From NCBI RefSeq assembly GCF_003918875.1, contig NW_025765004.1, positions 62,001 through 126,000 of the forward strand: DNA of 64,000 bases, given 5' to 3'. The position numbers and the translations under genes were made by a program. This DNA is from Haliotis rubra (taxonomy: Eukaryota). Positions within the stretch are counted from its first letter, which is position 1; every line of letters starts with the position of its first letter. The notes below the pieces were generated by a model. It saw only the letters and a program-made list of their open reading frames with translations. It did not search any database and was not told where the DNA came from. Shown here piece after piece: positions 1 to 64,000 of the stretch.

Positions 1-1045
1 TCACCGGACATACGTGCACTTTCCGAGAACCCCTGGTCTCAGTGGTGATCTTCAGTGTCCCATTCATGTAACTCACCGGACATACGTGCACATTCCGAGA
101 ACCCCTGGTCTCAATGGTGATCTTCAGTGTCCCATTCATGTAACTCACCGGACATACGTGCACTTTCCGAGAACCCCTGGTCTCAATGGTGATCTTCAGT
201 GTCCCATTCATGTAACTCACCGGACATACGTGCACTTTCCGAGAACCCCTGGTCTCAATGGTGATCTTCAGTGTCCCATTCATGTAACTCACCGGACATA
301 CGTGCACTTTCCGAGAACCCCTGGTCTCAGTGGGGATCTTCAGTGTCCCATTCATGTAACTCACCGGACATACGTGCACTTTCCGAGAACCCCTGGTCTC
401 AATGGTGATCTTCAGTGTCCCATTCATGTAACTCACCGGACATACGTGCACTTTCCGAGAACCCCTGGTCTCAATGGTGATCTTCAGTGTCCCATTCATG
501 TAACTCACCGGACATACGTGCACATTCCGAGAACCCTGGTCTCAGTCACCGGGTGATCTTCAGTGTCCCATTCATGTAACTCACCGGACATACGTGCACA
601 TTCCGAGAACCCCTGGTCTCAATGGTGATCTTCAGTGTCCCATTCATGTAACTCACCGGACATACGTGCACATTCCGAGAACCCCTGGTCTCAATGGTGA
701 TCTTCAGTGTCCCATTCATGTAACTCACCGGACATACGTGCACATTCCGAGAACCCCTGGTCTCAATGGTGATCTTCAGTGATCAATTCATGTAACTCAC
801 CGGACATACGTGCACATTCCGAGAACCCCTGGTCTCAATGGTGATCTTCAGTGATCAATTCATGTAACTCACCGGACATACGTGCACTTTCCGAGAACCC
901 CTGGTCTCAATGGTGATCTTCAGTGTCCCATTCATGTAACTCACCGGATATACGTGCACATTCCGAGAACCCCTGGTCTCAATGGTGATCTTCAGTGATC
1001 AATTCATGTAACTCACCGGTTATACGTGCACATTCCGAAAACCCA
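1..1045. repeat. 72-bp tandem satellite/minisatellite (~14 copies, runs off window start)
   Basis: Unit GGACATACGTGCACTTTCCGAGAACCCCTGGTCTCAATGGTGATCTTCAGTGTCCCATTCATGTAACTCACC repeated head-to-tail; produces the 24-aa periodic ORFs in the track. Confidence 0.97.
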
Positions 1046-2798
1046 TTTGATGAGTCATGTGTCCCTCATTCGTTTCTTTTAATGTTAGGTGCATATATTA
1101 GTGACCAGATATAAAGATAGACTATGTGTCGTGATCATCCTTTTATCTTCCTTCTCTGAAGCATCAATCATACATATTCATATCACCGATTCATGTGGTT
1201 ATGTTTGCATATTGTTTAATTGATATGTTGTTTGACACTGACATACGCTGTCTCGCTTTTGATAACTATTTTGCAGTTAGTAAGAGTTTGATTTGAGCAG
1301 ATATAGGCTTCGCACAGAACACAGGGCTGAATATTTTGTTGCAGGTTTGAACCCAAGCAGAAACCATTCGCCAAATTTCAACATGGCCCTCATAACAACG
1401 CAGCTCTCTGAAAACCTTTGTGCGAATCGTACAAAAACGTGAAAACTTCTTTGAGGGACATTGGTGCGAATGCACGTTCATGATTGTGGCATAGATACTG
1501 ATGTTGGACGCATCAAGCCTGCAGTAAGCAAAACACTACCACGAATGTGGCAAAATATACGCAAGCGAAACGAGACAGGGCGATACCGAGTAGCAATCTC
1601 AAATGGTCGATACGATTGTCACATAACATACAGTCTGCTTGCTGCAAAATCGTCCCGATGAAATGGCAAATCAATATACATTCCAAAGCAATAAATCGTC
1701 TTAAATTGCATGAGAGTTAGTGAGCTGTCCATACCAAATCGTCACTTCAATGTCAGATATTGCCATGAAGAAGAGGAAAAGTTGTTTAACAAACAATCAA
1801 TGTTGGTGTTCTGAAGACTGCTGTAACAAAGGGGGGTTCAGTATATGTAGAACAACTCACCATTAGCACAATACAATCGCGCGTGTTTTGCCAACCCACT
1901 ACTGTCTTTTCAGAAATACAAGCCTGTCAAAACAAATGTCGACATCGGGAGCGTATCTTTCTACGCTAGTAGTTATTTAACGGAATATACAAGTCTATAA
2001 AATATTCTCTAAGCAATGTTAGGAATGTACTTCGTGTTGCTATTCAGATACTTATTAATAATAAGATATACAAAATGAGCTCAATCCATAATTTCAGTAC
2101 AGTACATGATGAAATGCACAGATGATCTGAAAACCCTTATATTTCACGTTTATGATTATTGTAAGTCGGAAGGGGGATGCTTATTTGCATGCTTATAGGC
2201 CTTTCTATAAAGTGCTTATTACAAGAAAGAGTTCAGCATGTCAACAAAACCAGGAACACTTAAGTCTAACAGATGGATAGTTTTCAATAAGAACTTGTAA
2301 GAAACGCAAATCGGAAGTTATTCTCTGAAAACAAGTTCATATCTTTGCAGCTGATATAGTTCTTTGTATTTCTTTTTGACGAAATACATGGTAAGTGAGC
2401 ATTCTTCAAGTGTGTCCAAGCACTGCTTCTGGGATCTTTTGCTCTGTTTTGGGTACTGATATAATAAAATTGCGAGAGACAGCAAGCATGTGTTATGTGA
2501 ACGGAAGGATGTAGTGCCTCTGAGAAACATTTACCTGCGAACAATTCGCATGAAATGGAAACAGAGATATGAGGTGATTTACCTAAATGTACCAGTGGTC
2601 ATGTCATGTTGTGAAACATTAGTGGGTTTCATCAGATGTGAAGGCCTCCAGTAAGCTACCTTCAGGTAAAGGTGAGAGAATGATCCTTTTGCATGCAGGA
2701 TGTAAAGGAACAGAATATTTCTTCCAGGATGTGCTGTGGTATGTCCTCCCAAACCCAAAGATAACCAAGATTATCATAATGAAATGAACAGTCATGTC

Positions 2799-3105
2799 AG
2801 TAGTATGGCATGGGACACAAGACAGTACTTTTCGTTGAGGGAGGTTGAGGGAAGGTTAAGGGAAATTCATTGGCTGATCCAAGTCACGTGGTCATAGCTG
2901 ATGCATAGGTAAATGTAGGCAGGACGTCACAGGTCGGGAAAGGTCAATGAAAGGTGGGTGTTTTAATGCAGACATGTTTTCTTATAGAAAACCCTTTATA
3001 AGACGTAAAAAACAAAAGCAAAGTGTAATGAATAGAGCTATGTATAACGTGCTGCCCTGAATAGACAGACAACACTTGTCATCCCAGTTTGAATTCAGCG
3101 CGTTT
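2799..3105 (+). repeat. Left terminal inverted repeat of the Polinton-like element
   Basis: Reverse-complement match to 12636-12930, e.g. GGGAAATTCATTGGCTGATCCAAGTCACGTGGTCATAGCTGATGCATAGGTAAATGTAGGC. Confidence 0.93.
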
Positions 3106-6032
3106 GACAACTCACGTGACCCTATATTCAAATAGCCCACGCTCGACACAGTGTGCGTCCTGTTTTGATGAATACAGGGTGTGTGTTGAAAGTACATCAT
3201 ACCACAATAGAGACGGGTTGTATCAACATGGCTCGGGAGTAGGAATCTTCAAGTCATGAAAATGTAGTTCAATAAATTTCATACAGAACGTGTCCTGTAC
3301 AAGTATAACACCATGAAAGTAGTGGACAGTTGTTATGTTTAATGCTATCCAGATAGTTCATACCAGCTTTTTCCGTTCAAATGTAATGTGATGAAAAGTT
3401 TGATTTTGACCCATGTAATCTAACATGATGTATACGGTTTTAGTTTTACTTCAGGACTACATTCAGAGCGTGATATTTTAAAAATAAAAGGTTCGAAATA
3501 CACATGGATAGAAACATATCATTTAGAAAACTGATTAGTCATGTAGCAGTGTAACAGTATGAAGCTAGGTTTGTTGTGAAAGAGACAGAAGCAATCGATC
3601 AGACACATAGAGGCGAGCAAAGTGTTTCATGTTTACAATAATCACCCTTAATTCGACGAGAGAACACATTTTAACATGGACATTTTAAACACGAGGAAAA
3701 TGTTTCATTGGAAAAAATATGTGGAAGCAGGTTTATGCATAGCTAGTGAGTAGCAGATAGACTAAGCGACTGACCGTCCATAACAATGTCAACATACCGG
3801 CCTAATAATGTCAACGTACCGGCCTCGCCTACCAGTGAAGCTTCTCATTCATAAATTGTGTGACCAGTGTACCGTATTTATTATATGTTAGGGAAGATGT
3901 GTTGTACATTTCTTATTTTTAAAGGGAGTTATTTCAGAGAGGCCAAGGGTATTCCCCTCATTAAACCTTTGTTTTTGTTGTTGTTGTGTGTGTGTATTAA
4001 ATGTAACCGGTATTTAATACATTTGAATGAATTGCGGTAATGTAGGAATGTATGTGTGTGTAGATTTTATACATATATCTGAGCATGAATGTATGACACC
4101 TTTCAATAGATCAATTACGGTTCTAACCACTACATTAAACATTACTATGAGTGTGGTTAGCAGTTCATATTTATAAACACATCATAAGTAACAGATTTCG
4201 GATGAATGAACTCGCCCGCACACATGTCTAAGGTCAACATAACTCTGGGTATTTTCAGACCATCGGACTGTAAACAGTTACACATTGATAACAGGAGGGT
4301 GTAGCGTTTGTGTGGAATGCACTCATCCTTGTAAAGGTAAATCCATGTAAAATACGTGTTTAAACTCACAATTTAAATGATTACATTACTTTTAGATGTA
4401 TTGGTATGAATGGGAGGCTCGTAGATCTGTGAAGTTTGTGTCGATGTCTGTCTAGGGACTACACATATTATCATCGAGGTATATGAAGATCATATTCTAT
4501 GCAAAAACTGACAAAACAAACAATCCATTCATATCATTTATTGATTCAAGTCAATCGGTTCAATGCAAAGCTGTGATGTACGAATGGACAATAGGATTCA
4601 CTCTGGAACATTAAAGTCAACAGTTCAGTCACTTTATACACATGCTGCTGCTTCAGGGTGCGATTGTTTAAACAGCAAGTCCATGTTTTGAAACACATTT
4701 CGCACTGTTGAATGATCAGTTCACCTTTCCTATGCTGTTTTAAGGTTGAATGGTTATCTATAGTCTATGATTTATCCATTGCCTTTAAAGATTTCCGTCC
4801 AGGGGGTCCCAGTTTCACAACTCCTCTTATGTAGAGGGAAATTCGGCGTTTCTTATCGTTCAAACACCTCACTTTATGAGGTGTTTTTAAAATATGAATC
4901 AAACTAGACGTGCAGCGTTGACTCGACATTCTCTTCTGACTGTTAGAGTGATATATTAATGACCGGTATTTATTTCCTCAAACATTCTCCTCCATGTCAT
5001 CCTCCCTCCCTCACTCCCTTCACTCCTTATCCCCTCAACCCAGCGTGCTGCCCCCCAAGTCTCCTTAGAAATAAGCAAGTCAAGATCAGCTTGTGAATAA
5101 ACCATTCCTCTGAAGGCTCCCTTTCAAGTATCCACGGTTATACATGAATATCAGCCTGCCGCCCCTCCAACCCTCTCTCCTTAGGCTTTTGTGATCTGTT
5201 GCTTACAGTTCAGTTCAAGATGTCTTACCTGTGTGATGCATGTTCTGGCCTGCTGCCCATGGAAGCCAACGGTGAAGACCATCAATGATTATTTACCGGT
5301 GTGTATTGTAAGACCAAATCAAAATACACATACCATCGGTTTTTAATGCATAGTCACAAATGTGCTGTGAAGAGAAGAGCGTCTTCTAAGATTCCCTCAT
5401 GCACGTGTAAGACAGTATAAACTCTATGGTAGTGTAGCCTGACAAACAGTTTAACTCTCGCCAGCAAACGGATTGGACGTGAACAACATGAAGAAAGCAT
5501 CAGTGATTAGACTTGACCCTAGAGATATATTTAGGAAGACCACGTTGAGAAAATCACAACAGAGAAAGAAACCACAACCATGATGACAAAGAAGAGACAG
5601 GTAACACCTAAAATGAAAACGGTGACAACCCAGAAGGGACAGAAGACAACAACCCATGAAAAGATGATATATGACACAGATGCAAGCTGAAGTGAATCAG
5701 GCAAAAGCTGCTTTGAAACGAGCGTAAGCTGACTTGAAACGTCAACAGTATAAACGAAGCCTGGTAATCTGGACACTTGTATAGGATCACGATGGGAGTA
5801 ACTACCTGTCTGGACTGTGGGAAGATAATCTACAGAGACATTGGAAGCAGTCACATAGATCCACTCCAAACGTACCTCCTCCTTCTCTGGATAACAACGC
5901 CCCTCCTGTAGGTAATGACCCTCCTCAAGAGAGACACCCTCCTTCTCAAGAGAGACACCTACCTCCTCCTCAAGAGAAACATTCTCCTCCTCAAGACAGA
6001 GACGCCCTCCTCCTCCTCTTCCTCGCCAGCAG

Positions 6033-6511
6033 CAAGAACGGTTCAAGTTTCTGATTCCCTCGAATGCACTCGTTGTGGGACCCAGTGGCTGTGGAAAGTC
6101 TGTGTTTACCTCTCATGTGCTCCGACATGGCCTGATCCAACCCCAACCTACCCGCATTGTTTGGTGTTATACTCAATGGCAGCCATTATATCAGGACATC
6201 AGCGAGCAGCTGCCTCAGCTGACCTTTGTAAAAGGAATTCCCTACGATATCTTGGACGAGGATTACTTTGATGCTGGCCAACGGAATGTGTTGGTCCTGG
6301 GTGAATTCCTGGCTGAAGCAAAGGAAGACGAGTGTATTTCCCGGCTGTTTACTCAAACCTCCCATCACAAGAATGTATTGATCTTTCTCTTGGTACAAAA
6401 TTTGTCTCCGACAGGTAAACAATCGAGAGCCATTGCTTTGAATGCACATTATGTCAGCCTGTTTCATTCCCCCATAGAGAAACAGCAAATCAAACTCTTC
6501 ACTCGTAGAAT
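6033..6511 (+). pseudogene. Polinton A32-like DNA packaging ATPase, N-terminal part
   Basis: Reads FKFLIPSNALVVGPSGCGKS (Walker A), IVWCYTQWQPLY, a degenerate Walker B (LVLGEFL instead of DD), LFTQTSHHKN, QNL, LNAHYVSLF. Truncated at the nested insertion. Confidence 0.88.
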
Positions 6512-6608
6512 TAACGGATCGCCAGTGGAGAGTTAACCACACCCCCAAAAGAAAGGGAGATAGCTCTGAAAAGGTCCGACAATATAGCTGTCGAACCCAA
6601 CTGTCAAA

Positions 6609-9600
6609 ATGGCAGTCGTGATATCGTTTAGAGACATTCCCGATGATATTGGCCCTAAATATCTGCCTTATGAACTAACTTTGCGGCAAACACAACGTGG
6701 AGTGGCTTTTAGTTCGGCCTCATACCTTCATTCCGTTACTTTCCATTCATGTTGTGATAATATCGTGTCGATTTGCGGGAGGATTTATAGAAGTCAACGG
6801 AAAACCGAAGCTCCTCATGTAATCAACTTGTCCCTTGACAGAATTCACAAATCGTTCACTGACGCCTATTGTAGCTGCAAATGTGGGTGAGTAGTACACG
6901 AAATAACGTCGGGTGCCTTTCCAATTGATGGCATAAATCTGTTGGGGTTTTATAAGCGGCATATATAGATAGCAAATCAATTACACGTCTGTGTGCTGGC
7001 CGTTTCAGTTGTTGACAATGAAACCCATGTTATCCCATATAATTACGTTAAATTTCTATCATCGTGAAAGAAACAGATTCTGTAATAAATGTAAGAGGTA
7101 AATGTAATATCTGTTATTAGGCATTGCTGGAATAAAACCATGTAAATGTATTTTCTTCTCAATTATATAATATATTCCTGCTATCAATCACAGTTCTGTA
7201 ACAAATTTATTCACCCAATTCTCTTCAATGCAAGTGGAAAGTGTTCCCATGTACTGGCACTTGTCCTGATACTGGAAGGCTGGAAGATATCAGGCTATCA
7301 AGTCATTCCTTCACAGCCCTCTTCCACTAGCCTGCCTCAGCAGTGGGATAAACCAAGGGAACCAAAGATTGAATCTGAAGCAGTGTCACATAATTATTGC
7401 CAGGCCTGGAAATCTCAATAGGAAAAGGAAACCTGTGATGGCCACATTCAATGACAACAGGTGATGTAATTATATATATAAAGTTTTATTACAGATTCTG
7501 AACTTGTTTTATGAAAATGATGTATCATAATGCAAGCATTACCTATATGACATTTTTACTCCATGATCATCAGATCATAGAAAATACTCATCACAGTTTA
7601 GAAAGCAATATCAGATGACTATTGAGCAGTTGTTTGCATAAATATTAAAGTTCAGTTAAGTGAACAAGGAACAAGAGCATGTACAAAATATTCATTGACA
7701 TTGCAAGTTTTTAACATACACAAATACAATATTTGTGACTAATACCTTTTGTACTTGCAGGAAAGTTCAAATACAGGAGTCGGACATGTCTCTGCTGCAC
7801 ACAACGAAGGGATTTGCTATTTCATACCTGACAGATACATGTACCAGCACCAGTCAGACAGTTGACACACCAATAGGTCCTCAGGTTGTTGGATCAACTC
7901 TTGGACATCAAGTAATTAATCTTTATCTTGAATTAAATATGGCATAAAATTGGTCAAGAAACAGCACACAAACCAAATTTGATTTACTGAGGAAAACAAA
8001 CTTAAATGCAATTTCTTACCAACAATTTTGAATTTTTTTACCCTTCCAATGGCATTTTCGACCACCACTCTGTGTGTTGCAATTTTCACTGTTTCTGCCA
8101 CATCAGACACACACATCTGACCTATACCTAGTGCAAAAGGGGAAATGTTGAGGCGTAATCCAGTTGCCCTTATTTCCTTTTCAATATTAAAGCCCTTGTC
8201 TGCCATCAGACCATCTCCCACTTTAAGTTTCCTACACTTAACCATTTCTCTGAGGAGGGACAGATAACCACTTTTTTCAGTTAATTCTTTGTCTGATATC
8301 GCCCCAGAAAACAGCATTGATATGAATGTAATTGAACCTCTTGGGTCCACACCAATGAGACCTTTCAGGGTAGTACTTGATTTGTAATCTGAATATGCTT
8401 GACTTTGCCTTGTCAGTGAAGAGGGTCTCTGAATTTTTATTTCTGTTCCATCAATCATACTGAAAGTGTTTGGAAATTCCTGGCGAAATTTTGAAGGCAT
8501 GTGTTGCTGCAAAACATCACGGTGAGGCCAAATTGACACAGATCCAAACCTGTAATATAAATAATTTATCCAATTTGAAAACGCAGTACTGCAATCTTTG
8601 GGTGATATCAGAAACAACTTTGAGAGATGTTTAAAATCAAAATTCTGTCTAAGTTTAATCAGAACAAGCAAAAGCTGGTCTTCAAGACCCATACACTTCA
8701 AACTGCCAACTGTTCTGGTAAACTGAAACGGTTCATCATCAGCATTGCCAGGGACAACAAATTAAAATATTTTCTGAAACTGTTCGTAGGGAAATCCTGT
8801 GTAATACTTGTAATTCTTTTTCTCTATATTTTTACAAAAAGAATACACATCATGCTTAACATTTTTAGCACTAATTTTGGTGTTGATCTGCTGGGCACGC
8901 ATGAGCTTCTCCTTTTCTATGAACCGGTTTGGCCATATTGTTCTCTGCAGCTAGAGCCAGCATATCCAGTGGCAGAGGACCTGTAAAAGCAATTACAACT
9001 GTTTCAAGCAATAATACATTCTACAGAGAAGATATGATCTGGCTAGTTTAGGGCACCAAACCCATTATTAAGCCTGAAACAGACTTACCTATTATCAATC
9101 TGACTTGTTGTAATGTTTAGAAAATGCTTTGCACACAAAAGAATAAGTTAAGAATGAACACATAGCACCCACAACATACTTGTTTCAATTTGAGATTTAA
9201 GAAGTAAAACAGCCTTATTACCTCCCTTGTATGAAACTAAGTGTGAATAAACTGGCTTCTTCTCTTTACAGGCACCCTTAATTAGACCAATAGTGGTTCC
9301 AAAGATGGAGGACAGGTGCGGAGATGTCACATTTCCAAAAGATGACAACTTACCCGAACTGGATTCAATTGCAACTTTAAAACATCAGTGGAAAGATTTA
9401 GAACTTTCAGTTGACGAGAGTCCCATAATTTAGAAAAAAATACAAGATCTCAAAGCAAGTCTGATTTGTGGTACAAAGCGAGGAAAGGGCGAATTACTGC
9501 TTCAAACTTTGGTCTGCTTATGACTTGCAAAAAACACATCAATGACACATTTATCAGAAACACCTTTGACAAAAAGAAATTTTCCTCCAATCCAACAACT

Positions 9601-10056
9601 TATGGGAATTCTAATGAGAAAATAGCTAAACAAATGTACATGAAAAAAACTCAAAATCATCTTCATGACATTGGCTTTGTTGTAAACCCATCTATTCCAT
9701 TTATAGGAGCCACCCCTGATGCTATAGTGTGTGACACTTTTGTTTCTGGTATTGTGGAAATTAAGTGTCCTTATGCTGTAAGGGACTTGACCATTAATGA
9801 AGCCTCCTGTATGACTGGTTTCTTTTTGAACAAAGAAGGCAAATATTACAACTTGAAGAGAGGTGATAGGCATTGGTATCAGGTACAGGGCCAACTACTT
9901 GTAACTGGGGCACCATTTTGTGACTTTGTAACCTACACCAGACAAGACTTTAACATTGAACGGATATATCCAGATAGGAATACCTTCAGGACTCTGCTTG
10001 AAACTCTGTCACAAACATATGTCAATCACGTCAAACCATACTTTGCAGGGAAATAA
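6609..10056 (+). pseudogene. SWIM zinc finger + YqaJ/lambda-exonuclease-like gene of the ISL2EU element; exons ~6609-6886, ~7229-7460, 7761-7911, 9272-10056
   Basis: AYCSCKCG|(AS)GKCSHVLAL forms the SWIM CxC..CxH. Also TSLPQQWDKPR, WYKARKGRITASNFG, GATPDAIV, VEIKCPY, WYQVQGQL. Donors and acceptors are in compatible phases; the intron 1 acceptor appears mutated. Frameshifts near 7390 and 9425. Confidence 0.88.
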
Positions 10057-11848
10057 ACTTCATAAAAAATTACCCATGGTGCCACTTTGTTGGACAAGAA
10101 TATCAGATTCCTGCTGCATGGTTGTAGGCTCTGGATGTTCCATATCCGTCTGATTTGGTGAATCAGAAATATCTGTATCATGATTACATCTGAAAAAGAA
10201 GATGAAGACCAAATTATCTTATACCTGAACCTCAAATGTGTTACAGCCTTTAAATGGTTACCATCTTTGTTCATTTCCTATAACTTTTTGATTACCTATC
10301 AGGACTATTTATGCCTGGATTAACTTTTCTAATATATGTGTTTATTGCTATTACAATTCAGCGATAAATAACTTTTTTGGCTTCACTTGTTAAGTGCCCA
10401 CAGTTGACATCATATCGCTTAGTTGTTTCACATGTAATATTGCCATCTGCTTCCCTAGTTTTATTCGTCTCCCAGCTGATGAAGGAGTAAGAATATATTC
10501 TATGATGGATCCTCAGGAAATAACCAGTATGAATGGACTAGTTCTTGTGGATATTGGACCATCTGATTCATACATTATCTCTATATTTGAGAAGTCATCT
10601 TTTCTGTATGAAATATGAGCAATCTATGGATAGGGACTAGTGGCTGTGTCTGGCCATGCCTCTGACTGAGTTGAGTTTTTACGCCACTTTTAGCAATATT
10701 CCAGCAACATCACGGCGGGGACCCAGAAATGGGCTTCACCCATGTAAAAAATACATCTATCAATGTGTAAATTAATGTTGTATTTAAACATATTTAAAAA
10801 GAACCACTGTCGTGGCTGATCTTAGTGGTTACAGGAAATGTCCACGTTGATGTATTAATATTTATGATGGATTGGAATGAATACTTTGAATCCTTTAGAG
10901 TTATTGTGTATTATCACTCAATATTAGCCCTCAGTGAAACACAGTTTTGACAATTAGATTTTTATCAGTCCCTGCAGGTGACATCATCCCTTCATATGCT
11001 TATATGAATAGAACTTGAGTATGATTGTGATCTTGTGATGCATGTGATACTTCTGTCTTTTCGTAACTACAAAGGATCTAAATGTGTGACATTACCTTTA
11101 CTAATTATAACTTTCTGTGATACTCTCAGAATAAACAAGGATTTGTTTGATTTTTATATTTCAATGGTTTTGTCGTGTTTTGAGCAGTAAGTATAAAGGC
11201 AACAATGTTCTACCTGTGTGTTTCAAGAAGAACTTTCCTTTTCCCGTCCCCCATAAATGGCAAGCGTGGTTTGGGTCGTGGTCTTACTGTCTTTGGATTT
11301 TCATTTTGTTCATGAGGTAGTGCAGACGCAGGGTCCGGAAATGTCTTGGAGGGTTTTCCATCAACAAAGTGCTGTAAATAAGCTCGCATTTATTAGTTGA
11401 TAGAAACAACGATAAACAACATGGATGTATCTGAAATCGTATGCTCAAACACAGACACCCTCTGTCCTTGACATACCACGCGGTGGAACATTAGTAACTA
11501 AATCAGTGAAAATCGGTGTAAACTGGTTATATAACAACTATAAAGCACTGAAAGTCTACCAAGTCAAAGATTTCTAAATTTGCATTAACTTCAACATTGG
11601 TTAATATGTTATTCAATTTTAGTTTCCATACCTTTGTACATACGAAGAAATGTTTTCCTCGGCTGTGGTCACGAAGTATGTCCATGTTTCAGTTGATACT
11701 TGGGGCGACCACACAAACGTATCCATCGTTGACATTTGTCAAAATTTCTGGCAGGCTTGGGAAATGGAATAAACGTGATACCACCAGCAAGACGTTCCGG
11801 GTACCGCGTGTCCGAGTTGCAGGTACCCCAGCTACACCTTTTCACCAT
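7916..11848 (-). pseudogene. THAP-HTH-DDE transposase of the ISL2EU element; exons 11848-11632, 11371-11214, (middle exons uncertain), ~8980-7916
   Basis: THAP: MVKRCSWGTCNS...FPKP...CQRWIRLCGR...VCTK|HF. Then KYYTGF, HTH LEDQLLLVLIKLRQNFDFKHLSKLF, and catalytic IDGTE, MADKGF, RVVVENAIGRVK. A frameshift near 11688 and an in-frame stop near 8762 indicate inactivation. Confidence 0.9.
10665..10745 (-). mobile_element. Truncated SINE (3' part) inside the ISL2EU element
   Basis: TTTTACGCCACTTTTAGCAATATTCCAGCAACATCACGGCGGGG matches the reverse complement of the SINE at 37176-37346. Confidence 0.75.
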
Positions 11849-12020
11849 GATCAAAAAGTTGACTGTGAACGTCGATTTATTTTTGAAAAGTCCGCCAGAC
11901 CGCTGATGTCGGACAAAATGGTGGTCAGCTGTCAGCTGACGGCAACGCGATGCGGATTGAATAATTTGACGTTTCTCGTTGGTCATGTCATTTGTTTGAT
12001 TGACAGGTGGCGATACATTA

Positions 12021-12150
12021 ATTCCCCGAACATATGGATCACTTTATGGCAATGTATGAAGAGGCTGCTGAAACACCCTATGGACAATTCATCATTGATC
12101 TTAAACCTACCACCAAAGATAAGGATCGACTGCAGGTCAATCTCATAAAC
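12021..12150 (+). pseudogene. Polinton packaging ATPase, C-terminal part
   Basis: FPEHMDHFMAMYEEAAETPYGQFIIDLKPTTKDKDRLQVNL matches the typical C-terminus of this family (FP...YEDAT..PYGYL.IDL) and continues the 6033-6511 fragment. Confidence 0.85.
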
Positions 12151-12635
12151 GAGGAAAATGGGCAAGTCAAAGCTCAGTCTGAACCTGATCTGCCTAGGGA
12201 CAAGTTGACTACAACAGAATCTCTGGATAGTCCTCTGACTCAAGAAGAGAGACTGCCCCAACATCAGCTGACTCAAATTGAAACTGATTCAGACACGAGT
12301 AGTGAGACATCATTGACTATGGCCACGGCTTGTGCAGATTGCGGGTGCTGATATATAACATGCACGATCTACAGTGACATATCAAACATTGCTGTCGAGC
12401 CAATAGCCTTCAACCTAAGAGAAAGCGCGCCAGACTTGAGAGTGATGACAATGACAGTGACTATGACGACCTAGCCTCTTCCCAGAAAGGCAGTGATCCT
12501 GCCGTCAAACCTCCTTGTGGGAAGCCAACATTCTCTGATATGGAAGCCGAGGAGTGGCAAAATGTAGGCTCACAACGCATCTGGAAGCAGGTGTAGATGG
12601 GTGTAGGTGTAGCAGGACAAGATGAAACTGCAGAG

Positions 12636-12930
12636 AAACGCGCTGAATTCAAACCAGGCTGACAAATACTGTCTGTCTATTCAGGTCAGCACATTATACA
12701 TAGCTCTATTCATTACACTTTGCTTTTTTTCACGTCTTATAAAGGGTTTTCTACAAGATTGCATGACTGCATTAAAACAACCACCTTTCATCGACCTTTC
12801 CCGACCTGTGCCTTACAGCCTACATTTACCTATGCATCAGCTATGACCACGTGACTTGGATCAGCCAATGAATTTCCCTTAACCTCCCCTCAACAAAAAA
12901 GTACCGTCTTGTGACCTATGCTATACTACT
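12636..12930 (-). repeat. Right terminal inverted repeat of the Polinton-like element
   Basis: Inverted copy of 2799-3105 with substitutions and small indels; ends ...CTATACTACT, followed by CATGTC. Confidence 0.93.
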
Positions 12931-14844
12931 CATGTCTTTCTGGAATGGGTGGAGACACAGCTACTTCCCGTTTACCTCTGAGTAAGGACTGGACAGTGCT
13001 CCCTACCACAGTCCACAAGACCAAAACAGAAAGGTGCCGACATCAGATTCCAGAATGGACGACATGATATCTTGACTGAAGTCACCTTAAATTCCATTTC
13101 CCATTAAGAGAACCAAAAGACCCTAGCAACAAACGACAGACCCCAGTTTTATTCATGAAGGTAGTGTATAAAATTATACAGTATACTTTGGTAAAAGACA
13201 TCTAGCACTTAGGATCAGTTCATAGCTTAGGGTTGGAGGGGAGAGGGGGGGAGTCTAGTAGTTTTATTGTCTGTACTAGACAGAAACCTTTTGTCACCCT
13301 GATGACGTGAGAAGCAAAGAAAGACCTGTACATACACTGTATCTATATATAGATCATTACGCCAGGGAATGGGTATTTCCAGAGTTGAGGCGTGAGTTTA
13401 AGCGGGTTTTGATTACAATCTGTCAAAGGGGTCTTTGTGAGTTACGCATTGTATTCATCACAGTATCGGTGACTCCATGCACCGTAATCGTGTTTATAGG
13501 CATGCAACAGGTCACCTTTATAGTGTTGTCGAAGTTATACTATTTTTCTACGCAGTTAATGTAAAATAGAACTCTAACGCCATCTTTCAACATGCGTATA
13601 TCTTATATAAATGACAACGTTCGGCTGTAACATTTCATCACAGTTAGACTGGCGTTTGTTCGTTTAGTTACCTGGCTGCTGTCGATTTTAATCGTCCATC
13701 TTCCAATCATCTAACAGTCAGAACAACATAGTTTAAGTAGATAAATTTACGCATAACCTAAATTGTATTTGGATTTTTTCGCATCATACCTTAATTAACC
13801 CAAACAATGTTGTTACTAACTCCAAATTCAAAAACACAACATTTTTACAAAAAGTAAAAATGGATACATGTAATGTGATACTGAAAAGATTCTTAGCGAA
13901 AGAAATCCAATTGTGACGTGACATGAATCAGGTGACAGCAGACGCTGTCCAACTCACAGTAGCATCCAGCCATGTTCAAGGTGTCAACAAACAAGGCAAG
14001 ATGTGACAGATCCAACTACAACGAGGAATAAAGCAGAAAAAACACAAGTTTGAAACAATAACTCAGCTTAACTTTATTAATATTCAAGACTTGTAATCAG
14101 GAAGAAAAATAAAATAAGAGCACAATATAGAACAATCGGAGATAACTTGGTGGTATATGGTGTATAACGGCTATATACATAGCTAACATCTAACAATGTG
14201 TTATGTCTTTAGAATAACCCATTAAAATGTAGGCCATACTACAGTTCTCTAATTATGGGGTCGGGCGGAAATTACATTGTAAGTTATCGTTTTGTTGTTC
14301 CTTCACGTGATAAGTCCTTCTCTGAGTTGCCACTGGGTCGTTTGAATCACACAGAAAATGAACGCAATCCTTCAATGTGGTACACATTATTCCTTTGAAA
14401 CAGACCCACTCTTAAACGTCATTATTATTTGATTGTCAAGATAATCTCGACATATTATCACTTTGTGCAAATGGATGGTAAATGTATCCAAACCCAAGAT
14501 CGCTATCTCACGGATATCTCAAAAATGGATATAGTTTTGTGCCACTGAGATGGCAAATTACCTAAGTTTGCATTGTTATTTTTAAAAAATATAACCCATT
14601 ATGTATGCTAATACACTGGCAACTTTTAACGTTCAAGGACGCTGCTCATGTGATGAACTGCTGACAACACCATCGCAATTGTTGTTAATTTAACCTCTGC
14701 CATTTGGTTGCAGCCATTCGTTAACTCTGCAAAAACAAACGAACCCAGAAAATATATACTGAAAAAATAAGGGATCAGATAAAATTCAGATCACGTCAAA
14801 CATAACAGAGTCATTGTTTTCAGTTTATAAGAAGAAAGACAGTA

Positions 14845-14993
14845 NNNNNNNNNNNNNNNNNNNNNNNNNNNNNNNNNNNNNNNNNNNNNNNNNNNNNNNN
14901 NNNNNNNNNNNNNNNNNNNNNNNNNNNNNNNNNNNNNNNNNNNNNNNNNNNNNNNNNNNNNNNNNNNNNNNNNNNNNNNNNNNNNNNNNNNNN
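14845..14993. other. Assembly gap (N run)
   Basis: Run of n. Confidence 1.
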
Positions 14994-15265
14994 CTCACAA
15001 CTGTCTTGCAACGTCTGGGCATACATCCAATCAAGTTAAATCTAGATATCATTCAGAGACAGATACGATCCTTTATTGTGTGCCTTCAGTATATTTTCGT
15101 GCCATGTAAGTAGGTTATTTAAACTTGATGTTTTATTTAAGAAGAACTGTAATAGGATTTGTGAGATCCCGTCAACTGTCTTTATCGCACATGCTTCATT
15201 AGGTTCGATTTTAAAATCATCAAATGAAATATATTTATACGACATGCTAGAAACGGTTTGCTGAC

Positions 15266-16438
15266 CTGGTGTATCTGGCTGGTAAGTAGCATAAGAGACC
15301 GGCTGATCGAGACACTGGGGGCCCGTCCATCCGATCTCGCACCTTCTGCAGGTGCCCGAAGTCTGGTCACAGTCAAGACATCTGTACGGACACGCCATCT
15401 CGCATTTCTTGCCGTGGAATCCAGTCATACAACCATTTTCACACTGTCCTGCCATGTTACATGTAGTGTTCACGCAGTTCGCCGAACACTCAGACTGGCA
15501 GTCGGGGCCGTAAAGCCCTGCTTTGCACATGAGGCACGATGCTGAGGAGAACTGATGGCATTTCATGCAGTCAGCGCCACACCTCTCACTGCAGGCCTTC
15601 ACCTGTCCAACCATCCTTGCAGCCATCAATGCACCGGCCAGACTTGTGTTTATTCAGACAGTTATGTTTATCACATTTACGTCCATGCCACCCTTCCATA
15701 CAATCAGATATGCAGACACCGTCCTCCTGGTAACAAGCCTTCTTCTTACATCCTTGACCGCACGTTTCGTTACACGTGGACCCCCACCATCCTTCAGCAC
15801 ATCCTTCCAGACACTTGCCGCTGGTCCGGTGACAGTTCCTCACGTTGTCGTAGCTTAGACGGCAGGTAGTGGGGCAGAGTGTGTCACAACCCTCGGTGTA
15901 TCGTCCAGGAAGACACTGATGACACCGCCCTGTCTGTTTATGGCAGCCCCCCAACCAGCAGCTGACACAGGCGTGTTCACACTGGTACCCCCAGTACCCA
16001 TACAAACACTCCTCGCATGTGCCACTTTTACACAAAGTACACCTTGATTCACTGCAGACCTTCGCACTGGTTCCACCTGGAAGTATCAGATGAAAGAACA
16101 TCTTCAACTAAATGTATAAACATTTAAACCGCACAGACTCAATTCAGTTGCTAAACAACTCTAATCTTTGAGAATCGACTTAAGGACCTACGACTGAACA
16201 TTCCGAAAGGGTATTTGGTTAGAGATACGAACGGAGACGAAGGAGTATGTTTTCCGGACATCCAGCACAATCAGCCGACAAATTATTTGTTTGTAAAACT
16301 CGAGGATACACATTTTTTTATGTAAACAACGTTCCTGAAAGTAGTTGGATCAGCTTTCAAAGCTAAGGTACACTTACAGCAGACGAGCTGAATCACCAAC
16401 ACAGTGAAGAGTGTACTCTGAAATGATAAATGTGTCAT
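15266..16438 (-). CDS. Multiple-EGF-like-domain protein A (MEGF10/SREC-like): signal exon 16438-16378, ectodomain exon 16076-15266; one frameshift; TM and tail exons not located
   Basis: MTHLSFQSTLFTVLVIQLVC|gtaagt, then ttccag|CGTSAKVC... with repeated CxxGxxGxxC motifs. An extra base near 15594 separates the two track ORFs (GWTGEG/CSERC). Phase-1 donor after PDTP. Confidence 0.8.
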
Positions 16439-17469
16439 AAAAGGAATCAGTGTTTCCATTGATTCAGGTGATGCATAAGACAAGAAAAATAAAACAGACT
16501 ATATATTTCAAGTAATAACACGTGCGAGGCCAAGACAGGTAAACAAACCAATGAAATAGGTTACCTTGACATTATTAAACAATAACAGTTTTATTTATCG
16601 TACTTGAACCTGACCTAACAAACATGTCAACCTTGCACTCGACCAATCAGGGAGTAACACTACAATTACAGTGGGTCACACACATACCGCGTCACAACAA
16701 CTGTCGTGTTGACAGACGACACAACTCGAAGTGTTAACTATTAAGCGCAGTACGGGTAGCAGTTGTTGGCCGCTGTGATATCTCTACAGACATGTACCTT
16801 ACACATCTAGTAATGTGCAGGTATTCCGGTTTTCACAGATCTTGTTTGAGTTGGTTCTGCATAAAACAAAGGACATGACGTTATCATAGAATCTGTAATT
16901 AAATAAACAGGTCTCCAGAGATACATGCTCCATCACTTATATGCTTACTCTTACTGCAAATCATATATCATATGCAAGAAACAAGAACAAATTGTGTGAA
17001 GTTTTACTGTCCACGATAAACAGATCCATTTTCTCAACTCACAGATACCCAGCGTGCCACAAGCTGCTGGCGAAGTCTTCCTCCGGTGACTATATTTCCG
17101 GGGTTGAGAGTAGTAGCTCAACTAAGAGAACGTGGGTATGCTTTCACGCCAAATTCAGCAACATTCTAGGTATATCACGGCGAGGTACCCCAGAAATGAG
17201 CTTTACACAGTGCGACCATGTAGGAATCAAACCTGGCTCTTAAGAGACCAGGATTATTCCATCGCCCACTGAAACAAGACAACATCATCATTAAACATTG
17301 CAGTCTTACATTAAACAATAACAACATCAACAGTAAACATTGTGCAAATACATACAAGCACAACAAATATTACTAGTTAACAGAAATGTACGTCATTTTA
17401 GATCTACACATATTACCTTCAATATTCTACTAGATAATGCCAGTAGTCAGTCAGTAGTGACACCTCCAG

Positions 17470-17950
17470 ATTACCCAACCTGCCCCGACGCGCAGTGAGG
17501 GCAAAATATTGACATATATCTGCAGTCGTTGTTTAAAACTAGCTGACATCAGATAAGCTCCGCTCATACATGACTTTTAGTACACTTAAGCCTAATGAGC
17601 GTTACAAGGTTCTACATACGTATATGTTTAGATTCGTGTTATGTGTTGCTGAATATGTGATGGTGTTGTACTGTAACAGTGAGTGTAGAAACCTGGAACC
17701 AGAGGCCTTCATTGCATATTGTCAACACAACATATTCACACGCGATAGCAAGGGTAATACGTGTCATGAAATCATTCCCATGCAGAAAGAGATTAACACA
17801 AACCAAATTATTGAAATTGTCGTGATAATGAAGAGTTATGTTCAAGCAAACAAGTTTATGGACATATGCTGTGTGCATTGCTTCACGTCTAACATTCGGG
17901 TAACCTACAAGTTATGTGCCCTTGGCATGTACCGGGAAGTAATCGACAAC
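17470..17950 (-). pseudogene. Possible highly decayed EGF-repeat exon
   Basis: Minus-strand Cys-rich fragments across frames (GTCQGHITCRLPEC*, SICP*TCLL, ICNEGLW, FCPHCASG), with stops. Confidence 0.3.
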
Positions 17951-18299
17951 TCGTCAGTGTATATGATAATGTTCACAATAATATGATGATAATAATATGA
18001 TGAAAGCAAGGAATTCCACAGCTGTTTCAAGCGTGCCAAGGTTGTTGGACAGATTCTGAAATTTGAGGTTGATTTTGTTGACCTCCTGACAGACGCCCGG
18101 GGGTAGCGAGGTGCTGATAGTGAATTTTGTTTTGCGGCCATCTATCTAATCCTTCTAAGTTTCCGCAAGGCTAGCTGTTGATCATCATTTCGTTACACAA
18201 GTCTATCTTCATAGTAAATTGTCTGTTACAGTCTGTATCTCGGTGGTATTTCTGGTATTTCTGCGAATGAACTTTCACATGTGTCGAGAAATATTTCAA

Positions 18300-18480
18300 T
18301 AGTAACACCCTTTGATTTCTATTTCACAACTTTACAGGTACAATCGAGCATGCTATTTCTAAGAAGAATCCAATAAGCGCCATACGACTCATGCTGAAAG
18401 GTTTACTCAATGAAGGTTACAATAGTCAAGGCCTCGGTAAAGCTTTCAAACGTCTTATGGAACACATGTGCGGGACGTTT
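18300..18480 (+). mobile_element. Possible decayed Penelope-like retroelement fragment
   Basis: ISQLYRYNRAC...LLNEGY...LGKAFKR resembles the post-RT region of Penelope-like elements (ISQLIRYARAC...LL.QGY). Confidence 0.4.
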
Positions 18481-19159
18481 GCCAGTTTGATGCCTAAGTA
18501 ACCAAACAATTGACTTGCCTTTTCATATGTTAGAGACGGTTTCACGAGAAGCAATATATATGCTTACCTCTTGTAGCATGGCAGCTTAAAAGTGATTCAT
18601 AATGTATTTGACCAAGTATTTCGTCAAAATCATGGGATGGGATTTGTTTTCATCACTTATTGTGGAAATGGTCATTTTATTATCAGAATCTGTTTTTCGT
18701 GCTCTTATGATACAAACACAAAATTATTTCAAACGTTTTGTGGAAGAATGTGGCGGCTATTTGCAGATTTCATGCCTCAGTAACCAAAATATTCCTTAAT
18801 GCAATTCACTATTTTGACCATATGTTTTTGTCTTTTCCAGTGAACGGCTTGCCTTTGCACGTGTTAGTGGATATGAAGATTTAGTGGCTCTCAATATGGA
18901 GTTGAAGTATATGAACATCTTTATACAAGGACAAGACCATAACCAAGTCTCAGTATTGAGACATATAAAACCACGTGCAGTCCATCCGGCGATTACATCA
19001 TTTATTTATATCCAATGACTATTTACAAAGACAACTCTACAGCAATACGAGCCGTCAATAAATGCTATAAACTGGGGCAAAATACCACAGAAAACATTCA
19101 GCTAAAGCCACGCAACAATTCAAAGTAATAGAGATGAATGCAAGAAAAATGTACAATTT

Positions 19160-19296
19160 NNNNNNNNNNNNNNNNNNNNNNNNNNNNNNNNNNNNNNNNN
19201 NNNNNNNNNNNNNNNNNNNNNNNNNNNNNNNNNNNNNNNNNNNNNNNNNNNNNNNNNNNNNNNNNNNNNNNNNNNNNNNNNNNNNNNNNNNNNNNN
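19160..19296. other. Assembly gap (N run)
   Basis: Run of n, followed by a ~96-bp-spaced duplicated stretch (19297 and ~19393). Confidence 1.
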
Positions 19297-19478
19297 ATTA
19301 CGCATTTGCATCACGTTATGTATGTGTGTGTAAGAATGGACGAGTTGCTCTCCGTTCCTGAATTTTCGATTTGAATGACCCAGTTGACTGTTTTACGCAT
19401 TTGTATCACGTTATGTATGTGTGTGCAATAAGAATGGACGAGTTGCCTCCCGTTCTTGCACCATGCAAGCGAACTCTG

Positions 19479-19765
19479 GGTGAGTGAGTGAGTGAGTGAG
19501 TGGAGTGAGTGAGTGAGTGAGTGAGTGAGCGAGCTTTACATCGGATTCAGCAATATTCCAGCTATATGGCGGCGGTCTGTAAATAATCGAGTCTGGACCA
19601 GACAGACATCCCAGTGATCAACAGCATGAGCATCGATCTACGCAATTGGGATACAAGGACATGTGTCAACCAAGTCAGCGAGTCTGACTACCTGATCCCA
19701 TTAGTCGCCTCTTACGACAAGCATGGGTTACTGAAGATCCATTCTAACCCGGATCTTCACGGGTC
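19479..19765 (-). mobile_element. SINE with Nin/Deu-like central domain and (ACTC)n tail
   Basis: Reverse complement contains CTTGTCGTAAGAGGCGACTAA and ends GCTGGAATATTGCT plus ACTC repeats. Similar copies at ~24150-24330, 24508-24715, 30930-31050, 33865-34095, 55978-56100, 60930-61176. Confidence 0.8.
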
Positions 19766-20324
19766 CTATATGAACATACAAGAATCACTATGTGTCAGGA
19801 CCGCACACAGTGACAGAAGTGGCGGCGTTGGTGCCCCCGCGGGCCACGTAGCCTAACCAATAACTGAGGGTAAGACCATCTTCGTTTTTTAATTTACAGA
19901 ATGTTAATGTCAGGACTAGCTTCTTATAAGTCATGGCAATTTTGGCATTATAGACGTGTATATGTCATGGCTATTGGGATATTTTTATTATTTAAATAAT
20001 TAACCTTGGGAATTAAATGTTCGTTCAGACAAGGTTTGTTCTAATCATGTCGCCATGACAGTCTCTTATACCCTACTGTCAGTATGTATCCTCCAGAAGG
20101 TACACATATATGCACCAGGCTAGGCTTTCCAATACAACTTTCTCAACTTTGAAGACGTTTCAAGGTTTGGGAAATATCTTTCATACAAAGTAGAATTACA
20201 CATGCAAATTTTGAATTATACAAAACAATTTGAATTTATCTGACCATAATAAAATTATTAATGTAATCGAGTTATTCCTATAAACGATTGAATGCTTGAC
20301 GTTTAAGGCCAGCTATATATGTCG

Positions 20325-23300
20325 CTAAAAGTCAGTGTAATCAAGACATGGATCACTGGCTACAGGAGACAGGTATCCACGCGGGGTTGTTGAATTACAT
20401 GCAGCTCTACTTTCATACGCCACATTATCCACCAGGCAACAAGCTTCTTCCATAAGAGTTCGGTCTTCTCCTTGATTCCCACGTCGCGCCTGAAATCCAG
20501 TATGATCCGTCCATGAGCTCTCCGACTCGTTCCACTTCCAGTCAAATATTGGCAAGGAGTTAGCCCTCTGTAGGGATGTTTTGAACATATGCAAATGTCC
20601 AGTCTTGTGCTCTCTTGACCGTGCGGTGTGACACATAGCAACTGGGGAAGGTGGAGGTTGACCGCGTATTCTGCACGTGTTGTTGCTGCTGCTTGCAACG
20701 ACCCCATCACTTTCATCCATGTCATCTTCGTTGATGTCGTCATAAGCATTTGCAGACATCGGTACGTCTGGCAGTTGTCTACCTTGGGGACTTAGCAAGC
20801 GCCTGTTGGTCCTGATGGACGATGACGTACATGATCTGGAATTATACAGAAACATCACATGAGTTCTGACCAGGAAGAAACAAATAGTATCATAAAAAAA
20901 CAGGATATTTGATGTTTCATAATGTACAGATATCGGCACAAAAACAGTCCAATTTGAGGTACCTTCTAATGAGGAAAGCTACTGTTCCAGAAACCAGCAG
21001 CAACACCACAGATCCTATGACGTAGTTCACAGACGGTGTCATCTGGACGTCCCCGTCCTTTGTATCCAGCGTCGGTTCTAAAAACAGAAATAGGATTCCT
21101 TATACGTATTGTTTAATTCGTCAGGCAAAATTATTCCAAGTAGAACATATCGTCCTGTAAATAATCGAATCTGGTCCAGGCAAACCAGTGACTGATCTTA
21201 TAAGCTAGGATCAGTACCACCTGGGTAAGACGCTTTACCAGCCAAGTCACACTGCCTGAGTGAGTGAGTGAGTTCATATTTAACATCACATCGGCAATAT
21301 CTCAGCCATATCGTGACGAAAACAATTTATACAATAAATAATGAAAATATTTTTAAGAGTAAAACCTGTCTATAATGGACAGTAAAACACTAGAGTATCA
21401 CAGATATGAACATAAAACTAGCATATGAAACTAAAACATTTTAATTAAAGAAGACAATACAATATAAAACACGGGATATAGATCGCCAACAACTGAAGGG
21501 AGATCACCATACTAGGAACCATGGGGACTTACATTACTTTTGCTTTGCTACCCTAGCTGCATGGATCCCTTAGCTGGACTTAATAGTTTGGTAGTGCTAA
21601 ATTGACCTTGAAGTTTTGGGACGTACGTACCCTCTCATGAGTATCATACACTCGATTCCCAATCACAATCCACTCCAACAAAAATAATAGGTGTTAATGG
21701 AATCACCGAAGAATCTTTCACCTGATCATTTTACAGAACTTATCTCAGGTTGAGGATTTTTTTACACACACACATCGTTAGAATTAGTCTTACTTCTTAA
21801 AAACGTAAACAAATATATTTGATGTACAGAGTGTACAGTATGGGGTACAGTATACCAACGTGCCTCCTGTACAAAATAATACAAATTCGATATTCAAATG
21901 ATTGATTGAGTTCATATTTACGCCGCTTTCTTAACAATATTCCAGCTATATCACGTCGGGGGACACCAGAAATGGGCTTCACACATTGTACCCATGTGGG
22001 GAATCGAACCCGGATCTTTGGCGTGACGAGCGAACGCTTTAACCACTAGGCTACCCACCGCCCGATATTCAACTGTGATGTGGAGAAATGAGTATAGTTT
22101 ACAAGATATAAGCTTAGTCCAGTGAGCTAACATTACACATGAACGGAAATTGTCAGACAAGTTTACTTGCTTGCTTTGGTACGAGTTACTGGGGACAGAT
22201 AGCTGTTCTACAAGCTTCGTGGCGTTTGTAAACTTGTGCTAACCATACATTTGTTATAGATATATTTTCCACTGTAGTAATATAACGCTATGAACGCATG
22301 GTGGATCGGGCCACTTCCCTGTTTCACACAGCAGTTGTAACGCTACGTACCCAGTACTTTCCCAGAGGGTTGAATCGCTGACTTTGTGTGATGACGATAA
22401 GGTGCCTGACTACGAGAGTGTGGATTCGAATCCCGGATGGGACCAAACCCGCCCCGCCCAAAAGTACAAAAAGTACTAGAATCTGTACTTCACTGAGAAA
22501 GTGTAATCCCAAATATACTTTATGGTACGTGCAAACACTGCTGTAACATTAAAGGTAATGTACAAACCTAATCACCTACACAATAGGAAATGGCATTATT
22601 AAGTTTAAACACTAACCTGGTTGTATTTCATCTGCGAGGCATAGTCCGTTCTCCCGGTTACAGACAGAGCAATCCCCTACACACGACCTGTTGCAGAGAA
22701 AGCCGTAGTGTCCATCGTTGCAGCCGTTGATACAGTAACCTGTTTTCAGATCACATACACGTTGACGACATCCGTCACTGCACTGCTCATCACAGTCTTG
22801 TCCATAGTAGCCCGATGTACAGCCAGCTAGACACCTGCCTTGGGCATCACACAGTGCTCCTTTACAGTTAGTGGTACATCGGAATTCACATCTTGCTCCA
22901 AAGTGGCCTTTTTCACACCCATGCAGACAGACACCAGAGGAACGATTACAAGCACGAAAGGCACAGTTCTCGTTGCAGCCAAACTGGCATTTCGGCCCAA
23001 AGTTTCCATTAGCGCAGGCAACTGATTGATGATCATCTCTGCAAGTACCATCCATATGGCATCCTTCAGTGGGACATGTTTCTCTGCAGTTGGAACCACA
23101 AGATGATCCGTAAAGAAACGCTCTACATTTTGTGCATGTATTATCTAAACACTGTAGACAATCAACAGGGCATTCGAAACTGCAAGTACTTCCCCAGTAT
23201 CCTGAGATACAGCCATCAGTACAGTTTCCTGTACCGAATCCAGAGTCGGAGCATCTGTTGCTGACGCATCCTCTGCTACATCTGTACCCACAGCTCCGGC

Positions 23301-23432
23301 CATAATACCCATCTTTGCACCCCTGGGAGCATATATCCTTGACACAAAAGTCAATGCAAACAAACGTTAATCATAAACCTTTGCATCGAGATCGTTGGCA
23401 GTGTGTGTGTGGGGCTTAGGTGTTGTGTGAGT
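20325..23432 (-). CDS. Multiple-EGF single-pass receptor C: ectodomain exon ~23432-22617, TM exon 21077-20963, cytoplasmic exon 20835-20325; 5' end degenerate or uncertain
   Basis: The EGF frame is open from ~23370 (CVKDICSQGCKDGYYGRSC...) to EIQP G|gt. The TM exon reads EPTLDTKDGDVQMTPSVNYVIGSVVLLLVSGTVAFLIRR, and the tail contains YDDI, NVAY, YLSPV, DYTDF*. Intron phases 1 and 2 are compatible. A stop near 23373 and the lack of a clear signal exon suggest possible pseudogenisation. Confidence 0.82.
21258..21640 (-). repeat. Unclassified interspersed repeat with SINE-like ACTC tail (relatives start at ~44907 and ~50040)
   Basis: Shared blocks CACATCGGCAA..TCAGCCATATCGTGA, CAACTGAAGG.AGATCACCAT and TACGTACCCTCTCA. 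Confidence 0.6.
21899..22063 (-). mobile_element. tRNA-derived SINE
   Basis: Near-identical to the reverse complement of 37176-37346; A box TAGCCTAGTGG, B box GGTTCGATTCC. Confidence 0.9.
22330..22515 (+). repeat. tRNA-like-containing interspersed repeat (relative of 27033-27445)
   Basis: GGATTCGAATCCCG B box followed by AAAAAGTACTAGAATCTGTACTT...AGAAAGTGTAATCCCAAATATA, the reverse complement of ~27083-27135. Confidence 0.7.
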
Positions 23433-24749
23433 CTGAAAAACATGCAGGACTTCATAATTTACTAGATTTTGCAACTTTACAAAACATGATATTTATTGTA
23501 CATCTTATTAAACGTATTCTACATTGTCAGCACGTATACAGACCTGTTAACAGACGTTCATGGACTGTCGACAAGAGTACTCATACTTACATGCATCTTC
23601 TAGTTTGTTCAACAGAAATGTATTTGTCTGACTCATTACGGAAAAAAGGTTGACACGATTTCGCTCGCTGATTCCTGTAAACAAGGATCTGCAACTATCG
23701 TGGTGTGTCTAAATGAATTCAGAGAGAATGTATTAATTGTGCAGCCTGCTTTGTAACTTTGACAGTCTGCTAGGATTTTTTAGGCCTTACATATTAATAT
23801 TTGTATGCTAATTGATAGAAATTTAATACAAAGCCACTATTGCATGAGGTAATTATACATTACACATTTCAATCACGTTCTAAACATAAACCGTCAAGCG
23901 ATAAGAACAGCTTCGACACACTTGTGACTAGTCAAAACGTGTGCTTATTTTGTTTAATTTAAACCAATAAACCAAACTCATTCACTCACTATAGCCCATG
24001 AACATTATTGATGTTTTAAATTATCATAACTTATAAATGACACTGAAGGAATCCACACACACAGTTCGTTTAGGGGAAATCGAAACGAATGTCTTAAGAT
24101 CCGTCATGTATATGGGTAAATAGAATGAATCCATCATCACATAAAATATTTGTTGTTTGTTGTTTAAAGCCGCACTTGGCAATACTACACCCGAGCTGAT
24201 GACAGTCGGTAAATAACAGCCCAGAACAAACAATGGCGTGATTCATATCATGAGCATCGATCCACGAAACATGGATACGATGACATCCCACGGACCTGGT
24301 CACAAATTGTTGTCTGATAGATGCCTCTAGTTACGGCAGCCCTTTGTTGCTGAAGACCAGTTATAAACCGTATCTTCAAATGCCATCTTCCATGTTCCAG
24401 GACAGTAGAGTTGAGTCCAGCAGTGCCAACAGCAGTACAGTTCGTCAGATGTTTCATTCACTTGTCGTATTTTGTGTGTTTGTCTGTAGTTTAACAATCA
24501 GCAATACTGATTGATTGGTTAACGCCGCAATATTCCAGCTATATGACGATGGTTTGTGAATAACCGACCCTGGACCAGACAATCCAGTGAAGCACATCAT
24601 GAGCATCAATGTGTGCAACTGGGAACCGATGACATGTGTCAACCCAGTCAGCCAGCCCGTTAGTCGCCTCTTACGACAAGCAAGGGTTACTGAAGATTCT
24701 AACCTGAATCTTGGCAGGTTTAATCGCATGTAGATTATCGTTATTACTG

Positions 24750-25402
24750 TCCATGATCTCACTTTGTGGGCCATCTTGACCGGTTGCAGCCACCGATACA
24801 GACGCCGGATACCCAGACACGTGTGCCTGGCGTGCGGACCCTTGTTCACTGTGTCATACCGCATACTGTACAAGTCGTTTCTACAACCCGAAATACAGTC
24901 CATGTCTTCCAGATAAACGGTAAATTTTCACCTGTATCACACATGACTGCATTCCGCTTGCTCTCTCCCCACAAACTTTCTTTACACCTCTCCAAACACC
25001 TGCCTTCTGAAAACCTTCAATCTGTGACTCTTGTCGTCGCTTGATCATTGCTGTCACAGCATTCTACATACATTGCTCTGGGCTACACTGAACATATCCA
25101 CCCGTGTGTTTGTGGCACAAGGTACACAGGCGGAACTCTAGTACACATTAGCACTCTCTACAATGGCTTCTGAAGCAGTCTGAACATTTAATGTTTATTT
25201 CATTCTTTGTCGATATTCCACTCCTTGCACAAATAGTAATTACGATAAGCCCAATACGGCATGCCACATACTTCAGCATGGGGTTTATATGAACGAGTTA
25301 TTAGGATTGGGAATAAGAAAATAAGATCAAAGAAATAAATGAGGTTTACCTGTAAGGATAATTATGACAGCAACCACAAACTAACAATACTGAATAACGA
25401 CA
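24750..25402 (-). pseudogene. Decayed multi-EGF gene B (frameshifted signal exon ~25402-25350 and broken EGF exon)
   Basis: MSLFSIVSL/VVAVIIILT|gtaaac, then fragments SEGRCLERCKESLWG, DCISGCRNDLY and GVCIGGCN, with stops and frameshifts. Confidence 0.55.
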
Positions 25403-27032
25403 TTAATATTAAATTTTCATTTAAAAGTTAAGCCCTTGTGCAAAACAGAAAGCAATGCAAACCAGACGCATGAACACTTACCAGGTTGGAGTGTTTGTAT
25501 ACATGCATGTATATGCTGGTTTCGATCATAACTGAACAATTAATTTAAATGGATTAGAATAATTAAGCGATACCATTACTATCGTTGTTTTCTACACAGT
25601 TGTAGCACACACACTAATTGAAAGTCAAAGAAAGATGACGTGTTGGATCGGATTCAGTTCAAATCGACATTATAGGACACTATTGATGAGCACGGACTTT
25701 GCACTGATTAAGTGTCACGCACCCAAATAATTCATTTTCTTGCAATGGTCTGCTTACATATTCTGTCGGACAACATGAATATTTTGAGTATTTGAAAGGC
25801 AAGGGTAAACACTGCTGTGAATTATGAAGAAAGAAGTGACTGACGAACATAAATGTCAGGGTTGACTTTTGACGTCACTGTATTCATATACATCCCAGTT
25901 TGCAATGCCAAATACACGTAGTCATGACAGAAATAGAAGTCCAACAGAAGCTTTCATGTAAAAAAATAATTAAAATTCAGGCTTTCGAGTTGTACGGTAC
26001 GCCAAAATTCAACATGGACACATACTAATATTCATACGAACGTGCAGTCGGTGCATGTTAATATTTTGCCGTTCCAAGAACAGAGACTTCATATATGAAA
26101 CAGAATGATGAGGAACCGGCTTAGGGCTGTGACCAATGGCTGTTATGTACTGTTCATGAAATTGTATGAAGTAAGATAAAATGATCTTATCAGATGCAGA
26201 ATAATTTCATTTAACGTTCTACATCATCAATTCCAAAACTCAAGCACCTTATATAGTTGTATACTGAGCAGGAGGTGCAACCTGGTTGTCTGCAACGCGA
26301 ACACTGAGTCGTGATGAGAGAAATATTTCCTGTTGCTTGCAGTCGACACACTCTCGAAGGTCGTAGTGATACTTCCAATGTCAACCCTAAGATAAGAGCA
26401 ACAGCAAAAACGTGATTTACAGCACTACACGCCAGCTCAAGAGAGAGGAAAGCCTGCAGTGTTGCAGGCCTTAAACGTTTACAACTGAACATCCATGAGT
26501 CTGGTACTGACAAACCTAACACGCAATCAACGAATACTGAATTCAATCCCTTTCCATGTGGAGCTCTGCTCCTGGCCGTTCGTGTCTTCTGCATGTCCAT
26601 GTTGATATCGTAAACCTCCACTGATTGTAATAGTGATGAATTGCCCATCGATCTATAAGGACATGAAACCTTTTGTTTTCGCAGACAATTTTATACATTT
26701 GTTTCTCATATGAAACAAATGCATTGACCACTAAAACGATCTGATAAAGGAAACGTATTGTTTCAGTATTTGAAGCCGTTTATGTTTGACATCGGTAGAT
26801 TAGACATGCAACAGTTACTGCTTTAATTTTCTCTACTTTTTCCTTTACTTTTTCTACAAGTTATTAGGACATGAACATACTTGCGTTCGTGGTGTTTCGG
26901 ATATTATCTTAAGATAATAAAAGAATAAAATACCTACTACACACTATTTTGAACATATACTTATGTACGTTCATACTTTGGGTTCTATTGACATATTCAT
27001 ATATTCCAGTCAACATGTCGGATATCCGTAGA

Positions 27033-27445
27033 TGATTACACAATGCCATTTGGAAAGTGGTCAGTTGTAACATACATGTATGTTATATTTGGGATTACAC
27101 TTTCTTAGTAAAGTACAGATTCTAGTACTTTTTGAGCTGAGTCCCATTCGGGATTCGAACCCACATCCTCAGAGTCAGGCACCTAATTGCCAGCACACAA
27201 AGTCAGCCGCCTATCCCGCTCAGCCACCGCGACTTCCACAAAAATGGAAGTGGGACAACTGGTAGTCTAGACTGCGGACTTTGTGTACCCTTCTGATAAG
27301 TGTTAATTGGCACGGCTCCCACGACCGAAAGCTATGATTACACAATGCCATTTAGAAAGTGGTCAAATGTAACATATGTTATATTTGGGATTACACTTTC
27401 TTAGAAATCTTTACTAAGAAAGTGTAATCCCAAATATAACATATC
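27033..27445 (-). repeat. tRNA-like-containing element bracketed by ~70-bp direct repeats and a terminal inverted copy
   Basis: GATTACACAATGCCATTT.GAAAGTGGTCA...TTATATTTGGGATTACACTTTCTTAG occurs at ~27033 and ~27336. An inverted copy CTAAGAAAGTGTAATCCCAAATATAACATA starts at 27415. Minus-strand A box GTGGCTGAGCGG and B box GGTTCGAATCC lie between the direct repeats. Confidence 0.7.
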
Positions 27446-27699
27446 CTAATACGACCTCATCGTGCCTTGACGTACAACCCAAGTAGGCATAACCTAATTC
27501 ATGAAGTTTATACCTGCTTGGGTGTTCCACTTTGTTTGCATCAGTTCCCTGATGTAGAGTGTTTGAAATCAGTGTAAGGAACTTGAAGTGGATCGACAGA
27601 TTTCTCAAGAGATGCCTTCACTGCTGCATCAGCTTTTCTATTACCAGCCATGCCAACATGACTTGATAACCAACAAAAGACTATGTCGAACAGGCCAGT

Positions 27700-28900
27700 A
27701 GAGAGTTCACTGTAAAGTTCTAAAATAGCGAGTATGAAGTGCCTAAAGACAGGAGAGGGAATCAGGGAAGATGATAAATTGCATATGATTGGATTGATGC
27801 TGAGTGTATTCCAAGGCTATCTGGATAGCCCTGGCTTCCGCAGTGAAAATTGAACTGTTATCAGGAATCCTGGTAGGCAATTTTTTTCATCCAACGACAG
27901 TGGCACTTGAAACAATGTCCCCATCTTTTGATCCATCTTAAAATTAGAACGATAAGTATCATATGCAGTTTGTTACTTTATATATTCCTGTTTATATATT
28001 AGTGGATTAGTGTCAGATTTTTTAGCGAAGGAAGATCTACTCCAGGCCTTACTAGTTGCCAGGGAGGAGATGGAGAGGTTATATCCAAGTCGATTTTGGC
28101 ATTGGTAATATGGGGCTTGATCCAAATTCCAACTGGCGGGACTAGTTTAGGTTTACTTTGAAACAAATCCTCATAATGGGGATGAAACAAACAATTATAG
28201 GCTGGATTGGTTGGCTTTGAGCGTAACTTAGTTACATACTGCAGGGACAATTTTAAACGACGTTGTTTGAGGGAGGGTTCGTCAGCTTCCACGAAAACAC
28301 TTTCCACAGGCGATGTCCTGAACACTCCAAGGTAGCGTCTAAGTCTCGATGATGTATGCTATTTAGGTTTGTTTAATTACTTTTGGAAGCTCCGCCATAG
28401 ACGATCGAACCGTAATGTAGTTTAGATCGAATAAGGGATCTGTACATGTGAAGAAGGGTTGCCTGACCCCGCCCCACTTAGAATTAGCAACAACTTTGAG
28501 TACATCAAGGGCCTTCAAGCACTTTTTAGGTATTTTGTATGAGATTAAAATGTTAAATGATGGTCATAAAATAACACCTAAGAATTTGGTCTCTTCCACA
28601 ACCTTAAAAAGGTGTTGCCATCTAAAAATAATTCTGGATCTTTATGCGATCGATAATGCCTATTAAAAATGTATGCAATTGGTTTTCGTTTTAGAAACAA
28701 AAACATTTCTGGATTTGATTGAGACACGGCTGCAATTGTCTTTCAATTGTGCGCATATCTTTGCACGACAAGATATGTTAAAATCGTCAATAAAAAGTGA
28801 TCCATCAATGGAGTCATTTAATACCTTAGACAGGCTGTTTATTTTGATGCGAAATAACGTTGCAGATAAGATACTACCCTGTGGGACACCGGTTTTGACT
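27700..28900 (-). mobile_element. Degenerate I/Nimb-clade LINE fragment (RT C-terminus to RNase H)
   Basis: GVPQGSILSATLF, SLFIDDFNI, SKTKTNCIHF, KFLGVIYD, FRTSPVESVFVEADEPSLKQRR, then DGSK of an RNase H-like region; many stops. Confidence 0.85.
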
Positions 28901-29714
28901 CTGAGACACCCATGGCACCCGAAGAAAGGACATGTCAAATATGTGGAACTCGCTAAAGAAATTTTACGCCTGCATCGCAAGTACCAAGGTGTCCGACTCC
29001 CCATTGTTCTCGGTGCCTTGGTTTGGTACCTCCTGATTTCTTGGCGCAGACCAGGTAAGTGTCAGGGTTCTTCACCGGGAGCACAGCCCTGACACTCTAT
29101 GGAAAGAGCATCTGGAATGATGGAGAGTCTTCATATTCTCTGAAAAGGTCTTGGTGGGTTTAACTTGAAAGCGCTTAAATGGACCAAGGCTCCTGAACTG
29201 ATGACGAGCCCAACTAGGCTGACTCCCAGGATCACCCGGACACCAACAGCTATATGTATTTATTTCAGTCTGTAAATATTCATAGCAATAATTAATCACT
29301 GTTTGCCTGTACGTATTGATTCACTGGTCAAGATTGAAATAATTTCCTCGAACCAGAGTTCGCTTGTCAGGATATGTGTTTCCTGCTCCACACTTTTAAA
29401 ATGAGTTTCAATTTCCTCCTGCAAAACACATCATACTGATATGTAGCGTTCACGGCTATTCGGAACTACTTACATGCAACATTTTACTTGAGGTAAGTGT
29501 TGTTACTAATAATATATAAAATGTATGTGTAATCGTGGAGGACATTTTCATTTATTCTTTATGAATTTAGCATTTAATGTCATTATGTCTATTTACAAAC
29601 ATATACATTGTATTGTATTGTGTCATGCATTTCGGGTTCACTTTCACAATACCTGAAACACAGACCGTGGTGTAGCCACCATAATCTCTTCAAAATAGAA
29701 ATATGTTTTTCAGG

Positions 29715-32074
29715 ATGATTCTCGCGGCAACGGTTTTCATCATAGCCGCCTTGATTGACATGCCATCGATTGCTTTAAGCAGTAAGTTACTTATTGTGCT
29801 CCACAACCAATGACGTACACATTAGAGCACTGTAATGGGTGTAATGGATGTAACATTTCCTGTAACTTTGTGCCATTTAAAAGCAACTAAAACGTATAAT
29901 TACCTTAAAATTTACATTGAAATCACTTTATGTGACAGAGCTTGTGGTCTGTTTCAGCCCACTGTGTAGAGGGAAGTCACTGCAAGGACGATAAGTGCGG
30001 GGATCTTGGGTGTTTGAATGGATGCGAGGAAGGCTACTTTGGCCCGCACTGTACAAACAACTGCAGTTCTGGATGCAAGGACGGCACATGTGATTCTTCA
30101 GGAAAAGCTTGTATCGGCGACTGCATAGACGGTCGGTGGGGCACAGTTTGTAGGCTGACTTGTTTCAGTTCATGCAAGACATGCGCTAAGGACAATGGTT
30201 CGGACTGTACATCATGTGAAGAATATAGATACGGCCCACAGTGTGGACAATCCTGTTCTTCCAAGTGTCCCAACCGTGGCTGTGATGTTAACGGAAGGTG
30301 TAAAAGCAGATGTGGCGACAGATGTAAGGTTTGCAATGATGTTACACAAGAGTGTGATGGATGCAAGCGTGGTACGTTTGGCCCTGTCTGCCAGTGGAGG
30401 TGTAATGTTAACTGTGCTGATGAGATATGCCATCAAGAAACAGCAAACTGTTCGATTGGATGCAAAGATGAGTATTTTGGACCGAAGTGTGAGTACCGGT
30501 GTAATGAACAGTGTTTCCAGGGTAAATGCGAGCAGGGGACGGGGATGTGTGTACAGGGATGTAGACGAGGATACTACGGACCTCTCTGTATATTGCCTTG
30601 TGATTCATGCCTGTCCGATATTTGCGATAATTCGTCTGGAGAATGCTTGAAAGGCTGCAAGATGGGCTTCTTCGGCAAGGGATGCAAGAACAGATGTGAT
30701 GATAATTGTATCAGCGGATATTGTTCCAGATTCGATGGTGTTTGCTATCAACCCGAAGGTAAATAGACAAATATATTCTGAGGTGACCGTCTCCATGTTC
30801 TCTTTAACGGTGTGATGGTTACCTAAAACCAATTACGTTTAACGATTCAGTCGGTGTGTGTGCATGCTTGCGTTTGTGTTGATGCGTTTGTGTTAAAGCC
30901 TCACTGACCAATATCCAAACTAAATGAAAACGACCTGTACAGAAACCTAGTCTGGACCAGGCTATCAAGTGATTGATATTATGAGTAACGATCCACACCA
31001 TGCCATCAGCACTGTGACCGAGCCTGATCATCCGACCCAACACAGGTTGCTAGGTACAAATTCTAACACGGTGTCTGTCATTTTACTTCCAGTTCCTGTA
31101 GCTCCCAACTCCACACCCGGAATGTCCCATGGCAGCAATTACTGGATGTACATTGTCGGGGGTTGTATCGGGATCCTTCTATGTTCTGCAGTGTGTTTCC
31201 TGGTCTTTAGGTATGTTATTTATATTATGTGTCTACAAGCTGTAATACTGACAGCTTAATGTTCAAGACGCGCCACACACTGATTACAGTCACTCAGCTT
31301 CTACTCATTCTGGGGGTAATTTCCATCAATGTGTGGGGTATTTTCTGTCTATTACATGTAGTTACGGTAGAATACATCACTAAATTTTGTCATGTTGAAT
31401 TTTACACTTGCAATGAAACTGAAATCCAAAAGTAATCATCATGGATTTTGTCAGAAATAAACTGCGCATGTAAAAAACTATTTTAAAAGTCCTTTTTGTT
31501 TTGTTTGTCATTTTCCATGTTTTGACTTAAGCTAAATACAGTATCCGTTTCTTACAGGTATGGTGGCCGCATTCGTGGTAGCCATCAACGAAGAGGTAGG
31601 TTCCGACAAAGTACGCCTCTACCGCCTGTACCGCCTGTACCCATCCCGCATGATGACCTGTATGACGAGTTGGATGTTGGACACTCGGACACCGATAGCA
31701 GACCGTCGGGATTGGACGAGGCAGGAAACGCGCATGTTGACTTGCCTGGAGATATGTCCAGTATGAGTGATGATAAACACAACAGCGATTCAGTGAGGGT
31801 CAGTGCTTTCGGAAATGTTTGCCCGAAGTTTCCTGGTCAAGAAACTAAGAGCGAGATGCCTCATGTCCAGATGACATGGTTGACGGAGACAGGCCCTACT
31901 GCTGTAGAGGCCAAGGGTCCTGACAAAGCCGCATCCATTGATGTGACATGCGATAATACATCCACTCACCTTGATGAGGGACTTCACTTCAACCCATCTT
32001 ACACGAGTCTGGGTGGTAGGTCCAGACCTTCGAGAAATTATTTATCTCCAGTCGAGGAATATATTAAAGCGTAA
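29715..32074 (+). CDS. Complete multiple-EGF single-pass receptor D (MEGF10/SREC/Draper-like), 500 aa; exons 29715-29781, 29958-30758, 31093-31210, 31558-32074
   Basis: Signal MILAATVFIIAALIDMPSIALS; Cys-rich EGF repeats in one exon; TM YWMYIVGGCIGILLCSAVCFLVF; tail with PLPPVPPVP, LYDEL, NPSYTSL, NYLSPV. All introns are GT-AG with phases 1,1,2, and the exons sum to 1503 nt without internal stops. Confidence 0.92.
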
Positions 32075-34931
32075 CAACCCTTATGTAGTTTCACCTCAGA
32101 CCTGAATGAGCAGGACATGTTTATACGGCAATATGAAACTCAAGACGATATTCACGTTTCAAACTTGTTGTGCATTGCATATCTGCTTCCCGCTACATAT
32201 CCTTGTAACCCATGTGTGTATATATACTTTAGGAAGTGAGAGGACATTTCCTATTAAGGGTGAAAGGGTGTTGTGATTCATATTATCGTTATCCCAACAC
32301 GGGTACGGTCAAGGCAAGCATAATCACTGAATCATTCACTTCTCCAAACTAAATTTGTCCTTCAGTGGATTTATACAACTGTACATTGCAACAAGGATGA
32401 TATTGTGAGATTGCTCTGATGTGAATGGCCCACATTTCAAAAGTTTCAACGCATCTGCATTCACTCATTCCTTCAAGTGATTGATATTCTGAGCAACTAC
32501 CCACGCTATCGAGGTGCAATGACAGAACCAACCAAGTCGCCGAGCTTGTGGACATTTTCTTCGACTCAGACGTCAGACGAGTGCTAGGGAACCAGCATAA
32601 CACGGGTTCCAACTAAGCATTCTCACCTGTCGACTTTACAGACAATACCAGCGCCTTGAGCATGTACTAGTTGCGTTGATATGTGCGCTATATAAATATC
32701 ATATAATAAAAATAAATGTTCCAGGGTTGATGTATCTTCCTGCATGGATATTCATGGATAATAAATTATGTGGCAATAACTAAATTCTGATACATGTGCG
32801 TGTGAATGATTGTAATGAAAGTCAGATTTGGGAGACACCAATGCTGTATCATACATGTGACTGCACATTGGTAAACAGTCTGTGAGAGGAGCGGATGTGA
32901 AGCATGTCCGCCTGTAAGTCTTCCTGTCGGTATATGCCGTGGCGGGTGAGTCTGCCCCGGTACAAATTCCCAAGCTTCCGTTTGTGATCTCTCACTGGTT
33001 TACTGGCTATAAATATTTGCCCTTCTTTTGTGAGATGTTTTAAAATAAACAAATCCCGTGTGTTTTGAGTGAATCATCACTCTATATCGAATACTCATAC
33101 GGGGTGTTTTATTTCCTGGTGATGGTAATGTAGAATGTTCTCTCACTAATGACAGCGTCAGGTACAAATTCTTTATGCAGAAAGGCTACAATCACATGTG
33201 TTTTATCACACGTTAACTCTGTCACACAATGTCCATCGATGTTGATATGGAGACATATCGGGGATCTAATCGTATCAACACAGGAGACACCGGTTGCAAG
33301 GAATACTGCATGCTCTTCATGACACTGGTGTTATGGTGATTCCAGATTAACCTGTCACTTCCTGGTTGGGATGTATGACAATGACAATTCAATACCGTGA
33401 GGGAATTCTTGTGTAAAGAACAGAGCTCAAACATTGATAAAATGATTAAATTATTTTCATACAATAAATAACACACATATAACCCGCTAACAAGGTAAGA
33501 CAAACACTAGGAATCATTTAAAAGATTAATATTGGCGGGAACAAAGGATTTCATGGCACGATTGGATTTAAAACGGGGTACATTATAACGGCGCCCAGAA
33601 GGCAGTAACTTATACTCGTATGTATGTGAGATATCAAACAATTATTGTCTGGTGATCATCAATCTTGACGTGTGATGTCGTGTGTATGCAGGTGTTTGTC
33701 GTGTGTGTGTAGTATTAGTTCTACTCGTTCCTAAAACACTAGAAGTGCACGTGTGTAATGGCATTATGTCATCAGGGTTGGTGAGAACGCCATGAAGAGT
33801 TAACACATCAGCAGTACCAATAGTGGTTGTAACTGTAATTGTTACTGCTATCACGTATCTGCCCAAAAATGAAGGGTTGAGTTGCAACAGACCTTCAGCA
33901 ACTCATGCTTGTCGTAAGAGGCGACGTACAGGATCGGGTGGTCAGGCTCGCTGGCTTGGTTGTTTCATAACATCGTATTCCAGTTGCGTAGGTCGAAGCG
34001 TGTGATGATCACTGGATTATCTGGTCCAGACTCGATTATTTACAACCCGTCGCATATATCTCTAGAATTGCAGGGTGTGGAGGTAAACAAACAAACTATC
34101 CATTACAGAAACTCAGTTGTGAAGGAACACGTAACAGAGTGGGAGGAGTGGCCTCCCTTACTAAGGTACTCGATCTTGTTATTATTCACACTTCAGAGCT
34201 TATGGTGGTTCGTGGAACACATATACTTATTATATAACCCTTTCAATGCTAAGGTAACGTGTTTCACTGTTGACGTGATACAATTACAAAGGTCCTCAGA
34301 TCGACACAGTCGCTCACTGACATTCACCGTACATGTCTCAAAGAGGGTAAATTATTTTTGTTCATATTGAACTGGGATTTGTGTATGAAATGATAACAAA
34401 ACACTACTAGAACTAGAAATGATATACGTATTTGTAAAGATCTAGATTCAAGTTATGTTACGTAACTTTTATGACTTTAAAGAGATGTATCCTAGAAGAA
34501 ATATACTACTCCCACTATATATAAGAGAGAGGGAGAGAGAATATAGAATCCCTCTTGTTTATGACAATTCGGTACAGTTGAATCTTGTTCACGGGATTCT
34601 GCATAAGAGTCAGAATGTTTGTCTGAATGTCAATGATAGAACATCTCCGTTATCCCGTGGAACAATACGACCTAAGCTATTGACTACCTAATCTGACAGG
34701 CAACAACATTCTACATGCCTTATTCCTCAGTCAGAAGTGGAATTACATCAGTACATCTTTATATTTACGTCTGTAGTTCACACAGTCATAAGCTTGTGAA
34801 GATTCCTACTCCGGTAAACTCGCATAAAATAAACATCTATTCGTAAACATCATTTGTACAGACTTGCATAGGTATCAGAATGTCTCACTGGTCCTGTCGG
34901 TTGTCTCCCTTCCCTCGTCGGCTCTACAGTA

Positions 34932-35453
34932 TATTATTAGTATTATTATAGGATATTTATATAGCGCACATATCCATGTATCTAATACATGCTCAAGGCG
35001 CTGACATTTTTTCCCCTCGATCACTGGATGTCAATCTCAACGGCACATCGTATTATCAATCTCAACTCCCCAGGGATCATACAACTCTTGCAGCCACTAG
35101 GCGCACCGAGTTATTGCGGTTTTTTCATCCTTACGAGGTACCCATTCAAAGCTGGGTGGACTGGGACACATAGTCACAGTACTTTGTCCAAGTTCACTGC
35201 ACGTTGCTGTACCCGCAACTAGGTGTTTGCACGTATTCATGTGGCCACCATCTGGTCAAATACCAACGGATTCGTGGGTTCTATTAAGTGCACAGGGTTG
35301 TGTACTGTACACTAGGGGTTGTGACAACACTGAAAGAGTCTGCACACAAAGTTGACTCCAAGGTTTTACACCCGGTCACAGGTGGGCTCGATCCCGTCAC
35401 CTCAAGCTCGCTGGATCAGTAGCCTGGTGCCTTAGCCAGCTCGCCCACTTGCC
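34932..35453 (-). mobile_element. tRNA-headed SINE with L2-like 3' tail (MESC/Snail-like)
   Basis: tRNA-like head at ~35450-35385, central GGAGTCAACTTTGTGTGCAGACTC, and tail AGCGCCTTGAGCAT...TGTGCGCTATATAAAT followed by TAA repeats. The same tail occurs at 32650-32710 (+). Confidence 0.7.
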
Positions 35454-36055
35454 TAGTCAAGTTATTATACCACAGTCACAACGATTCCACATAAAGACAA
35501 ACACCGAAGTTGGAGTAGTTTGAGGACATACGTGCACTTTCCGAGAACTCCTGGTCTCATTGGTGATCTTCTGTGTCCCATTCATGTAACTCACCACAAG
35601 CGTAGCCTCTGTATAGCCTCAACGTAGTGGAGTCTGTATAATCTCTGGCATTTACGTTATACTGATATAACATGAGAACATCTGTGAAACCTCTATTCTG
35701 AGACCGTGATCCAGGAATATTTGAATGTTTTGCATATCAGAGGAATCCTTTTTAAGGCGGCATCAAGTTCGCCCAGTTACAATACAAAACTACTGTTTAG
35801 CAGCACTATGGTAATCGGTGATTATTTCTGAACATCGTTATCAAAATTTCATTTTTTATTTTATATTTATTAAAGGATGCAGAGTGTTTACTTACCCCTG
35901 GATGAAATTCCAGCAAACCGACTTCATCACCAACATCCAGCTCTCTACAAAGCCTCTGTAGCATGTTGGGTAATGATGATACAAAACGTATATAGTGTAC
36001 GCATACAAACTGTGGAAGTGTGTTGTTGTTTTTTGTTGCTGTTGTTTTTGCTTTG

Positions 36056-36058
<3 letters not shown>

Positions 36059-36108
<50 letters not shown>
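36059..36108. repeat. Compound (GT)n(GA)n microsatellite
   Basis: Directly visible. Confidence 0.95.
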
Positions 36109-37175
36109 GGGGGGTATTAATGGGTGCGTTTATGTCGCACAAAAGACATAGGCATAGGTAAACTAATTTGTTAGGTACAACTAGATGGCACACCTATCTA
36201 GTTTGCTGTTTATATCTTATCATCAGCCAAATGCTCGGATAGTCTCCCCTTGTTTTAACTGGAGAAACGCTCACTGTTAAGACAGCATTTACTTGATAAC
36301 TTCCCACTTAGTAACCAGTCACTTCCAGCAGGTGAATGTACTGAATTAGACAGACATCAAGATAGTCAACGCTGAACATTTTATTTTCATAAGCATAGCA
36401 AAGCTTTCAAGAGACCGTTGTTTCAAGGACACCTTGCATGCACTGGTAGTTTCACTACAGCCGTAGTCTGTCTCGCCCTGCGCTGCTGAGGTATGATTAC
36501 ACACAGTGACACAACCACGTGACTCAGTTTTAAAAAGCCGAATGTCATCAACGACACAGTAAACGGGTGTATTGAGTTCATTTTTAGCAACACGCTACTC
36601 CTCTCTTACACAACCTGACCTCGTTATATTGTTTTTCAACAATGCAGTCTGTAACAGCTCTACGTGAATGTGGGTTTTGAGTGAATTGTTTTGGTTTTAC
36701 GTTTTTCAGTAGAACTGGACAAATCAACAAAACAGTTGAAGTTTTGGCCTTGTAAGGATATGTTAGCATACAAGAAAATGTAAAGCTCTTTTCTGAGTTT
36801 AATTTGCCATTCTCATACAGACGAAAATCATAATATAAAGGGTTTATGGGACGTCATACAATAAGATGGGTGTCAATTTCACAAATAAGCGGTCTTGGTG
36901 TACACATGCATCACACACATGCACTCAAACAAAACCGGGGATATTTAAGGCAAACACCTCCATGGCCAACTTGGCTGTGCAGCATTCTTTGGATATTTCA
37001 TATGAAAATTAAGATAAATATTACATGGGGCAGACGTAATGTACAAATTTGAGACATGAGAAAAGATGCATTGTTATTCTTTCAAATGATTTCTCGTTGA
37101 TGAGACAAAATTGAAATACACCCAATGCAGTTGAGAATGTGGCTTGTTTCTTATGTCTATCTACTCCTTTATCTA

Positions 37176-37346
37176 AGGGGCGGTGGGGTAGCCTAGTGGT
37201 TAAAGCGTTGGCTCGTCACGCCAAAGACCCGGGTTCGAATCCCCACATGGGTACAATGTGTGAAGCCCATTTCTGGTGTCCCCCGCCGTGATGTTGCTGG
37301 AATATTGCTAAAAGCGGCGTAAAACCAAACTCAGTCAGTCAGTCAG
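37176..37346 (+). mobile_element. Full-length tRNA-derived SINE with 11-bp TSD
   Basis: Head GGGGCGGTGGGGTAGCCTAGTGGTTAAAGCG...GGTTCGAATCCC, (CAGT)n tail, TSD TCCTTTATCTA at 37165-37175 and 37347-37357. Partial or decayed copies at 56104-56196 and ~56775-56900. Confidence 0.92.
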
Positions 37347-39043
37347 TCCTTTATCTAGGTTATACAATACTGGTTAAGAAAAATGAATATGCCGGTTGTA
37401 TCATAATGTTATTGTATCATTTAAATGGCAAAATAAATATATTTCAGACAATTACCATTAAATGTGGTCATGACTATGTAGAGAATGAAACAAATGTAAA
37501 TTTTTATTCTCAGTTTCTGAATCCCTCCACAAGAGGTTAAAGGATACGCACTTGCAACACTTGTGTCAATCTCTATCGCCATTCCAAAAATGTATGTATT
37601 GCGAAATATAATCTTTTGAAGGACAATATATTAATTTAATGATATGTTTTAGGTATGCTCTATCAAAATGCATCTCTTCATCACATACACTTTGGCCAAT
37701 ATACTGACATATCATGGAAAGAGAGAAGAGATACTCAATGCAACCCGATGAAGTTATCAATATGTATTGCTTTCTCTTTGCATGTCCTTTATATTCTCAG
37801 TTCAGGATCATACACAATCTAAAGACAATGTGCATACACAAATATGTATAGTTCATTTTTTGTTTGGACAAACTATTTTACGAACCATGGAATGTTGACA
37901 ACACAATATAACACATACCATCCACAGTTATGTAATTGTATCTTGCCACTGGCCAAAACGACTTCTTCACTTGCTGCTGCAAAAGCAACAATCAACACTT
38001 TCTGAACCCATAAACAGGTTACAAATTCATATTAAATGACACATTATGCCATTGCATATACACAAATAAATATTTATTAAATAGTAATAATCTTTGATTC
38101 TGAATTCCATGTGATCGCAACCAAATGATTAATGCTGGACTGTGTTGAGTTTTTCCATCACAAAGGATAATAAGTTTATTCCATATAGAATATAATGCTT
38201 AATCATAGGTCCAAGTTTTGTGCAGAATATTTGACCTTTCGCTCAGTGTGCGAAATGGTTTCCAGATTTTGCTAGCCAGTCGGGCAAGCTATGCCTGAAA
38301 GTTACAAGCCCACAAAATAATTCACTAGCCCGAAATTTGAAAGTAGAAAAATATTACAAAAATAGATGAGATTGAATATGATATTGTCGGCATACTCCCA
38401 AAGCACGCAATTTCCATCCTTAATAGAGTCCACAGCATATCGTTGCTAATATCCAAATCCACACCCACTTGCTGAGATAGACTGTCAAGGAACCTATAAA
38501 TATAAAATGACATCATGAAATACATGACATGGCCACATTCTATCCGCACACTTTATGAGCAACCATTTTCATTCAAAATTACTTAAACACTCTTGATAGT
38601 TATGTTTAATCCATATCTATAATATACATCAAGATTTATTAGTAAATTTGAAAATGTTGAAGGATGAACCTTTATGAAGTTTATTCTCCTTTTTTTATAA
38701 ATTCAGTGAAGACATGTTATTTAACAGCACTGTCCGCAACATTCCAGCCAAGTCACGCTGGCCCGTTGAAATAGCTGAATCTCGGCCATAACTAACAGAA
38801 GTCGGAACTATGGAATCTTTAATCGAGACAGAATCAGAATATTGTCTTCGTCTCGGCTTTAAAATCACAAAAATAACCTCGTGATGGGACGACCAAGGAA
38901 TTGTTTCTGAATGCATCCATACCTTAAGCGTATCCGGGTAACAGTTAATTTCTAGACGTATATATTGGGAGCGGATGTTTATGACACCGTAACATCGTAA
39001 GTAATGGAAATGGACAAGGTCTGTGTATTTAGGGATGACTCAC

Positions 39044-42000
39044 CATGGGACGACATGACTGTGGACTTGGTTGGTGAACCATTCAAGGTACATAATCCAG
39101 ATGTCTGCTCACATCTCAGGCAGGACGATGCACATGGCACAGTACATTTGTCACCGTAATAACCATCTGGACACTTCTTACAGGTACCATTTATGTCGCA
39201 TTCAACGTCCAGACATCTGTTGCTGCATGGGGACAGGCAGTCCTCATCCGACCATCCTCTCACACATCCCCTGGTACAAGTAACAGAGGAGAGCAGATCG
39301 TTGTATGTGCATGTATTGTCCATGCAATTCCTACACCGTTTGTCACACTTCGGCCCAGTGAACCCTGGCTTGCATTGACCACAGTATCCCTGGACAAGGT
39401 TGCATCTGTTCCACAGACAGTTTTCTGGACATGGTTTATCACACAATCGCCCGAACCATCCATCAGTGCAGCCAAGAAGACACGTTCCTCCATCCTGGTG
39501 ACATGCAGATTGATCACAGTTGCCGGTGCAGAGTTTCTGACACTGATGTCCCCACCGACCAGGGATACACCCATCTTGGCATCTTCCCGAGTCACGGTCA
39601 CAGTGTCGATGGCCATCAAAACCTGCACGGCAGTTGTGTGTACATCTTTTATCACACAACTGCCCATACCATCCATCGGTGCAGCCAAGAAGACATGTTC
39701 CTCCATCCTGGTTACATGCAGATTGATCACAGTTGCCGGTGCAGAGTTTCTGACACTGATGTCCCCACCGACCAGGGATACACCCATCTTGGCATCTTCC
39801 CGAGTCACGGTCACAGTGTCGATGGCCATCAAAACCTGCACGGCAGTTGTGTGTACATCTTTATCACACAACTGCCCATACCATCCATCGGTGCAGCCAA
39901 GAAGACATGTTCCTCCATCCTGGTGACATGCAGATTGATCACAGTTGCCGGTGCAGAGTTTCTGACACTGATGTCCCCACCGACCAGGGATACACCCATC
40001 TTGGCATCTTCCCGAGTCACGGTCACAGTGTCGATGGCCATCAAAACCTGCACGGCAGTTGTGTGTACATCTTTCATCACACAACTGCCCATACCATCCA
40101 TCGGTGCAGACAAGAAGACATGTTCCTCCATCCTGGTGACATGCAGATTGATCACAGTTGCCGGAGCAGGGTTTCTGACACTGATGACCCCACCGACCAG
40201 GGACACACCCGTCTTGGCACCTCCCCGAGTCCCGGTCACAGTGCCTGAACCCGTCAAAACTTACACGACAGTTCATTGGACAAGGCTTATTACATCCATC
40301 AGAGAAGTGTGCAGGCTGACACTGTTTACATCTACCTGTTTGTTTGTCACACGTATCTTCACATCCTTGACATTTCTTCGTGCAGTCAGTACCGTACCAT
40401 CCGTACACACACTTACTGCAGGCAAAGTGATCACATCGAAGACAATTGTCTCCACAGTTGACAGTTGACATCACTACAAACGAAACAAATTAGATCCAGA
40501 TTGTTGTTAGACACAAAATTACGTTCTCTCATCTTCGTGGTCTCAACCTTTGTTTGTATATTTTTTTTATTTGCTGTTTGAGGAATTCTCTACGGGGGTG
40601 TCTACCTTTTAATAAGTACAGCTGGATTCTAAATATATATTTGAAATGGCTGATCTTTTAAATTGTTATTTGTTGAAGTGAAGAGTTTCATCTCTCGACT
40701 GAACACATAATTATACATATCTAACTTAGAAGATTGTCATCAACCTACATATTGAGGATATCATAAACAAGTGAGCTCTATTACAATCTTCTGAGGGGAT
40801 AATAAAAAGCGTAAATCTATTCTGAATAATTGTCCCTGTATGAACGTTGCTGTATCGTTTACATTTCTGTATGATATCAAGAGCTATTAACTGTCGTGGC
40901 TTGTGTTGTGATAAATACTATTCACTTCCTTGAATGCCCCAAAACACAATCCCCTGAAACCTCATGTCCATTAACAGTATACCTGGAGGTAGTACATACA
41001 CAATCCCCTGAAACCTCGTGTACAACACAATCCCCTGAAACCTCGTGTCCATTAACAGTATGGGGAGTGAATGTACACAATCCCCCTGCATGACATTTAT
41101 AATAATCCCCTGAAACCTCGTGTCCATTAACAGTACATTTACATCCCACAAAACCTCTGATAACCTGGAGGTGGAGGTAGTACATACACAATTCATGTCA
41201 GTCCATTAACACAAACCGTTTGAGTAACTCCTTATGGTATTCAGTCCACAAACCGCTCCAGATCAGGGCTCCAGATAATTTTTCATGATCAGGAGTACGT
41301 ACTCCCTATTTTTTCAACATAGGTGTAATGGAAAACAACATTTAGAGTACTGAATGGAATTTCATGGAGTATCAGTAATCTTGTGTTTCGTTTATGCACC
41401 ACAACGTTGCTACTCTTGTGTAAACAGGTCAATAAACAATAAAACAATACTTTGTCAGATAAATACGTCTGGAGATGATTCTTAGACCGTACACCATTCC
41501 TGTGGTGCGTATCTGCTAAGTTTTCTAAATTATTTCCTACCGTATCATGCTTATTTCATATCCGTACATACGCAGATAAGGCCCTCATCTGGAACCCTGA
41601 TATTTAATAGCATCGTTGACCATTTACCGTATAAAACAAAGGGATATACAAAACATGTCACATTAATTAAATCGATCAAAGTATATACGTGCGCATTATG
41701 TGTGTGACTGGGTGTATACAAGAATAATGTGTCCTATATGCATTGTATGTATATCTATTATTCTTCAAAGCCAGTTTCTGTTGTTTCTTTCATATCATTA
41801 CGTTTCCGTTTGCAACTAGAAATTTCCTTTATATCTATTTGGGAATGGGCAAAAAAAATCCTACTGAACACTGATGTCTAAAAATACCATGTAATTTATA
41901 CATAGGTTTTACTTTTTGTAATTTTTGCATTCATTTCGGTGTTTCATACCAAAGTATATACTATTTCAATTGCAGTTTATTGTGTTCAAGATCAAAATAT

Positions 42001-42330
42001 CATTGTCTTTTATCATGTCACATTCACCATGAACCTAAACGGCACTTCTTCGTATAGTCACTAGAAACTGCATATCAAATCAACGTACTAAATTAACTGT
42101 CAAGACAACGTGATACTGGTATAGCGATATATATGTAACACCAGTTAGCCTTGGTAAAGAGCAATAAGAAAGAGATATATATGTACCAGCTCGACGGTAT
42201 ACGCAAGCGTCCTTACTCAAATGGTTCCAATTAGCGATTTCTGTTTTTGAGCAAAAAGATATTGGAAAGTTCTTGCCGCGAAGGAGATGAACAGTGAAGA
42301 CTTCTTACCGTAAAAGACCAGTAGCACCAT
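39044..42330 (-). CDS. Multiple-EGF protein E: putative signal exon 42330-42309, ectodomain exon 40473-39044 with a 4-copy 213-bp module; one frameshift; TM exon not located
   Basis: MVLLVFY G|gtaag joined to ttgtag|VMSTVNCGDNC; ends STVMSSH G|gtgagt. A 1-bp deletion in a T/A run near 39860 shifts the frame. Closely paralogous to 58284-59120. Confidence 0.82.
40943..41200. repeat. Irregular short tandem repeat
   Basis: CAATCCCCTGAAACCTCGTGTCCATTAACAGTA recurs about 4-5 times. Confidence 0.8.
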
Positions 42331-42978
42331 GACTGAAAAGATAAAACATAGAAACAAGATGTGACGTTTCTATTTTATCATTATTTGTTTGTTTTCTAGT
42401 TATCAACTGTATAGGGTAATAACAGCCTTAGGAATGACGTTTTCCTATCTTGCATTTAACGTCAGATATGCTCAGTTATGGAAGCTAAATGTCGTGACTC
42501 AGTCAGGTTCAGCACACCACGAGGGTGAGATACACATGGCATATGTAAGAATAATATCAACACTTGAAAAAAAAAATTGGTATTTTTACAAGGGTTTTAA
42601 CTTACAAGCAATAAACAGCGCCACCAGTGAAATATTTTTCCACATCGTGAAGAGCTTCTATGTATTTTGAGGGAGCTGAAAATAAAAATTATTATACAAT
42701 GATATTTCCTTAACTTCATCTGTTCCAGATACAAAAAGCTATTTTCTGAGATAGGCTTTGCTAGAGGACTTCCAACCTGCTACCTCATACTACAGGATTA
42801 CCCCTCTGCCATTTCAAACCAACTTCAGCCCATATAACTGGCATCTTGTTCAAAACGTTGCCACACTTTCATCACGTGTAGATTTCACGTATATAACAGT
42901 GTAGATTACATTAAAACATTATGCAAAAGTTATATTTGAAGAAAATAACTAGATGTTTGATAAGCTGCGAAATACTAA

Positions 42979-43900
42979 TAATATAATAATAATAAATAAT
43001 AAATGTGAACTTATAATGCGCCTTTTCCATGCACAAGGCCCATGCTCAAAGCGCTAACAAAGTGAGTGGATAATATACATAAATACAATAAGGGACTAGT
43101 TGCTAGTCATAATGCAGTGAAAACAGATGAGTCTTGAGATGTCGTTTGAAGGAATAGAAGTCAACTGCTGATTTAATGGTGATAGGGAGAGAGTTCCAGA
43201 GTAGAGGGGCAGAGCAGACAAAGGATTTCCTTCCGAAAGTTTGCAGTTTGAACCGAGGCACAGAGAGTACGTTCAGATTCTGAGAACGGAGCTGTCTTTC
43301 TGGAGTGTAAGGTAAGAAGTTCTTTCATGTATTCTGGGCCTATGCCATTGAGGCATTTGTAGGCGCTTTGAAGTTCTGTTTATGATTCTGGGAGGCTGTA
43401 TTTTGGACATTTTGCAATTTTGATAGCAGCTTCTGGAGAAATACCAAAAAGGAGGATATTGCAGTAATCAATTCTTGATATAACAAGTCCCTGGACTAGA
43501 CCGTGTGCTGCATCACGACTGATGAGATGGCGTATTCTGCCAATGGCTCTTAGATGAAAGAAGCATATTCTGCAGAGTTGATTTACATGAGTGTCCATCG
43601 CCAGGTGGGAGTCAAGCGTAACTCCAAGGTCTTTAACAGAGTCCACTGCTTGTATCTCTGCATCTGCTACCAAAACAGTTTTGGTGGTAATTTGTTTTTG
43701 CATTTGCCTGGATCCAATAACCATCACCTCAGTTTTGTCATCATTTAACTTTAGCAAGTTGTTTGTCATCCATGACTTAACATCTTTAGTGCAGTCTGTT
43801 ATTTTATGAAGACCCGTGTGAAAGTCCTTGGGAGTTGAGTTTTTCTGAAGTTGAGTGTCATCTGCAAACGAATGATGGCTAATGCCATGTTTGTCAATTA
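42979..43900 (-). mobile_element. 5'-truncated L2/CR1-group LINE
   Basis: HSFADDTQLQ, WMTNNLLKLNDDKTE, KDLGVTLDS, LVISRIDYCN; 3' end AGCGCTTTGAGCAT...AAGGCGCATTATAA plus TTA repeats. Absent from the second duplicate, which defines the boundaries. Confidence 0.9.
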
Positions 43901-43974
43901 CGTCGGGTATATCATGTAACATTATTGCCGTGCACACCTGTAGGACATATTTCAATCTCGACAACAAATGGCCA

Positions 43975-44695
43975 TCTGGGCAGAGTATGTCCAGGAGAGC
44001 TGCAGACCTAGGCAGAGTATGTCCAGGAGAACTGCAGACCTAGGTAGGTTATGTCCAGGTGAACTGCAGACCTAGGCAGAGTATGTCCAGGAGAACTGCA
44101 GACCTAGGCAGAGTATGTCCAGGAGAACTGCAGACCTAGGTAGGTTATGTCCATGTGAACTGCAGACCTAGGCAGAGTATGTCCAGTTGAACTGCAGACC
44201 TAGGCAGAGTATGTCCAGGTGAACTGCAGACCTAGGCAGAGTATGTCCAGGAGAACTGCAGACCTAGGTAGGTTATGTCCAGGTGAACTGCAGACCTAGG
44301 CAGAGTATGTCCAGCTGAACTGCAGACCTAGGCAGAGTATGTCCAGGTGAACTGCAGACCTAGGCAGAGAATGTCCAGGTGAACTGCAGACCTAGGCAGA
44401 GTATGTCCAGGTGAACTGCAGACCTAGGCAGAGTATGTCCAGCTGAACTGCAGACCTAGGCAGAGTATGTCCAGCTGAACATGTCCAGGTGAACTGCAGA
44501 CCTAGGCAGAGTATGTCCAGGAGAACTGCAGACCTAGGCAGAGTATGTCCAGGAGAACTGCAGACCCAGGCAGAGTATGTCCAGGACAACTGCAGACCTA
44601 GGCAGAGTATGTCCAGAAGACCTGCAGACCTAGGCAGAGTATGTCCAGGTGAACTGCAGACCTAGGCAGAGTATGTCCAGGAGAACTGCAGACCG
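43975..44695. repeat. 32-bp satellite, ~22 copies
   Basis: Unit CTGCAGACCTAGGCAGAGTATGTCCAGGAGAA with variants. Confidence 0.97.
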
Positions 44696-47600
44696 ATGCA
44701 GATTGCTAGTCGTTCGTTTGCCTTTAAAAGCAGCAGGACAGGCAAACAGGAGAGACCCGACAGACACCGAGAAGAGTGCGGACAAACCAGAAGAAAGGCC
44801 AGTCAGGTACTTTAACTGACCAGTCAACCCAACTAACTACTGCCCAAGTGTACATGTCAGCATCATTTCGCCGCCTTCCCCTGGTAGCCCTACTCTGCAA
44901 GCTGAGGGAGTGAGTTAACATTTATCGTCACATCGGCAACATTTCAGCCATATCGTGAATAATATTGTATTATAGAACAATAAAATTAGATATTAAAAGC
45001 CTGTTGACGAAGAACAGTAAAACTACCAGTTAATCACAGATATTAAAGTAAAACTAGGATGTTATCATAAAACGATGTTATAAAAGAGAACAATACAATA
45101 TAGAAACAGGATATCGATTGCCAGCAACTGAAGGTAGATCACCATCCTTGACACCTTACAGTCAGCGTTCGAAATTAACGTCGGTTTTAGGTCCGAAGCC
45201 GACTGTAAACCACTGGGACCCACAGCTTTGTTTTCTGCGGTCCTTATGGGCAAGTTATGGCCGACAGCATGTTCATCCCCAATAACTAAGAGTATTATTT
45301 TTCAGAAAATGTCATTCAGTAATGTCTAGTTTTGATCTCGATCACCGGCTGTTGTCTGTAAGTGAAACGACTCTTGTTTTCATGGAAACAATTTTGACAT
45401 TCTATGTTTGCTAGGAATGACTTATATTGTAGCTGAAATATAGGGCCTCATTATTATTCTGATCAGAACCCACAACTTTGTATGGTTCTGGGTCCTTAGG
45501 GCCTGCAGTTTATCAGGGTTAAGGGCAAACACTGCGTACAGTCCATTTTGCTTCCCGCATACTGAACCCTAGCATGATGTATACGTTCCCTTCAGCTATT
45601 TTTGACAATCTAGCCATAAATTAAAATAACATGTATACTACGATAAAACATAGTAGCAGGTATAAACATACTTTCAATGTTCGGGGATTCATAAATTACG
45701 TACCCTCTCAGGGGGACAATAATTTTAATATACTTTAACCCCATTTGAGGATACTGCCTTAAACAATCTCAGTTGTTAATTTAAACTACTAATTATAAAA
45801 TATTAATCTATTTTACACAACTTCAATCAAACGTTTTATAATAACTCTATTTCTTTTAAAATGAAATGATTAAATTTGAAGTAAGATCTGCAAGCTGTGT
45901 GCAATAACAGTATTGTAAGAAATACAACTACCCGCCTTTGTAATGGCACTACGCCCCGAGTTGTCTCAGCTGCTTATAGCTAATGATACAAAACGATTAT
46001 AAATGGAGTGAACATAGCCTAACACATTTAGACCCCGCGTACGTAGATCTTGAAATTTGAGAAACAATCTGTTGCCTGCTACATGCATCACTGGCTTTGT
46101 AGGGTGTTACGTAACCTACTGGTTTCCATGATATATGTCGAACAGTGTTCTCACATAGGGCGCTACAAAGTATTACAACAAAACCCGTGGGCGTCCGAAC
46201 ATAGAGAGCCACTAAGATTCCTCCATCGCGTCTTTGTACTGAGGGAGCTGGTTCACGAGCCCTCGTTTCACGCATACAACAGACATGTATGTCGTCTGAC
46301 AAGTGTTAGGCGACGCCTTTGACAGAATCTCAGACACATTTACACGTAGTGATCATAATTACGGACTTACTTGTTGATAAACACGTTAAGGCTCAAGTTG
46401 CGTGGCGTTCATTCTAGTGCCCCCTCTTTTCGGCAAAAAACCACTTTCCAAGAATCAAGATAGCATTTCCCCCGAACTGTTCAGTCGGCCGATGAACGCT
46501 TTATCGTCAGGTCTATGTGCGCATGATATCACGTTCACCGATTCTTGGAAGATTAGATTCTTACTTTCGTTTGAGCCGATACTCAAAACTGGTTATTTTT
46601 TCTATATTCTCCTGCAGTCACTCGTCTACATGTTGCACCCGGGTGTGACGACCAGGCACGCAGTATCCAAGTCAGGGAAGATGCGTGTATGGCTATTTAT
46701 AGAGTAGGGCAGCCCCAACTAACTATCACACTGAACCCAAGTTCGCAAGTATGATGCTGGACTAGTCTGTCTACAGCCCCCGAACCATATTATTTCCTAC
46801 AGCCTATCCTCTCCTGCAACGCTAAAGCCTATTTCAAGCAAGGCTAGATTTCTCTGAATCTACCATCTCACTTGGGCTCCTTTTCAGTTTAAATGGGATT
46901 ATTTGTTACTATTATATGTATTCAGAGACTAAGCGTTAGTCTAGGTGCTGATAAACAGGTTATTTCACAGGATATGTTCCAGATATTATGTGAAAATGTT
47001 TCCCCAGTGATCTTCATTATCCTGGTTTTTTGTAATTTCTTTTGGTGCATTCATTCACATTGTTTTCCTTATGAAATGTACTATACTATTTCAATTGCAG
47101 TTGTGTGTGTCTAAGATCAAACATATCATCTGTCACATATATCATGTCATATCTTCACCATGCAACCTAAACGGTAACTTCGTTATGATCACTAAGAACT
47201 GCATATAGAATCAAAGTACTAAATTAACTGTCGAGAGACAACGTGATGCTGGTACAGCGGAGGCGTAATGTAACACCAGTTAGCCTTTGGGGAAGGGCAA
47301 TGAGAAAGAGATAGCCACATGTACCAATATGACGGTATGCATAAAGGCTGTCCTTACTCAAAAGGGTTCCAATTAGCGATTCCTGTTTTGAGGCAAAAAG
47401 ATATTGGAAAGTTCTTGCCGCAAAGGAGATGAGCAGTGAAGACTTCTTACCGTAAAAGACCAGTACTTACCGCGGATTGAAAAGATAAAACATATGGGAA
47501 ACAAAATGTGACGTTTCTATTTTATCATTGTTGTTTGTGGTTTTCTAGTTATCAACCTTTAGTGGAATTGTATGTAACAGCTTTTAGGAATGACGTAAGC

Positions 47601-48256
47601 TCTCTATCTTGCATTTAACATCCAGATAATGCTAACAAGCTATGGGAAGATAAATATCACGTGAAAAAATACCCTTGACTTAGCTTCAGGTTCAAAGCAC
47701 ACCGAGGGTGAGATACCGATAGCATGTCATAGAGAATTATATCAACACTTGAGAAAAAATGCATTTATTATTTTACAAGGGTTTATAACTACGCCAGCAA
47801 TAAACAGCGCCACCAATTGTTATATTTTTCCACGTCATCGAAGAGACTTCTAAGTGTATTTTGGAGGGGAGCTGAAAATAAAAATTATTATACAATGATA
47901 TTTCCTTAAAATCATCTGTTCCAGATACAAAAAGCTATTTTCTGAAGTAGGTTTCTGCTAGAGGACTTCCAACCTGCTACCTCATACTCACAGATTTTAT
48001 CTCTGCCACGGCTCAAACCAACTTCAATATTATATAACTGGCATCTTGATTTCAAAACGTTGCCACTTCTCTTCACGTAGATTTCTACGTATATAACAGT
48101 GTAGATTACATTAAAACATTATGCAAAAGTTATATTTGAAGAAAATAACTAGATGTTTGATAAGCTGGCGAAATACTACGCCGGGTATATCATGTAACAT
48201 TATTACTGCGCACACCTGTAGGACATATTTCAATCTCGACAACAAAATGGGTATTA

Positions 48257-49826
48257 TCTGGGCAGAGTATGTCCAGGAAAGCTGCAGACCCTGGGCAGAG
48301 CATGTCCAGGAGAACTGCAGACCTAGGTAGGTTATGTGTCAGGGTGAACTGCAGACCTAGGCAGAAGTATGTCCAGGGAGAACTGCATACCTAGGCAGAG
48401 TATGTCCAGGAGAACTGTGCAGACCCAGGTAGGTTATGTCCAGGGTGAACTGCAGACCTAGGCAGAGTGCGCGTCCAGCTGAACTGCAGACCTAGGGCAG
48501 AGTATGTCAAGATTGAACTGCAGACCTAGGCAGAGTATGTCCAGGAGAACTGCAGACCTAGGTAGGTTATGTCCAGGTGAACTGCAGACCTAGGCAGAGC
48601 ATGTCCAGCTGAACTGCAGACCTAGGGCAGAGTATGTCCAGGTGAACTGCAGACCTAGGCAGAGTATGTCCAGGTGAACTGCAGACTTAGGCAGAGTATG
48701 TCCAGGTGAACTGCAGACCTAGGGCAAAGCATGTCCAGGTGAACTGCAGACCTAGGCAGAGTATGTCCAGGAGAACTGCAGACCCTAGGGCAGAGTATGT
48801 CCAGGAGAACTGCAGACCCAGGCAGAGTATGTCCAGGACAACTGCAGACCTGGGCAGAGAGCATGTCCAGGAGAACTACAGACCTAGAGGCAGAGTATGT
48901 CCAGGAGAACTGCAGACCTAGGCAGAGTATGTCCAGGAGAACTGCAGACTCCAGGCAGAGTATGTCCAGGAGAACTGCAGACCTAGGGCAGAGTATGTCC
49001 AGGGTGAACTGCAGACCTAGGCAGAGTATGTCCAGCTGAACTGCAGACCTAGGCAGAGTATGTCCAGCTGAACTGCAGACCTAGGCAGAGTATGTCCAGG
49101 CTGGAACTGCAGACCTAGGCAGAGTTTGTCCAGCTGAACTGCAGACCTAGGCAGAGTATGTCCAGGAGAACTGCAGACCCAGGTAGGTTATGTCCAGGTG
49201 AACTGCAGACCCAGGTAGGTTATGCGTCCAGAAGACCTGCAGACCTAGGTAGGTCATGTCCAGCTGAACTGCAGACCCAGGCAGAGTATGTCCAGGAGAA
49301 CTGCAGACCTAGGCAGAGTATGTCCAGAAGACCTGCAGACCTAGGTAGGTTATGTCCAGGAGAACTGCAGACCTAGGCAAAGTATGTCCAGGAGAACTGC
49401 AGACCTTAGGCAGAGTATGTCCAGGAGAACTGCAGACCTAGGCAGAGTATGTCCAGAAGACCTGCAGACCTGGGTAGGTTATGTCCAGGTGAACTGCAGA
49501 CCTAGGCAGAGTATGTCCAGGAGAACTGCAGACCTAGGCAGCAGAGTATGTCCAGGAGAACTGCAGACCTAGGTAGGTTATGTCCAGACGACCTGCAGAC
49601 GCAGGCAGATTATGTCCAGCTGAACTGCAGACCTAGTCAGATTATGTCCACGTGAACTGCAAACCCAGGTAGGTTATGTCCAGTAGAACTGCAGACCCAG
49701 GCAGAGTATGTCCAGGAGAACTGCAGACCTAGGCAGAGTATGTCCAGGAGAACTGCAGACCTAGGCAGAGTATGTCCAGGTGAACTGCAGACCTAGGCAG
49801 AGTATGTCCAGGAGAACTGCAGACCG
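48257..49826. repeat. 32-bp satellite, roughly 48 copies
   Basis: Same unit as 43975-44695; many 1-bp indels in the first half. Confidence 0.97.
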
Positions 49827-52800
49827 ATGCAGATTGCTAGTCGTTCGTTTGCCTTTAAAAGCAGCAGGACAGGCAAACAGGAGAGACCCGACAGACACCG
49901 AGAAGAGTGCGGACAAACCAGAAGAAAGGCCAGTCAGGTACTTTAACTGACCAGTCAACCCAACTAACTACTGCCCAAGTGTACATGTCAGCATCATTTC
50001 GCCGCCTTTCCCCTGGTAGCCCTACTCTGCAAGCTGAGGGAGTGAGTTAACATTTATCGTCACATCGGCAACATTTCAGCCATATCGTGAGGGAGAACAA
50101 TTAATTATTGTATTATAGAACAATAAAATTAGATATTAAAAGCCTGTTGACGAAGAACAGTAAAACTACCAGTTAATCACAGATATTAAAGTAAAACTAG
50201 GATGTTATCATAAAACGATGTTATAAAAGAGAACAATACAATATAGAAACAGGATATCGATTGCCAGCAACTGAAGGTAGATCACCATCCTTGACACCTT
50301 ACAGTCAGCGTTCGAAATTAACGTCGGTTTTAGGTCCGAAGCCGACTGTAAACCACTGGGACCCACAGCTTTGTTTTCTGCGGTCCTTATGGGCAAGTTA
50401 TGGCCGACAGCATGTTCATCCCCAATAACTAAGAGTATTATTTTTCAGAAAATGTCATTCAGTAATGTCTAGTTTTGATCTCGATCACCGGCTGTTGTCT
50501 GTAAGTGAAACGACTCTTGTTTTCATGGAAACAATTTTGACATTCTATGTTTGCTAGGAATGACTTATATTGTAGCTGAAATATAGGGCCTACACATTCT
50601 GATCAGAACCCACAACTTTGTATGGTTCTGGGTCCTTAGGGCCTGCAGTTTATCAGGGTTAAGGGCAAACACTGCGTACAGTCCATTTGCTTCCCGCATA
50701 CTGAACCCTAGCATGATGTATACGTTCCCTTCAGCTATTTTTGACAATCTAGCCATAAATTAAAATAACATGTATACTACGATAAAACATAGTAGCAGGT
50801 ATAAACATACTTTCAATGTTCGGGGACTACAAATTACGTACCCTCTCAGGGGGACAATAATTTTAATATACTTTAACCCCATTTGAGGATACTGCCTTAA
50901 ACAATCTCAGTTGTTAATTTAAACTACTAATTATAAAATATTAATCTATTTACACAACTTCAATCAAACGTTTTATAATAACTCTATTTCTTTTTAAAAT
51001 GAAATGATTAAATTTGAAGTAAGATCTGCAAGCTGTGTGCACACAGTATTGTAAGAAATACAACTACCCGCCTTTGTACGGCACTACGCCCCGAGTTGTC
51101 TCAGCTGCTTATAGCTAATGATACAAAACGATTATAAATGGAGTGAACATAGCCTAACACATTTAGACCCCGCGTACGTAGATCTTGAAATTTGAGAAAC
51201 AATCTGTTGCCTGCTACATGCATCACTGGCTTTGTAGGGTGTTACGTAACCTACTGGTTTCCATGATATATGTCGAACAGTGTTCTCACATAGGGCGCTA
51301 CAAAGTATTACAACAAAACCTGTGGGCGTCCGAACATAGAGAGCCACTAAGATTCCTCCATCGCGTCTTTGTACTGAGGGAGCTGGTTCACGAGCCCTCG
51401 TTTCACGCATACAACAGACATGTGTCGTCTGACAAGTGTTAGGCGACGCCTTTGACAGAATCTCAGACACATTTACACGTAGTGATCATAATTACGGACT
51501 TACTTGTTGATAAACACGTTAAGGCTCAAGTTGCGTGGCGTTCATTCTAGTGCCCCTCTTTCTGACGAAAACCACTTTTCCAAGAATCAAGATAGCATTT
51601 CCCCCGAACTGTTCAGTCGGCCGATGAACGCTTTATCGTCAGGTCTATGTGCGCATGATATCACGTTCACCGATTCTTGGAAGATTAGATTCTTACTTTC
51701 GTTTGAGCCGATACTCAAAACTGGTTATTTTCTCTATATTCTCCTGCAGTCACTGTCTACATGTTGCACCCGGGTGTGACGACCAGGCACGCAGTATCCA
51801 AGTCAGGGAAGATGCGTGTATGGCTATTTATAGAGTAGGGCAGCCCCAACTAACTATCACACTGAACCCAAGTTCGCAAGTATGATGCTGACTAGTCTGT
51901 CTCACAGCCCCCGAACCATATTATTTCCCCTACAGCCTATCCTCCCTGCAACGCTAAAGCCCTATTTCAAGCAAGGCTAGATTTCTCTGAATCTACCATC
52001 TCACTTGGGCTCCTTTTCAGTTTAAATGGGATTATTTGTTACTATTATATGTATTCAGAGACTAAGCGTTAGTCTAGGTGCTGATAAACAGGTTATTTCA
52101 CAGGATATGTTCCAGATATTATGTGAAAATGTTTCCCCAGTGATCTTCATTATCCTGGTTTGAAACCACAGTGTATTTGACACAGGGTAGTTCCAACGTC
52201 ATATCCAGTGAGATGTTAATTTGATATTTTCAGATAATCATAATTATATTTTTCATCACATTCATTGATTCTTCTATGTCCCGAGTGAAATGAGGTAAAC
52301 AGATTGTACTTGATATTCAAAGGAAGATAAATAGAGGATAAGAATATGTTTTCTATTCAAATAATGTCTTTTTTTCATCCAGTGAGCTGCCAAAGATAAT
52401 ATACATTCCATTTGTCGAATCATGAGATGAGATAAATATGTAATAGGACTAAAAAAAAAAAAAACAGTCATTCACTGTCCTGTTTCTTTCTTATATGCAC
52501 CACTAACACATCACAGTGCCATTGCCGCGTACTGAAGTACTTCCCGCACGAAGATTACTCTCCAGTCGCAGGGCGAATTACCAATTATATATTTATCAGA
52601 TGGAAACCTTTATTCACAACTATATGTTCATGTATATATGAAGAGAGCATGCGAGAGTAATGGGTGAACGGTGTTTTACTACACAGTCAACGGTTTAACG
52701 GTGATCTGTAATTACTCGATTGTTGCCCCATTGTCGTTCGAACATCGCTTGCAGCGGTCGACACTGTCGTTGTACGACGACAGTTGTCAAGGGCATACAT

Positions 52801-53219
52801 TATAGTCACCCAATCCTCATTAGCCTGCATCTTAATTGAACATCCCGTCTTGTGCCATCATGCCGCAACAATAATCCAGCTATATAGTGCGGGGGCTTAT
52901 GTAGCAAAAATGCTTTCCGTAGGAAGTGCATGTTAATTTTTGGAACCACTGATAATTGTGATCAGTATTGCATATGGATTCAGAAAAAACATGGTTCCAT
53001 TTTTTCTGATGATTATAAGTGTCATTCTGGGGTAACTGAACATCGGTACCCATAATCGAGCTGCAACACCAATGTGAGAAAAACATATTTTATAAACCTA
53101 TCACAACATAGGCATGTAGTATGTCAAAATGTACCTTGGGATGTGTGTTTTACAACTACCATTATATGTCATGAATCTCATTAATATATGATGCATAATA
53201 ATCACTATGATCATAAGTG

Positions 53220-55210
53220 CTTCTGCCAAAACCGAAGGTTTGTTGCAGAGGGTATTTATTCAACCCTGTTTGTTTATGTGTGTTTATGTGTTAGCATCTT
53301 TACTCAAAAACAACTAGATGGATTTCAATGAAACTTTCTGGATCTCTTGGGTATGTCCCCAGGACAAACCAATTAGATGTTGAAAAAGTACACTCTTCAA
53401 AAAAAGAAACGCAAAAGCAAAATATCATTGAAAACTCTGGCCTTATTCAAGTATGTAAATCAACGAAAATAAACGGTACAGCACTGAAATTATGTGGAGC
53501 AATATCTCGTGCACATTTCACAAGAATGATAGTCATCATAGTCATTACTGCTGTCCACGAGGTGGCGTTGACGTTACTACCTTGTATGGACACCTCTTAC
53601 TGCTAGAACTGCACGACACCTCCTTGACGACACAGATTGAATCAGTTGTTGGATATTTCATTGTGGAATCCTTATCTATTCCTCCAGCAGCGTGTTGAAC
53701 AACATTTACTGTTAAAGCCTCAATGGCAGATTACGACGTTGACGTACATGTTTATCAATCTGATCATACAGGTAATCAATTGATTTCAGATCCGGGGATC
53801 TGGAGGGCCAGGGGAAGACATTGATGTCGTTATTGTCCAGGTAGTCCACTGTAGCATGTGCTGGGTGAGGTCTGGCGTTGTCCTGTTGGTACAGCTCCCT
53901 TTGGCTGTCGACAAGACAATGCAAGTGAGGACAGACAATCTGGTCGATATATCTCGCGGCCGTAAGATTGCCTTGGACGAGCACCAATTCCGATCTGCAG
54001 GTGTATGAGATGGCTCCCCACATCATCACACCATCTCCACCAAATCTGTCCAATTGCCTGATGCAGTTGGATGCAAAACGTTCATTGCGTGGTCTGTAGA
54101 CACGTTGTCTTCCGTCACGTCACTTAAGGGGATACCGCGATACATCATTGAACCATATGTGCCTCCAGTTTCCATGGTTCCATGGCTGCACAGCGTTACA
54201 CCACCTGACACACGGACGTTCATGTAATCGTGTCAGAGAGGGGGCAACTACTGGACGTCTGGCACGCATACCTACCTCTCGGAGACGGTTCCTTATTGTC
54301 TGGCCGGACATTCTCCGGGCTCCAAACCGTTCTTGTGCTGTGTCCCGGGCGGAACGATGGCAGTCACGTAGGTGGGTTACCCGGATGTAGCGATCTTGGG
54401 CTTGTGTGGTGACTCGCGGTCTTCCTGGTCTTGGATGGTCATTTGTCGAAATGGAATGCCCAAAACGATCCCACAAACGAGTTATTGTGCTGGGATGAAT
54501 GCTGAAGGTCCTCGCCACGACACTCTTGGATTCGCCAGCTTGTAATCGTCCAATGGCAATATTTCGGTGGGCATCGTTAGACGTCCCAGTTTCTCATCCA
54601 GTATTTGCAAGGGTCTTGGATGAATTTGCGAGATGCATTTGGGTCTTTTATAGTCTGCTTGCACGCGAAAAGCAATAATTGCGGCTTTTGGTTGTGTTCC
54701 ATACCAGTCAAGCTCATCATGACAATCATGATAGATAAAACCATTCAAAATCGTTTATGTTTGCATTCGATCACGCATGTTCTTCTAAACCATACCAACA
54801 ACCATATTCAACCCTCAAAACATGCTTAATTTGACATTTGCGTACAAGCTTTCATTTTTTTTCAAATTTTATTTTGCGATTCTTTTTTTCTTTTTTTTGA
54901 AGAGTGTATGTTAAAGTACATGCACACAGAGGTACTTTGAAAATAATCGCAATGTTAAATAAAAGGAGAATATGAATAATATATCAAAAAGTTATGGATG
55001 GATTTGAATGAATCTTGGTGGTTATGTTAGGTGTGACACAAGGGCTATCTGTGTATGGTTTGGTGAAAGTACATTAAAGTACAAGTACACAGTAGTACTT
55101 TACAAATGCAATAGTGAAAGGACATTCCAAATTAAGATAAAAAGAATTCATGCTTGTTGTTTGTATGACAAATAATGCCGAAGCTTGTATTTCAACAGCA
55201 TATTTTGTTC
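53220..55210 (+). mobile_element. Possible Helentron-associated non-autonomous element (HINE/DINE-like), interrupted by Tc1
   Basis: 5' GTTT/GTGT microsatellite, duplicated GATGGATTT.AATGAA.CTT core at ~53317 and ~54997, 3' end in TTTTGTT. Pattern-based only. Confidence 0.4.
53391..54906 (-). mobile_element. Tc1/mariner transposon with degenerate transposase
   Basis: TIR CACTCTTCAAAAAAAGAAA..CGCAAA at both ends, TA flanks (53389-90, 54907-08). Motifs RPGRPRVTTQAQDRYI, TIRNRLREVG, IWFNDVSR, VMMWGAI, QQDNARPH, WPSRSPDL; frameshifts. Confidence 0.93.
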
Positions 55211-57114
55211 TTGCCGGTTAATGACGGATTGATTGACTATGCAAGTTACTTAACAATGTGAAAGTTAAAAAAATATACTAGTGCACATTATATGTTGTAC
55301 TTGCATACCCCACTTGTAATATGTAGTTATCTGCTCACTGTGATATAATTTGTCACTCCTGTATTAATACATTCAGTTTGTATTGACTGCAGATTTGTCT
55401 TTATGTCATTTGTCATTTAATTACCCAGACACGAGTGCCGGTGTGTCTATTCTGATTGTACCGGTAGGCCTGATTTGACACTTGTGCACGACTATATGAT
55501 AGTCACATTAGCCTTATCTGGGTACTATTATTACTACATAAGTGTGTCAAGGTTGTATAGATTATGAAATGGGAAAATACATTAATTCAATAAATGGCTT
55601 CCATTAATATAGGCCAATACTTACAATGTTGGTGTCCGATGAAGGAAAGACAACATTTGATTAATTTATATGATTATGTCATATTTTATGTCACCAAATT
55701 GAAATTAGAAGCATATTTTGTGGTTATCTCTATATCCTGCATCATAAGCTGCCTTTTGATATGCTACATGACTATGTTGTGATAGGTTTATGAAAACATG
55801 TTTTTTCACGAAATGGTGTACAAGCAATTTTGGGAACTCATATTCAATCACCCCACAATGACACTTATAGCAAACAGAATAAAAGGAACCATGTTTTTCC
55901 TGAATCCGGCGATTACAATTAGTATTGGTTCCAAAAATTAACATGTAATTCCCACGGAATTACACAAGCCCCTGCACTAATATGGCGGCGGGCTGTAAAT
56001 AATCCAGTGATCAACAGTATGGGCATATTGGGATGCGATGACATGTGTCAGCCAAGTCAGCGAGCCTGACCACCCGTTCCCGTTAGTCGCGTCTTACGAT
56101 CACCTGGGCTTCACACATTGTACCCATGTGGGGAATCGAACCCGGGTCTTCAGCGTGACGAGCCAACGCTTTAACCACTAGGCTACCCCACCACCCAGCA
56201 TGAGTATAGTAGAAACCTTAATCAATATTTAGGAACACCGTCTTATGTCAGCTGTTGTGACGACGTAATGTTTGACTGTTTCCTTCTGGTCTCTCTTCGT
56301 GGTGTTTGAAAACAGAATATTTGTTCGGTAGATCGGCGAATGTTGCCAACCAGTTTCTTCCACAGTTACCGAGATAAGGGATGACAGTGAGATTACCAAC
56401 TACTTGGTGTATGGACATTCACCTATGAATGTACACTTAGTAACACTATTCAGACAAACTGAATAAGACTTACAGAGTATTTCCGTCTCCAGACCGGGAA
56501 GATTTTCTGGATAAGGAAATCTGTGTACAGAACGGAATGTTTCATTTTTTGGTAAAACCTTAAACTACATGATTCCACATAGCTTAGCTGGATATTTTGG
56601 CGCATACAAAATGATCAAGAAGTCAGCCTAACGTCACTGCTGACATTGTCTCTTCAGAGACAACCGCCGCCATATAGCTGGAATATTGCTGAGTGCGGCG
56701 TAAAACTAAACTCACTCACACACTCAAAGAGGCAAGTGTGTTGGTGAGTGTTGTAATACACCACCTCAAGCAATATTTTACGCCGCTTTTAGCAATATTC
56801 CAGCAACATCATGGCGGTGAACACCACTACAAATGTAGGAGATAAGATCCGGACCTTCGGCGAAACGAGTGAATTAGAACGTTTTAACCACAAGGCTACA
56901 TAAACGAGTAGCTAACATTTTAACCTTATACTTTTATAGTTTACAGTGGTGGCTTAAGAATAATAGAAAAAGTACGATGTTCGTGTCATAGCTTTTAATT
57001 TTCCATTTTTTCCTCAAATTTCTAAATAGAATTTCCAAACCTTTATGCTTTCAAATTCAATAAACACGAAAACACTTTTTTATCTAAAATTCTGTTAAGA
57101 CTGTCGTTTCAATC

Positions 57115-57338
57115 CACAGGGGTTCGCATCACTGTTTGGACAATATTTTTTTTAAATAAAAAATCTATATTTTTGCAACCGTATATTGTTTTTATATGTT
57201 ATGAGTAACTTATGTTTTAAATTTGAACGAAATCGGTGAAGAAATGGATTTTTTAGAAAATTATCCCGCTTCACTCATTACATAAAATAACGTGTATTAT
57301 ATAAAAATATTGTCCAAACAGTGATTCGAACCCCTGTG
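57115..57338. mobile_element. MITE with ~35-bp TIRs and 8-bp TSD (P- or hAT-type)
   Basis: CACAGGGGTTCG.ATCACTGTTTGGACAATATTTT is inverted at the two ends; TTTCAATC at 57107-57114 and 57339-57346. Confidence 0.9.
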
Positions 57339-58283
57339 TTTCAATCCCATCCGTGATTGAGCACGTAGCATAGAGATGCTGAGATCCACATCCAGCTGAT
57401 TGGACTGATGGTCGGGGAACCTGTCAAATACAAATAACAACCAATACATACAACTGATACCAATGATATTATGAATTACGCAAGTCAGATCCATCACCTG
57501 ATAACTGCTTTAAGATATGCTTTACTCTACGTTACTAGAGAACAAATGAGTATTTCAGTTCAATCTGTATTGGGAACCGTAAAAAGTCAGTGTATGAAAC
57601 GGATTGTGAGTCCCTTCATTGTACAAATAAATCACTGTGCATTCTATTGTTTGATCCGTGTATACACATATGATCGATTAAAGAAAACAATGTTTGTCAT
57701 GTCATCAAAGAAATGGCTGATCGGCTTGTTGAGGTGGTGGCCAGAGTTCCATGTCAAGGAGAGTGAGTGAAGGTTGTTTGATGCCGCAGTCAGGTATATA
57801 AGAAAGACTGTCAGTAATCCAGTCAGGGCCAATAAACCCAATCACTGATGTACTAAACACAGTTACAGCCATACCAAGTACCAGGGCCACATTGACAAAC
57901 AACACATGTATATACAACATCACATTTGTATTACTCTGGGCAATCATTTCTCAAAGAAGCAATTTGATATCGATACTGTCAGTGCCATTTGTCGTTTGTT
58001 TACACTTTCTATTTGTTAACGGTAACAGGCAAACACCTGTACATAACTGTTGTTTCCGGGTGGTTGCCCGTGCTTAGATCTACAAGTGCTCCTTTGGCAT
58101 TCCTGTGATACTTATTGACCATAGACAACTATCTGGGGTCTTGATGATATTTGACGTCATCACCTATCATACCATGTATGTATTCTGAGGGTAAATACAG
58201 GGGACAATGTTTATAAAAATTCATGATCTTAATTAATGGAAGTGAACGACGTGTGTGTCTGTGTGTGTGTGTGAGTGACTCAC

Positions 58284-59687
58284 CTTGAGACAACATGACT
58301 GTGGACTTGGTTGGCGAGTCATTTGAGTTCTCGTTTAGAAGGTATCTTCCTTGTCGTTTTGAAGTACATAACCCGGATGTCTGTTCACACCTCAGGCAAG
58401 ATGATGCACATGGCACAGTACAGTTGCCGCCGTAATGACCATCTGGACACTTCTTACAGGTGCCATTTATGTTGCATTCAACTCCCACACATCTGTTGCT
58501 GCATGGAGACTGGCAATCCTCATCCGACCATCCTCTGACACATCCCCTGGTACAAGTAACTGAGGAGAGCAGTTCGTTGTATGTGCATGTATTGTCCACG
58601 CAATTCCTACACCGTATGTCACACTTCGGCCCAATGAACCCTGGCTTGCATTGACCACAGTATCCCTGGACAAGGTTGCATCTGTTCCACAGACAGTTTT
58701 CTGGACATGGTTTATCACACAACTGGCCGCCGAACCATCCATCAGTGCAGCCAAGAAGACATGTTCCCACATCCTGGTGACATGCAGATTGATCACAGTT
58801 GCCGGGGCAGGGTTTCTGACACTGATGCCCCCACCGACCAGGGACACACCCCTCCAGACACCTCCCTGCGTCACGGTCACAGTACCGGTTGCCATCAACA
58901 CTCGCACAGCAATTAAGTGAACATCTTTTAAAACATCCATCAGAGTAGTATCCAGGCGAGCACTGTACACATCTCCCTGTGTCCTGTTCACATCTACCAT
59001 ACCAGCATCCTTGACACTTCTTGGAGCAGTCAGCACCAAACCATCCAAATATACACTCTCTGCAAGTACCATGCTTACAGTCGAGGCAGTGGTCTCCACA
59101 TTGGCCATGTGCTGACTCCACTACAAATACGACATAAAGTAGTAGGTGAGTGAGTGAGTGAGTGAGTGAGGTCGACATGTTCAACACCTGATACAGCAAT
59201 TTAACGTGGTTTACACCAAGAAGTGCTTCAGAAAGTCCAACCATAAGGGAATCTTACAATTAACCTTTTCAATGACATAAACATTGAAATATTTGTTTAC
59301 TGATTTCAGAAAACATTTACATTATTGATTTTAGGACAACTGACGATGAATGAAAAGATCGTTCTACATTTGTCTCAAAATATAAATAAAATATATACTT
59401 TTCGTTAAACTGTGTTCTGTCAAAAGTAAAGCTACGACATAAGTTTCTGAATTTGTTATCACTTTTTACAGAAATAAAACTCACTTATGCGAAATAATAC
59501 ACCACGATCGTTTAAATTGCGCCGGACACTTTCAAATATGAACAATCCTAATTCTATCTACAGAATACGTTACAGGGTTAGAGGGGAAATGGGATTTGAG
59601 GATGTTCTAAGATCACATTCGTAAAATAATATACCAGGTTTACTTACAGGCAAAAGCCACGTACATCACAAATATGATCTTCACCAT
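58284..59687 (-). CDS. Multiple-EGF protein F: signal exon 59687-59648, ectodomain exon 59120-58284; TM exon uncertain (hydrophobic candidate ~57840-57930)
   Basis: MVKIIFVMYVAFA T|gtaagt joined to ttgtag|LESAHGQCGDHC; open Cys-rich frame to STVMLSQ G|gtgagt. Paralogue of E with a single copy of the 71-aa module. Confidence 0.88.
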
Positions 59688-60929
59688 TTTGTTGATTGTC
59701 AAGATATTATGAAGAACTGAAATAAAAATGTAAAGATCAATATTAGGGATATGGCCTCTGTTCTCGTCAGATGAGCTTCAATTTTCAGTTAGGTACATTG
59801 TATTTTAACCATTTATGTTCACATATGATATCACTATTTTCAGAAGATACATCTCCTTTGTGTAAATAGAATGGGTGTAATTTTCACCTGGCCGCCTGTG
59901 TTAAACAGGCAGAGTGTGAGGAGTTATGCTAGGTTTTGTCATACATGGGTTCGAATCCATATATTCATCAGTATCATTAATTTACCTGTTGTAGAATAAT
60001 ATTCACCACGCCCTAGGGCGAAGAGTTATTAACTTGGTCTCCTGGATGTGTATCGGCAGTTAACATTTCACTCTACCTCTGTGCGACTTTCCCTTTCTCT
60101 TACACTTCTCATTCTCAGCTCCCGGCTGATCCTTCGAAAACGTCTCTTCCCAGAACACGACCAAAGGAATCAATGAATAGGACCGCTATATCAGGCGTGT
60201 CGTCAGCGTTTAAACATACATGAACCATCCTCTACATTCTCAACAATGACCGTTACAATTAGAGCGAAAATTGCCGTCCCCCTCATTCGTTATTATCAGC
60301 CTACCAGTGTGAGCCGAGTATTGTACATCTAGAAGTTCTATGTTTTATCAGTGGTTAAAACCAGTTGCTTGTAGCGCGTATGTATAACATGAGTACAGAG
60401 TCGTATGATCTGAGTGACCGTGTGACTTCGAATTAGGTCACTTTACCATTAGGTCTCATATGTGATCAGCTGATACCCGTCTGTTGCAATCGGTGCATGT
60501 GTGTATGAGAAATCAGATAAAACCCGAATGGTTTTACATTTGAACTTCAATTTCATGTTGCTTCATGAACCTAAAACCTACGATATGTAGAGAAACTTGG
60601 GCTCAGATAACGTTCTTTATTGACATGAGTAATTTGTGATTATTTGACGTCAGCACCTGAGATTAACCAGTCTCGATTATCCATAGAAACAAATTCCATC
60701 GGGGTAAGAGATAAAAGGTAAAATAATAAGAACTGATCGCTGAAGTTGGGTAAGCGTGTCCTGAATTGAAGAGATCACAGTCACGTTTCATGATCATTCT
60801 TGTAGAATTTCAAGGGAGATGAGGAAACTAATTATTTCATCTTTGTCATAGGAGAAAAGTGTTCCAAGTAATCAGGTTGAAATTGTTAAGCCTTTATACA
60901 CACTCATTCACTCTGTTTCAATGGCATCA

Positions 60930-61176
60930 ACCCATGAAGATACGGGTAAGAACAGTTACTGATCTGCAGCAACCCATGCTTGTCGTAAGAGGCAACTAAG
61001 GGGATCGGGTGGTCAGGCTCGCTGACTTGGTTGACACATGTCATCGTATCCCAATTGCGTAGATCGATGCTCATGATATGTTAATCACTGGATTGTCTGG
61101 TCCAGACTCGATTACTCACAGAGCGCCTACACATAGCTGGAATATTGGTGGGTGCGGCGTAAAACTAAACTCACTC
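60930..61176 (+). mobile_element. SINE with Nin/Deu-like domain
   Basis: CCCATGCTTGTCGTAAGAGGCAACTAA...GCTGGAATATTG..GCGGCGTAAAACTAAACTCACTC. Confidence 0.82.
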
Positions 61177-61740
61177 TTTATAGTCCCTTCAGTCACAATG
61201 ACCAAAGCCAGCACATGGATCGGCTGATATGAGAGTCACGCCATTGGACATTGTACACTTGCAAAATTGGGCGATAATGACTCACGATGGATGTGACATG
61301 GATCTATTTGTAGCAAACTGTTCACGATGACCCAAGATTCGGGTCGTGACCCACATTCAGGTTACATGTCTTGATCGAGGGGTGCACGGCTCTCTATGCA
61401 TGGTTAGTGCAACAAAGGACTTCGGTTTAACATGGCTTTCAACAGCTGGTGTATCTTAACGTAGAGGCAATTCCCAATACAACATACACTTTCTACCACT
61501 TCGGTGGACAACAAGTCAGTGTTATTGCCTACCACTTGCTCAAATATTTGTTAAATAAGTGTTTCAGCTGTCTCCGCGGCTTTAGTTTAGTGTTACCCCG
61601 ACGTTGGAGTGACAGGGTTGTACACAGACACGCCCATGCTGACGTACACAACAATAACCCTATACAACTCAGATTCTTCACACACTGGTAGCAGGTAGCA
61701 GCCCAAGCATTGGCCTAACGAGTGTTGTTTTAAGCTGCAG

Positions 61741-61846
61741 GGCCTAGATTTTCGAAGCTCTCTTAGCGCTAAGATAGTCGTAAGTGCCAATCGTTATTAT
61801 TAACTTAGACTATCTTATCGCTAAGAGAGCTTCGCAAATCTAGGCC
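61741..61846. mobile_element. Palindromic MITE with CAG TSD
   Basis: GGCCTAGATTT.CGAAGCTCTCTTAGCG.TAAGATAGTC is inverted at the two ends; CAG at 61738-40 and 61847-49. Confidence 0.85.
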
Positions 61847-61862
61847 CAGTTCTTATGGTCTG

Positions 61863-61968
61863 GGTCCCTTTGACAAAGCTATCGTAGCGCTACGATTGTC
61901 GTAAGTCTATGTTACAGTATATGAGGTACGACAGTCGTAGCGCTACGATAGCTTTGGGAAACGGGGCT
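61863..61968. mobile_element. Palindromic MITE with CTG TSD
   Basis: CAAAGCTATCGTAGCGCTACGA.TGTCGTA is inverted at the two ends; CTG at 61860-62 and 61969-71. Confidence 0.78.
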
Positions 61969-62986
61969 CTGTAGTTATGGGTTCGGAAAGTTTCGTCACA
62001 ATGCTTAAATGTGCGGCTTTGGAGCAACAGATAATTTGATGTCTCTTGAAAATTGTCTTTCCTTGAAGATAGCAAGTTGACTTTTGTACATAAGCACAGT
62101 ATCGTTAAAACCAAATGTCAGTGCTCGCTACTGCTGTACAACAATCTGAGGACAATACCATACATACAACAAAATACTAGACAATCCCAACAGGCGGAGA
62201 TACAGTAACAGGGCTGGTGCACCTGTACATACCATTCTGGTCAGATTAGTACCTGTTTTGGAACATTCGTACTCTCGTTGGCCGTTTATTCTTTAATGCA
62301 AGAGACTGCTTTCACTAGTCAACACCATAAAAACACCTACCATTGGCTTGATAGAAAAACGATTATTGTTCCCGATCTTGAGGGGGCACTGCCGCAAAAT
62401 GACAACAAAACAGTATTGTTTTAAAATGTATGTGTATTTTCACTAGGCATGGATTCTCTTTCTCGGATACGAGTCCTTTAGTTGATTAGGTATGCTGGAT
62501 ATGGCTTATCCTACATCAGTAGACCATAAATCTCGGATCTCCAAGGGTATGGATTGTCCAGTTCCTGTCAGAACGCCTTTCATTTGACCGGGTTTAGGAG
62601 ATCTCCAAAATGAAAGTCATAATCTGATTTCTAATCATGAAAACTTGAAATAGTCTTGACAAGTACGATGGGTTCCTCACATTGGTTGGCTCCACATTTG
62701 GTGATGTGCAAATATTCTGTCTCCGAAACGTCCCAGTTTCAGCTTCATAACTATTAGGTAGTAGATATTCAGTGCAGGTAACTTCTTTCAGTAACTAAAT
62801 AACAGTGAAGGTTTGCCTTCAATTGTTCTTTACCACGATAGTCAGCAGATACATGCTGTACTTAGGTCTCCTGTAAACATAGTAAATAATGTGTGTGTAC
62901 TCAACTTCTGTCTGTGGTCTAGATATATAGACTGAAGAAAATGGTATGTAATCTCAGTCTATTTAGGTTTCTTAATTCATAACAAG

Positions 62987-63153
62987 TCACTTCTTTTTCT
63001 TTTTAGGTTTGTGTTCTTCATTATTGTTGTTCTCTCTCTTCAGAGTTTTTGACACGAAACTTTTCTCTATTGTATCAGGTGTGAGTACTTTCCCAACATG
63101 GTAGGTCCACAACACCAACTCCACTTTCTTTGGGGTCCAGTGAAAGGCTTTAT
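62987..63153 (-). CDS. Probable terminal exon of an Amun/CG2446-like (HhH DNA glycosylase-like) gene
   Basis: Acceptor ttattgcag| then DKAFHWTPKKVELVLWTYHVGK...KPKKKKK*. The WTPxxVELxLW motif resembles that family from recall; basic NLS-like C-terminus. Confidence 0.5.
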
Positions 63154-63289
63154 CTGCAATAACAGGATATACAACATATACAACAACCTCCACACCAATA
63201 CCTTGCCCATGACAGATATATGTGAGGTGAGGTGAAATTGGGTCTAACGTGGTGCTTGAGAATATGTCACTCATATGACGACGTGCATG

Positions 63290-63573
63290 CGTATGTGTAT
63301 GTGCGGCTGCTTGTACTAGCCCAGTCTGAAGCTGGTTTTATAGTGCTAGCCCACTGAGATACCATGCCGCAGTGAAGCATGAATACCCCACTCAGACACA
63401 TTATACTGACTCCGAGCCGACCAGTCCTTGTTGTACCCATTAATGCCGAGCGCCAGGCAGGGACCAACAAGTACCATATTTTAACGTCTTTTGGTATGAC
63501 GCGGTTGGGGATCGAACCCGCAACCTTCTGCTCTCCAGGCGGACGCTCTAACCACTACACCACGGAGGCAGTC
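63290..63573 (-). mobile_element. tRNA-derived SINE with Meta-like domain
   Basis: Head CCGTGGTGTAGTGGTTAGAGCG...GGTTCGATCCCC, then GTCATACCAAAAGACGTTAAAATATGGTAC...CCCTGCCTGGCGCTC. Confidence 0.8.
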
Positions 63574-64000
63574 ACAGATATAAGTCTTGGAAGTGTACAT
63601 ATGTCATGTTAATAAAGGTGTAAGCAATTCTCAACAATTCCAAGATATACCCTTAGTTACATTTCAAATCTACAGTGAAACTGCCAGTGAACTAAATGAG
63701 GGACAGAAGATTTAGCAGTAAGGCTGAATGAAGGCATTCGAAAATGTTAATGGCTTTCTTATGGATGTGAATTGTCTAGGCTGTGATTGCCTGAGTGGCA
63801 ACAATCCTCCTGAGCTACAGATCCCCTGAACACAATGTTAAAAATTGCTTCATTATTCTGTTAACCTGAATTATACACTGCCTGAGGTACAAACACTGTG
63901 TTTCAAACATCAACCAAACAATATGTTTCAAAACAAGACAGACTCACTCTGAACTAAACTACAAAATGAAACCTGAATATAATTCTCAACTGATGGCCAA

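What the first reader, a model, noticed from the sequence alone, without database searches (positions are those of the whole stretch)
6495..12040. Reading-frame evidence that an ISL2EU transposon inserted with no target-site duplication (blunt into AAT|ATT)
Seen: the flanks are ...CGT AGA AT | TAACGGATCGCCA ... TGGCGATACATTA | A TTC CCC GAA CAT ATG. Removing exactly 6512-12020 and keeping both ATs gives R-R-I-F-P-E-H-M-D-H-F-M-A-M-Y-E-E-A, in frame and aligning without gaps to the Polinton ATPase pattern (ARQMFP....FF..AYEDA). Collapsing an AT duplication (2 nt more removed) or a TTAA/TAA duplication (2 nt fewer) breaks the frame. Established: ISL2EU is described as making 2-bp AT TSDs, while the related Spy elements insert into AAA|TTT with no TSD. 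Inference: the apparent AT TSD may simply be a palindromic ATAT target cut bluntly, making at least some ISL2EU elements mechanistically Spy-like.
Basis: partly seen in the sequence, partly recalled or inferred. Interest (0 to 1): 0.78.

Follow-up and report, generated by a model that had tools for sequence, protein, structure and literature searches.

The report
ISL2EU transposon nested in Maverick remnant

Summary
A 5,509-bp element (6512-12020) has 13-bp inverted ends, AT on each side, and THAP-like, HTH+DDE_Tnp_4 and YqaJ ORFs. It interrupts an A32/IVa2-like ATPase gene.

The host is a 10.1-kb Maverick/Polinton deletion derivative (2799-12930). It has (AGT)2/(ACT)2 ends, ~300-bp inverted repeats and a 6-bp duplication. 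It has no other recognisable gene and at least one further frameshift.

The mechanistic inference is not borne out in relatives. I found paralogous empty sites for three related elements with the same gene content and end architecture: an unnamed contig from an ENA metagenome assembly, Ostrea edulis and Patella caerulea. Each empty site holds one dinucleotide where the filled site has AT...AT. A published Plutella case shows the same. The window's transposase branches inside this AT-duplicating clade.

For the window copy two readings remain:
- ordinary AT duplication offset by a 2-nt loss in a decaying gene (~0.5);
- a genuinely non-duplicating insertion (~0.4).

Only other copies or alleles from the source genome can decide.

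The parts
2793..2798 (.). Left copy of the host element's 6-bp target duplication (CATGTC)
   Evidence: Identical hexamer directly outside both host ends
2799..12930 (+). Host: Maverick/Polinton-derived deletion derivative, 10,132 bp, of which 4,623 bp are its own DNA
   Evidence: 5'-(AGT)2...(ACT)2-3' ends, long inverted repeats and a 6-bp duplication, matching the hallmarks in PMC8097293. The only recognisable gene is the ATPase
2799..3105 (.). Left terminal inverted repeat of the host
   Evidence: 91-92% complementary to 12636-12930
6057..12593 (+). Packaging-ATPase gene of the host (A32/IVa2-like). It is broken by one nested insertion and at least one frameshift in the C-terminal extension. 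There are no internal stops in the 270 aligned codons. No in-frame ATG lies in the open stretch before the Walker-A motif
   Evidence: Outer bounds of tblastn similarity to relatives, pieces searched apart. Relatives carry PF04665 and PF02456. Stop count; upstream frame
6510..6511 (.). AT directly left of the nested element
   Evidence: same flank in 7 related elements
6512..12020 (-). Nested ISL2EU-group DNA transposon, 5,509 bp (transposase on the minus strand)
   Evidence: Ends, gene content, and block-wise homology to L001-L005 and L017-L019 that stops at the ends
6512..6524 (+). Terminal inverted repeat at the DDE-distal end
7231..7462 (+). Conserved block of unknown function (70-72% nucleotide identity in five relatives). 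Probably a 5' exon of the YqaJ gene
   Evidence: blastn. No Pfam hit for the ORFs there. The exon assignment is inferred from NCBI gene models in L002, L018 and L019
7916..8701 (-). Open ORF with HTH_Tnp_4 and a complete DDE_Tnp_4 domain (transposase core)
   Evidence: Pfam E=1e-38, profile positions 1-158 of 158; HTH E=2e-13. 325 relatives found, best 69% identity
9466..10056 (+). Open ORF with a YqaJ-like exonuclease domain (second gene of the element)
   Evidence: Pfam E=6e-17, profile positions 2-149 of 150
11669..11986 (-). THAP-like ORF (probable N-terminal exon of the transposase)
   Evidence: Pfam THAP E=0.0074, below the curated cut-off. The block is conserved in relatives
12008..12020 (-). 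Terminal inverted repeat at the THAP-side end
12021..12022 (.). AT directly right of the nested element
12636..12930 (.). Right terminal inverted repeat of the host
12931..12936 (.). Right copy of the host's 6-bp target duplication (CATGTC)

Best explanation
The feature is an ordinary ISL2EU-group cut-and-paste transposon. It has a THAP-HTH-DDE transposase and a YqaJ exonuclease gene, interleaved on opposite strands, and 13-bp inverted ends. It landed in the packaging-ATPase gene of an already defective Maverick/Polinton deletion derivative. Shown: elements of this clade cut the target with a 2-nt stagger at [A/T]|AT|T, and gap repair duplicates the AT. Inferred: the AT pair around the window copy is the same duplication. 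On this reading, the fact that the two ATPase pieces are still in complementary phase needs a 2-nt loss in the host gene at or next to the site, before or after the insertion. I cannot show that loss.
For: Three independent paralogous empty sites in relatives show one dinucleotide where the filled site has AT...AT.
- L001 sits in a 156-bp satellite; four uninterrupted units each hold a single dinucleotide at the site.
- L004 (Ostrea edulis) has a 98-99% identical inverted paralogue.
- L019 (Patella caerulea) has two paralogous repeat units.
The published ISL2EU-2_Pxyl empty site agrees. All 8 complete elements have [A/T]AT on the left and ATT on the right, which fits the published A|AT|T target. 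The window transposase is sister to the L001/L017 family and lies inside the clade bracketed by L001, L004 and L019. The host was decaying: it has no other gene, its inverted repeats are only 91-92% alike with two indels, and the same gene has at least one more frameshift.
Against: The required 2-nt loss must fall within about 4-6 nt and have exactly the right size. From the indel density seen in the host I estimate a chance of roughly 0.2-1%. That density is about one frameshift in 800 nt, plus two indels in 600 nt of repeat arms. Both pieces match the closest relative, P0013, right up to the junction, leaving no room to hide the loss elsewhere. No empty site is available for the window's own family; its closest relative is 69% identical.
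Confidence: 0.5

Rival explanations
1. This copy inserted without duplicating its target: both strand transfers fell at the centre of an AAT|ATT palindrome, as in Spy elements. Either its own family has switched from a 2-nt to a 0-nt stagger, or this was a one-off aberrant event.
For: Kept apart, the two ATPase pieces abut on 8 of 8 relatives with exactly one residue unaccounted for and complementary phases. No extra mutation is needed. Spy, the sister group of ISL2EU, integrates this way, which has been shown experimentally (PMC4122938; PMC11304231).
Against: Every relative that could be tested duplicates AT, including the sister family with the same TAACG-ATCGC ends. The change would have to be private to the window's branch. 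The support is a single locus in a decaying gene. The Ile codon this reading requires is the rarest in the gene, 2 of 15; that is only a weak argument.
Confidence: 0.4
2. The general form of the reader's inference: the AT pair of ISL2EU elements is not a duplication at all but two halves of a bluntly cut ATAT target.
For: Only the window's frame argument.
Against: Four families have empty sites holding one dinucleotide.
Confidence: 0.02
3. The element is shorter than drawn, and the TAA/TTAA letters at its ends are a Harbinger-like or piggyBac-like target duplication.
For: TAA, TTAA and ATTAA each occur as direct repeats across the two junctions.
Against: In relatives the positions after the first T vary (TGC, TGG, TGA, TGT) while the AT outside stays fixed, so these letters belong to the element. 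The empty sites place the boundary outside them. The phases of the ATPase pieces do not fit this reading either.
Confidence: 0.01

Closest known systems
ISL2EU group of the PHIS superfamily (e.g. ISL2EU-2_Pxyl; the Crassostrea gigas families of 4.8-5.4 kb listed in PMC4482050 Table S2)
   Same: DDE_Tnp_4 transposase with HTH and a THAP-like N-terminus, a second gene with a YqaJ domain, short inverted ends, size about 5 kb, and AT on both sides with A before and T after.
   Different: The ends start T-NNN-GG rather than the 'usually GG' of the published logo. At this one copy the reading frame of the host gene leaves no surplus bases, so duplication is not demonstrated here.
Spy group (PHIS superfamily)
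   Same: Sister clade of ISL2EU. Spy inserts at the centre of an AT-rich palindrome without duplication, which is what the rival reading proposes for this copy (PMC4122938, PMC11304231).
   Different: Spy targets AAA|TTT. It has a single ORF with no THAP or YqaJ domain. The window element has both domains, sits at AAT|ATT, and its relatives duplicate AT.
Maverick/Polinton virus-like elements (host of the insertion)
   Same: (AGT)2/(ACT)2 end motif, long inverted repeats, a perfect 6-bp duplication, and an A32/IVa2-like packaging ATPase.
   Different: Only 4.6 kb of its own DNA remains. No polymerase, integrase, protease or capsid gene was detected. It is a dead deletion derivative.
PIF/Harbinger
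   Same: Related DDE_Tnp_4 transposase and an AT-rich target.
   Different: Harbinger makes a 3-bp TWA duplication and carries a Myb-like second gene. Here the second gene is YqaJ, and relatives' empty sites show a 2-bp duplication.

Membership tests
ISL2EU group (PHIS) | DDE_Tnp_4-type transposase with an HTH domain | tested here: met
   Pfam DDE_Tnp_4 E=1e-38 over the full profile; HTH_Tnp_4 E=2e-13
ISL2EU group (PHIS) | THAP domain at the transposase N-terminus | tested here: inconclusive
   Pfam THAP E=0.0074, 17.5 bits against a cut-off of 23.9. The block is conserved in relatives
ISL2EU group (PHIS) | Second gene encoding a YqaJ exonuclease domain | tested here: met
   Pfam YqaJ E=6e-17, positions 2-149 of 150. 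Same arrangement in L001-L005, L018, L020 and L021
ISL2EU group (PHIS) | 2-bp AT target-site duplication at A|AT|T | tested here: inconclusive
   The AT...AT flanks are present. Duplication is proven in three relatives and one published family. For the window copy the host reading frame argues against a surplus AT, and no empty site is available
ISL2EU group (PHIS) | Short terminal inverted repeats, usually starting GG | tested here: not met
   The 13-bp repeats are present but start TAA; GG or GT follows at positions 5-6. The paper says 'usually', so this is not strictly defining
ISL2EU group (PHIS) | Transposase groups with named ISL2EU reference sequences (Repbase) | not testable with these tools
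   No named reference sequence came back from any search. Placement is only among unnamed relatives with the same gene content
Spy group (PHIS) | No target-site duplication | tested here: inconclusive
   Possible for this copy; not the case in three relatives
Spy group (PHIS) | Insertion between AAA and TTT | tested here: not met
   The flanks are AAT and ATT
Spy group (PHIS) | Single transposase ORF without THAP; no YqaJ gene | tested here: not met
   A YqaJ ORF and a THAP-like ORF are present
Maverick/Polinton (host) | Terminal inverted repeats with an (AGT)2/(ACT)2 or (AG)3/(CT)3 end motif | tested here: met
   motif as described in PMC8097293
Maverick/Polinton (host) | 6-bp target-site duplication | tested here: met
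   CATGTC at 2793-2798 and 12931-12936
Maverick/Polinton (host) | FtsK/A32/IVa2-like packaging ATPase | tested here: met
   Relatives at 37-72% identity; 4 of 7 aligned sequences hit Pox_A32 and one hits Adeno_IVa2. The window's own left piece reaches only E=0.09 for Adeno_IVa2
Maverick/Polinton (host) | Protein-primed polymerase B, integrase, protease and two capsid genes | tested here: not met
   No ORF with a Pfam hit in the rest of the host. The host has only 4.6 kb of its own DNA

The most novel reading that the evidence does not exclude
A lineage nested inside the AT-duplicating ISL2EU clade, represented by the window's family, has switched to Spy-like integration at the centre of AAT|ATT without any duplication. 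That would show that the stagger of target cleavage can change between transposases about 70% identical that share the same DNA ends.
Probability: 0.25. Interest if true: 0.6.

Novelty: new member of a known kind. Interest (0 to 1): 0.3.

Why it matters
Duplication length is used to define transposon groups, and it reflects the geometry of the transposase-target complex. Spy is the only eukaryotic cut-and-paste group accepted to leave no duplication. A second, independent case inside ISL2EU would make the structural basis of the stagger testable by comparing close relatives.

As it stands, the useful results are mostly negative:
- Three new empty sites, in two named molluscs (Ostrea edulis, Patella caerulea) and one unnamed ENA metagenome contig, confirm that ISL2EU-type elements duplicate AT. 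Published support rested on one moth example.
- The window copy is a single exception that one small deletion could explain.
- A reading-frame argument across a nested insertion is only as good as the assumption that the host gene was intact.

Tried and rejected
- **Metagenome pattern scan.** I searched for the element's subterminal motif. It returned 11 contigs, all chance matches without the terminal architecture.
- **L002 (Mytilus galloprovincialis).** No inverted ends could be found, so this locus was not used.
- **Generic 12-14-mer inverted-repeat finder.** The output was too noisy. Ends were instead located by homology to the window and L001 elements.
- **Loci without empty sites.** L003, L017, L020 and L021 have clear ends and AT flanks but no paralogous empty site within reach.
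- **Second copy of the host gene in the window.** None found.
- **Word-based protein searches.** These found nothing closer than 72% identity for the ATPase or 69% for the transposase. The source genome therefore seems absent from the collections.
- **Large representative protein search.** Not used. The protein was not left open, and representatives clustered at 50% identity could not settle a nucleotide-level question.
- **Structure prediction.** Not used, because it has no bearing on the claim.
- **TTAA/TAA duplication reading.** Rejected (see rival explanations).
- **Spliced gene models.** I built none. The ORFs of the transposase and YqaJ genes were searched apart.
Full report
**What is there.**
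The junctions read as the finding quotes them. The nested element spans 6512-12020 (5,509 bp). Its ends, TAACGGATCGCCA and TAATGTATCGCCA, agree at 11 of 13 positions and are the only matches in the window. AT lies directly outside each end, preceded by A on the left and followed by T on the right.

Inside the element there are three domain-bearing ORFs:
- an open ORF with HTH_Tnp_4 and a complete DDE_Tnp_4 domain (7916-8701, minus strand);
- an open ORF with a YqaJ exonuclease domain (9466-10056, plus strand);
- a THAP-like ORF (11669-11986, minus strand), which is weak and scores below Pfam's cut-off.

This is the published gene content of ISL2EU elements (PMC4122938 and PMC4482050). I searched the ORFs apart and built no joined exon model.

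**The host.**
The element lies in a 10,132-bp unit (2799-12930). That unit has ~300-bp inverted repeats that are 91-92% alike and ends reading 5'-(AGT)2...(ACT)2-3'. It also has a perfect 6-bp direct repeat, CATGTC, outside both ends. These are the hallmarks described for Mavericks/Polintons (PMC8097293).

Only 4,623 bp are the host's own DNA. Apart from the ATPase, no ORF there has a Pfam hit. It is therefore a deletion derivative, not a complete element.

The breaks in the ATPase gene are:
- one nested insertion;
- at least one frameshift in the C-terminal extension relative to P0013 (two HSPs in two frames);
- no internal stop in the 270 aligned codons;
- no in-frame ATG in the open stretch ahead of the Walker-A motif.

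The polymerase, integrase, protease and capsid genes are absent.

**The frame observation, tested with the pieces kept apart.**
I did not carry out or repeat the excision described in the finding. Word-based protein searches with the open left frame found relatives of 37-41% identity carrying Pox_A32 and Adeno_IVa2. They also found one closer relative, P0013, at 72% and 65% identity to the two pieces.

I aligned the pieces as separate rows. The left piece ends and the right piece begins exactly one column apart in all 8 relatives (A2; A3). By tblastn against the two flanks as separate subjects, the outer bounds are residues 80 and 82 of P0013, 150 and 152 of P0001, and 151 and 153 of P0011. 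P0013 is uninterrupted there. The phases of the two pieces are complementary.

**What relatives of the transposon do.**
The transposase core has 325 relatives. The best are 62-69% identical. Those that carry an organism name are mostly molluscan; many are unnamed metagenome proteins.

I fetched the DNA around several of them. Eleven loci were fetched (L001-L005, L017-L021); these are transposon loci, not virus loci. Besides the window, seven complete elements share the gene order and an end architecture of one T, three variable bases, then G(G/T)ATCGC or a close variant. All seven have [A/T]AT on the left and ATT on the right: L001, L003, L004, L017, L019, L020 and L021. L005 shows one such end; its contig stops before the other.

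Three of them lie in repeated DNA that supplies paralogous empty sites:
- **L001.** Its ends, TAACGTATCGCGA, are the closest to the window's. It interrupts a 156-bp satellite. Four uninterrupted units hold a single dinucleotide at the site; two of them read GGTCT-AT-TCCC, where the filled unit reads GGTCT-AT-[element]-AT-TCCC.
- **L004 (Ostrea edulis).** It has an inverted paralogue 98-99% identical to both flanks. The paralogue reads GGTA-AT-TGTC against GGTA-AT-[element]-AT-TGTC.
- **L019 (Patella caerulea).** Two paralogous repeat units read CACA-AT-TGCTTG and CACA-TT-TGCTTG against CACA-AT-[element]-AT-TGCTTG.

With the published ISL2EU-2_Pxyl example (PMC4482050 suppl. Fig. S1B), four families now show a true 2-bp duplication.

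A rough neighbour-joining tree of the transposase cores places the window as sister to the L001/L017 family, inside the clade bracketed by L001, L004 and L019.

**Weighing the window copy.**
If the clade's normal mechanism applied here, the host site held one AT. The present complementary phase of the ATPase pieces then needs a 2-nt loss within a few bases of the junction, before or after the insertion.

I estimate the chance of such a loss at about 0.2-1%. The estimate rests on two figures:
- the host's own indel density, about one further frameshift in 800 nt and two indels in roughly 600 nt of repeat arms;
- the usual share of 2-nt deletions among indels, which I took from my own knowledge and did not compute here.

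If instead the copy inserted without duplication, no extra event is needed. But the switch of stagger would be private to the window's branch, or the event would be a one-off aberration. I put the prior for that at about 0.5-1%, which is my judgement.

The two small numbers are of the same order, so I cannot separate the readings. I give about 0.5 to duplication plus a 2-nt loss and about 0.4 to a non-duplicating insertion. The general claim that ISL2EU duplications are illusory gets at most 0.02.

The Ile codon that the non-duplicating reading needs is the rarest in the gene (2 of 15). This is only a weak argument.

The flanks also extend the inverted symmetry, with 7 of 9 bases matching. By my own binomial estimate p is about 0.04 once the AAT/ATT is set aside. 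Both readings accommodate this.

**Comparison with known systems and novelty.**
The element works like, and by gene content belongs to, the ISL2EU group. It fails the Spy criteria for target sequence and coding capacity. The host is a Maverick/Polinton remnant. A transposon nested in such a remnant is ordinary. The three new empty sites add to the published evidence for AT duplication. The only unusual point is the single-locus frame continuity.

I did not fetch the DNA encoding P0013 or other copies of the host family by look-up, accession or pattern. At 65-72% protein identity, P0013's codons would not have been decisive in any case.

I report two slips in my reasoning:
- Early on I wrote from memory an approximate stretch of a Polinton ATPase. 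I stopped and used it in no tool.
- To do the phase arithmetic I wrote out, in my reasoning only, short candidate pre-insertion junction strings (up to 17 nt) for the window.

No contig looked human.

Noticed in passing
window 6609-11986; L002, L018, L019: The two genes of the transposon appear interleaved on opposite strands. The DDE exon lies inside the span of the YqaJ gene, and the YqaJ-domain exon lies between the THAP-like and DDE exons. NCBI gene models in Mytilus, Mercenaria and Patella overlap in the same way.
   Followed up: partly
window 6503-6511 and 12021-12029: The host flanks continue the inverted symmetry of the transposon ends (7 of 9 bases; the repeat finder pair I9). This may reflect a wider palindromic target preference or may be chance.
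   Followed up: partly
L019 7200-7230, 12762-12790 and repeat units at about 361-422 and 14055-14116: The Patella element sits at the centre of a short palindrome (GCGTCCACA...TGTGGACGC) inside a tandem repeat of about 150 bp.
   Followed up: partly
window 1-1139 and 35519-35590: A 72-bp satellite of about 15 units that are 92-99% alike, with one stray unit 34 kb away.
   Followed up: no
window 43916-44837, 48228-49968, 44876-47028 and 50008-52161: Arrays of a 32-bp minisatellite flank a direct duplication spaced about 5.13 kb apart whose reported blocks (2.1 kb in all) are 96-100% identical, nearly all 100%. An ORF at 43380-43967 (minus strand) has a partial reverse-transcriptase hit just under Pfam's cut-off.
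   Followed up: no
window 39435-40372 and 58364-59013: A 213-bp tandem repeat lies inside long ORFs on both strands, with a related copy 19 kb away. No Pfam hit.
   Followed up: no
window 15042-16107 (minus strand): Two overlapping ORFs with weak EGF-like (Teneurin EGF) similarity, far below the cut-off. This could be an exon of a host gene.
   Followed up: no
window 5919-6056: The frame of the ATPase stays open for about 45 codons upstream of the first similarity to relatives. This stretch is low-complexity Ser/Arg/Pro-rich sequence without an ATG.
   Followed up: no

Follow-up and report, generated by a model that had tools for sequence, protein, structure and literature searches.

The DNA analysed here, a stretch of 64,000 nucleotides from Haliotis rubra (the window), contains a transposon-like locus in which two genes on opposite strands appear to run towards and through each other, each with its catalytic exon in an intron of the other. 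The question raised by this locus is whether both genes belong to one element in which they are reciprocally nested, how such an arrangement may have arisen, and whether it is of any use to the element.

The segment between positions 6512 and 12020 represents a single 5.5-kb ISL2EU transposon with a SWIM-YqaJ gene on the plus strand and a THAP-HTH-DDE transposase gene on the minus strand (Table 1). ISL2EU elements form a group within the PHIS (PIF/Harbinger-ISL2EU-Spy) superfamily (Han et al. 2014, 2015; PMC4122938, PMC4482050); their target is A|AT|T and their terminal inverted repeats (TIRs) “usually” start with GG (PMC4482050). The window copy is flanked by an AT duplication in such a target (A-AT-[element]-AT-T, 6509-6511 and 12021-12023), where a 4-bp AATT reading is indistinguishable from the 2-bp AT reading on this copy alone. 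Its TIR begins with TAACGG and that of Ostrea with TGGCGG, both having the GG in an internal position; a start with GG is a weak criterion since the paper itself states “usually”. The core GGATCGCC is also found at both ends of an Ostrea edulis copy (L004). The DDE_Tnp_4 domain of an IS5-like transposase (E=1e-38) and HTH_Tnp_4 (E=2e-13) were matched by Pfam in 7916-8701 (−), a THAP domain is located at the N-terminus of the transposase, and the second gene carries a YqaJ exonuclease domain (9466-10056, +; E=5.8e-17) with the TPD...EIK motifs present.

The element has one TIR and target-site duplication pair and no internal TIRs, and a search for further copies inside the window returned solely an 82-nt unrelated repeat. 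The element itself is located within another open reading frame. Both genes are damaged, by four or more frameshifts and an in-frame stop codon; with at least five lesions the copy is a dead pseudogene from which neither protein can be expressed. Its exons were analysed one by one, and full-length proteins are database entries only. In our view 6512-12020 is very probably the decayed remnant of an autonomous DNA transposon of the ISL2EU group (PIF/Harbinger-like, IS5-related) from a mutually interleaved sub-lineage.

Table 1. Features of the element, with positions counted in the window.
Feature	Position	Strand	Remarks
Left target-site duplication AT	6510..6511	.	preceded by A at 6509; fits the published A|AT|T target (PMC4482050)
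Left TIR TAACGGATCGCCA	6512..6524	+	11/13 positions match the right end
SWIM-YqaJ exon 1	6609..6886	+	ATG, first SWIM half (CSCKCG), donor GTGAGT; tblastn with P0245 residues 1-93, 95.7% identity
SWIM-YqaJ exon 2	7229..7460	+	second SWIM half (GKCSH), PQQWDKPR motif; frameshift near 7389
SWIM-YqaJ exon 3 (small)	7761..7911	+	donor GTAATT at 7912
Transposase last exon (coiled coil, HTH_Tnp_4, DDE_Tnp_4)	7916..8980	-	acceptor 8981/8980; frameshift near 8915-8935, TAA at 8762-8764
Spacer, 291 nt, intronic for both genes	8981..9271	.	both polypyrimidine/AG acceptors, head to head
SWIM-YqaJ exon 4, lambda-exonuclease-like YqaJ domain	9272..10056	+	frameshift 9415-9421; stop TAA 10054-56
AATAAA poly(A) signal	10052..10057	+	overlaps the YqaJ stop codon
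Transposase exon 3 (small, predicted)	10074..10189	-	acidic linker; 17/20 pyrimidine tract before AG; donor GTAATT
Transposase exon 2	11214..11371	-	end of THAP finger (HF...PDP) and basic stretch; homologous to L002 6328-6582
Transposase exon 1	11632..11848	-	ATG, THAP C-x4-C ... C, donor GTATGG; 1-nt frameshift near 11681-11684
Right TIR TAATGTATCGCCA	12008..12020 (read 12020-12008)	-	13 nt, 11/13 identical to left
Right target-site duplication AT	12021..12022	.	T next at 12023

The initial annotation had placed the start of the SWIM-YqaJ gene about 100 bp inside the left TIR, and the ATG at 6609 indeed lies 97 nt from the left end. The Haliotis rubra protein P0245 aligns to exons 1-4 at 96-100% identity, and a full-length model is provided by Mercenaria P0246 (487 aa). 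SWIM was detected only in spliced homologues; it spans the exon 1/2 junction of the near-identical P0245 (E=0.011). At the exon 2 acceptor the sequence is AA (7227-28), and the next in-frame AG would move the exon start to 7235, while in the intact relative L002 this stretch is read through without a break. The acceptor of the YqaJ exon, cAG|GCACC, is kept in L002, L004, L008, L009 and L014.

Splicing of SWIM to YqaJ can be followed in two Logan contigs and in gene models of five species. The contig L007 contains a single, full-length ORF of 485 aa uniting all four exons; it carries approximately 115 nt upstream of the TIR and therefore represents either read-through transcription or a processed genomic copy. 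In L094 exons 2-4, the blocks of which are 2.7 kb apart in Ostrea genomic DNA, are joined and followed by a poly(A) tail, with the AATAAA just before the stop codon and a 3'UTR of 15 nt. We considered such a stop-codon poly(A) signal as a mark of the interleaved clade and rejected it, as it is not enriched for YqaJ (5/12 interleaved vs 5/23 plain loci), and the counts for DDE are 3/20 interleaved vs 5/29 plain.

For the transposase gene a start about 170 bp inside the right TIR had been proposed, which agrees with the ATG at 11848, 172 nt from the right end. Being split by an intron, the THAP finger gives only a weak match in 11669-11986 (−), with E=0.007 and under the Pfam cut-off; exon 1 shares 64% identity with the Coilia P0088 THAP domain, whose score of 35.7 bits is above the cut-off. 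The DDE residues D104, D188 and E235 (query numbering) are conserved in alignment A1, and DDE homologues in molluscs reach 60-68% identity. Exon 3 was predicted solely from phase and splice signals: it is the only candidate restoring the phase from exon 2 to the DDE exon that combines a strong pyrimidine tract with a good donor. Analogous exons are present in Mytilus and Sinanodonta gene models, the latter with its exon end about 30 nt from the YqaJ stop.

Joining of THAP to DDE is seen in gene models and, as intronless THAP-DDE ORFs, in plain relatives (see below), and no clean spliced THAP-to-DDE transcript was found among the transcript-like contigs. In the contig L005 the THAP2 exon is linked to the DDE exon while intron 1 is retained, so that it may represent an incompletely spliced RNA or a variant copy; as it also is only 67% identical to the Sinanodonta genomic copy, we regard it as ambiguous and not as proof of splicing. 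The splicing assumed in the initial annotation is thus borne out for SWIM-YqaJ by contigs and gene models, and is predicted for THAP-DDE by gene models.

These exon models lead to the geometry in question. The DDE exon is completely contained in intron 3 of the plus-strand gene (7912-9271), its stop codon (7916-7918) being 4 nt from the GTAATT donor, and the YqaJ exon is completely contained in the predicted intron 3 of the minus-strand gene (8981-10073). Each gene therefore has an exon in an opposite-strand intron of the other, and the exons do not overlap; the window exon models and the public Mytilus and Ostrea gene models are the basis for speaking of reciprocal nesting. The picture drawn beforehand, of one ISL2EU element with two convergent genes crossing each other, was confirmed in its single TIR and target-site duplication pair as well as in the position of both catalytic exons. 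It had also claimed complementarity of the two pre-mRNAs over more than 2 kb, and by the exon positions a stretch of at least 2141 nt (7916-10056) must be complementary between the primary transcripts. In L002, Mytilus and Ostrea the spacer between the catalytic exons measures approximately 125-280 nt.

The same order occurs in Haliotis rubra, Mytilus, Ostrea, Sinanodonta, the teleost Coilia, amphioxus and about 20 metagenome contigs, and public gene models splice across the exon of the partner; these models are RefSeq and deposited GenBank annotations, i.e. predictions. In Mytilus the transposase exons (8001-8132, 8782-8889, 10539-11636; +) and those of the YqaJ gene (13567-13370, 12673-12524, 10313-9504; −) alternate in this manner. 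The Ostrea models follow the same pattern, and in the GenBank-annotated Coilia and Sinanodonta models THAP/linker exons are connected with the DDE exon by splicing over the YqaJ exon. The catalytic exons start at a conserved AG acceptor, with stops a few codons upstream and without a conserved Met. DDE identity within the interleaved clade falls to about 46-49%, and tight packing is found in several families, with the stop 4 nt from the partner's donor in both the window and L005. As order and strands are repeated in 26 independent loci, all of one clade, chance is excluded.

An HMM map of 88 loci contained 19 interleaved, 31 plain and 0 mixed loci; of the further interleaved loci 5 were classed by SWIM adjacency, and L006 and L088 were added separately. 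The 31 plain loci, all of them metagenome contigs, are more distant ISL2EU elements with tail-to-tail and often intronless genes, in which THAP-HTH-DDE forms one ORF of 470-514 aa and SWIM-YqaJ forms another. At the Patiria miniata locus L089 YqaJ and THAP are present and DDE is not detectable, for which reason it is uninformative on the plain type.

In the DDE tree all interleaved rows fall into one clade (SH-aLRT 99). Cyanobacterial IS5-family transposases were the only plasmid matches. Rooting with four of these places the interleaved clade within plain lineages, at a depth of seven nodes; identity to the outgroup is no more than 22-25%, and the path to the root includes one poorly supported node (27). 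Thirteen of 14 interleaved loci are placed in accordance with this by the YqaJ tree; the Coilia YqaJ groups, on long branches, with a plain-type locus. For both trees frameshifted loci were represented by their HMM-matched segments strung together directly, without letters inserted at the breaks. Since the interleaved loci form one nested clade on the rooted DDE tree, the layout is a derived one with a single origin. The trees thus indicate that interleaving arose once from a plain tail-to-tail ancestor and is confined to one clade, in which, judged from the sequences compared, molluscs, a fish and amphioxus have retained it. The initial annotation had left open whether the interleaving is conserved; it is kept in these hosts, but as a derived trait of one clade and not as a general property of ISL2EU.

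Before asking why the genes are interleaved one must consider whether they are so at all. Public gene models are automated, and one Ostrea transposase model covers 40 kb, yet gene order and strands are the same in the window, in about 20 metagenome contigs and in chromosome-level assemblies made independently for five genera, which makes an assembly or annotation artefact a negligible prospect. It could further be argued that there are two separate or nested elements, or four small genes, with DDE and YqaJ expressed from a bidirectional promoter in 8981-9271 and THAP and SWIM unrelated to them. The head-to-head catalytic exons do resemble a divergent gene pair, and metagenome gene callers report them as stand-alone ORFs. 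Against this stand the single TIR and target-site duplication pair without internal TIRs, the spliced transcript contigs linking SWIM to YqaJ, and the plain relatives in which THAP-DDE and SWIM-YqaJ are single ORFs. The conserved AG acceptors with upstream stops and no conserved start codon, and the splitting of both zinc fingers (SWIM and THAP) over exons 1 and 2, point the same way, so that such a composition is highly improbable and we rejected both the nested elements and the central promoter.

With the interleaving accepted, its cause is less certain. To the view that it is a neutral frozen accident without regulatory role, tolerated by splicing and originating for example from duplication of the DDE-YqaJ segment followed by reciprocal loss, we give about an even chance. 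It would fit the single origin of the layout, the clearly viable and more diverse plain-type lineages and the lack of enrichment of the stop-codon poly(A) signal. It would also fit that no relics of duplicated DDE or YqaJ exons were found in 10057-11215 and 7462-7915, even at E<=10. The preservation of the layout through deep divergence and across phyla, and the tight packing of the exons, are less easily explained in this way; taken by themselves, persistence and packing suggest a layout compatible with activity and no more, and do not imply selection. Alternatively, as the initial annotation proposed, convergent transcription over at least 2.1 kb might damp both genes by polymerase collision or by dsRNA and small RNAs, and tie them together as an adaptive self-limiting device. 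The geometry on which this builds is real and conserved, and going by canonical signals the 3'UTR of the transposase is expected to extend antisense through exon 3 of the plus-strand gene because the first minus-strand AATAAA is at 7490. Plain convergent relatives, however, do without interleaving, and the YqaJ mRNA seems to end directly after its stop, so that the overlap of mature mRNAs would be reduced rather than exploited. We therefore consider a self-limiting device unlikely. Somewhat more doubtful still is nesting as a selected architecture, in which obligate convergent transcription through the partner's catalytic exon, together with the shared 291-nt core that is intronic on both strands and contains both acceptors, would link transposase dosage to that of the nuclease, act as a dsRNA or small-RNA brake on copy number and prevent single-enzyme derivatives.

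A possible working of the intact element can be outlined from this arrangement. Judged by the geometry, the short terminal regions (97 and 172 nt) would drive inward, convergent transcription. Three small exons encoding the SWIM zinc finger and a linker would be spliced to the YqaJ/lambda-exonuclease-like exon on the plus strand, and three encoding the THAP zinc finger and a linker to the HTH-DDE exon on the minus strand. Each large catalytic exon lies antisense within intron 3 of the partner, both head to head across the 291-nt spacer, so that any full primary transcript covers the catalytic exon of the other gene in antisense, over at least 2.1 kb. Presumably the transposase binds to the TIRs and moves the element by cut and paste into AATT targets, whereby the AT duplications arise. 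The SWIM-YqaJ nuclease is an accessory, with a possible part in the 5'-3' resection of transposon ends or of the donor break. The ancestor was probably an ISL2EU element with two plain, tail-to-tail and largely intronless genes, in which the switch would have occurred once, the layout then being kept as the lineage spread in molluscs, a teleost and amphioxus.

Reciprocal nesting of protein-coding genes is rare, and in the literature searched we found no description of interleaved ISL2EU genes or of reciprocal nesting inside any transposon. The interleaved layout is a real, conserved and previously undescribed form of the known ISL2EU transposon. Published ISL2EU elements share with it the AT duplication in an AATT target, short TIRs, a size of about 5 kb and animal hosts; they are described as having “two ORFs” with the relative layout unmentioned (PMC4122938, PMC4482050), whereas the sub-clade of the window is spliced and mutually interleaved, and the TIR of the window copy starts with TAACGG instead of GG. 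Plain-type loci (L019, L023, L067, L071) contain the same four modules (THAP, DDE, SWIM and YqaJ) and are also convergent, but in the order THAP-DDE then YqaJ-SWIM, tail to tail and without overlap, often as single intronless ORFs. PIF/Harbinger elements have two genes and a related DDE_Tnp_4 transposase as well, and both proteins are needed for transposition (PMC9179366); their second protein, however, is a Myb/SANT DNA-binding protein and not a nuclease, the duplication is TWA, and interleaving is unreported. KolobokE, a further DNA transposon lineage, also has an accessory PD-(D/E)xK lambda-exonuclease-like nuclease, but belongs to another transposase superfamily and carries the nuclease fused downstream of the transposase domain (PMC9587614). 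Nested genes and natural antisense pairs of animal genomes, for example those of Drosophila, likewise place an exon-bearing unit in an opposite-strand intron, and transcriptional interference has been discussed for them (PMC3814207, PMC5174743); there a whole gene lies inside another, whereas here the nesting is reciprocal, located in a mobile element and inherited by a transposon clade.

For practical purposes the layout is a clean structural marker for sorting ISL2EU lineages, and it is a warning for annotation, since overlapping pairs of “uncharacterized” genes in mollusc and fish genomes are single transposons. Interleaved and plain ISL2EU elements form a natural pair for studying the effects of convergent transcription and antisense intronic exons on expression and on small-RNA silencing by the host, and the layout also bears on the role of the YqaJ nuclease in transposition. 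For the family, interleaving is a heritable, clade-defining trait of a mobile element and is compatible with its spread across animal phyla.

The 5509 bp between positions 6512 and 12020 of the window form a single transposon of the ISL2EU type, in which a SWIM-YqaJ gene (SWIM finger, lambda-exonuclease-like YqaJ) and a THAP-DDE transposase gene run through each other on opposite strands. The exons of the SWIM-YqaJ gene were modelled on P0245, a Haliotis rubra RefSeq protein with 96-100% identity to the window, a match that points to abalone as the source of the DNA. Pfam detects the SWIM finger in spliced homologues only, because its CxC lies in exon 1 and its CxH in exon 2; the THAP finger is likewise divided by an intron (VCTK / HF). 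Since the reading phase of the transposase gene requires an additional exon, we predict an exon 3, which would be analogous to exon 3 in the Mytilus and Sinanodonta models.

Domains and exons of the two genes in the window
Feature	Position	Strand	Basis
YqaJ domain	9466-10056	+	Pfam
HTH_Tnp_4 and DDE_Tnp_4 domains	7916-8701	-	Pfam
THAP domain	exon starting 11848	-	Pfam, weak
SWIM-YqaJ exon 1	6609-6886	+	P0245 alignment
SWIM-YqaJ exon 2	7229-7460	+	P0245 alignment
SWIM-YqaJ exon 3	7761-7911	+	P0245 alignment
SWIM-YqaJ exon 4	9272-10056	+	P0245 alignment
Transposase exon 1	11848-11632	-	
Transposase exon 2	11371-11214	-	
Transposase exon 3, predicted	10189-10074	-	best candidate: strong pyrimidine tract, GTAATT donor
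Transposase last exon (DDE)	8980-7916	-	

Intron 3 of the SWIM-YqaJ gene (7912-9271, 1360 nt) holds the DDE exon (1065 nt); the DDE stop starts 4 nt past the intron donor. The predicted intron 3 of the transposase gene (10073-8981, 1093 nt) holds the 785-nt YqaJ exon, and the YqaJ stop lies 17 nt from the predicted donor. Positions 8981-9271 fall within introns of both genes and contain both acceptors. As intron 3 of each gene encloses the catalytic exon of its partner, the initial annotation had located both catalytic exons correctly; its statement that the pre-mRNAs are complementary over more than 2 kb agrees with the geometry, which gives at least 2141 nt for the primary transcripts. Both intron 3 donors (7912-7917 and 10068-10073) are the identical hexamer GTAATT, 4-17 nt from the partner's stop codon, making the layout of the element mirror-like. 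A transposase intron also contains an 82-nt repeat (10662-10743) with copies at 37256-37338 (92% identity), 21903-21986, 56776-56820 and 56664-56718, probably a small unrelated interspersed repeat.

The terminal inverted repeats (left TAACGGATCGCCA, right TAATGTATCGCCA) are imperfect inverted copies matching at 11 of 13 positions, and the TIR core GGATCGCC also terminates the Ostrea edulis relative. AT stands beside both ends in the context A-AT...AT-T, the pattern published for the ISL2EU target and its duplication (PMC4482050). No further copy of the transposon was found within the window. The insertion splits a P-loop NTPase-like ORF (6075-6536 and 12034-12351, +) with the Walker A motif GPSGCGKS and weak Pfam matches only (Adeno_IVa2, E=0.099; NPHP3_N, E=0.061); its halves are 1 base out of frame across the junction of the reconstructed empty site GAATTCCCC, and it may encode an ATPase belonging to some other mobile element or to a virus-like one.

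The copy in the window is dead. The SWIM-YqaJ gene has frameshifts near 7389 and at 9415-9421 and an AA instead of AG acceptor at exon 2; the transposase gene has frameshifts near 8915-8935 and near 11681-11684, and an in-frame TAA occurs at 8762-8764. The intact interleaved relative L002 reads through every one of these lesion sites.

That the SWIM exons are spliced to the YqaJ exon is confirmed in relatives. In the transcript-like Logan contig L094 (oyster-like species) exons 2, 3 and 4 are joined, and after AATAAA and a 3'UTR of 15 nt the contig terminates in a poly(A) tail; the exon blocks of L094 lie 2.7 kb apart in Ostrea genomic DNA, flanking the DDE exon. Contig L007, placed among interleaved loci in the YqaJ tree, has one 485-aa ORF covering all four exons, and P0246 from Mercenaria is a full-length model of 487 aa. 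In L007 (1-210) a TIR-like TTACGGAT...AACCACGCCCCCAAAA, similar to the left end in the window, is preceded by about 115 nt, and the contig represents either RNA reading in from flanking DNA or a processed genomic copy. The joining of THAP to DDE, also claimed initially, is predicted by gene models from Coilia, Prochilodus, Sinanodonta, Tegillarca and Mytilus, in which the DDE exon is spliced to exons for THAP or the linker, and is seen in plain-type relatives (two tail-to-tail genes without overlap), where a single uninterrupted ORF of 470-514 aa encodes THAP-HTH-DDE and another single ORF encodes SWIM-YqaJ; no clean spliced transposase transcript was found, contig L005 being ambiguous. The catalytic exons start exactly at conserved acceptors (YqaJ: cAG|GCACC); they lack a conserved Met, and stop codons stand a few codons before them. 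In the plain-type contigs L067 (2058-5000, -) and L071 (1597-3591, -) SWIM-YqaJ is a single long ORF of 981 and 665 aa, respectively; that of L067 has an added N-terminal region with a GDGNCFYRA motif, reminiscent of an OTU-type cysteine protease, and then a long Ser/Thr/Pro-rich linker.

The interleaving is conserved in other molluscs and beyond. NCBI gene models of Mytilus galloprovincialis and Ostrea edulis show reciprocal nesting identical to that in the window, and the order THAP(+), YqaJ(-), DDE(+), SWIM(-) recurs in Sinanodonta woodiana, the teleost Coilia grayii and Branchiostoma floridae, in the latter with DDE surviving as a remnant only. Custom HMMs for the five modules were mapped on 88 loci (a metagenome scan supplied 80): 19 were interleaved, 31 plain (THAP(+), DDE(+), YqaJ(-), SWIM(-)) and none mixed. 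Five more loci were judged interleaved from the position of their SWIM exons, which follow immediately on the DDE exon. The plain-type contig L047 carries YqaJ segments on both strands (4692-4865, -; 5026-5725, +), which points to an inverted partial duplication, or else to misassembly.

In the DDE tree every interleaved sequence falls into one clade (SH-aLRT 99), together with three unclassifiable ones and L005, and a plain-type clade is its sister. Rooted with four distant cyanobacterial IS5-family transposases (22-25% identity), the tree places the interleaved clade within the plain lineages at a depth of seven nodes (one node on this path is weak), which makes the layout a derived one with a single origin. 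The YqaJ tree gives the same picture for 13 of the 14 interleaved loci, the exception being the Coilia copy (L003), interleaved and with its DDE in the interleaved clade: its YqaJ (9113-9799), only 28% identical to that of the window, groups with the plain-type L030 with a support of 100 and long branches, a placement that long-branch attraction or an exchange of modules between lineages could explain. The swap would need the fewest steps if the central DDE-YqaJ segment was first duplicated and one DDE and one YqaJ copy were then lost; no relics of a duplicated DDE or YqaJ exon were found in 10057-11215 or 7462-7915 of the window.

The ISL2EU transposon itself is already known, and the papers found to treat its coding capacity give it as "two ORFs" only (PMC4482050 among them). 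The mutually interleaved layout appears to be new: no description was found in the literature under YqaJ with THAP or SWIM, or under interleaved or nested genes. Overlapping RefSeq models of such gene pairs already exist, unremarked.

Promoters presumably lie in the terminal regions of 97 nt and 172 nt. The THAP-DDE protein would perform transposition, and the zinc-finger lambda-exonuclease-like protein might be an accessory in end processing or break resection. In the window AATAAA overlaps the YqaJ stop, the poly(A) site of L094 lies 15 nt after the stop, and the mature mRNAs would overlap little on the YqaJ side. Past the DDE stop the first canonical poly(A) signal is at 7490, so the 3'UTR of the transposase mRNA should extend across exon 3 of the SWIM-YqaJ gene. 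A stop-proximal poly(A) signal did not prove to be a general trait of the interleaved clade. The overlap of the transcripts could act as an adaptive brake on the element; we consider it more likely that the interleaving is a neutral frozen accident.

What the first reader, a model, noticed from the sequence alone, without database searches (positions are those of the whole stretch)
15266..59687. Birth-and-death cluster of compact multi-EGF receptors with single-exon ectodomains
Seen: at least five genes (A, C, D, E, F) and one or two remnants in ~45 kb. They share a small signal exon (degenerate in C) and one 0.8-1.4-kb phase-1/phase-1 ectodomain exon; C and D also show a TM exon and a tail exon. 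Most are strongly diverged from each other, and D is inverted relative to the rest. Established: MEGF10/Draper/CED-1/SREC are engulfment or scavenger receptors, normally with ectodomains spread over many exons. Inference: a lineage-specific, rapidly turning-over recognition receptor family (immune, phagocytic or allorecognition), whose symmetric single exon can be duplicated or swapped as a cassette.
Basis: partly seen in the sequence, partly recalled or inferred. Interest (0 to 1): 0.7.

Follow-up and report, generated by a model that had tools for sequence, protein, structure and literature searches.

The report
Abalone SCARF-like multi-EGF gene cluster
This stretch of blacklip abalone DNA holds five neighbouring genes for EGF-repeat surface proteins of the scavenger-receptor (SCARF/MEGF-like) kind, an old cluster conserved among abalones and already machine-annotated, so it is a real but fairly ordinary family expansion, not a fast-evolving new receptor system.

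Summary
The window is Haliotis rubra scaffold C114:62001-126000. It carries five multi-EGF loci (A, C, D, E, F). Each has one large phase-1/phase-1 ectodomain exon of 801-1430 nt. D is inverted, and C and D have a TM exon and a tail exon. No extra remnants were found.

- A, E and F end in a short hydrophobic exon that looks like a GPI signal.
- A and E each carry one 1-nt frameshift, which may be an assembly error.
- C is a pseudogene: its signal exon is deleted and it has two in-frame stops.
- The A-C-D block occurs three times on the scaffold, and a different gene is broken in each copy.
- The cluster runs from about 4 to 147 kb of C114, with 12 EGF exons.

H. asinina has A-C-D-E-F-G in the same order, orientation and spacing. 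Ortholog dN/dS is 0.14-0.43 in the ectodomains. This points to old, constrained neighbours rather than rapid turnover. There is no whole-exon cassette swapping, but E and F homogenise the 3' two thirds of their exon by gene conversion. E is transcribed and spliced. The fold and profile are closest to human SCARF1. RefSeq already names these genes SCARF/MEGF10/PEAR1-like.

The scan reached the same verdict on two other pieces of this genome. Both N gaps lie outside coding exons.

The parts
14626..16806 (-). Gene A, a SCARF-like gene of the short-anchor class. Coding exons: 16798-16806, 16378-16417, 15266-16076 (ectodomain, 811 nt) and 14626-14726 (hydrophobic C-terminus). One extra base at 15596/15597 shifts the frame and gives a stop at 15586-15588. 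The N gap at 14845-14993 lies in the last intron.
   Evidence: RefSeq P0169 (179 aa, truncated at the frameshift) maps exactly. The paralog A'' is 97.5% identical and lacks the extra base. The last exon is identical to that of P0168.
20325..23432 (-). Gene C, of the TM+tail class, a pseudogene in this copy. Ectodomain exon 22617-23432 has two in-frame stops in its first ~21 codons and a small insertion. TM exon 20963-21077, tail exon 20325-20835. The signal exon is absent.
   Evidence: The H. asinina ortholog P0067 (501 aa) aligns to all three exons. The stops were read. The signal exon is found in blocks I and II but not here, where about 600 bp are missing.
29715..32074 (+). Gene D, of the TM+tail class, intact. 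Signal exon 29715-29782 (an alternative ATG lies at 29703), ectodomain exon 29958-30758 (801 nt, about 8 six-Cys EGF-like modules), TM exon 31093-31207, tail exon 31558-32074 with Tyr motifs YDEL, (NPS)YTSL and YLSPV.
   Evidence: The H. asinina ortholog P0017 (487 aa) aligns exon by exon at 90% in the ectodomain and 65% in the tail. Splice sites and split codons were read. The AF2 model has pLDDT 91.
38420..42645 (-). Gene E, of the short-anchor class. Exons: signal 42606-42645, mini-exon 42309-42332, ectodomain 39044-40473 (1430 nt), last exon 38420-38493 (hydrophobic C-terminus). It is transcribed and spliced.
   Evidence: RefSeq P0009 maps here. Run X7 shows three GT-AG joints at 42332|42606, 40473|42309 and 38491|39042, with coverage confined to the exons.
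39435..40243 (-). Tandem array inside E's ectodomain exon: 213 bp x 3.8 copies at 96% identity, each unit 71 aa or two EGF-like modules. At the unit junction 39860-39862 the A-run is A3, while the next unit has A4 at the same place. This shifts the frame.
   Evidence: TRF. Junctions compared. Overlapping open frames seen. RefSeq P0009 reads on out of frame for about 200 aa. Logan contigs break in the repeat, so the frameshift could not be verified.
57341..59687 (-). Gene F, of the short-anchor class, intact. Signal exon 59648-59687, ectodomain exon 58284-59120 (837 nt), last exon 57341-57420 (hydrophobic C-terminus).
   Evidence: RefSeq P0001 (318 aa, 'scavenger receptor class F member 1-like') maps exactly to the three exons. 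Splice sites were read.
39088..39651 (-). Part of E's ectodomain exon that is 90% identical to F at 58364-58930. This is a tract of gene conversion between E and F.
   Evidence: Self-blastn. Over this part the tree groups E with F within each species (bootstrap 88 and 99). The 5' ~190 nt group by gene.
2697..33022 (.). Copy III of a ~25-30 kb segmental block (A-C-D). The block also occurs at C114:1-26.7 kb (inverted, 93-97% identity) and at C114:34.7-58.6 kb (direct, 80-95%).
   Evidence: Self-blastn of C114:1-176000. The state of the genes in each block was checked.
19160..19296 (.). Assembly gap, intergenic between C's 3' end and A's 5' end.
   Evidence: Gene models as above. The flanks are collinear in both paralogous blocks. 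The letters were not looked up.

Best explanation
The finding is the central part of a ~145-kb tandem cluster of SCARF-like multi-EGF surface-protein genes in the blacklip abalone, Haliotis rubra.

Each gene encodes a signal peptide and a rod of about 8-14 compact six-cysteine EGF-like modules. The modules are all carried on one symmetric phase-1/1 exon.

Two anchoring classes sit side by side:
- C and D are type-I membrane proteins. They have a TM exon and a ~170-aa cytoplasmic tail with three conserved tyrosine motifs.
- A, E and F (and G and H outside the window) end in a ~25-33-aa exon. It has small residues, a short spacer and then 11-15 hydrophobic residues. This is most likely a GPI-attachment signal, so these proteins would have no signalling tail.

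The array A-C-D-E-F-G predates the split between H. rubra and H. asinina and evolves under purifying selection. In the H. rubra assembly the A-C-D block was triplicated and the copies decay in a complementary way. In the window, C is dead, D and F are intact, and A and E each carry one unverified 1-nt frameshift. E and F keep distinct N-terminal modules, while gene conversion homogenises the membrane-proximal two thirds of their ectodomain.

Inferred, not shown: the ectodomains bind polyvalent or polyanionic ligands or cell surfaces, as SCARF1, MEGF10 and the Nimrod proteins do. C and D would transmit uptake or adhesion signals through the Tyr motifs. The lipid-anchored members would act as tail-less binders.
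For: Species and existing annotation. RefSeq H. rubra proteins map exactly to the window.

Gene structures.

Transcription. RNA-type contigs of run X7 carry all three E introns as GT-AG joints, with coverage confined to the exons.

EGF and SCARF likeness.
- A family profile matches human SCARF1 best among all PDB chains (8hna, E 1.5e-16), then Tie2, Delta and Jagged.
- The AF2 model of D's exon has pLDDT 91.2, and its best Foldseek match is 8hna (E 1.2e-7, prob 1.00).
- The cysteine spacing is a regular 3-3-4-6-3-8.

Cluster extent and blocks.

Synteny. H. asinina has the same gene order and orientation.

Selection. Ortholog dN/dS is 0.14-0.43 in the ectodomains and 0.5-0.66 in the tails.

Gene conversion between E and F.

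Tail motifs. They are conserved between the C-type and D-type genes and in the homolog P0030, a protein of unidentified source from the representative search.
Against: - No functional or tissue data were obtained. The only RNA evidence is for E, it consists of assembled contigs, and it comes from a run whose RNA nature is a guess by the tool.
- GPI anchoring is inferred from sequence features alone. No predictor was available. A's tail is only weakly hydrophobic and is followed by 9 polar residues.
- Pfam does not recognise the window exons above threshold. The only hits are EGF_TEN at E 0.002-0.009, below its cut-off.
- The assembly is a Nanopore/Illumina hybrid meta-assembly of two individuals with haplotigs purged. 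The two frameshifts, and possibly part of the block triplication, could therefore be artefacts. Contig C933 looks like an unpurged haplotig of blocks I+II.
Confidence: 0.8

Rival explanations
1. This is a lineage-specific, rapidly turning-over recognition receptor family (immune, phagocytic or allorecognition) that diversifies by duplicating or swapping the symmetric ectodomain exon as a cassette.
For: - The family is large.
- H. rubra has a triplicated block with pseudogenes.
- E holds a recent intragenic module duplication.
- E and F exchange sequence.
- The exons are phase 1/1.
Against: - H. asinina has one-to-one orthologs in the same order and orientation.
- dN/dS is 0.14-0.43.
- The exchange between E and F homogenises them rather than diversifying them.
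- No exon was found transplanted between genes.
- A, E and F have no signalling tail.
Confidence: 0.12
2. The proteins are not immune receptors. They would be adhesion, matrix or developmental surface proteins, for example in epithelial or mantle adhesion, the shell matrix or neural wiring. That is the role of many EGF-repeat proteins in molluscs.
For: - Synteny is conserved and selection is purifying.
- EGF-domain proteins are tandemly duplicated shell-matrix genes in Pinctada and Lottia (PMC4759782).
- The structural neighbours include Tie2, Delta/Jagged and laminin LE modules.
Against: - The best sequence and fold match is SCARF1, a scavenger receptor.
- The C and D tails carry Yxx(L/I) motifs typical of endocytic or phagocytic receptors.
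- There are no ZP, collagen or other matrix domains.
Confidence: 0.3
3. The signs of decay in the window (the frameshifts in A and E) and part of the block triplication are assembly artefacts. In that case A and E are intact genes.
For: - Both frameshifts are single-base length differences in short runs. A has GG against G. E has A3 against A4 at a junction of 96%-identical repeats.
- The reading frames downstream stay open to the proper donors, and the last exons are intact.
- E is spliced and present in RNA-type contigs.
- The assembly is Nanopore-based and merged from two individuals.
- C933 mirrors blocks I+II.
Against: - No indel was reported at either site by the Illumina-derived contigs, but coverage across 39860 could not be shown.
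- C's lesions are a 600-bp deletion, two stops and an insertion. These are not of the artefact type.
- Blocks II and III differ by 5-20%, which is too much for alleles.
Confidence: 0.5

Closest known systems
Vertebrate scavenger receptor class F (SCARF1/SREC-I, SCARF2)
   Same: - The architecture matches: signal peptide, an array of EGF-like modules, a single TM and a cytoplasmic tail (C and D).
- SCARF1 is the best profile match (8hna, E 1.5e-16) and the best fold match.
- RefSeq names several members 'scavenger receptor class F member 1/2-like'.
   Different: - The tail is ~170 aa with Tyr motifs and shows no detectable similarity to the long Ser/Pro-rich SCARF tails (my own knowledge of SCARF tails).
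- The whole ectodomain lies on one exon.
- Half of the cluster (A, E, F, G, H) has no TM or tail at all, only a GPI-like C-terminus.
- Orthology to SCARF1/2 is not shown.
MEGF10 / Draper / CED-1 engulfment receptors
   Same: - Multi-EGF type-I receptors with tyrosine motifs in the tail.
- D has NPSY and YTSL.
- RefSeq names the H. asinina orthologs of D and C 'MEGF10' and 'MEGF6'.
   Different: - There is no N-terminal EMI domain. The ectodomain begins directly with EGF-like modules.
- NPxY is not conserved in the H. asinina ortholog, which has SPCY.
- The two YxxL/I motifs lie ~110 residues apart, so they do not form an ITAM.
- The modules are compact six-Cys units, not the CxC-containing units of MEGF10 (the comparison is from my own knowledge).
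Drosophila Nimrod gene cluster (NimA, NimB1-5, NimC1-4; Eater)
   Same: - A conserved chromosomal cluster of EGF-repeat genes (PMC6852320).
- From my own knowledge rather than the passages read, it mixes transmembrane receptors (NimC) with tail-less secreted members (NimB).
- Repeat number varies by tandem duplication and homogenisation. This is my own knowledge for Eater/NimC and is shown here for E.
   Different: - The repeats here do not have the NIM-repeat cysteine pattern.
- The tail-less members here carry a GPI-like signal rather than being plainly secreted.
- There is no evidence of common descent of the clusters, and no functional data.

Membership tests
EGF-like repeat proteins, SCARF/Tie type | Tandem modules of ~33-43 aa with six conserved cysteines and a G-x2-G-x2-C end | tested here: met
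   Cysteine spacing is a regular 3-3-4-6-3-8 in all five exons. Cys and Gly columns are invariant across 40 homologs.
EGF-like repeat proteins, SCARF/Tie type | Significant sequence match to curated EGF models or to solved EGF arrays | tested here: met
   Single exons give only sub-threshold Pfam EGF_TEN hits and no PDB hit by single sequence. The family profile matches SCARF1 at 1.5e-16, Tie2 at 5e-10 and Delta/Jagged. Nine of 40 homologs match EGF_TEN and five match EGF_laminin.
EGF-like repeat proteins, SCARF/Tie type | EGF-array fold | tested here: met
   AF2 pLDDT is 91.2. Foldseek's best match is SCARF1 8hna at E 1.2e-7, followed by DLL4, Tie2, CELSR1 and laminin LE. TM-scores are low (0.15-0.31), as expected for flexible rods.
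Scavenger receptor class F (SCARF1/2) as a gene family | Type-I topology: signal, EGF array, one TM, cytoplasmic tail | tested here: inconclusive
   Met by C and D. Not met by A, E and F, which lack a TM helix and tail.
Scavenger receptor class F (SCARF1/2) as a gene family | Orthology, or a tail homologous to SCARF tails | not tested
   No phylogeny with vertebrate SCARFs was made. The tails hit no Pfam family (protein 8).
Scavenger receptor class F (SCARF1/2) as a gene family | Binding of modified LDL or other polyanionic ligands | not testable with these tools
   Needs recombinant protein.
MEGF10/Draper/CED-1 | N-terminal EMI domain before the EGF array | tested here: not met
   There is no EMI hit in Pfam for any exon. 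Mature N-termini start within a few residues of the first EGF-like cysteine.
MEGF10/Draper/CED-1 | Conserved NPxY and YxxL motifs in the tail | tested here: inconclusive
   D has NPSY and YTSL, but its ortholog has SPCY. YxxL/I motifs are conserved. C lacks NPxY.
GPI-anchored proteins (A, E, F) | C-terminal signal: a small omega and omega+2 residue, a 6-10-aa spacer, and a hydrophobic stretch at or near the C-terminus with no cytoplasmic tail | tested here: inconclusive
   Read by eye.
- E: S-H-G, an 8-aa spacer, then 15 hydrophobic residues to the end.
- F: S-Q-G, a 6-aa spacer, 14 hydrophobic residues, then 5 polar ones.
- A: N-G-C, a 7-aa spacer, 11 weakly hydrophobic residues, then 9 polar ones.
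No GPI predictor or experiment was available.
Nimrod family | NIM repeat consensus (CxPxCxxxCxNGxCxxPxxCxCxxGY) | tested here: not met
   The spacing has no CxC pair and no such consensus. The consensus itself is from my own knowledge.

The most novel reading that the evidence does not exclude
The conserved side-by-side arrangement of tail-bearing members (C, D) and lipid-anchored members (A, E, F, G, H) is a functional unit, a molluscan counterpart of the insect Nimrod cluster. The GPI-linked proteins would present distinct N-terminal 'heads' on a stalk kept uniform by gene conversion. They would hand ligands (microbes, dying cells) to the signalling C and D receptors.
Probability: 0.1. Interest if true: 0.55.

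Novelty: new member of a known kind. Interest (0 to 1): 0.3.

Why it matters
Use for annotation:
- It corrects gene models in the public H. rubra annotation. The E model reads about 200 residues out of frame. The A model is truncated at a possibly artefactual frameshift. C is a pseudogene.
- It shows that 'SCARF/MEGF10/PEAR1/Tie-1-like' names in abalone cover one family with two membrane-anchoring classes.

Biological points:
- An ancient mixed cluster of tail-bearing and probably GPI-anchored multi-EGF proteins is conserved across abalones.
- Gene conversion between E and F is region-restricted, leaving the N-terminal modules free to differ.

These are modest observations that can be tested. 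They do not open a new kind of system.

Tried and rejected
1. Pfam on the single exons gave only sub-threshold EGF_TEN hits. A single-sequence PDB search found nothing. A family profile and a fold search were needed instead.
2. None was found.
3. The word-index protein search with D found no full-length relative, because D's ortholog (487 aa) lies just above the length limit. The exhaustive representative search found it.
4. The look-up of encoding contigs does not serve the window's own genome. The gene models were therefore built from exact mapping of RefSeq proteins and from orthologs.
5. The E frameshift could not be verified. All runs are Logan contigs, which break inside the 213-bp repeat. 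No listed piece bridges 39860.
6. I looked for a D-type gene within 10 kb of E in H. rufescens and found none. The synteny claim therefore rests on H. asinina alone.
7. ITAM reading of the tails: rejected, because the Tyr motifs lie ~110 residues apart.
8. Whole-gene positive selection: rejected by the dN/dS values. Site models were not run.
9. All searches were made exon by exon, by reference.
10. The letters of the two N gaps were not looked up in the paralogous blocks. Only the coordinates of the aligned flanks were used.

Full report
WHAT THE WINDOW IS

The window is G000:C114:62001-126000, part of a 2,223,537-bp scaffold. Three H. rubra RefSeq proteins map to it exactly, residue for residue and exon by exon:
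- P0001, 'scavenger receptor class F member 1-like';
- P0009, 'platelet endothelial aggregation receptor 1-like';

That assembly is a Nanopore/Illumina hybrid meta-assembly of two individuals, polished with Racon and Pilon and then purged of haplotigs (PMC6774278). This history matters for what follows.

THE OBSERVATION

A scan of all six frames finds Cys-rich open frames at five places. A family HMM run over all 2122 ORFs of the window finds only these five. The next hit has E 0.26. The five loci are real, and the 'one or two remnants' are not confirmed.

The large exons are:

| Gene | Coordinates | Strand | Length |
|---|---|---|---|
| A | 15266-16076 | - | 811 nt |
| C | 22617-23432 | - | 816 nt |
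| D | 29958-30758 | + | 801 nt |
| E | 39044-40473 | - | 1430 nt |
| F | 58284-59120 | - | 837 nt |

Each has a phase-1 acceptor and a phase-1 donor.

The signal exons are as follows:
- F: 59648-59687.
- E: 42606-42645, followed by a 24-nt mini-exon at 42309-42332.
- D: 29715-29782.
- A: split into 16798-16806 and 16378-16417.

The TM and tail exons of C (20963-21077 and 20325-20835) and of D (31093-31207 and 31558-32074) are confirmed by two H. asinina proteins that align exon by exon:
- P0067, 501 aa, 'MEGF6';
- P0017, 487 aa, 'MEGF10'.

The TM exon is 115 nt in both genes, running from phase 1 to phase 2.

THE GAPS

The gap at 19160-19296 lies 1 kb past C's stop codon and 2.35 kb before A's start codon. 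No coding exon touches it. In both paralogous blocks of the same scaffold, the sequences that flank the gap lie in the same order and orientation, about 30 bp apart. The flanks are therefore most likely continuous. I used coordinates only and did not read the corresponding letters.

The second gap (14845-14993) lies in A's last intron, between the donor at 15266 and the last exon at 14626-14726.

1. A, E and F are neither orphan ectodomains nor tail-bearing receptors. Each splices to a short last exon: A at 14626-14726, E at 38420-38493 and F at 57341-57420. That exon encodes small residues, a 6-8-residue spacer and then 11-15 hydrophobic residues at or near the C-terminus. The same C-terminus is seen in H. 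asinina, H. rufescens and H. cracherodii relatives. This is the layout of a GPI-attachment signal. It is too short for a stable TM helix and leaves no cytoplasmic tail. I could not run a GPI predictor. I put GPI anchoring at about 60% for E and F and 45% for A.

2. A has one extra base at 15596/15597. It reads GG where the 97.5%-identical paralog A'' has G. This gives a stop five codons later, and RefSeq's model P0169 ends there at 179 aa.

3. E has a 1-nt shortfall at 39860-39862. It reads A3 where the neighbouring repeat unit has A4 at the same junction. The site lies inside a 213-bp x 3.8 tandem array of 96% identity. RefSeq's P0009 reads on out of frame for about 200 residues.
   - In both A and E the proper frame stays open downstream to the canonical donor, and the last exon is intact.
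   - Given the Nanopore origin of the assembly, I rate an artefact at roughly even odds, somewhat higher for E.

4. C is a pseudogene in this copy.
   - The ~600 bp that carry its signal exon in both paralogous blocks are missing.
   - The first ~21 codons of its large exon hold a TAA, a small insertion and a TGA.
   - The rest of the gene is still open, so the loss is recent.

RNA EVIDENCE

All available runs are Logan contigs. I laid four of them on 38400-42700. Run X7 is labelled 'RNA?' by the tool and comes from 'organism B'. It covers only the exons of E, plus a repeat in the intron. It carries three joints with CT..AC ends, which read as GT..AG on the minus strand: 42332|42606, 40473|42309 and 38491|39042. 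These are exactly the predicted introns, and they include the join to the hydrophobic last exon. E, or its near-identical counterpart in that sample, is therefore transcribed and spliced as modelled.

No listed contig bridges 39860, and the contigs break in the repeat. The frameshift remains untested. No tissue information was available.

WHAT KIND OF PROTEINS

Pfam sees the window exons only below threshold (EGF_TEN, E 0.002-0.009). A single-sequence search of PDB finds nothing.

A profile of 40 homologs taken from the exhaustive search (1173 proteins at E<=1e-3) gives these PDB matches:
- human SCARF1 best (8hna, E 1.5e-16);
- Tie2 (5e-10);
- Delta and Jagged.

An AlphaFold2 model of D's exon has mean pLDDT 91.2. 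Foldseek ranks SCARF1 8hna first (E 1.2e-7, probability 1.00), ahead of DLL4, Tie2, CELSR1 and laminin LE modules.

The cysteine spacing is a regular 3-3-4-6-3-8. These are compact six-Cys modules: about 8 in A, C, D and F, and about 14 in E. There is no EMI domain, so the proteins are not MEGF10/Draper/CED-1 in the strict sense. The spacing also does not fit the NIM repeat.

The tails of the C-type and D-type proteins, and of the homolog P0030 (a protein of unidentified source from the representative search), share three tyrosine motifs:
- (D/N)xYDx(L/I) near the membrane;
- Y(T/E)S(L/R);
- RxY(L/I)(S/T)PV near the C-terminus.

D's NPSY is SPCY in its ortholog. The YxxL/I motifs lie ~110 residues apart, so they do not form an ITAM.

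THE CLUSTER AS A WHOLE

I fetched C114:1-176000. It holds 12 EGF exons between 3.9 and 146.7 kb and none from 147 to 176 kb. Two more E/F-type genes, G and H, lie just beyond the window.

Self-comparison shows that window 2.7-33 kb is copy III of an A-C-D block. Copy I lies at C114:1-26.7 kb (inverted, 93-97% identical). Copy II lies at 34.7-58.6 kb (direct, 80-95%).

The copies decay in a complementary way:

| Block | A | C | D |
|---|---|---|---|
| I | intact | intact | broken |
| II | broken | intact | intact |
| III (window) | one frameshift | dead | intact |

Contig C933 mirrors blocks I+II at the same identities to D. It is probably an unpurged haplotig, which speaks for I+II being a real structure. 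Whether there are three blocks per haplotype still needs read depth or a HiFi assembly.

CONSERVATION

On H. asinina chromosome CM074532.1 the called genes are:

| Gene | Protein length | Strand | Position |
|---|---|---|---|
| A | 324 aa | - | 14.254 Mb |
| C | 501 aa | - | 14.260 Mb |
| D | 487 aa | + | 14.267 Mb |
| E | 379 aa | - | 14.278 Mb |
| F | 291 aa | - | 14.292 Mb |
| G | 321 aa | - | 14.311 Mb |

This is the same order, orientation and near-identical spacing as in the window.

Nei-Gojobori estimates between the two species give dS 0.20-0.41. dN/dS is:
- A: 0.29-0.43;
- C: 0.33;
- D: 0.14;
- E: 0.22-0.32;
- F: 0.29;
- the C and D tails: 0.51-0.66.

Recent H. rubra paralogs give dN/dS 0.35-0.54. 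This is purifying selection, relaxed in the tails and in the young duplicates, with no whole-gene signal of diversifying selection. In H. rufescens, F and E are also adjacent and in the same relative order. No D-type exon lies within 10 kb of E there.

GENE CONVERSION

The 3' ~565 nt of the E and F ectodomain exons are 90.4% identical within H. rubra and 91.3% identical within H. asinina. Between orthologs they are only 85.6-86.7% identical. An ML tree groups E with F within each species, with bootstrap 88 and 99.

The 5' ~190 nt do the opposite. Orthologs are 90% identical, while E and F are 63-69% identical.

E and F therefore keep gene-specific N-terminal modules on a membrane-proximal part that is repeatedly homogenised. 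It works inside the exon, and it homogenises rather than shuffles.

VERDICT

The structural observation is confirmed and extended. There is a family expansion, and in H. rubra there is real duplication and decay. The core array, however, is old, syntenic and constrained, and its function is unknown.

The genes are already annotated automatically under SCARF, MEGF10, PEAR1 and Tie-1-like names. I found no paper on this family in abalone in six literature searches. Two other follow-ups of this scan, on other pieces of the same genome, reached the same verdict.

I file it as a new member of a known kind, with interest 0.3.

Joined spliced models were not searched, by rule.

Noticed in passing
window 6512-12022: A 5.5-kb stretch holds a Harbinger-type DDE transposase ORF (7916-8701; DDE_Tnp_4, E 1e-38) and a YqaJ-type exonuclease ORF (9466-10056). 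It is absent from both paralogous blocks, where the flanks abut (C114:23504/23505 and 36156/36157). These are empty sites showing a recent insertion into block III only. This bears on scan notes s1-352123 and s1-352192.
   Followed up: partly
window 39263-39860 (-): RefSeq protein P0009 ('PEAR1-like', 425 aa) translates about 200 residues of gene E out of frame after the 1-nt frameshift and misses the true C-terminal exon. RefSeq P0169 (gene A) is truncated at 179 aa. Both models need checking against reads.
   Followed up: partly
window 41136-41711: An element in E's second intron has a contig word depth of 10^4-10^5 in three DNA runs, against about 100 for its flanks. It is a very high-copy dispersed repeat, possibly SINE/MITE-like.
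   Followed up: no
window 43976-47028 and 49115-52161: Two 3-kb segments are 95.6% identical. Each is headed by a 32-bp satellite array (43979-44702 and 48261-49833; GC rises to 0.51). They lie between E and F, next to a reverse-transcriptase fragment (43380-43967, RVT_1 E 1.5e-6).
   Followed up: no
window 1-1044: A 72-bp tandem repeat, 14.4 copies at 96% identity, is open in one frame (180 aa). It continues leftwards into C114:61722-62000.
   Followed up: no
C114:138838-139581 and 146058-146729 (outside the window): Two further E/F-type genes, G and H, form a young pair (dS 0.12, 90% aa). tblastn reported a TGA in the region of G. RefSeq P0008 ('Tie-1-like isoform X2', 227 aa) looks like H; it shares H's C-terminal residues, but I did not map it.
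   Followed up: partly
contigs C273, C2215, C877, C2643 and C2 of G000: Long tandem arrays of A-like single-exon EGF genes. C273 alone has at least 12 matches at 36-42% identity to the F exon, in open frames of 330-390 aa. The superfamily is far larger than this cluster.
   Followed up: no
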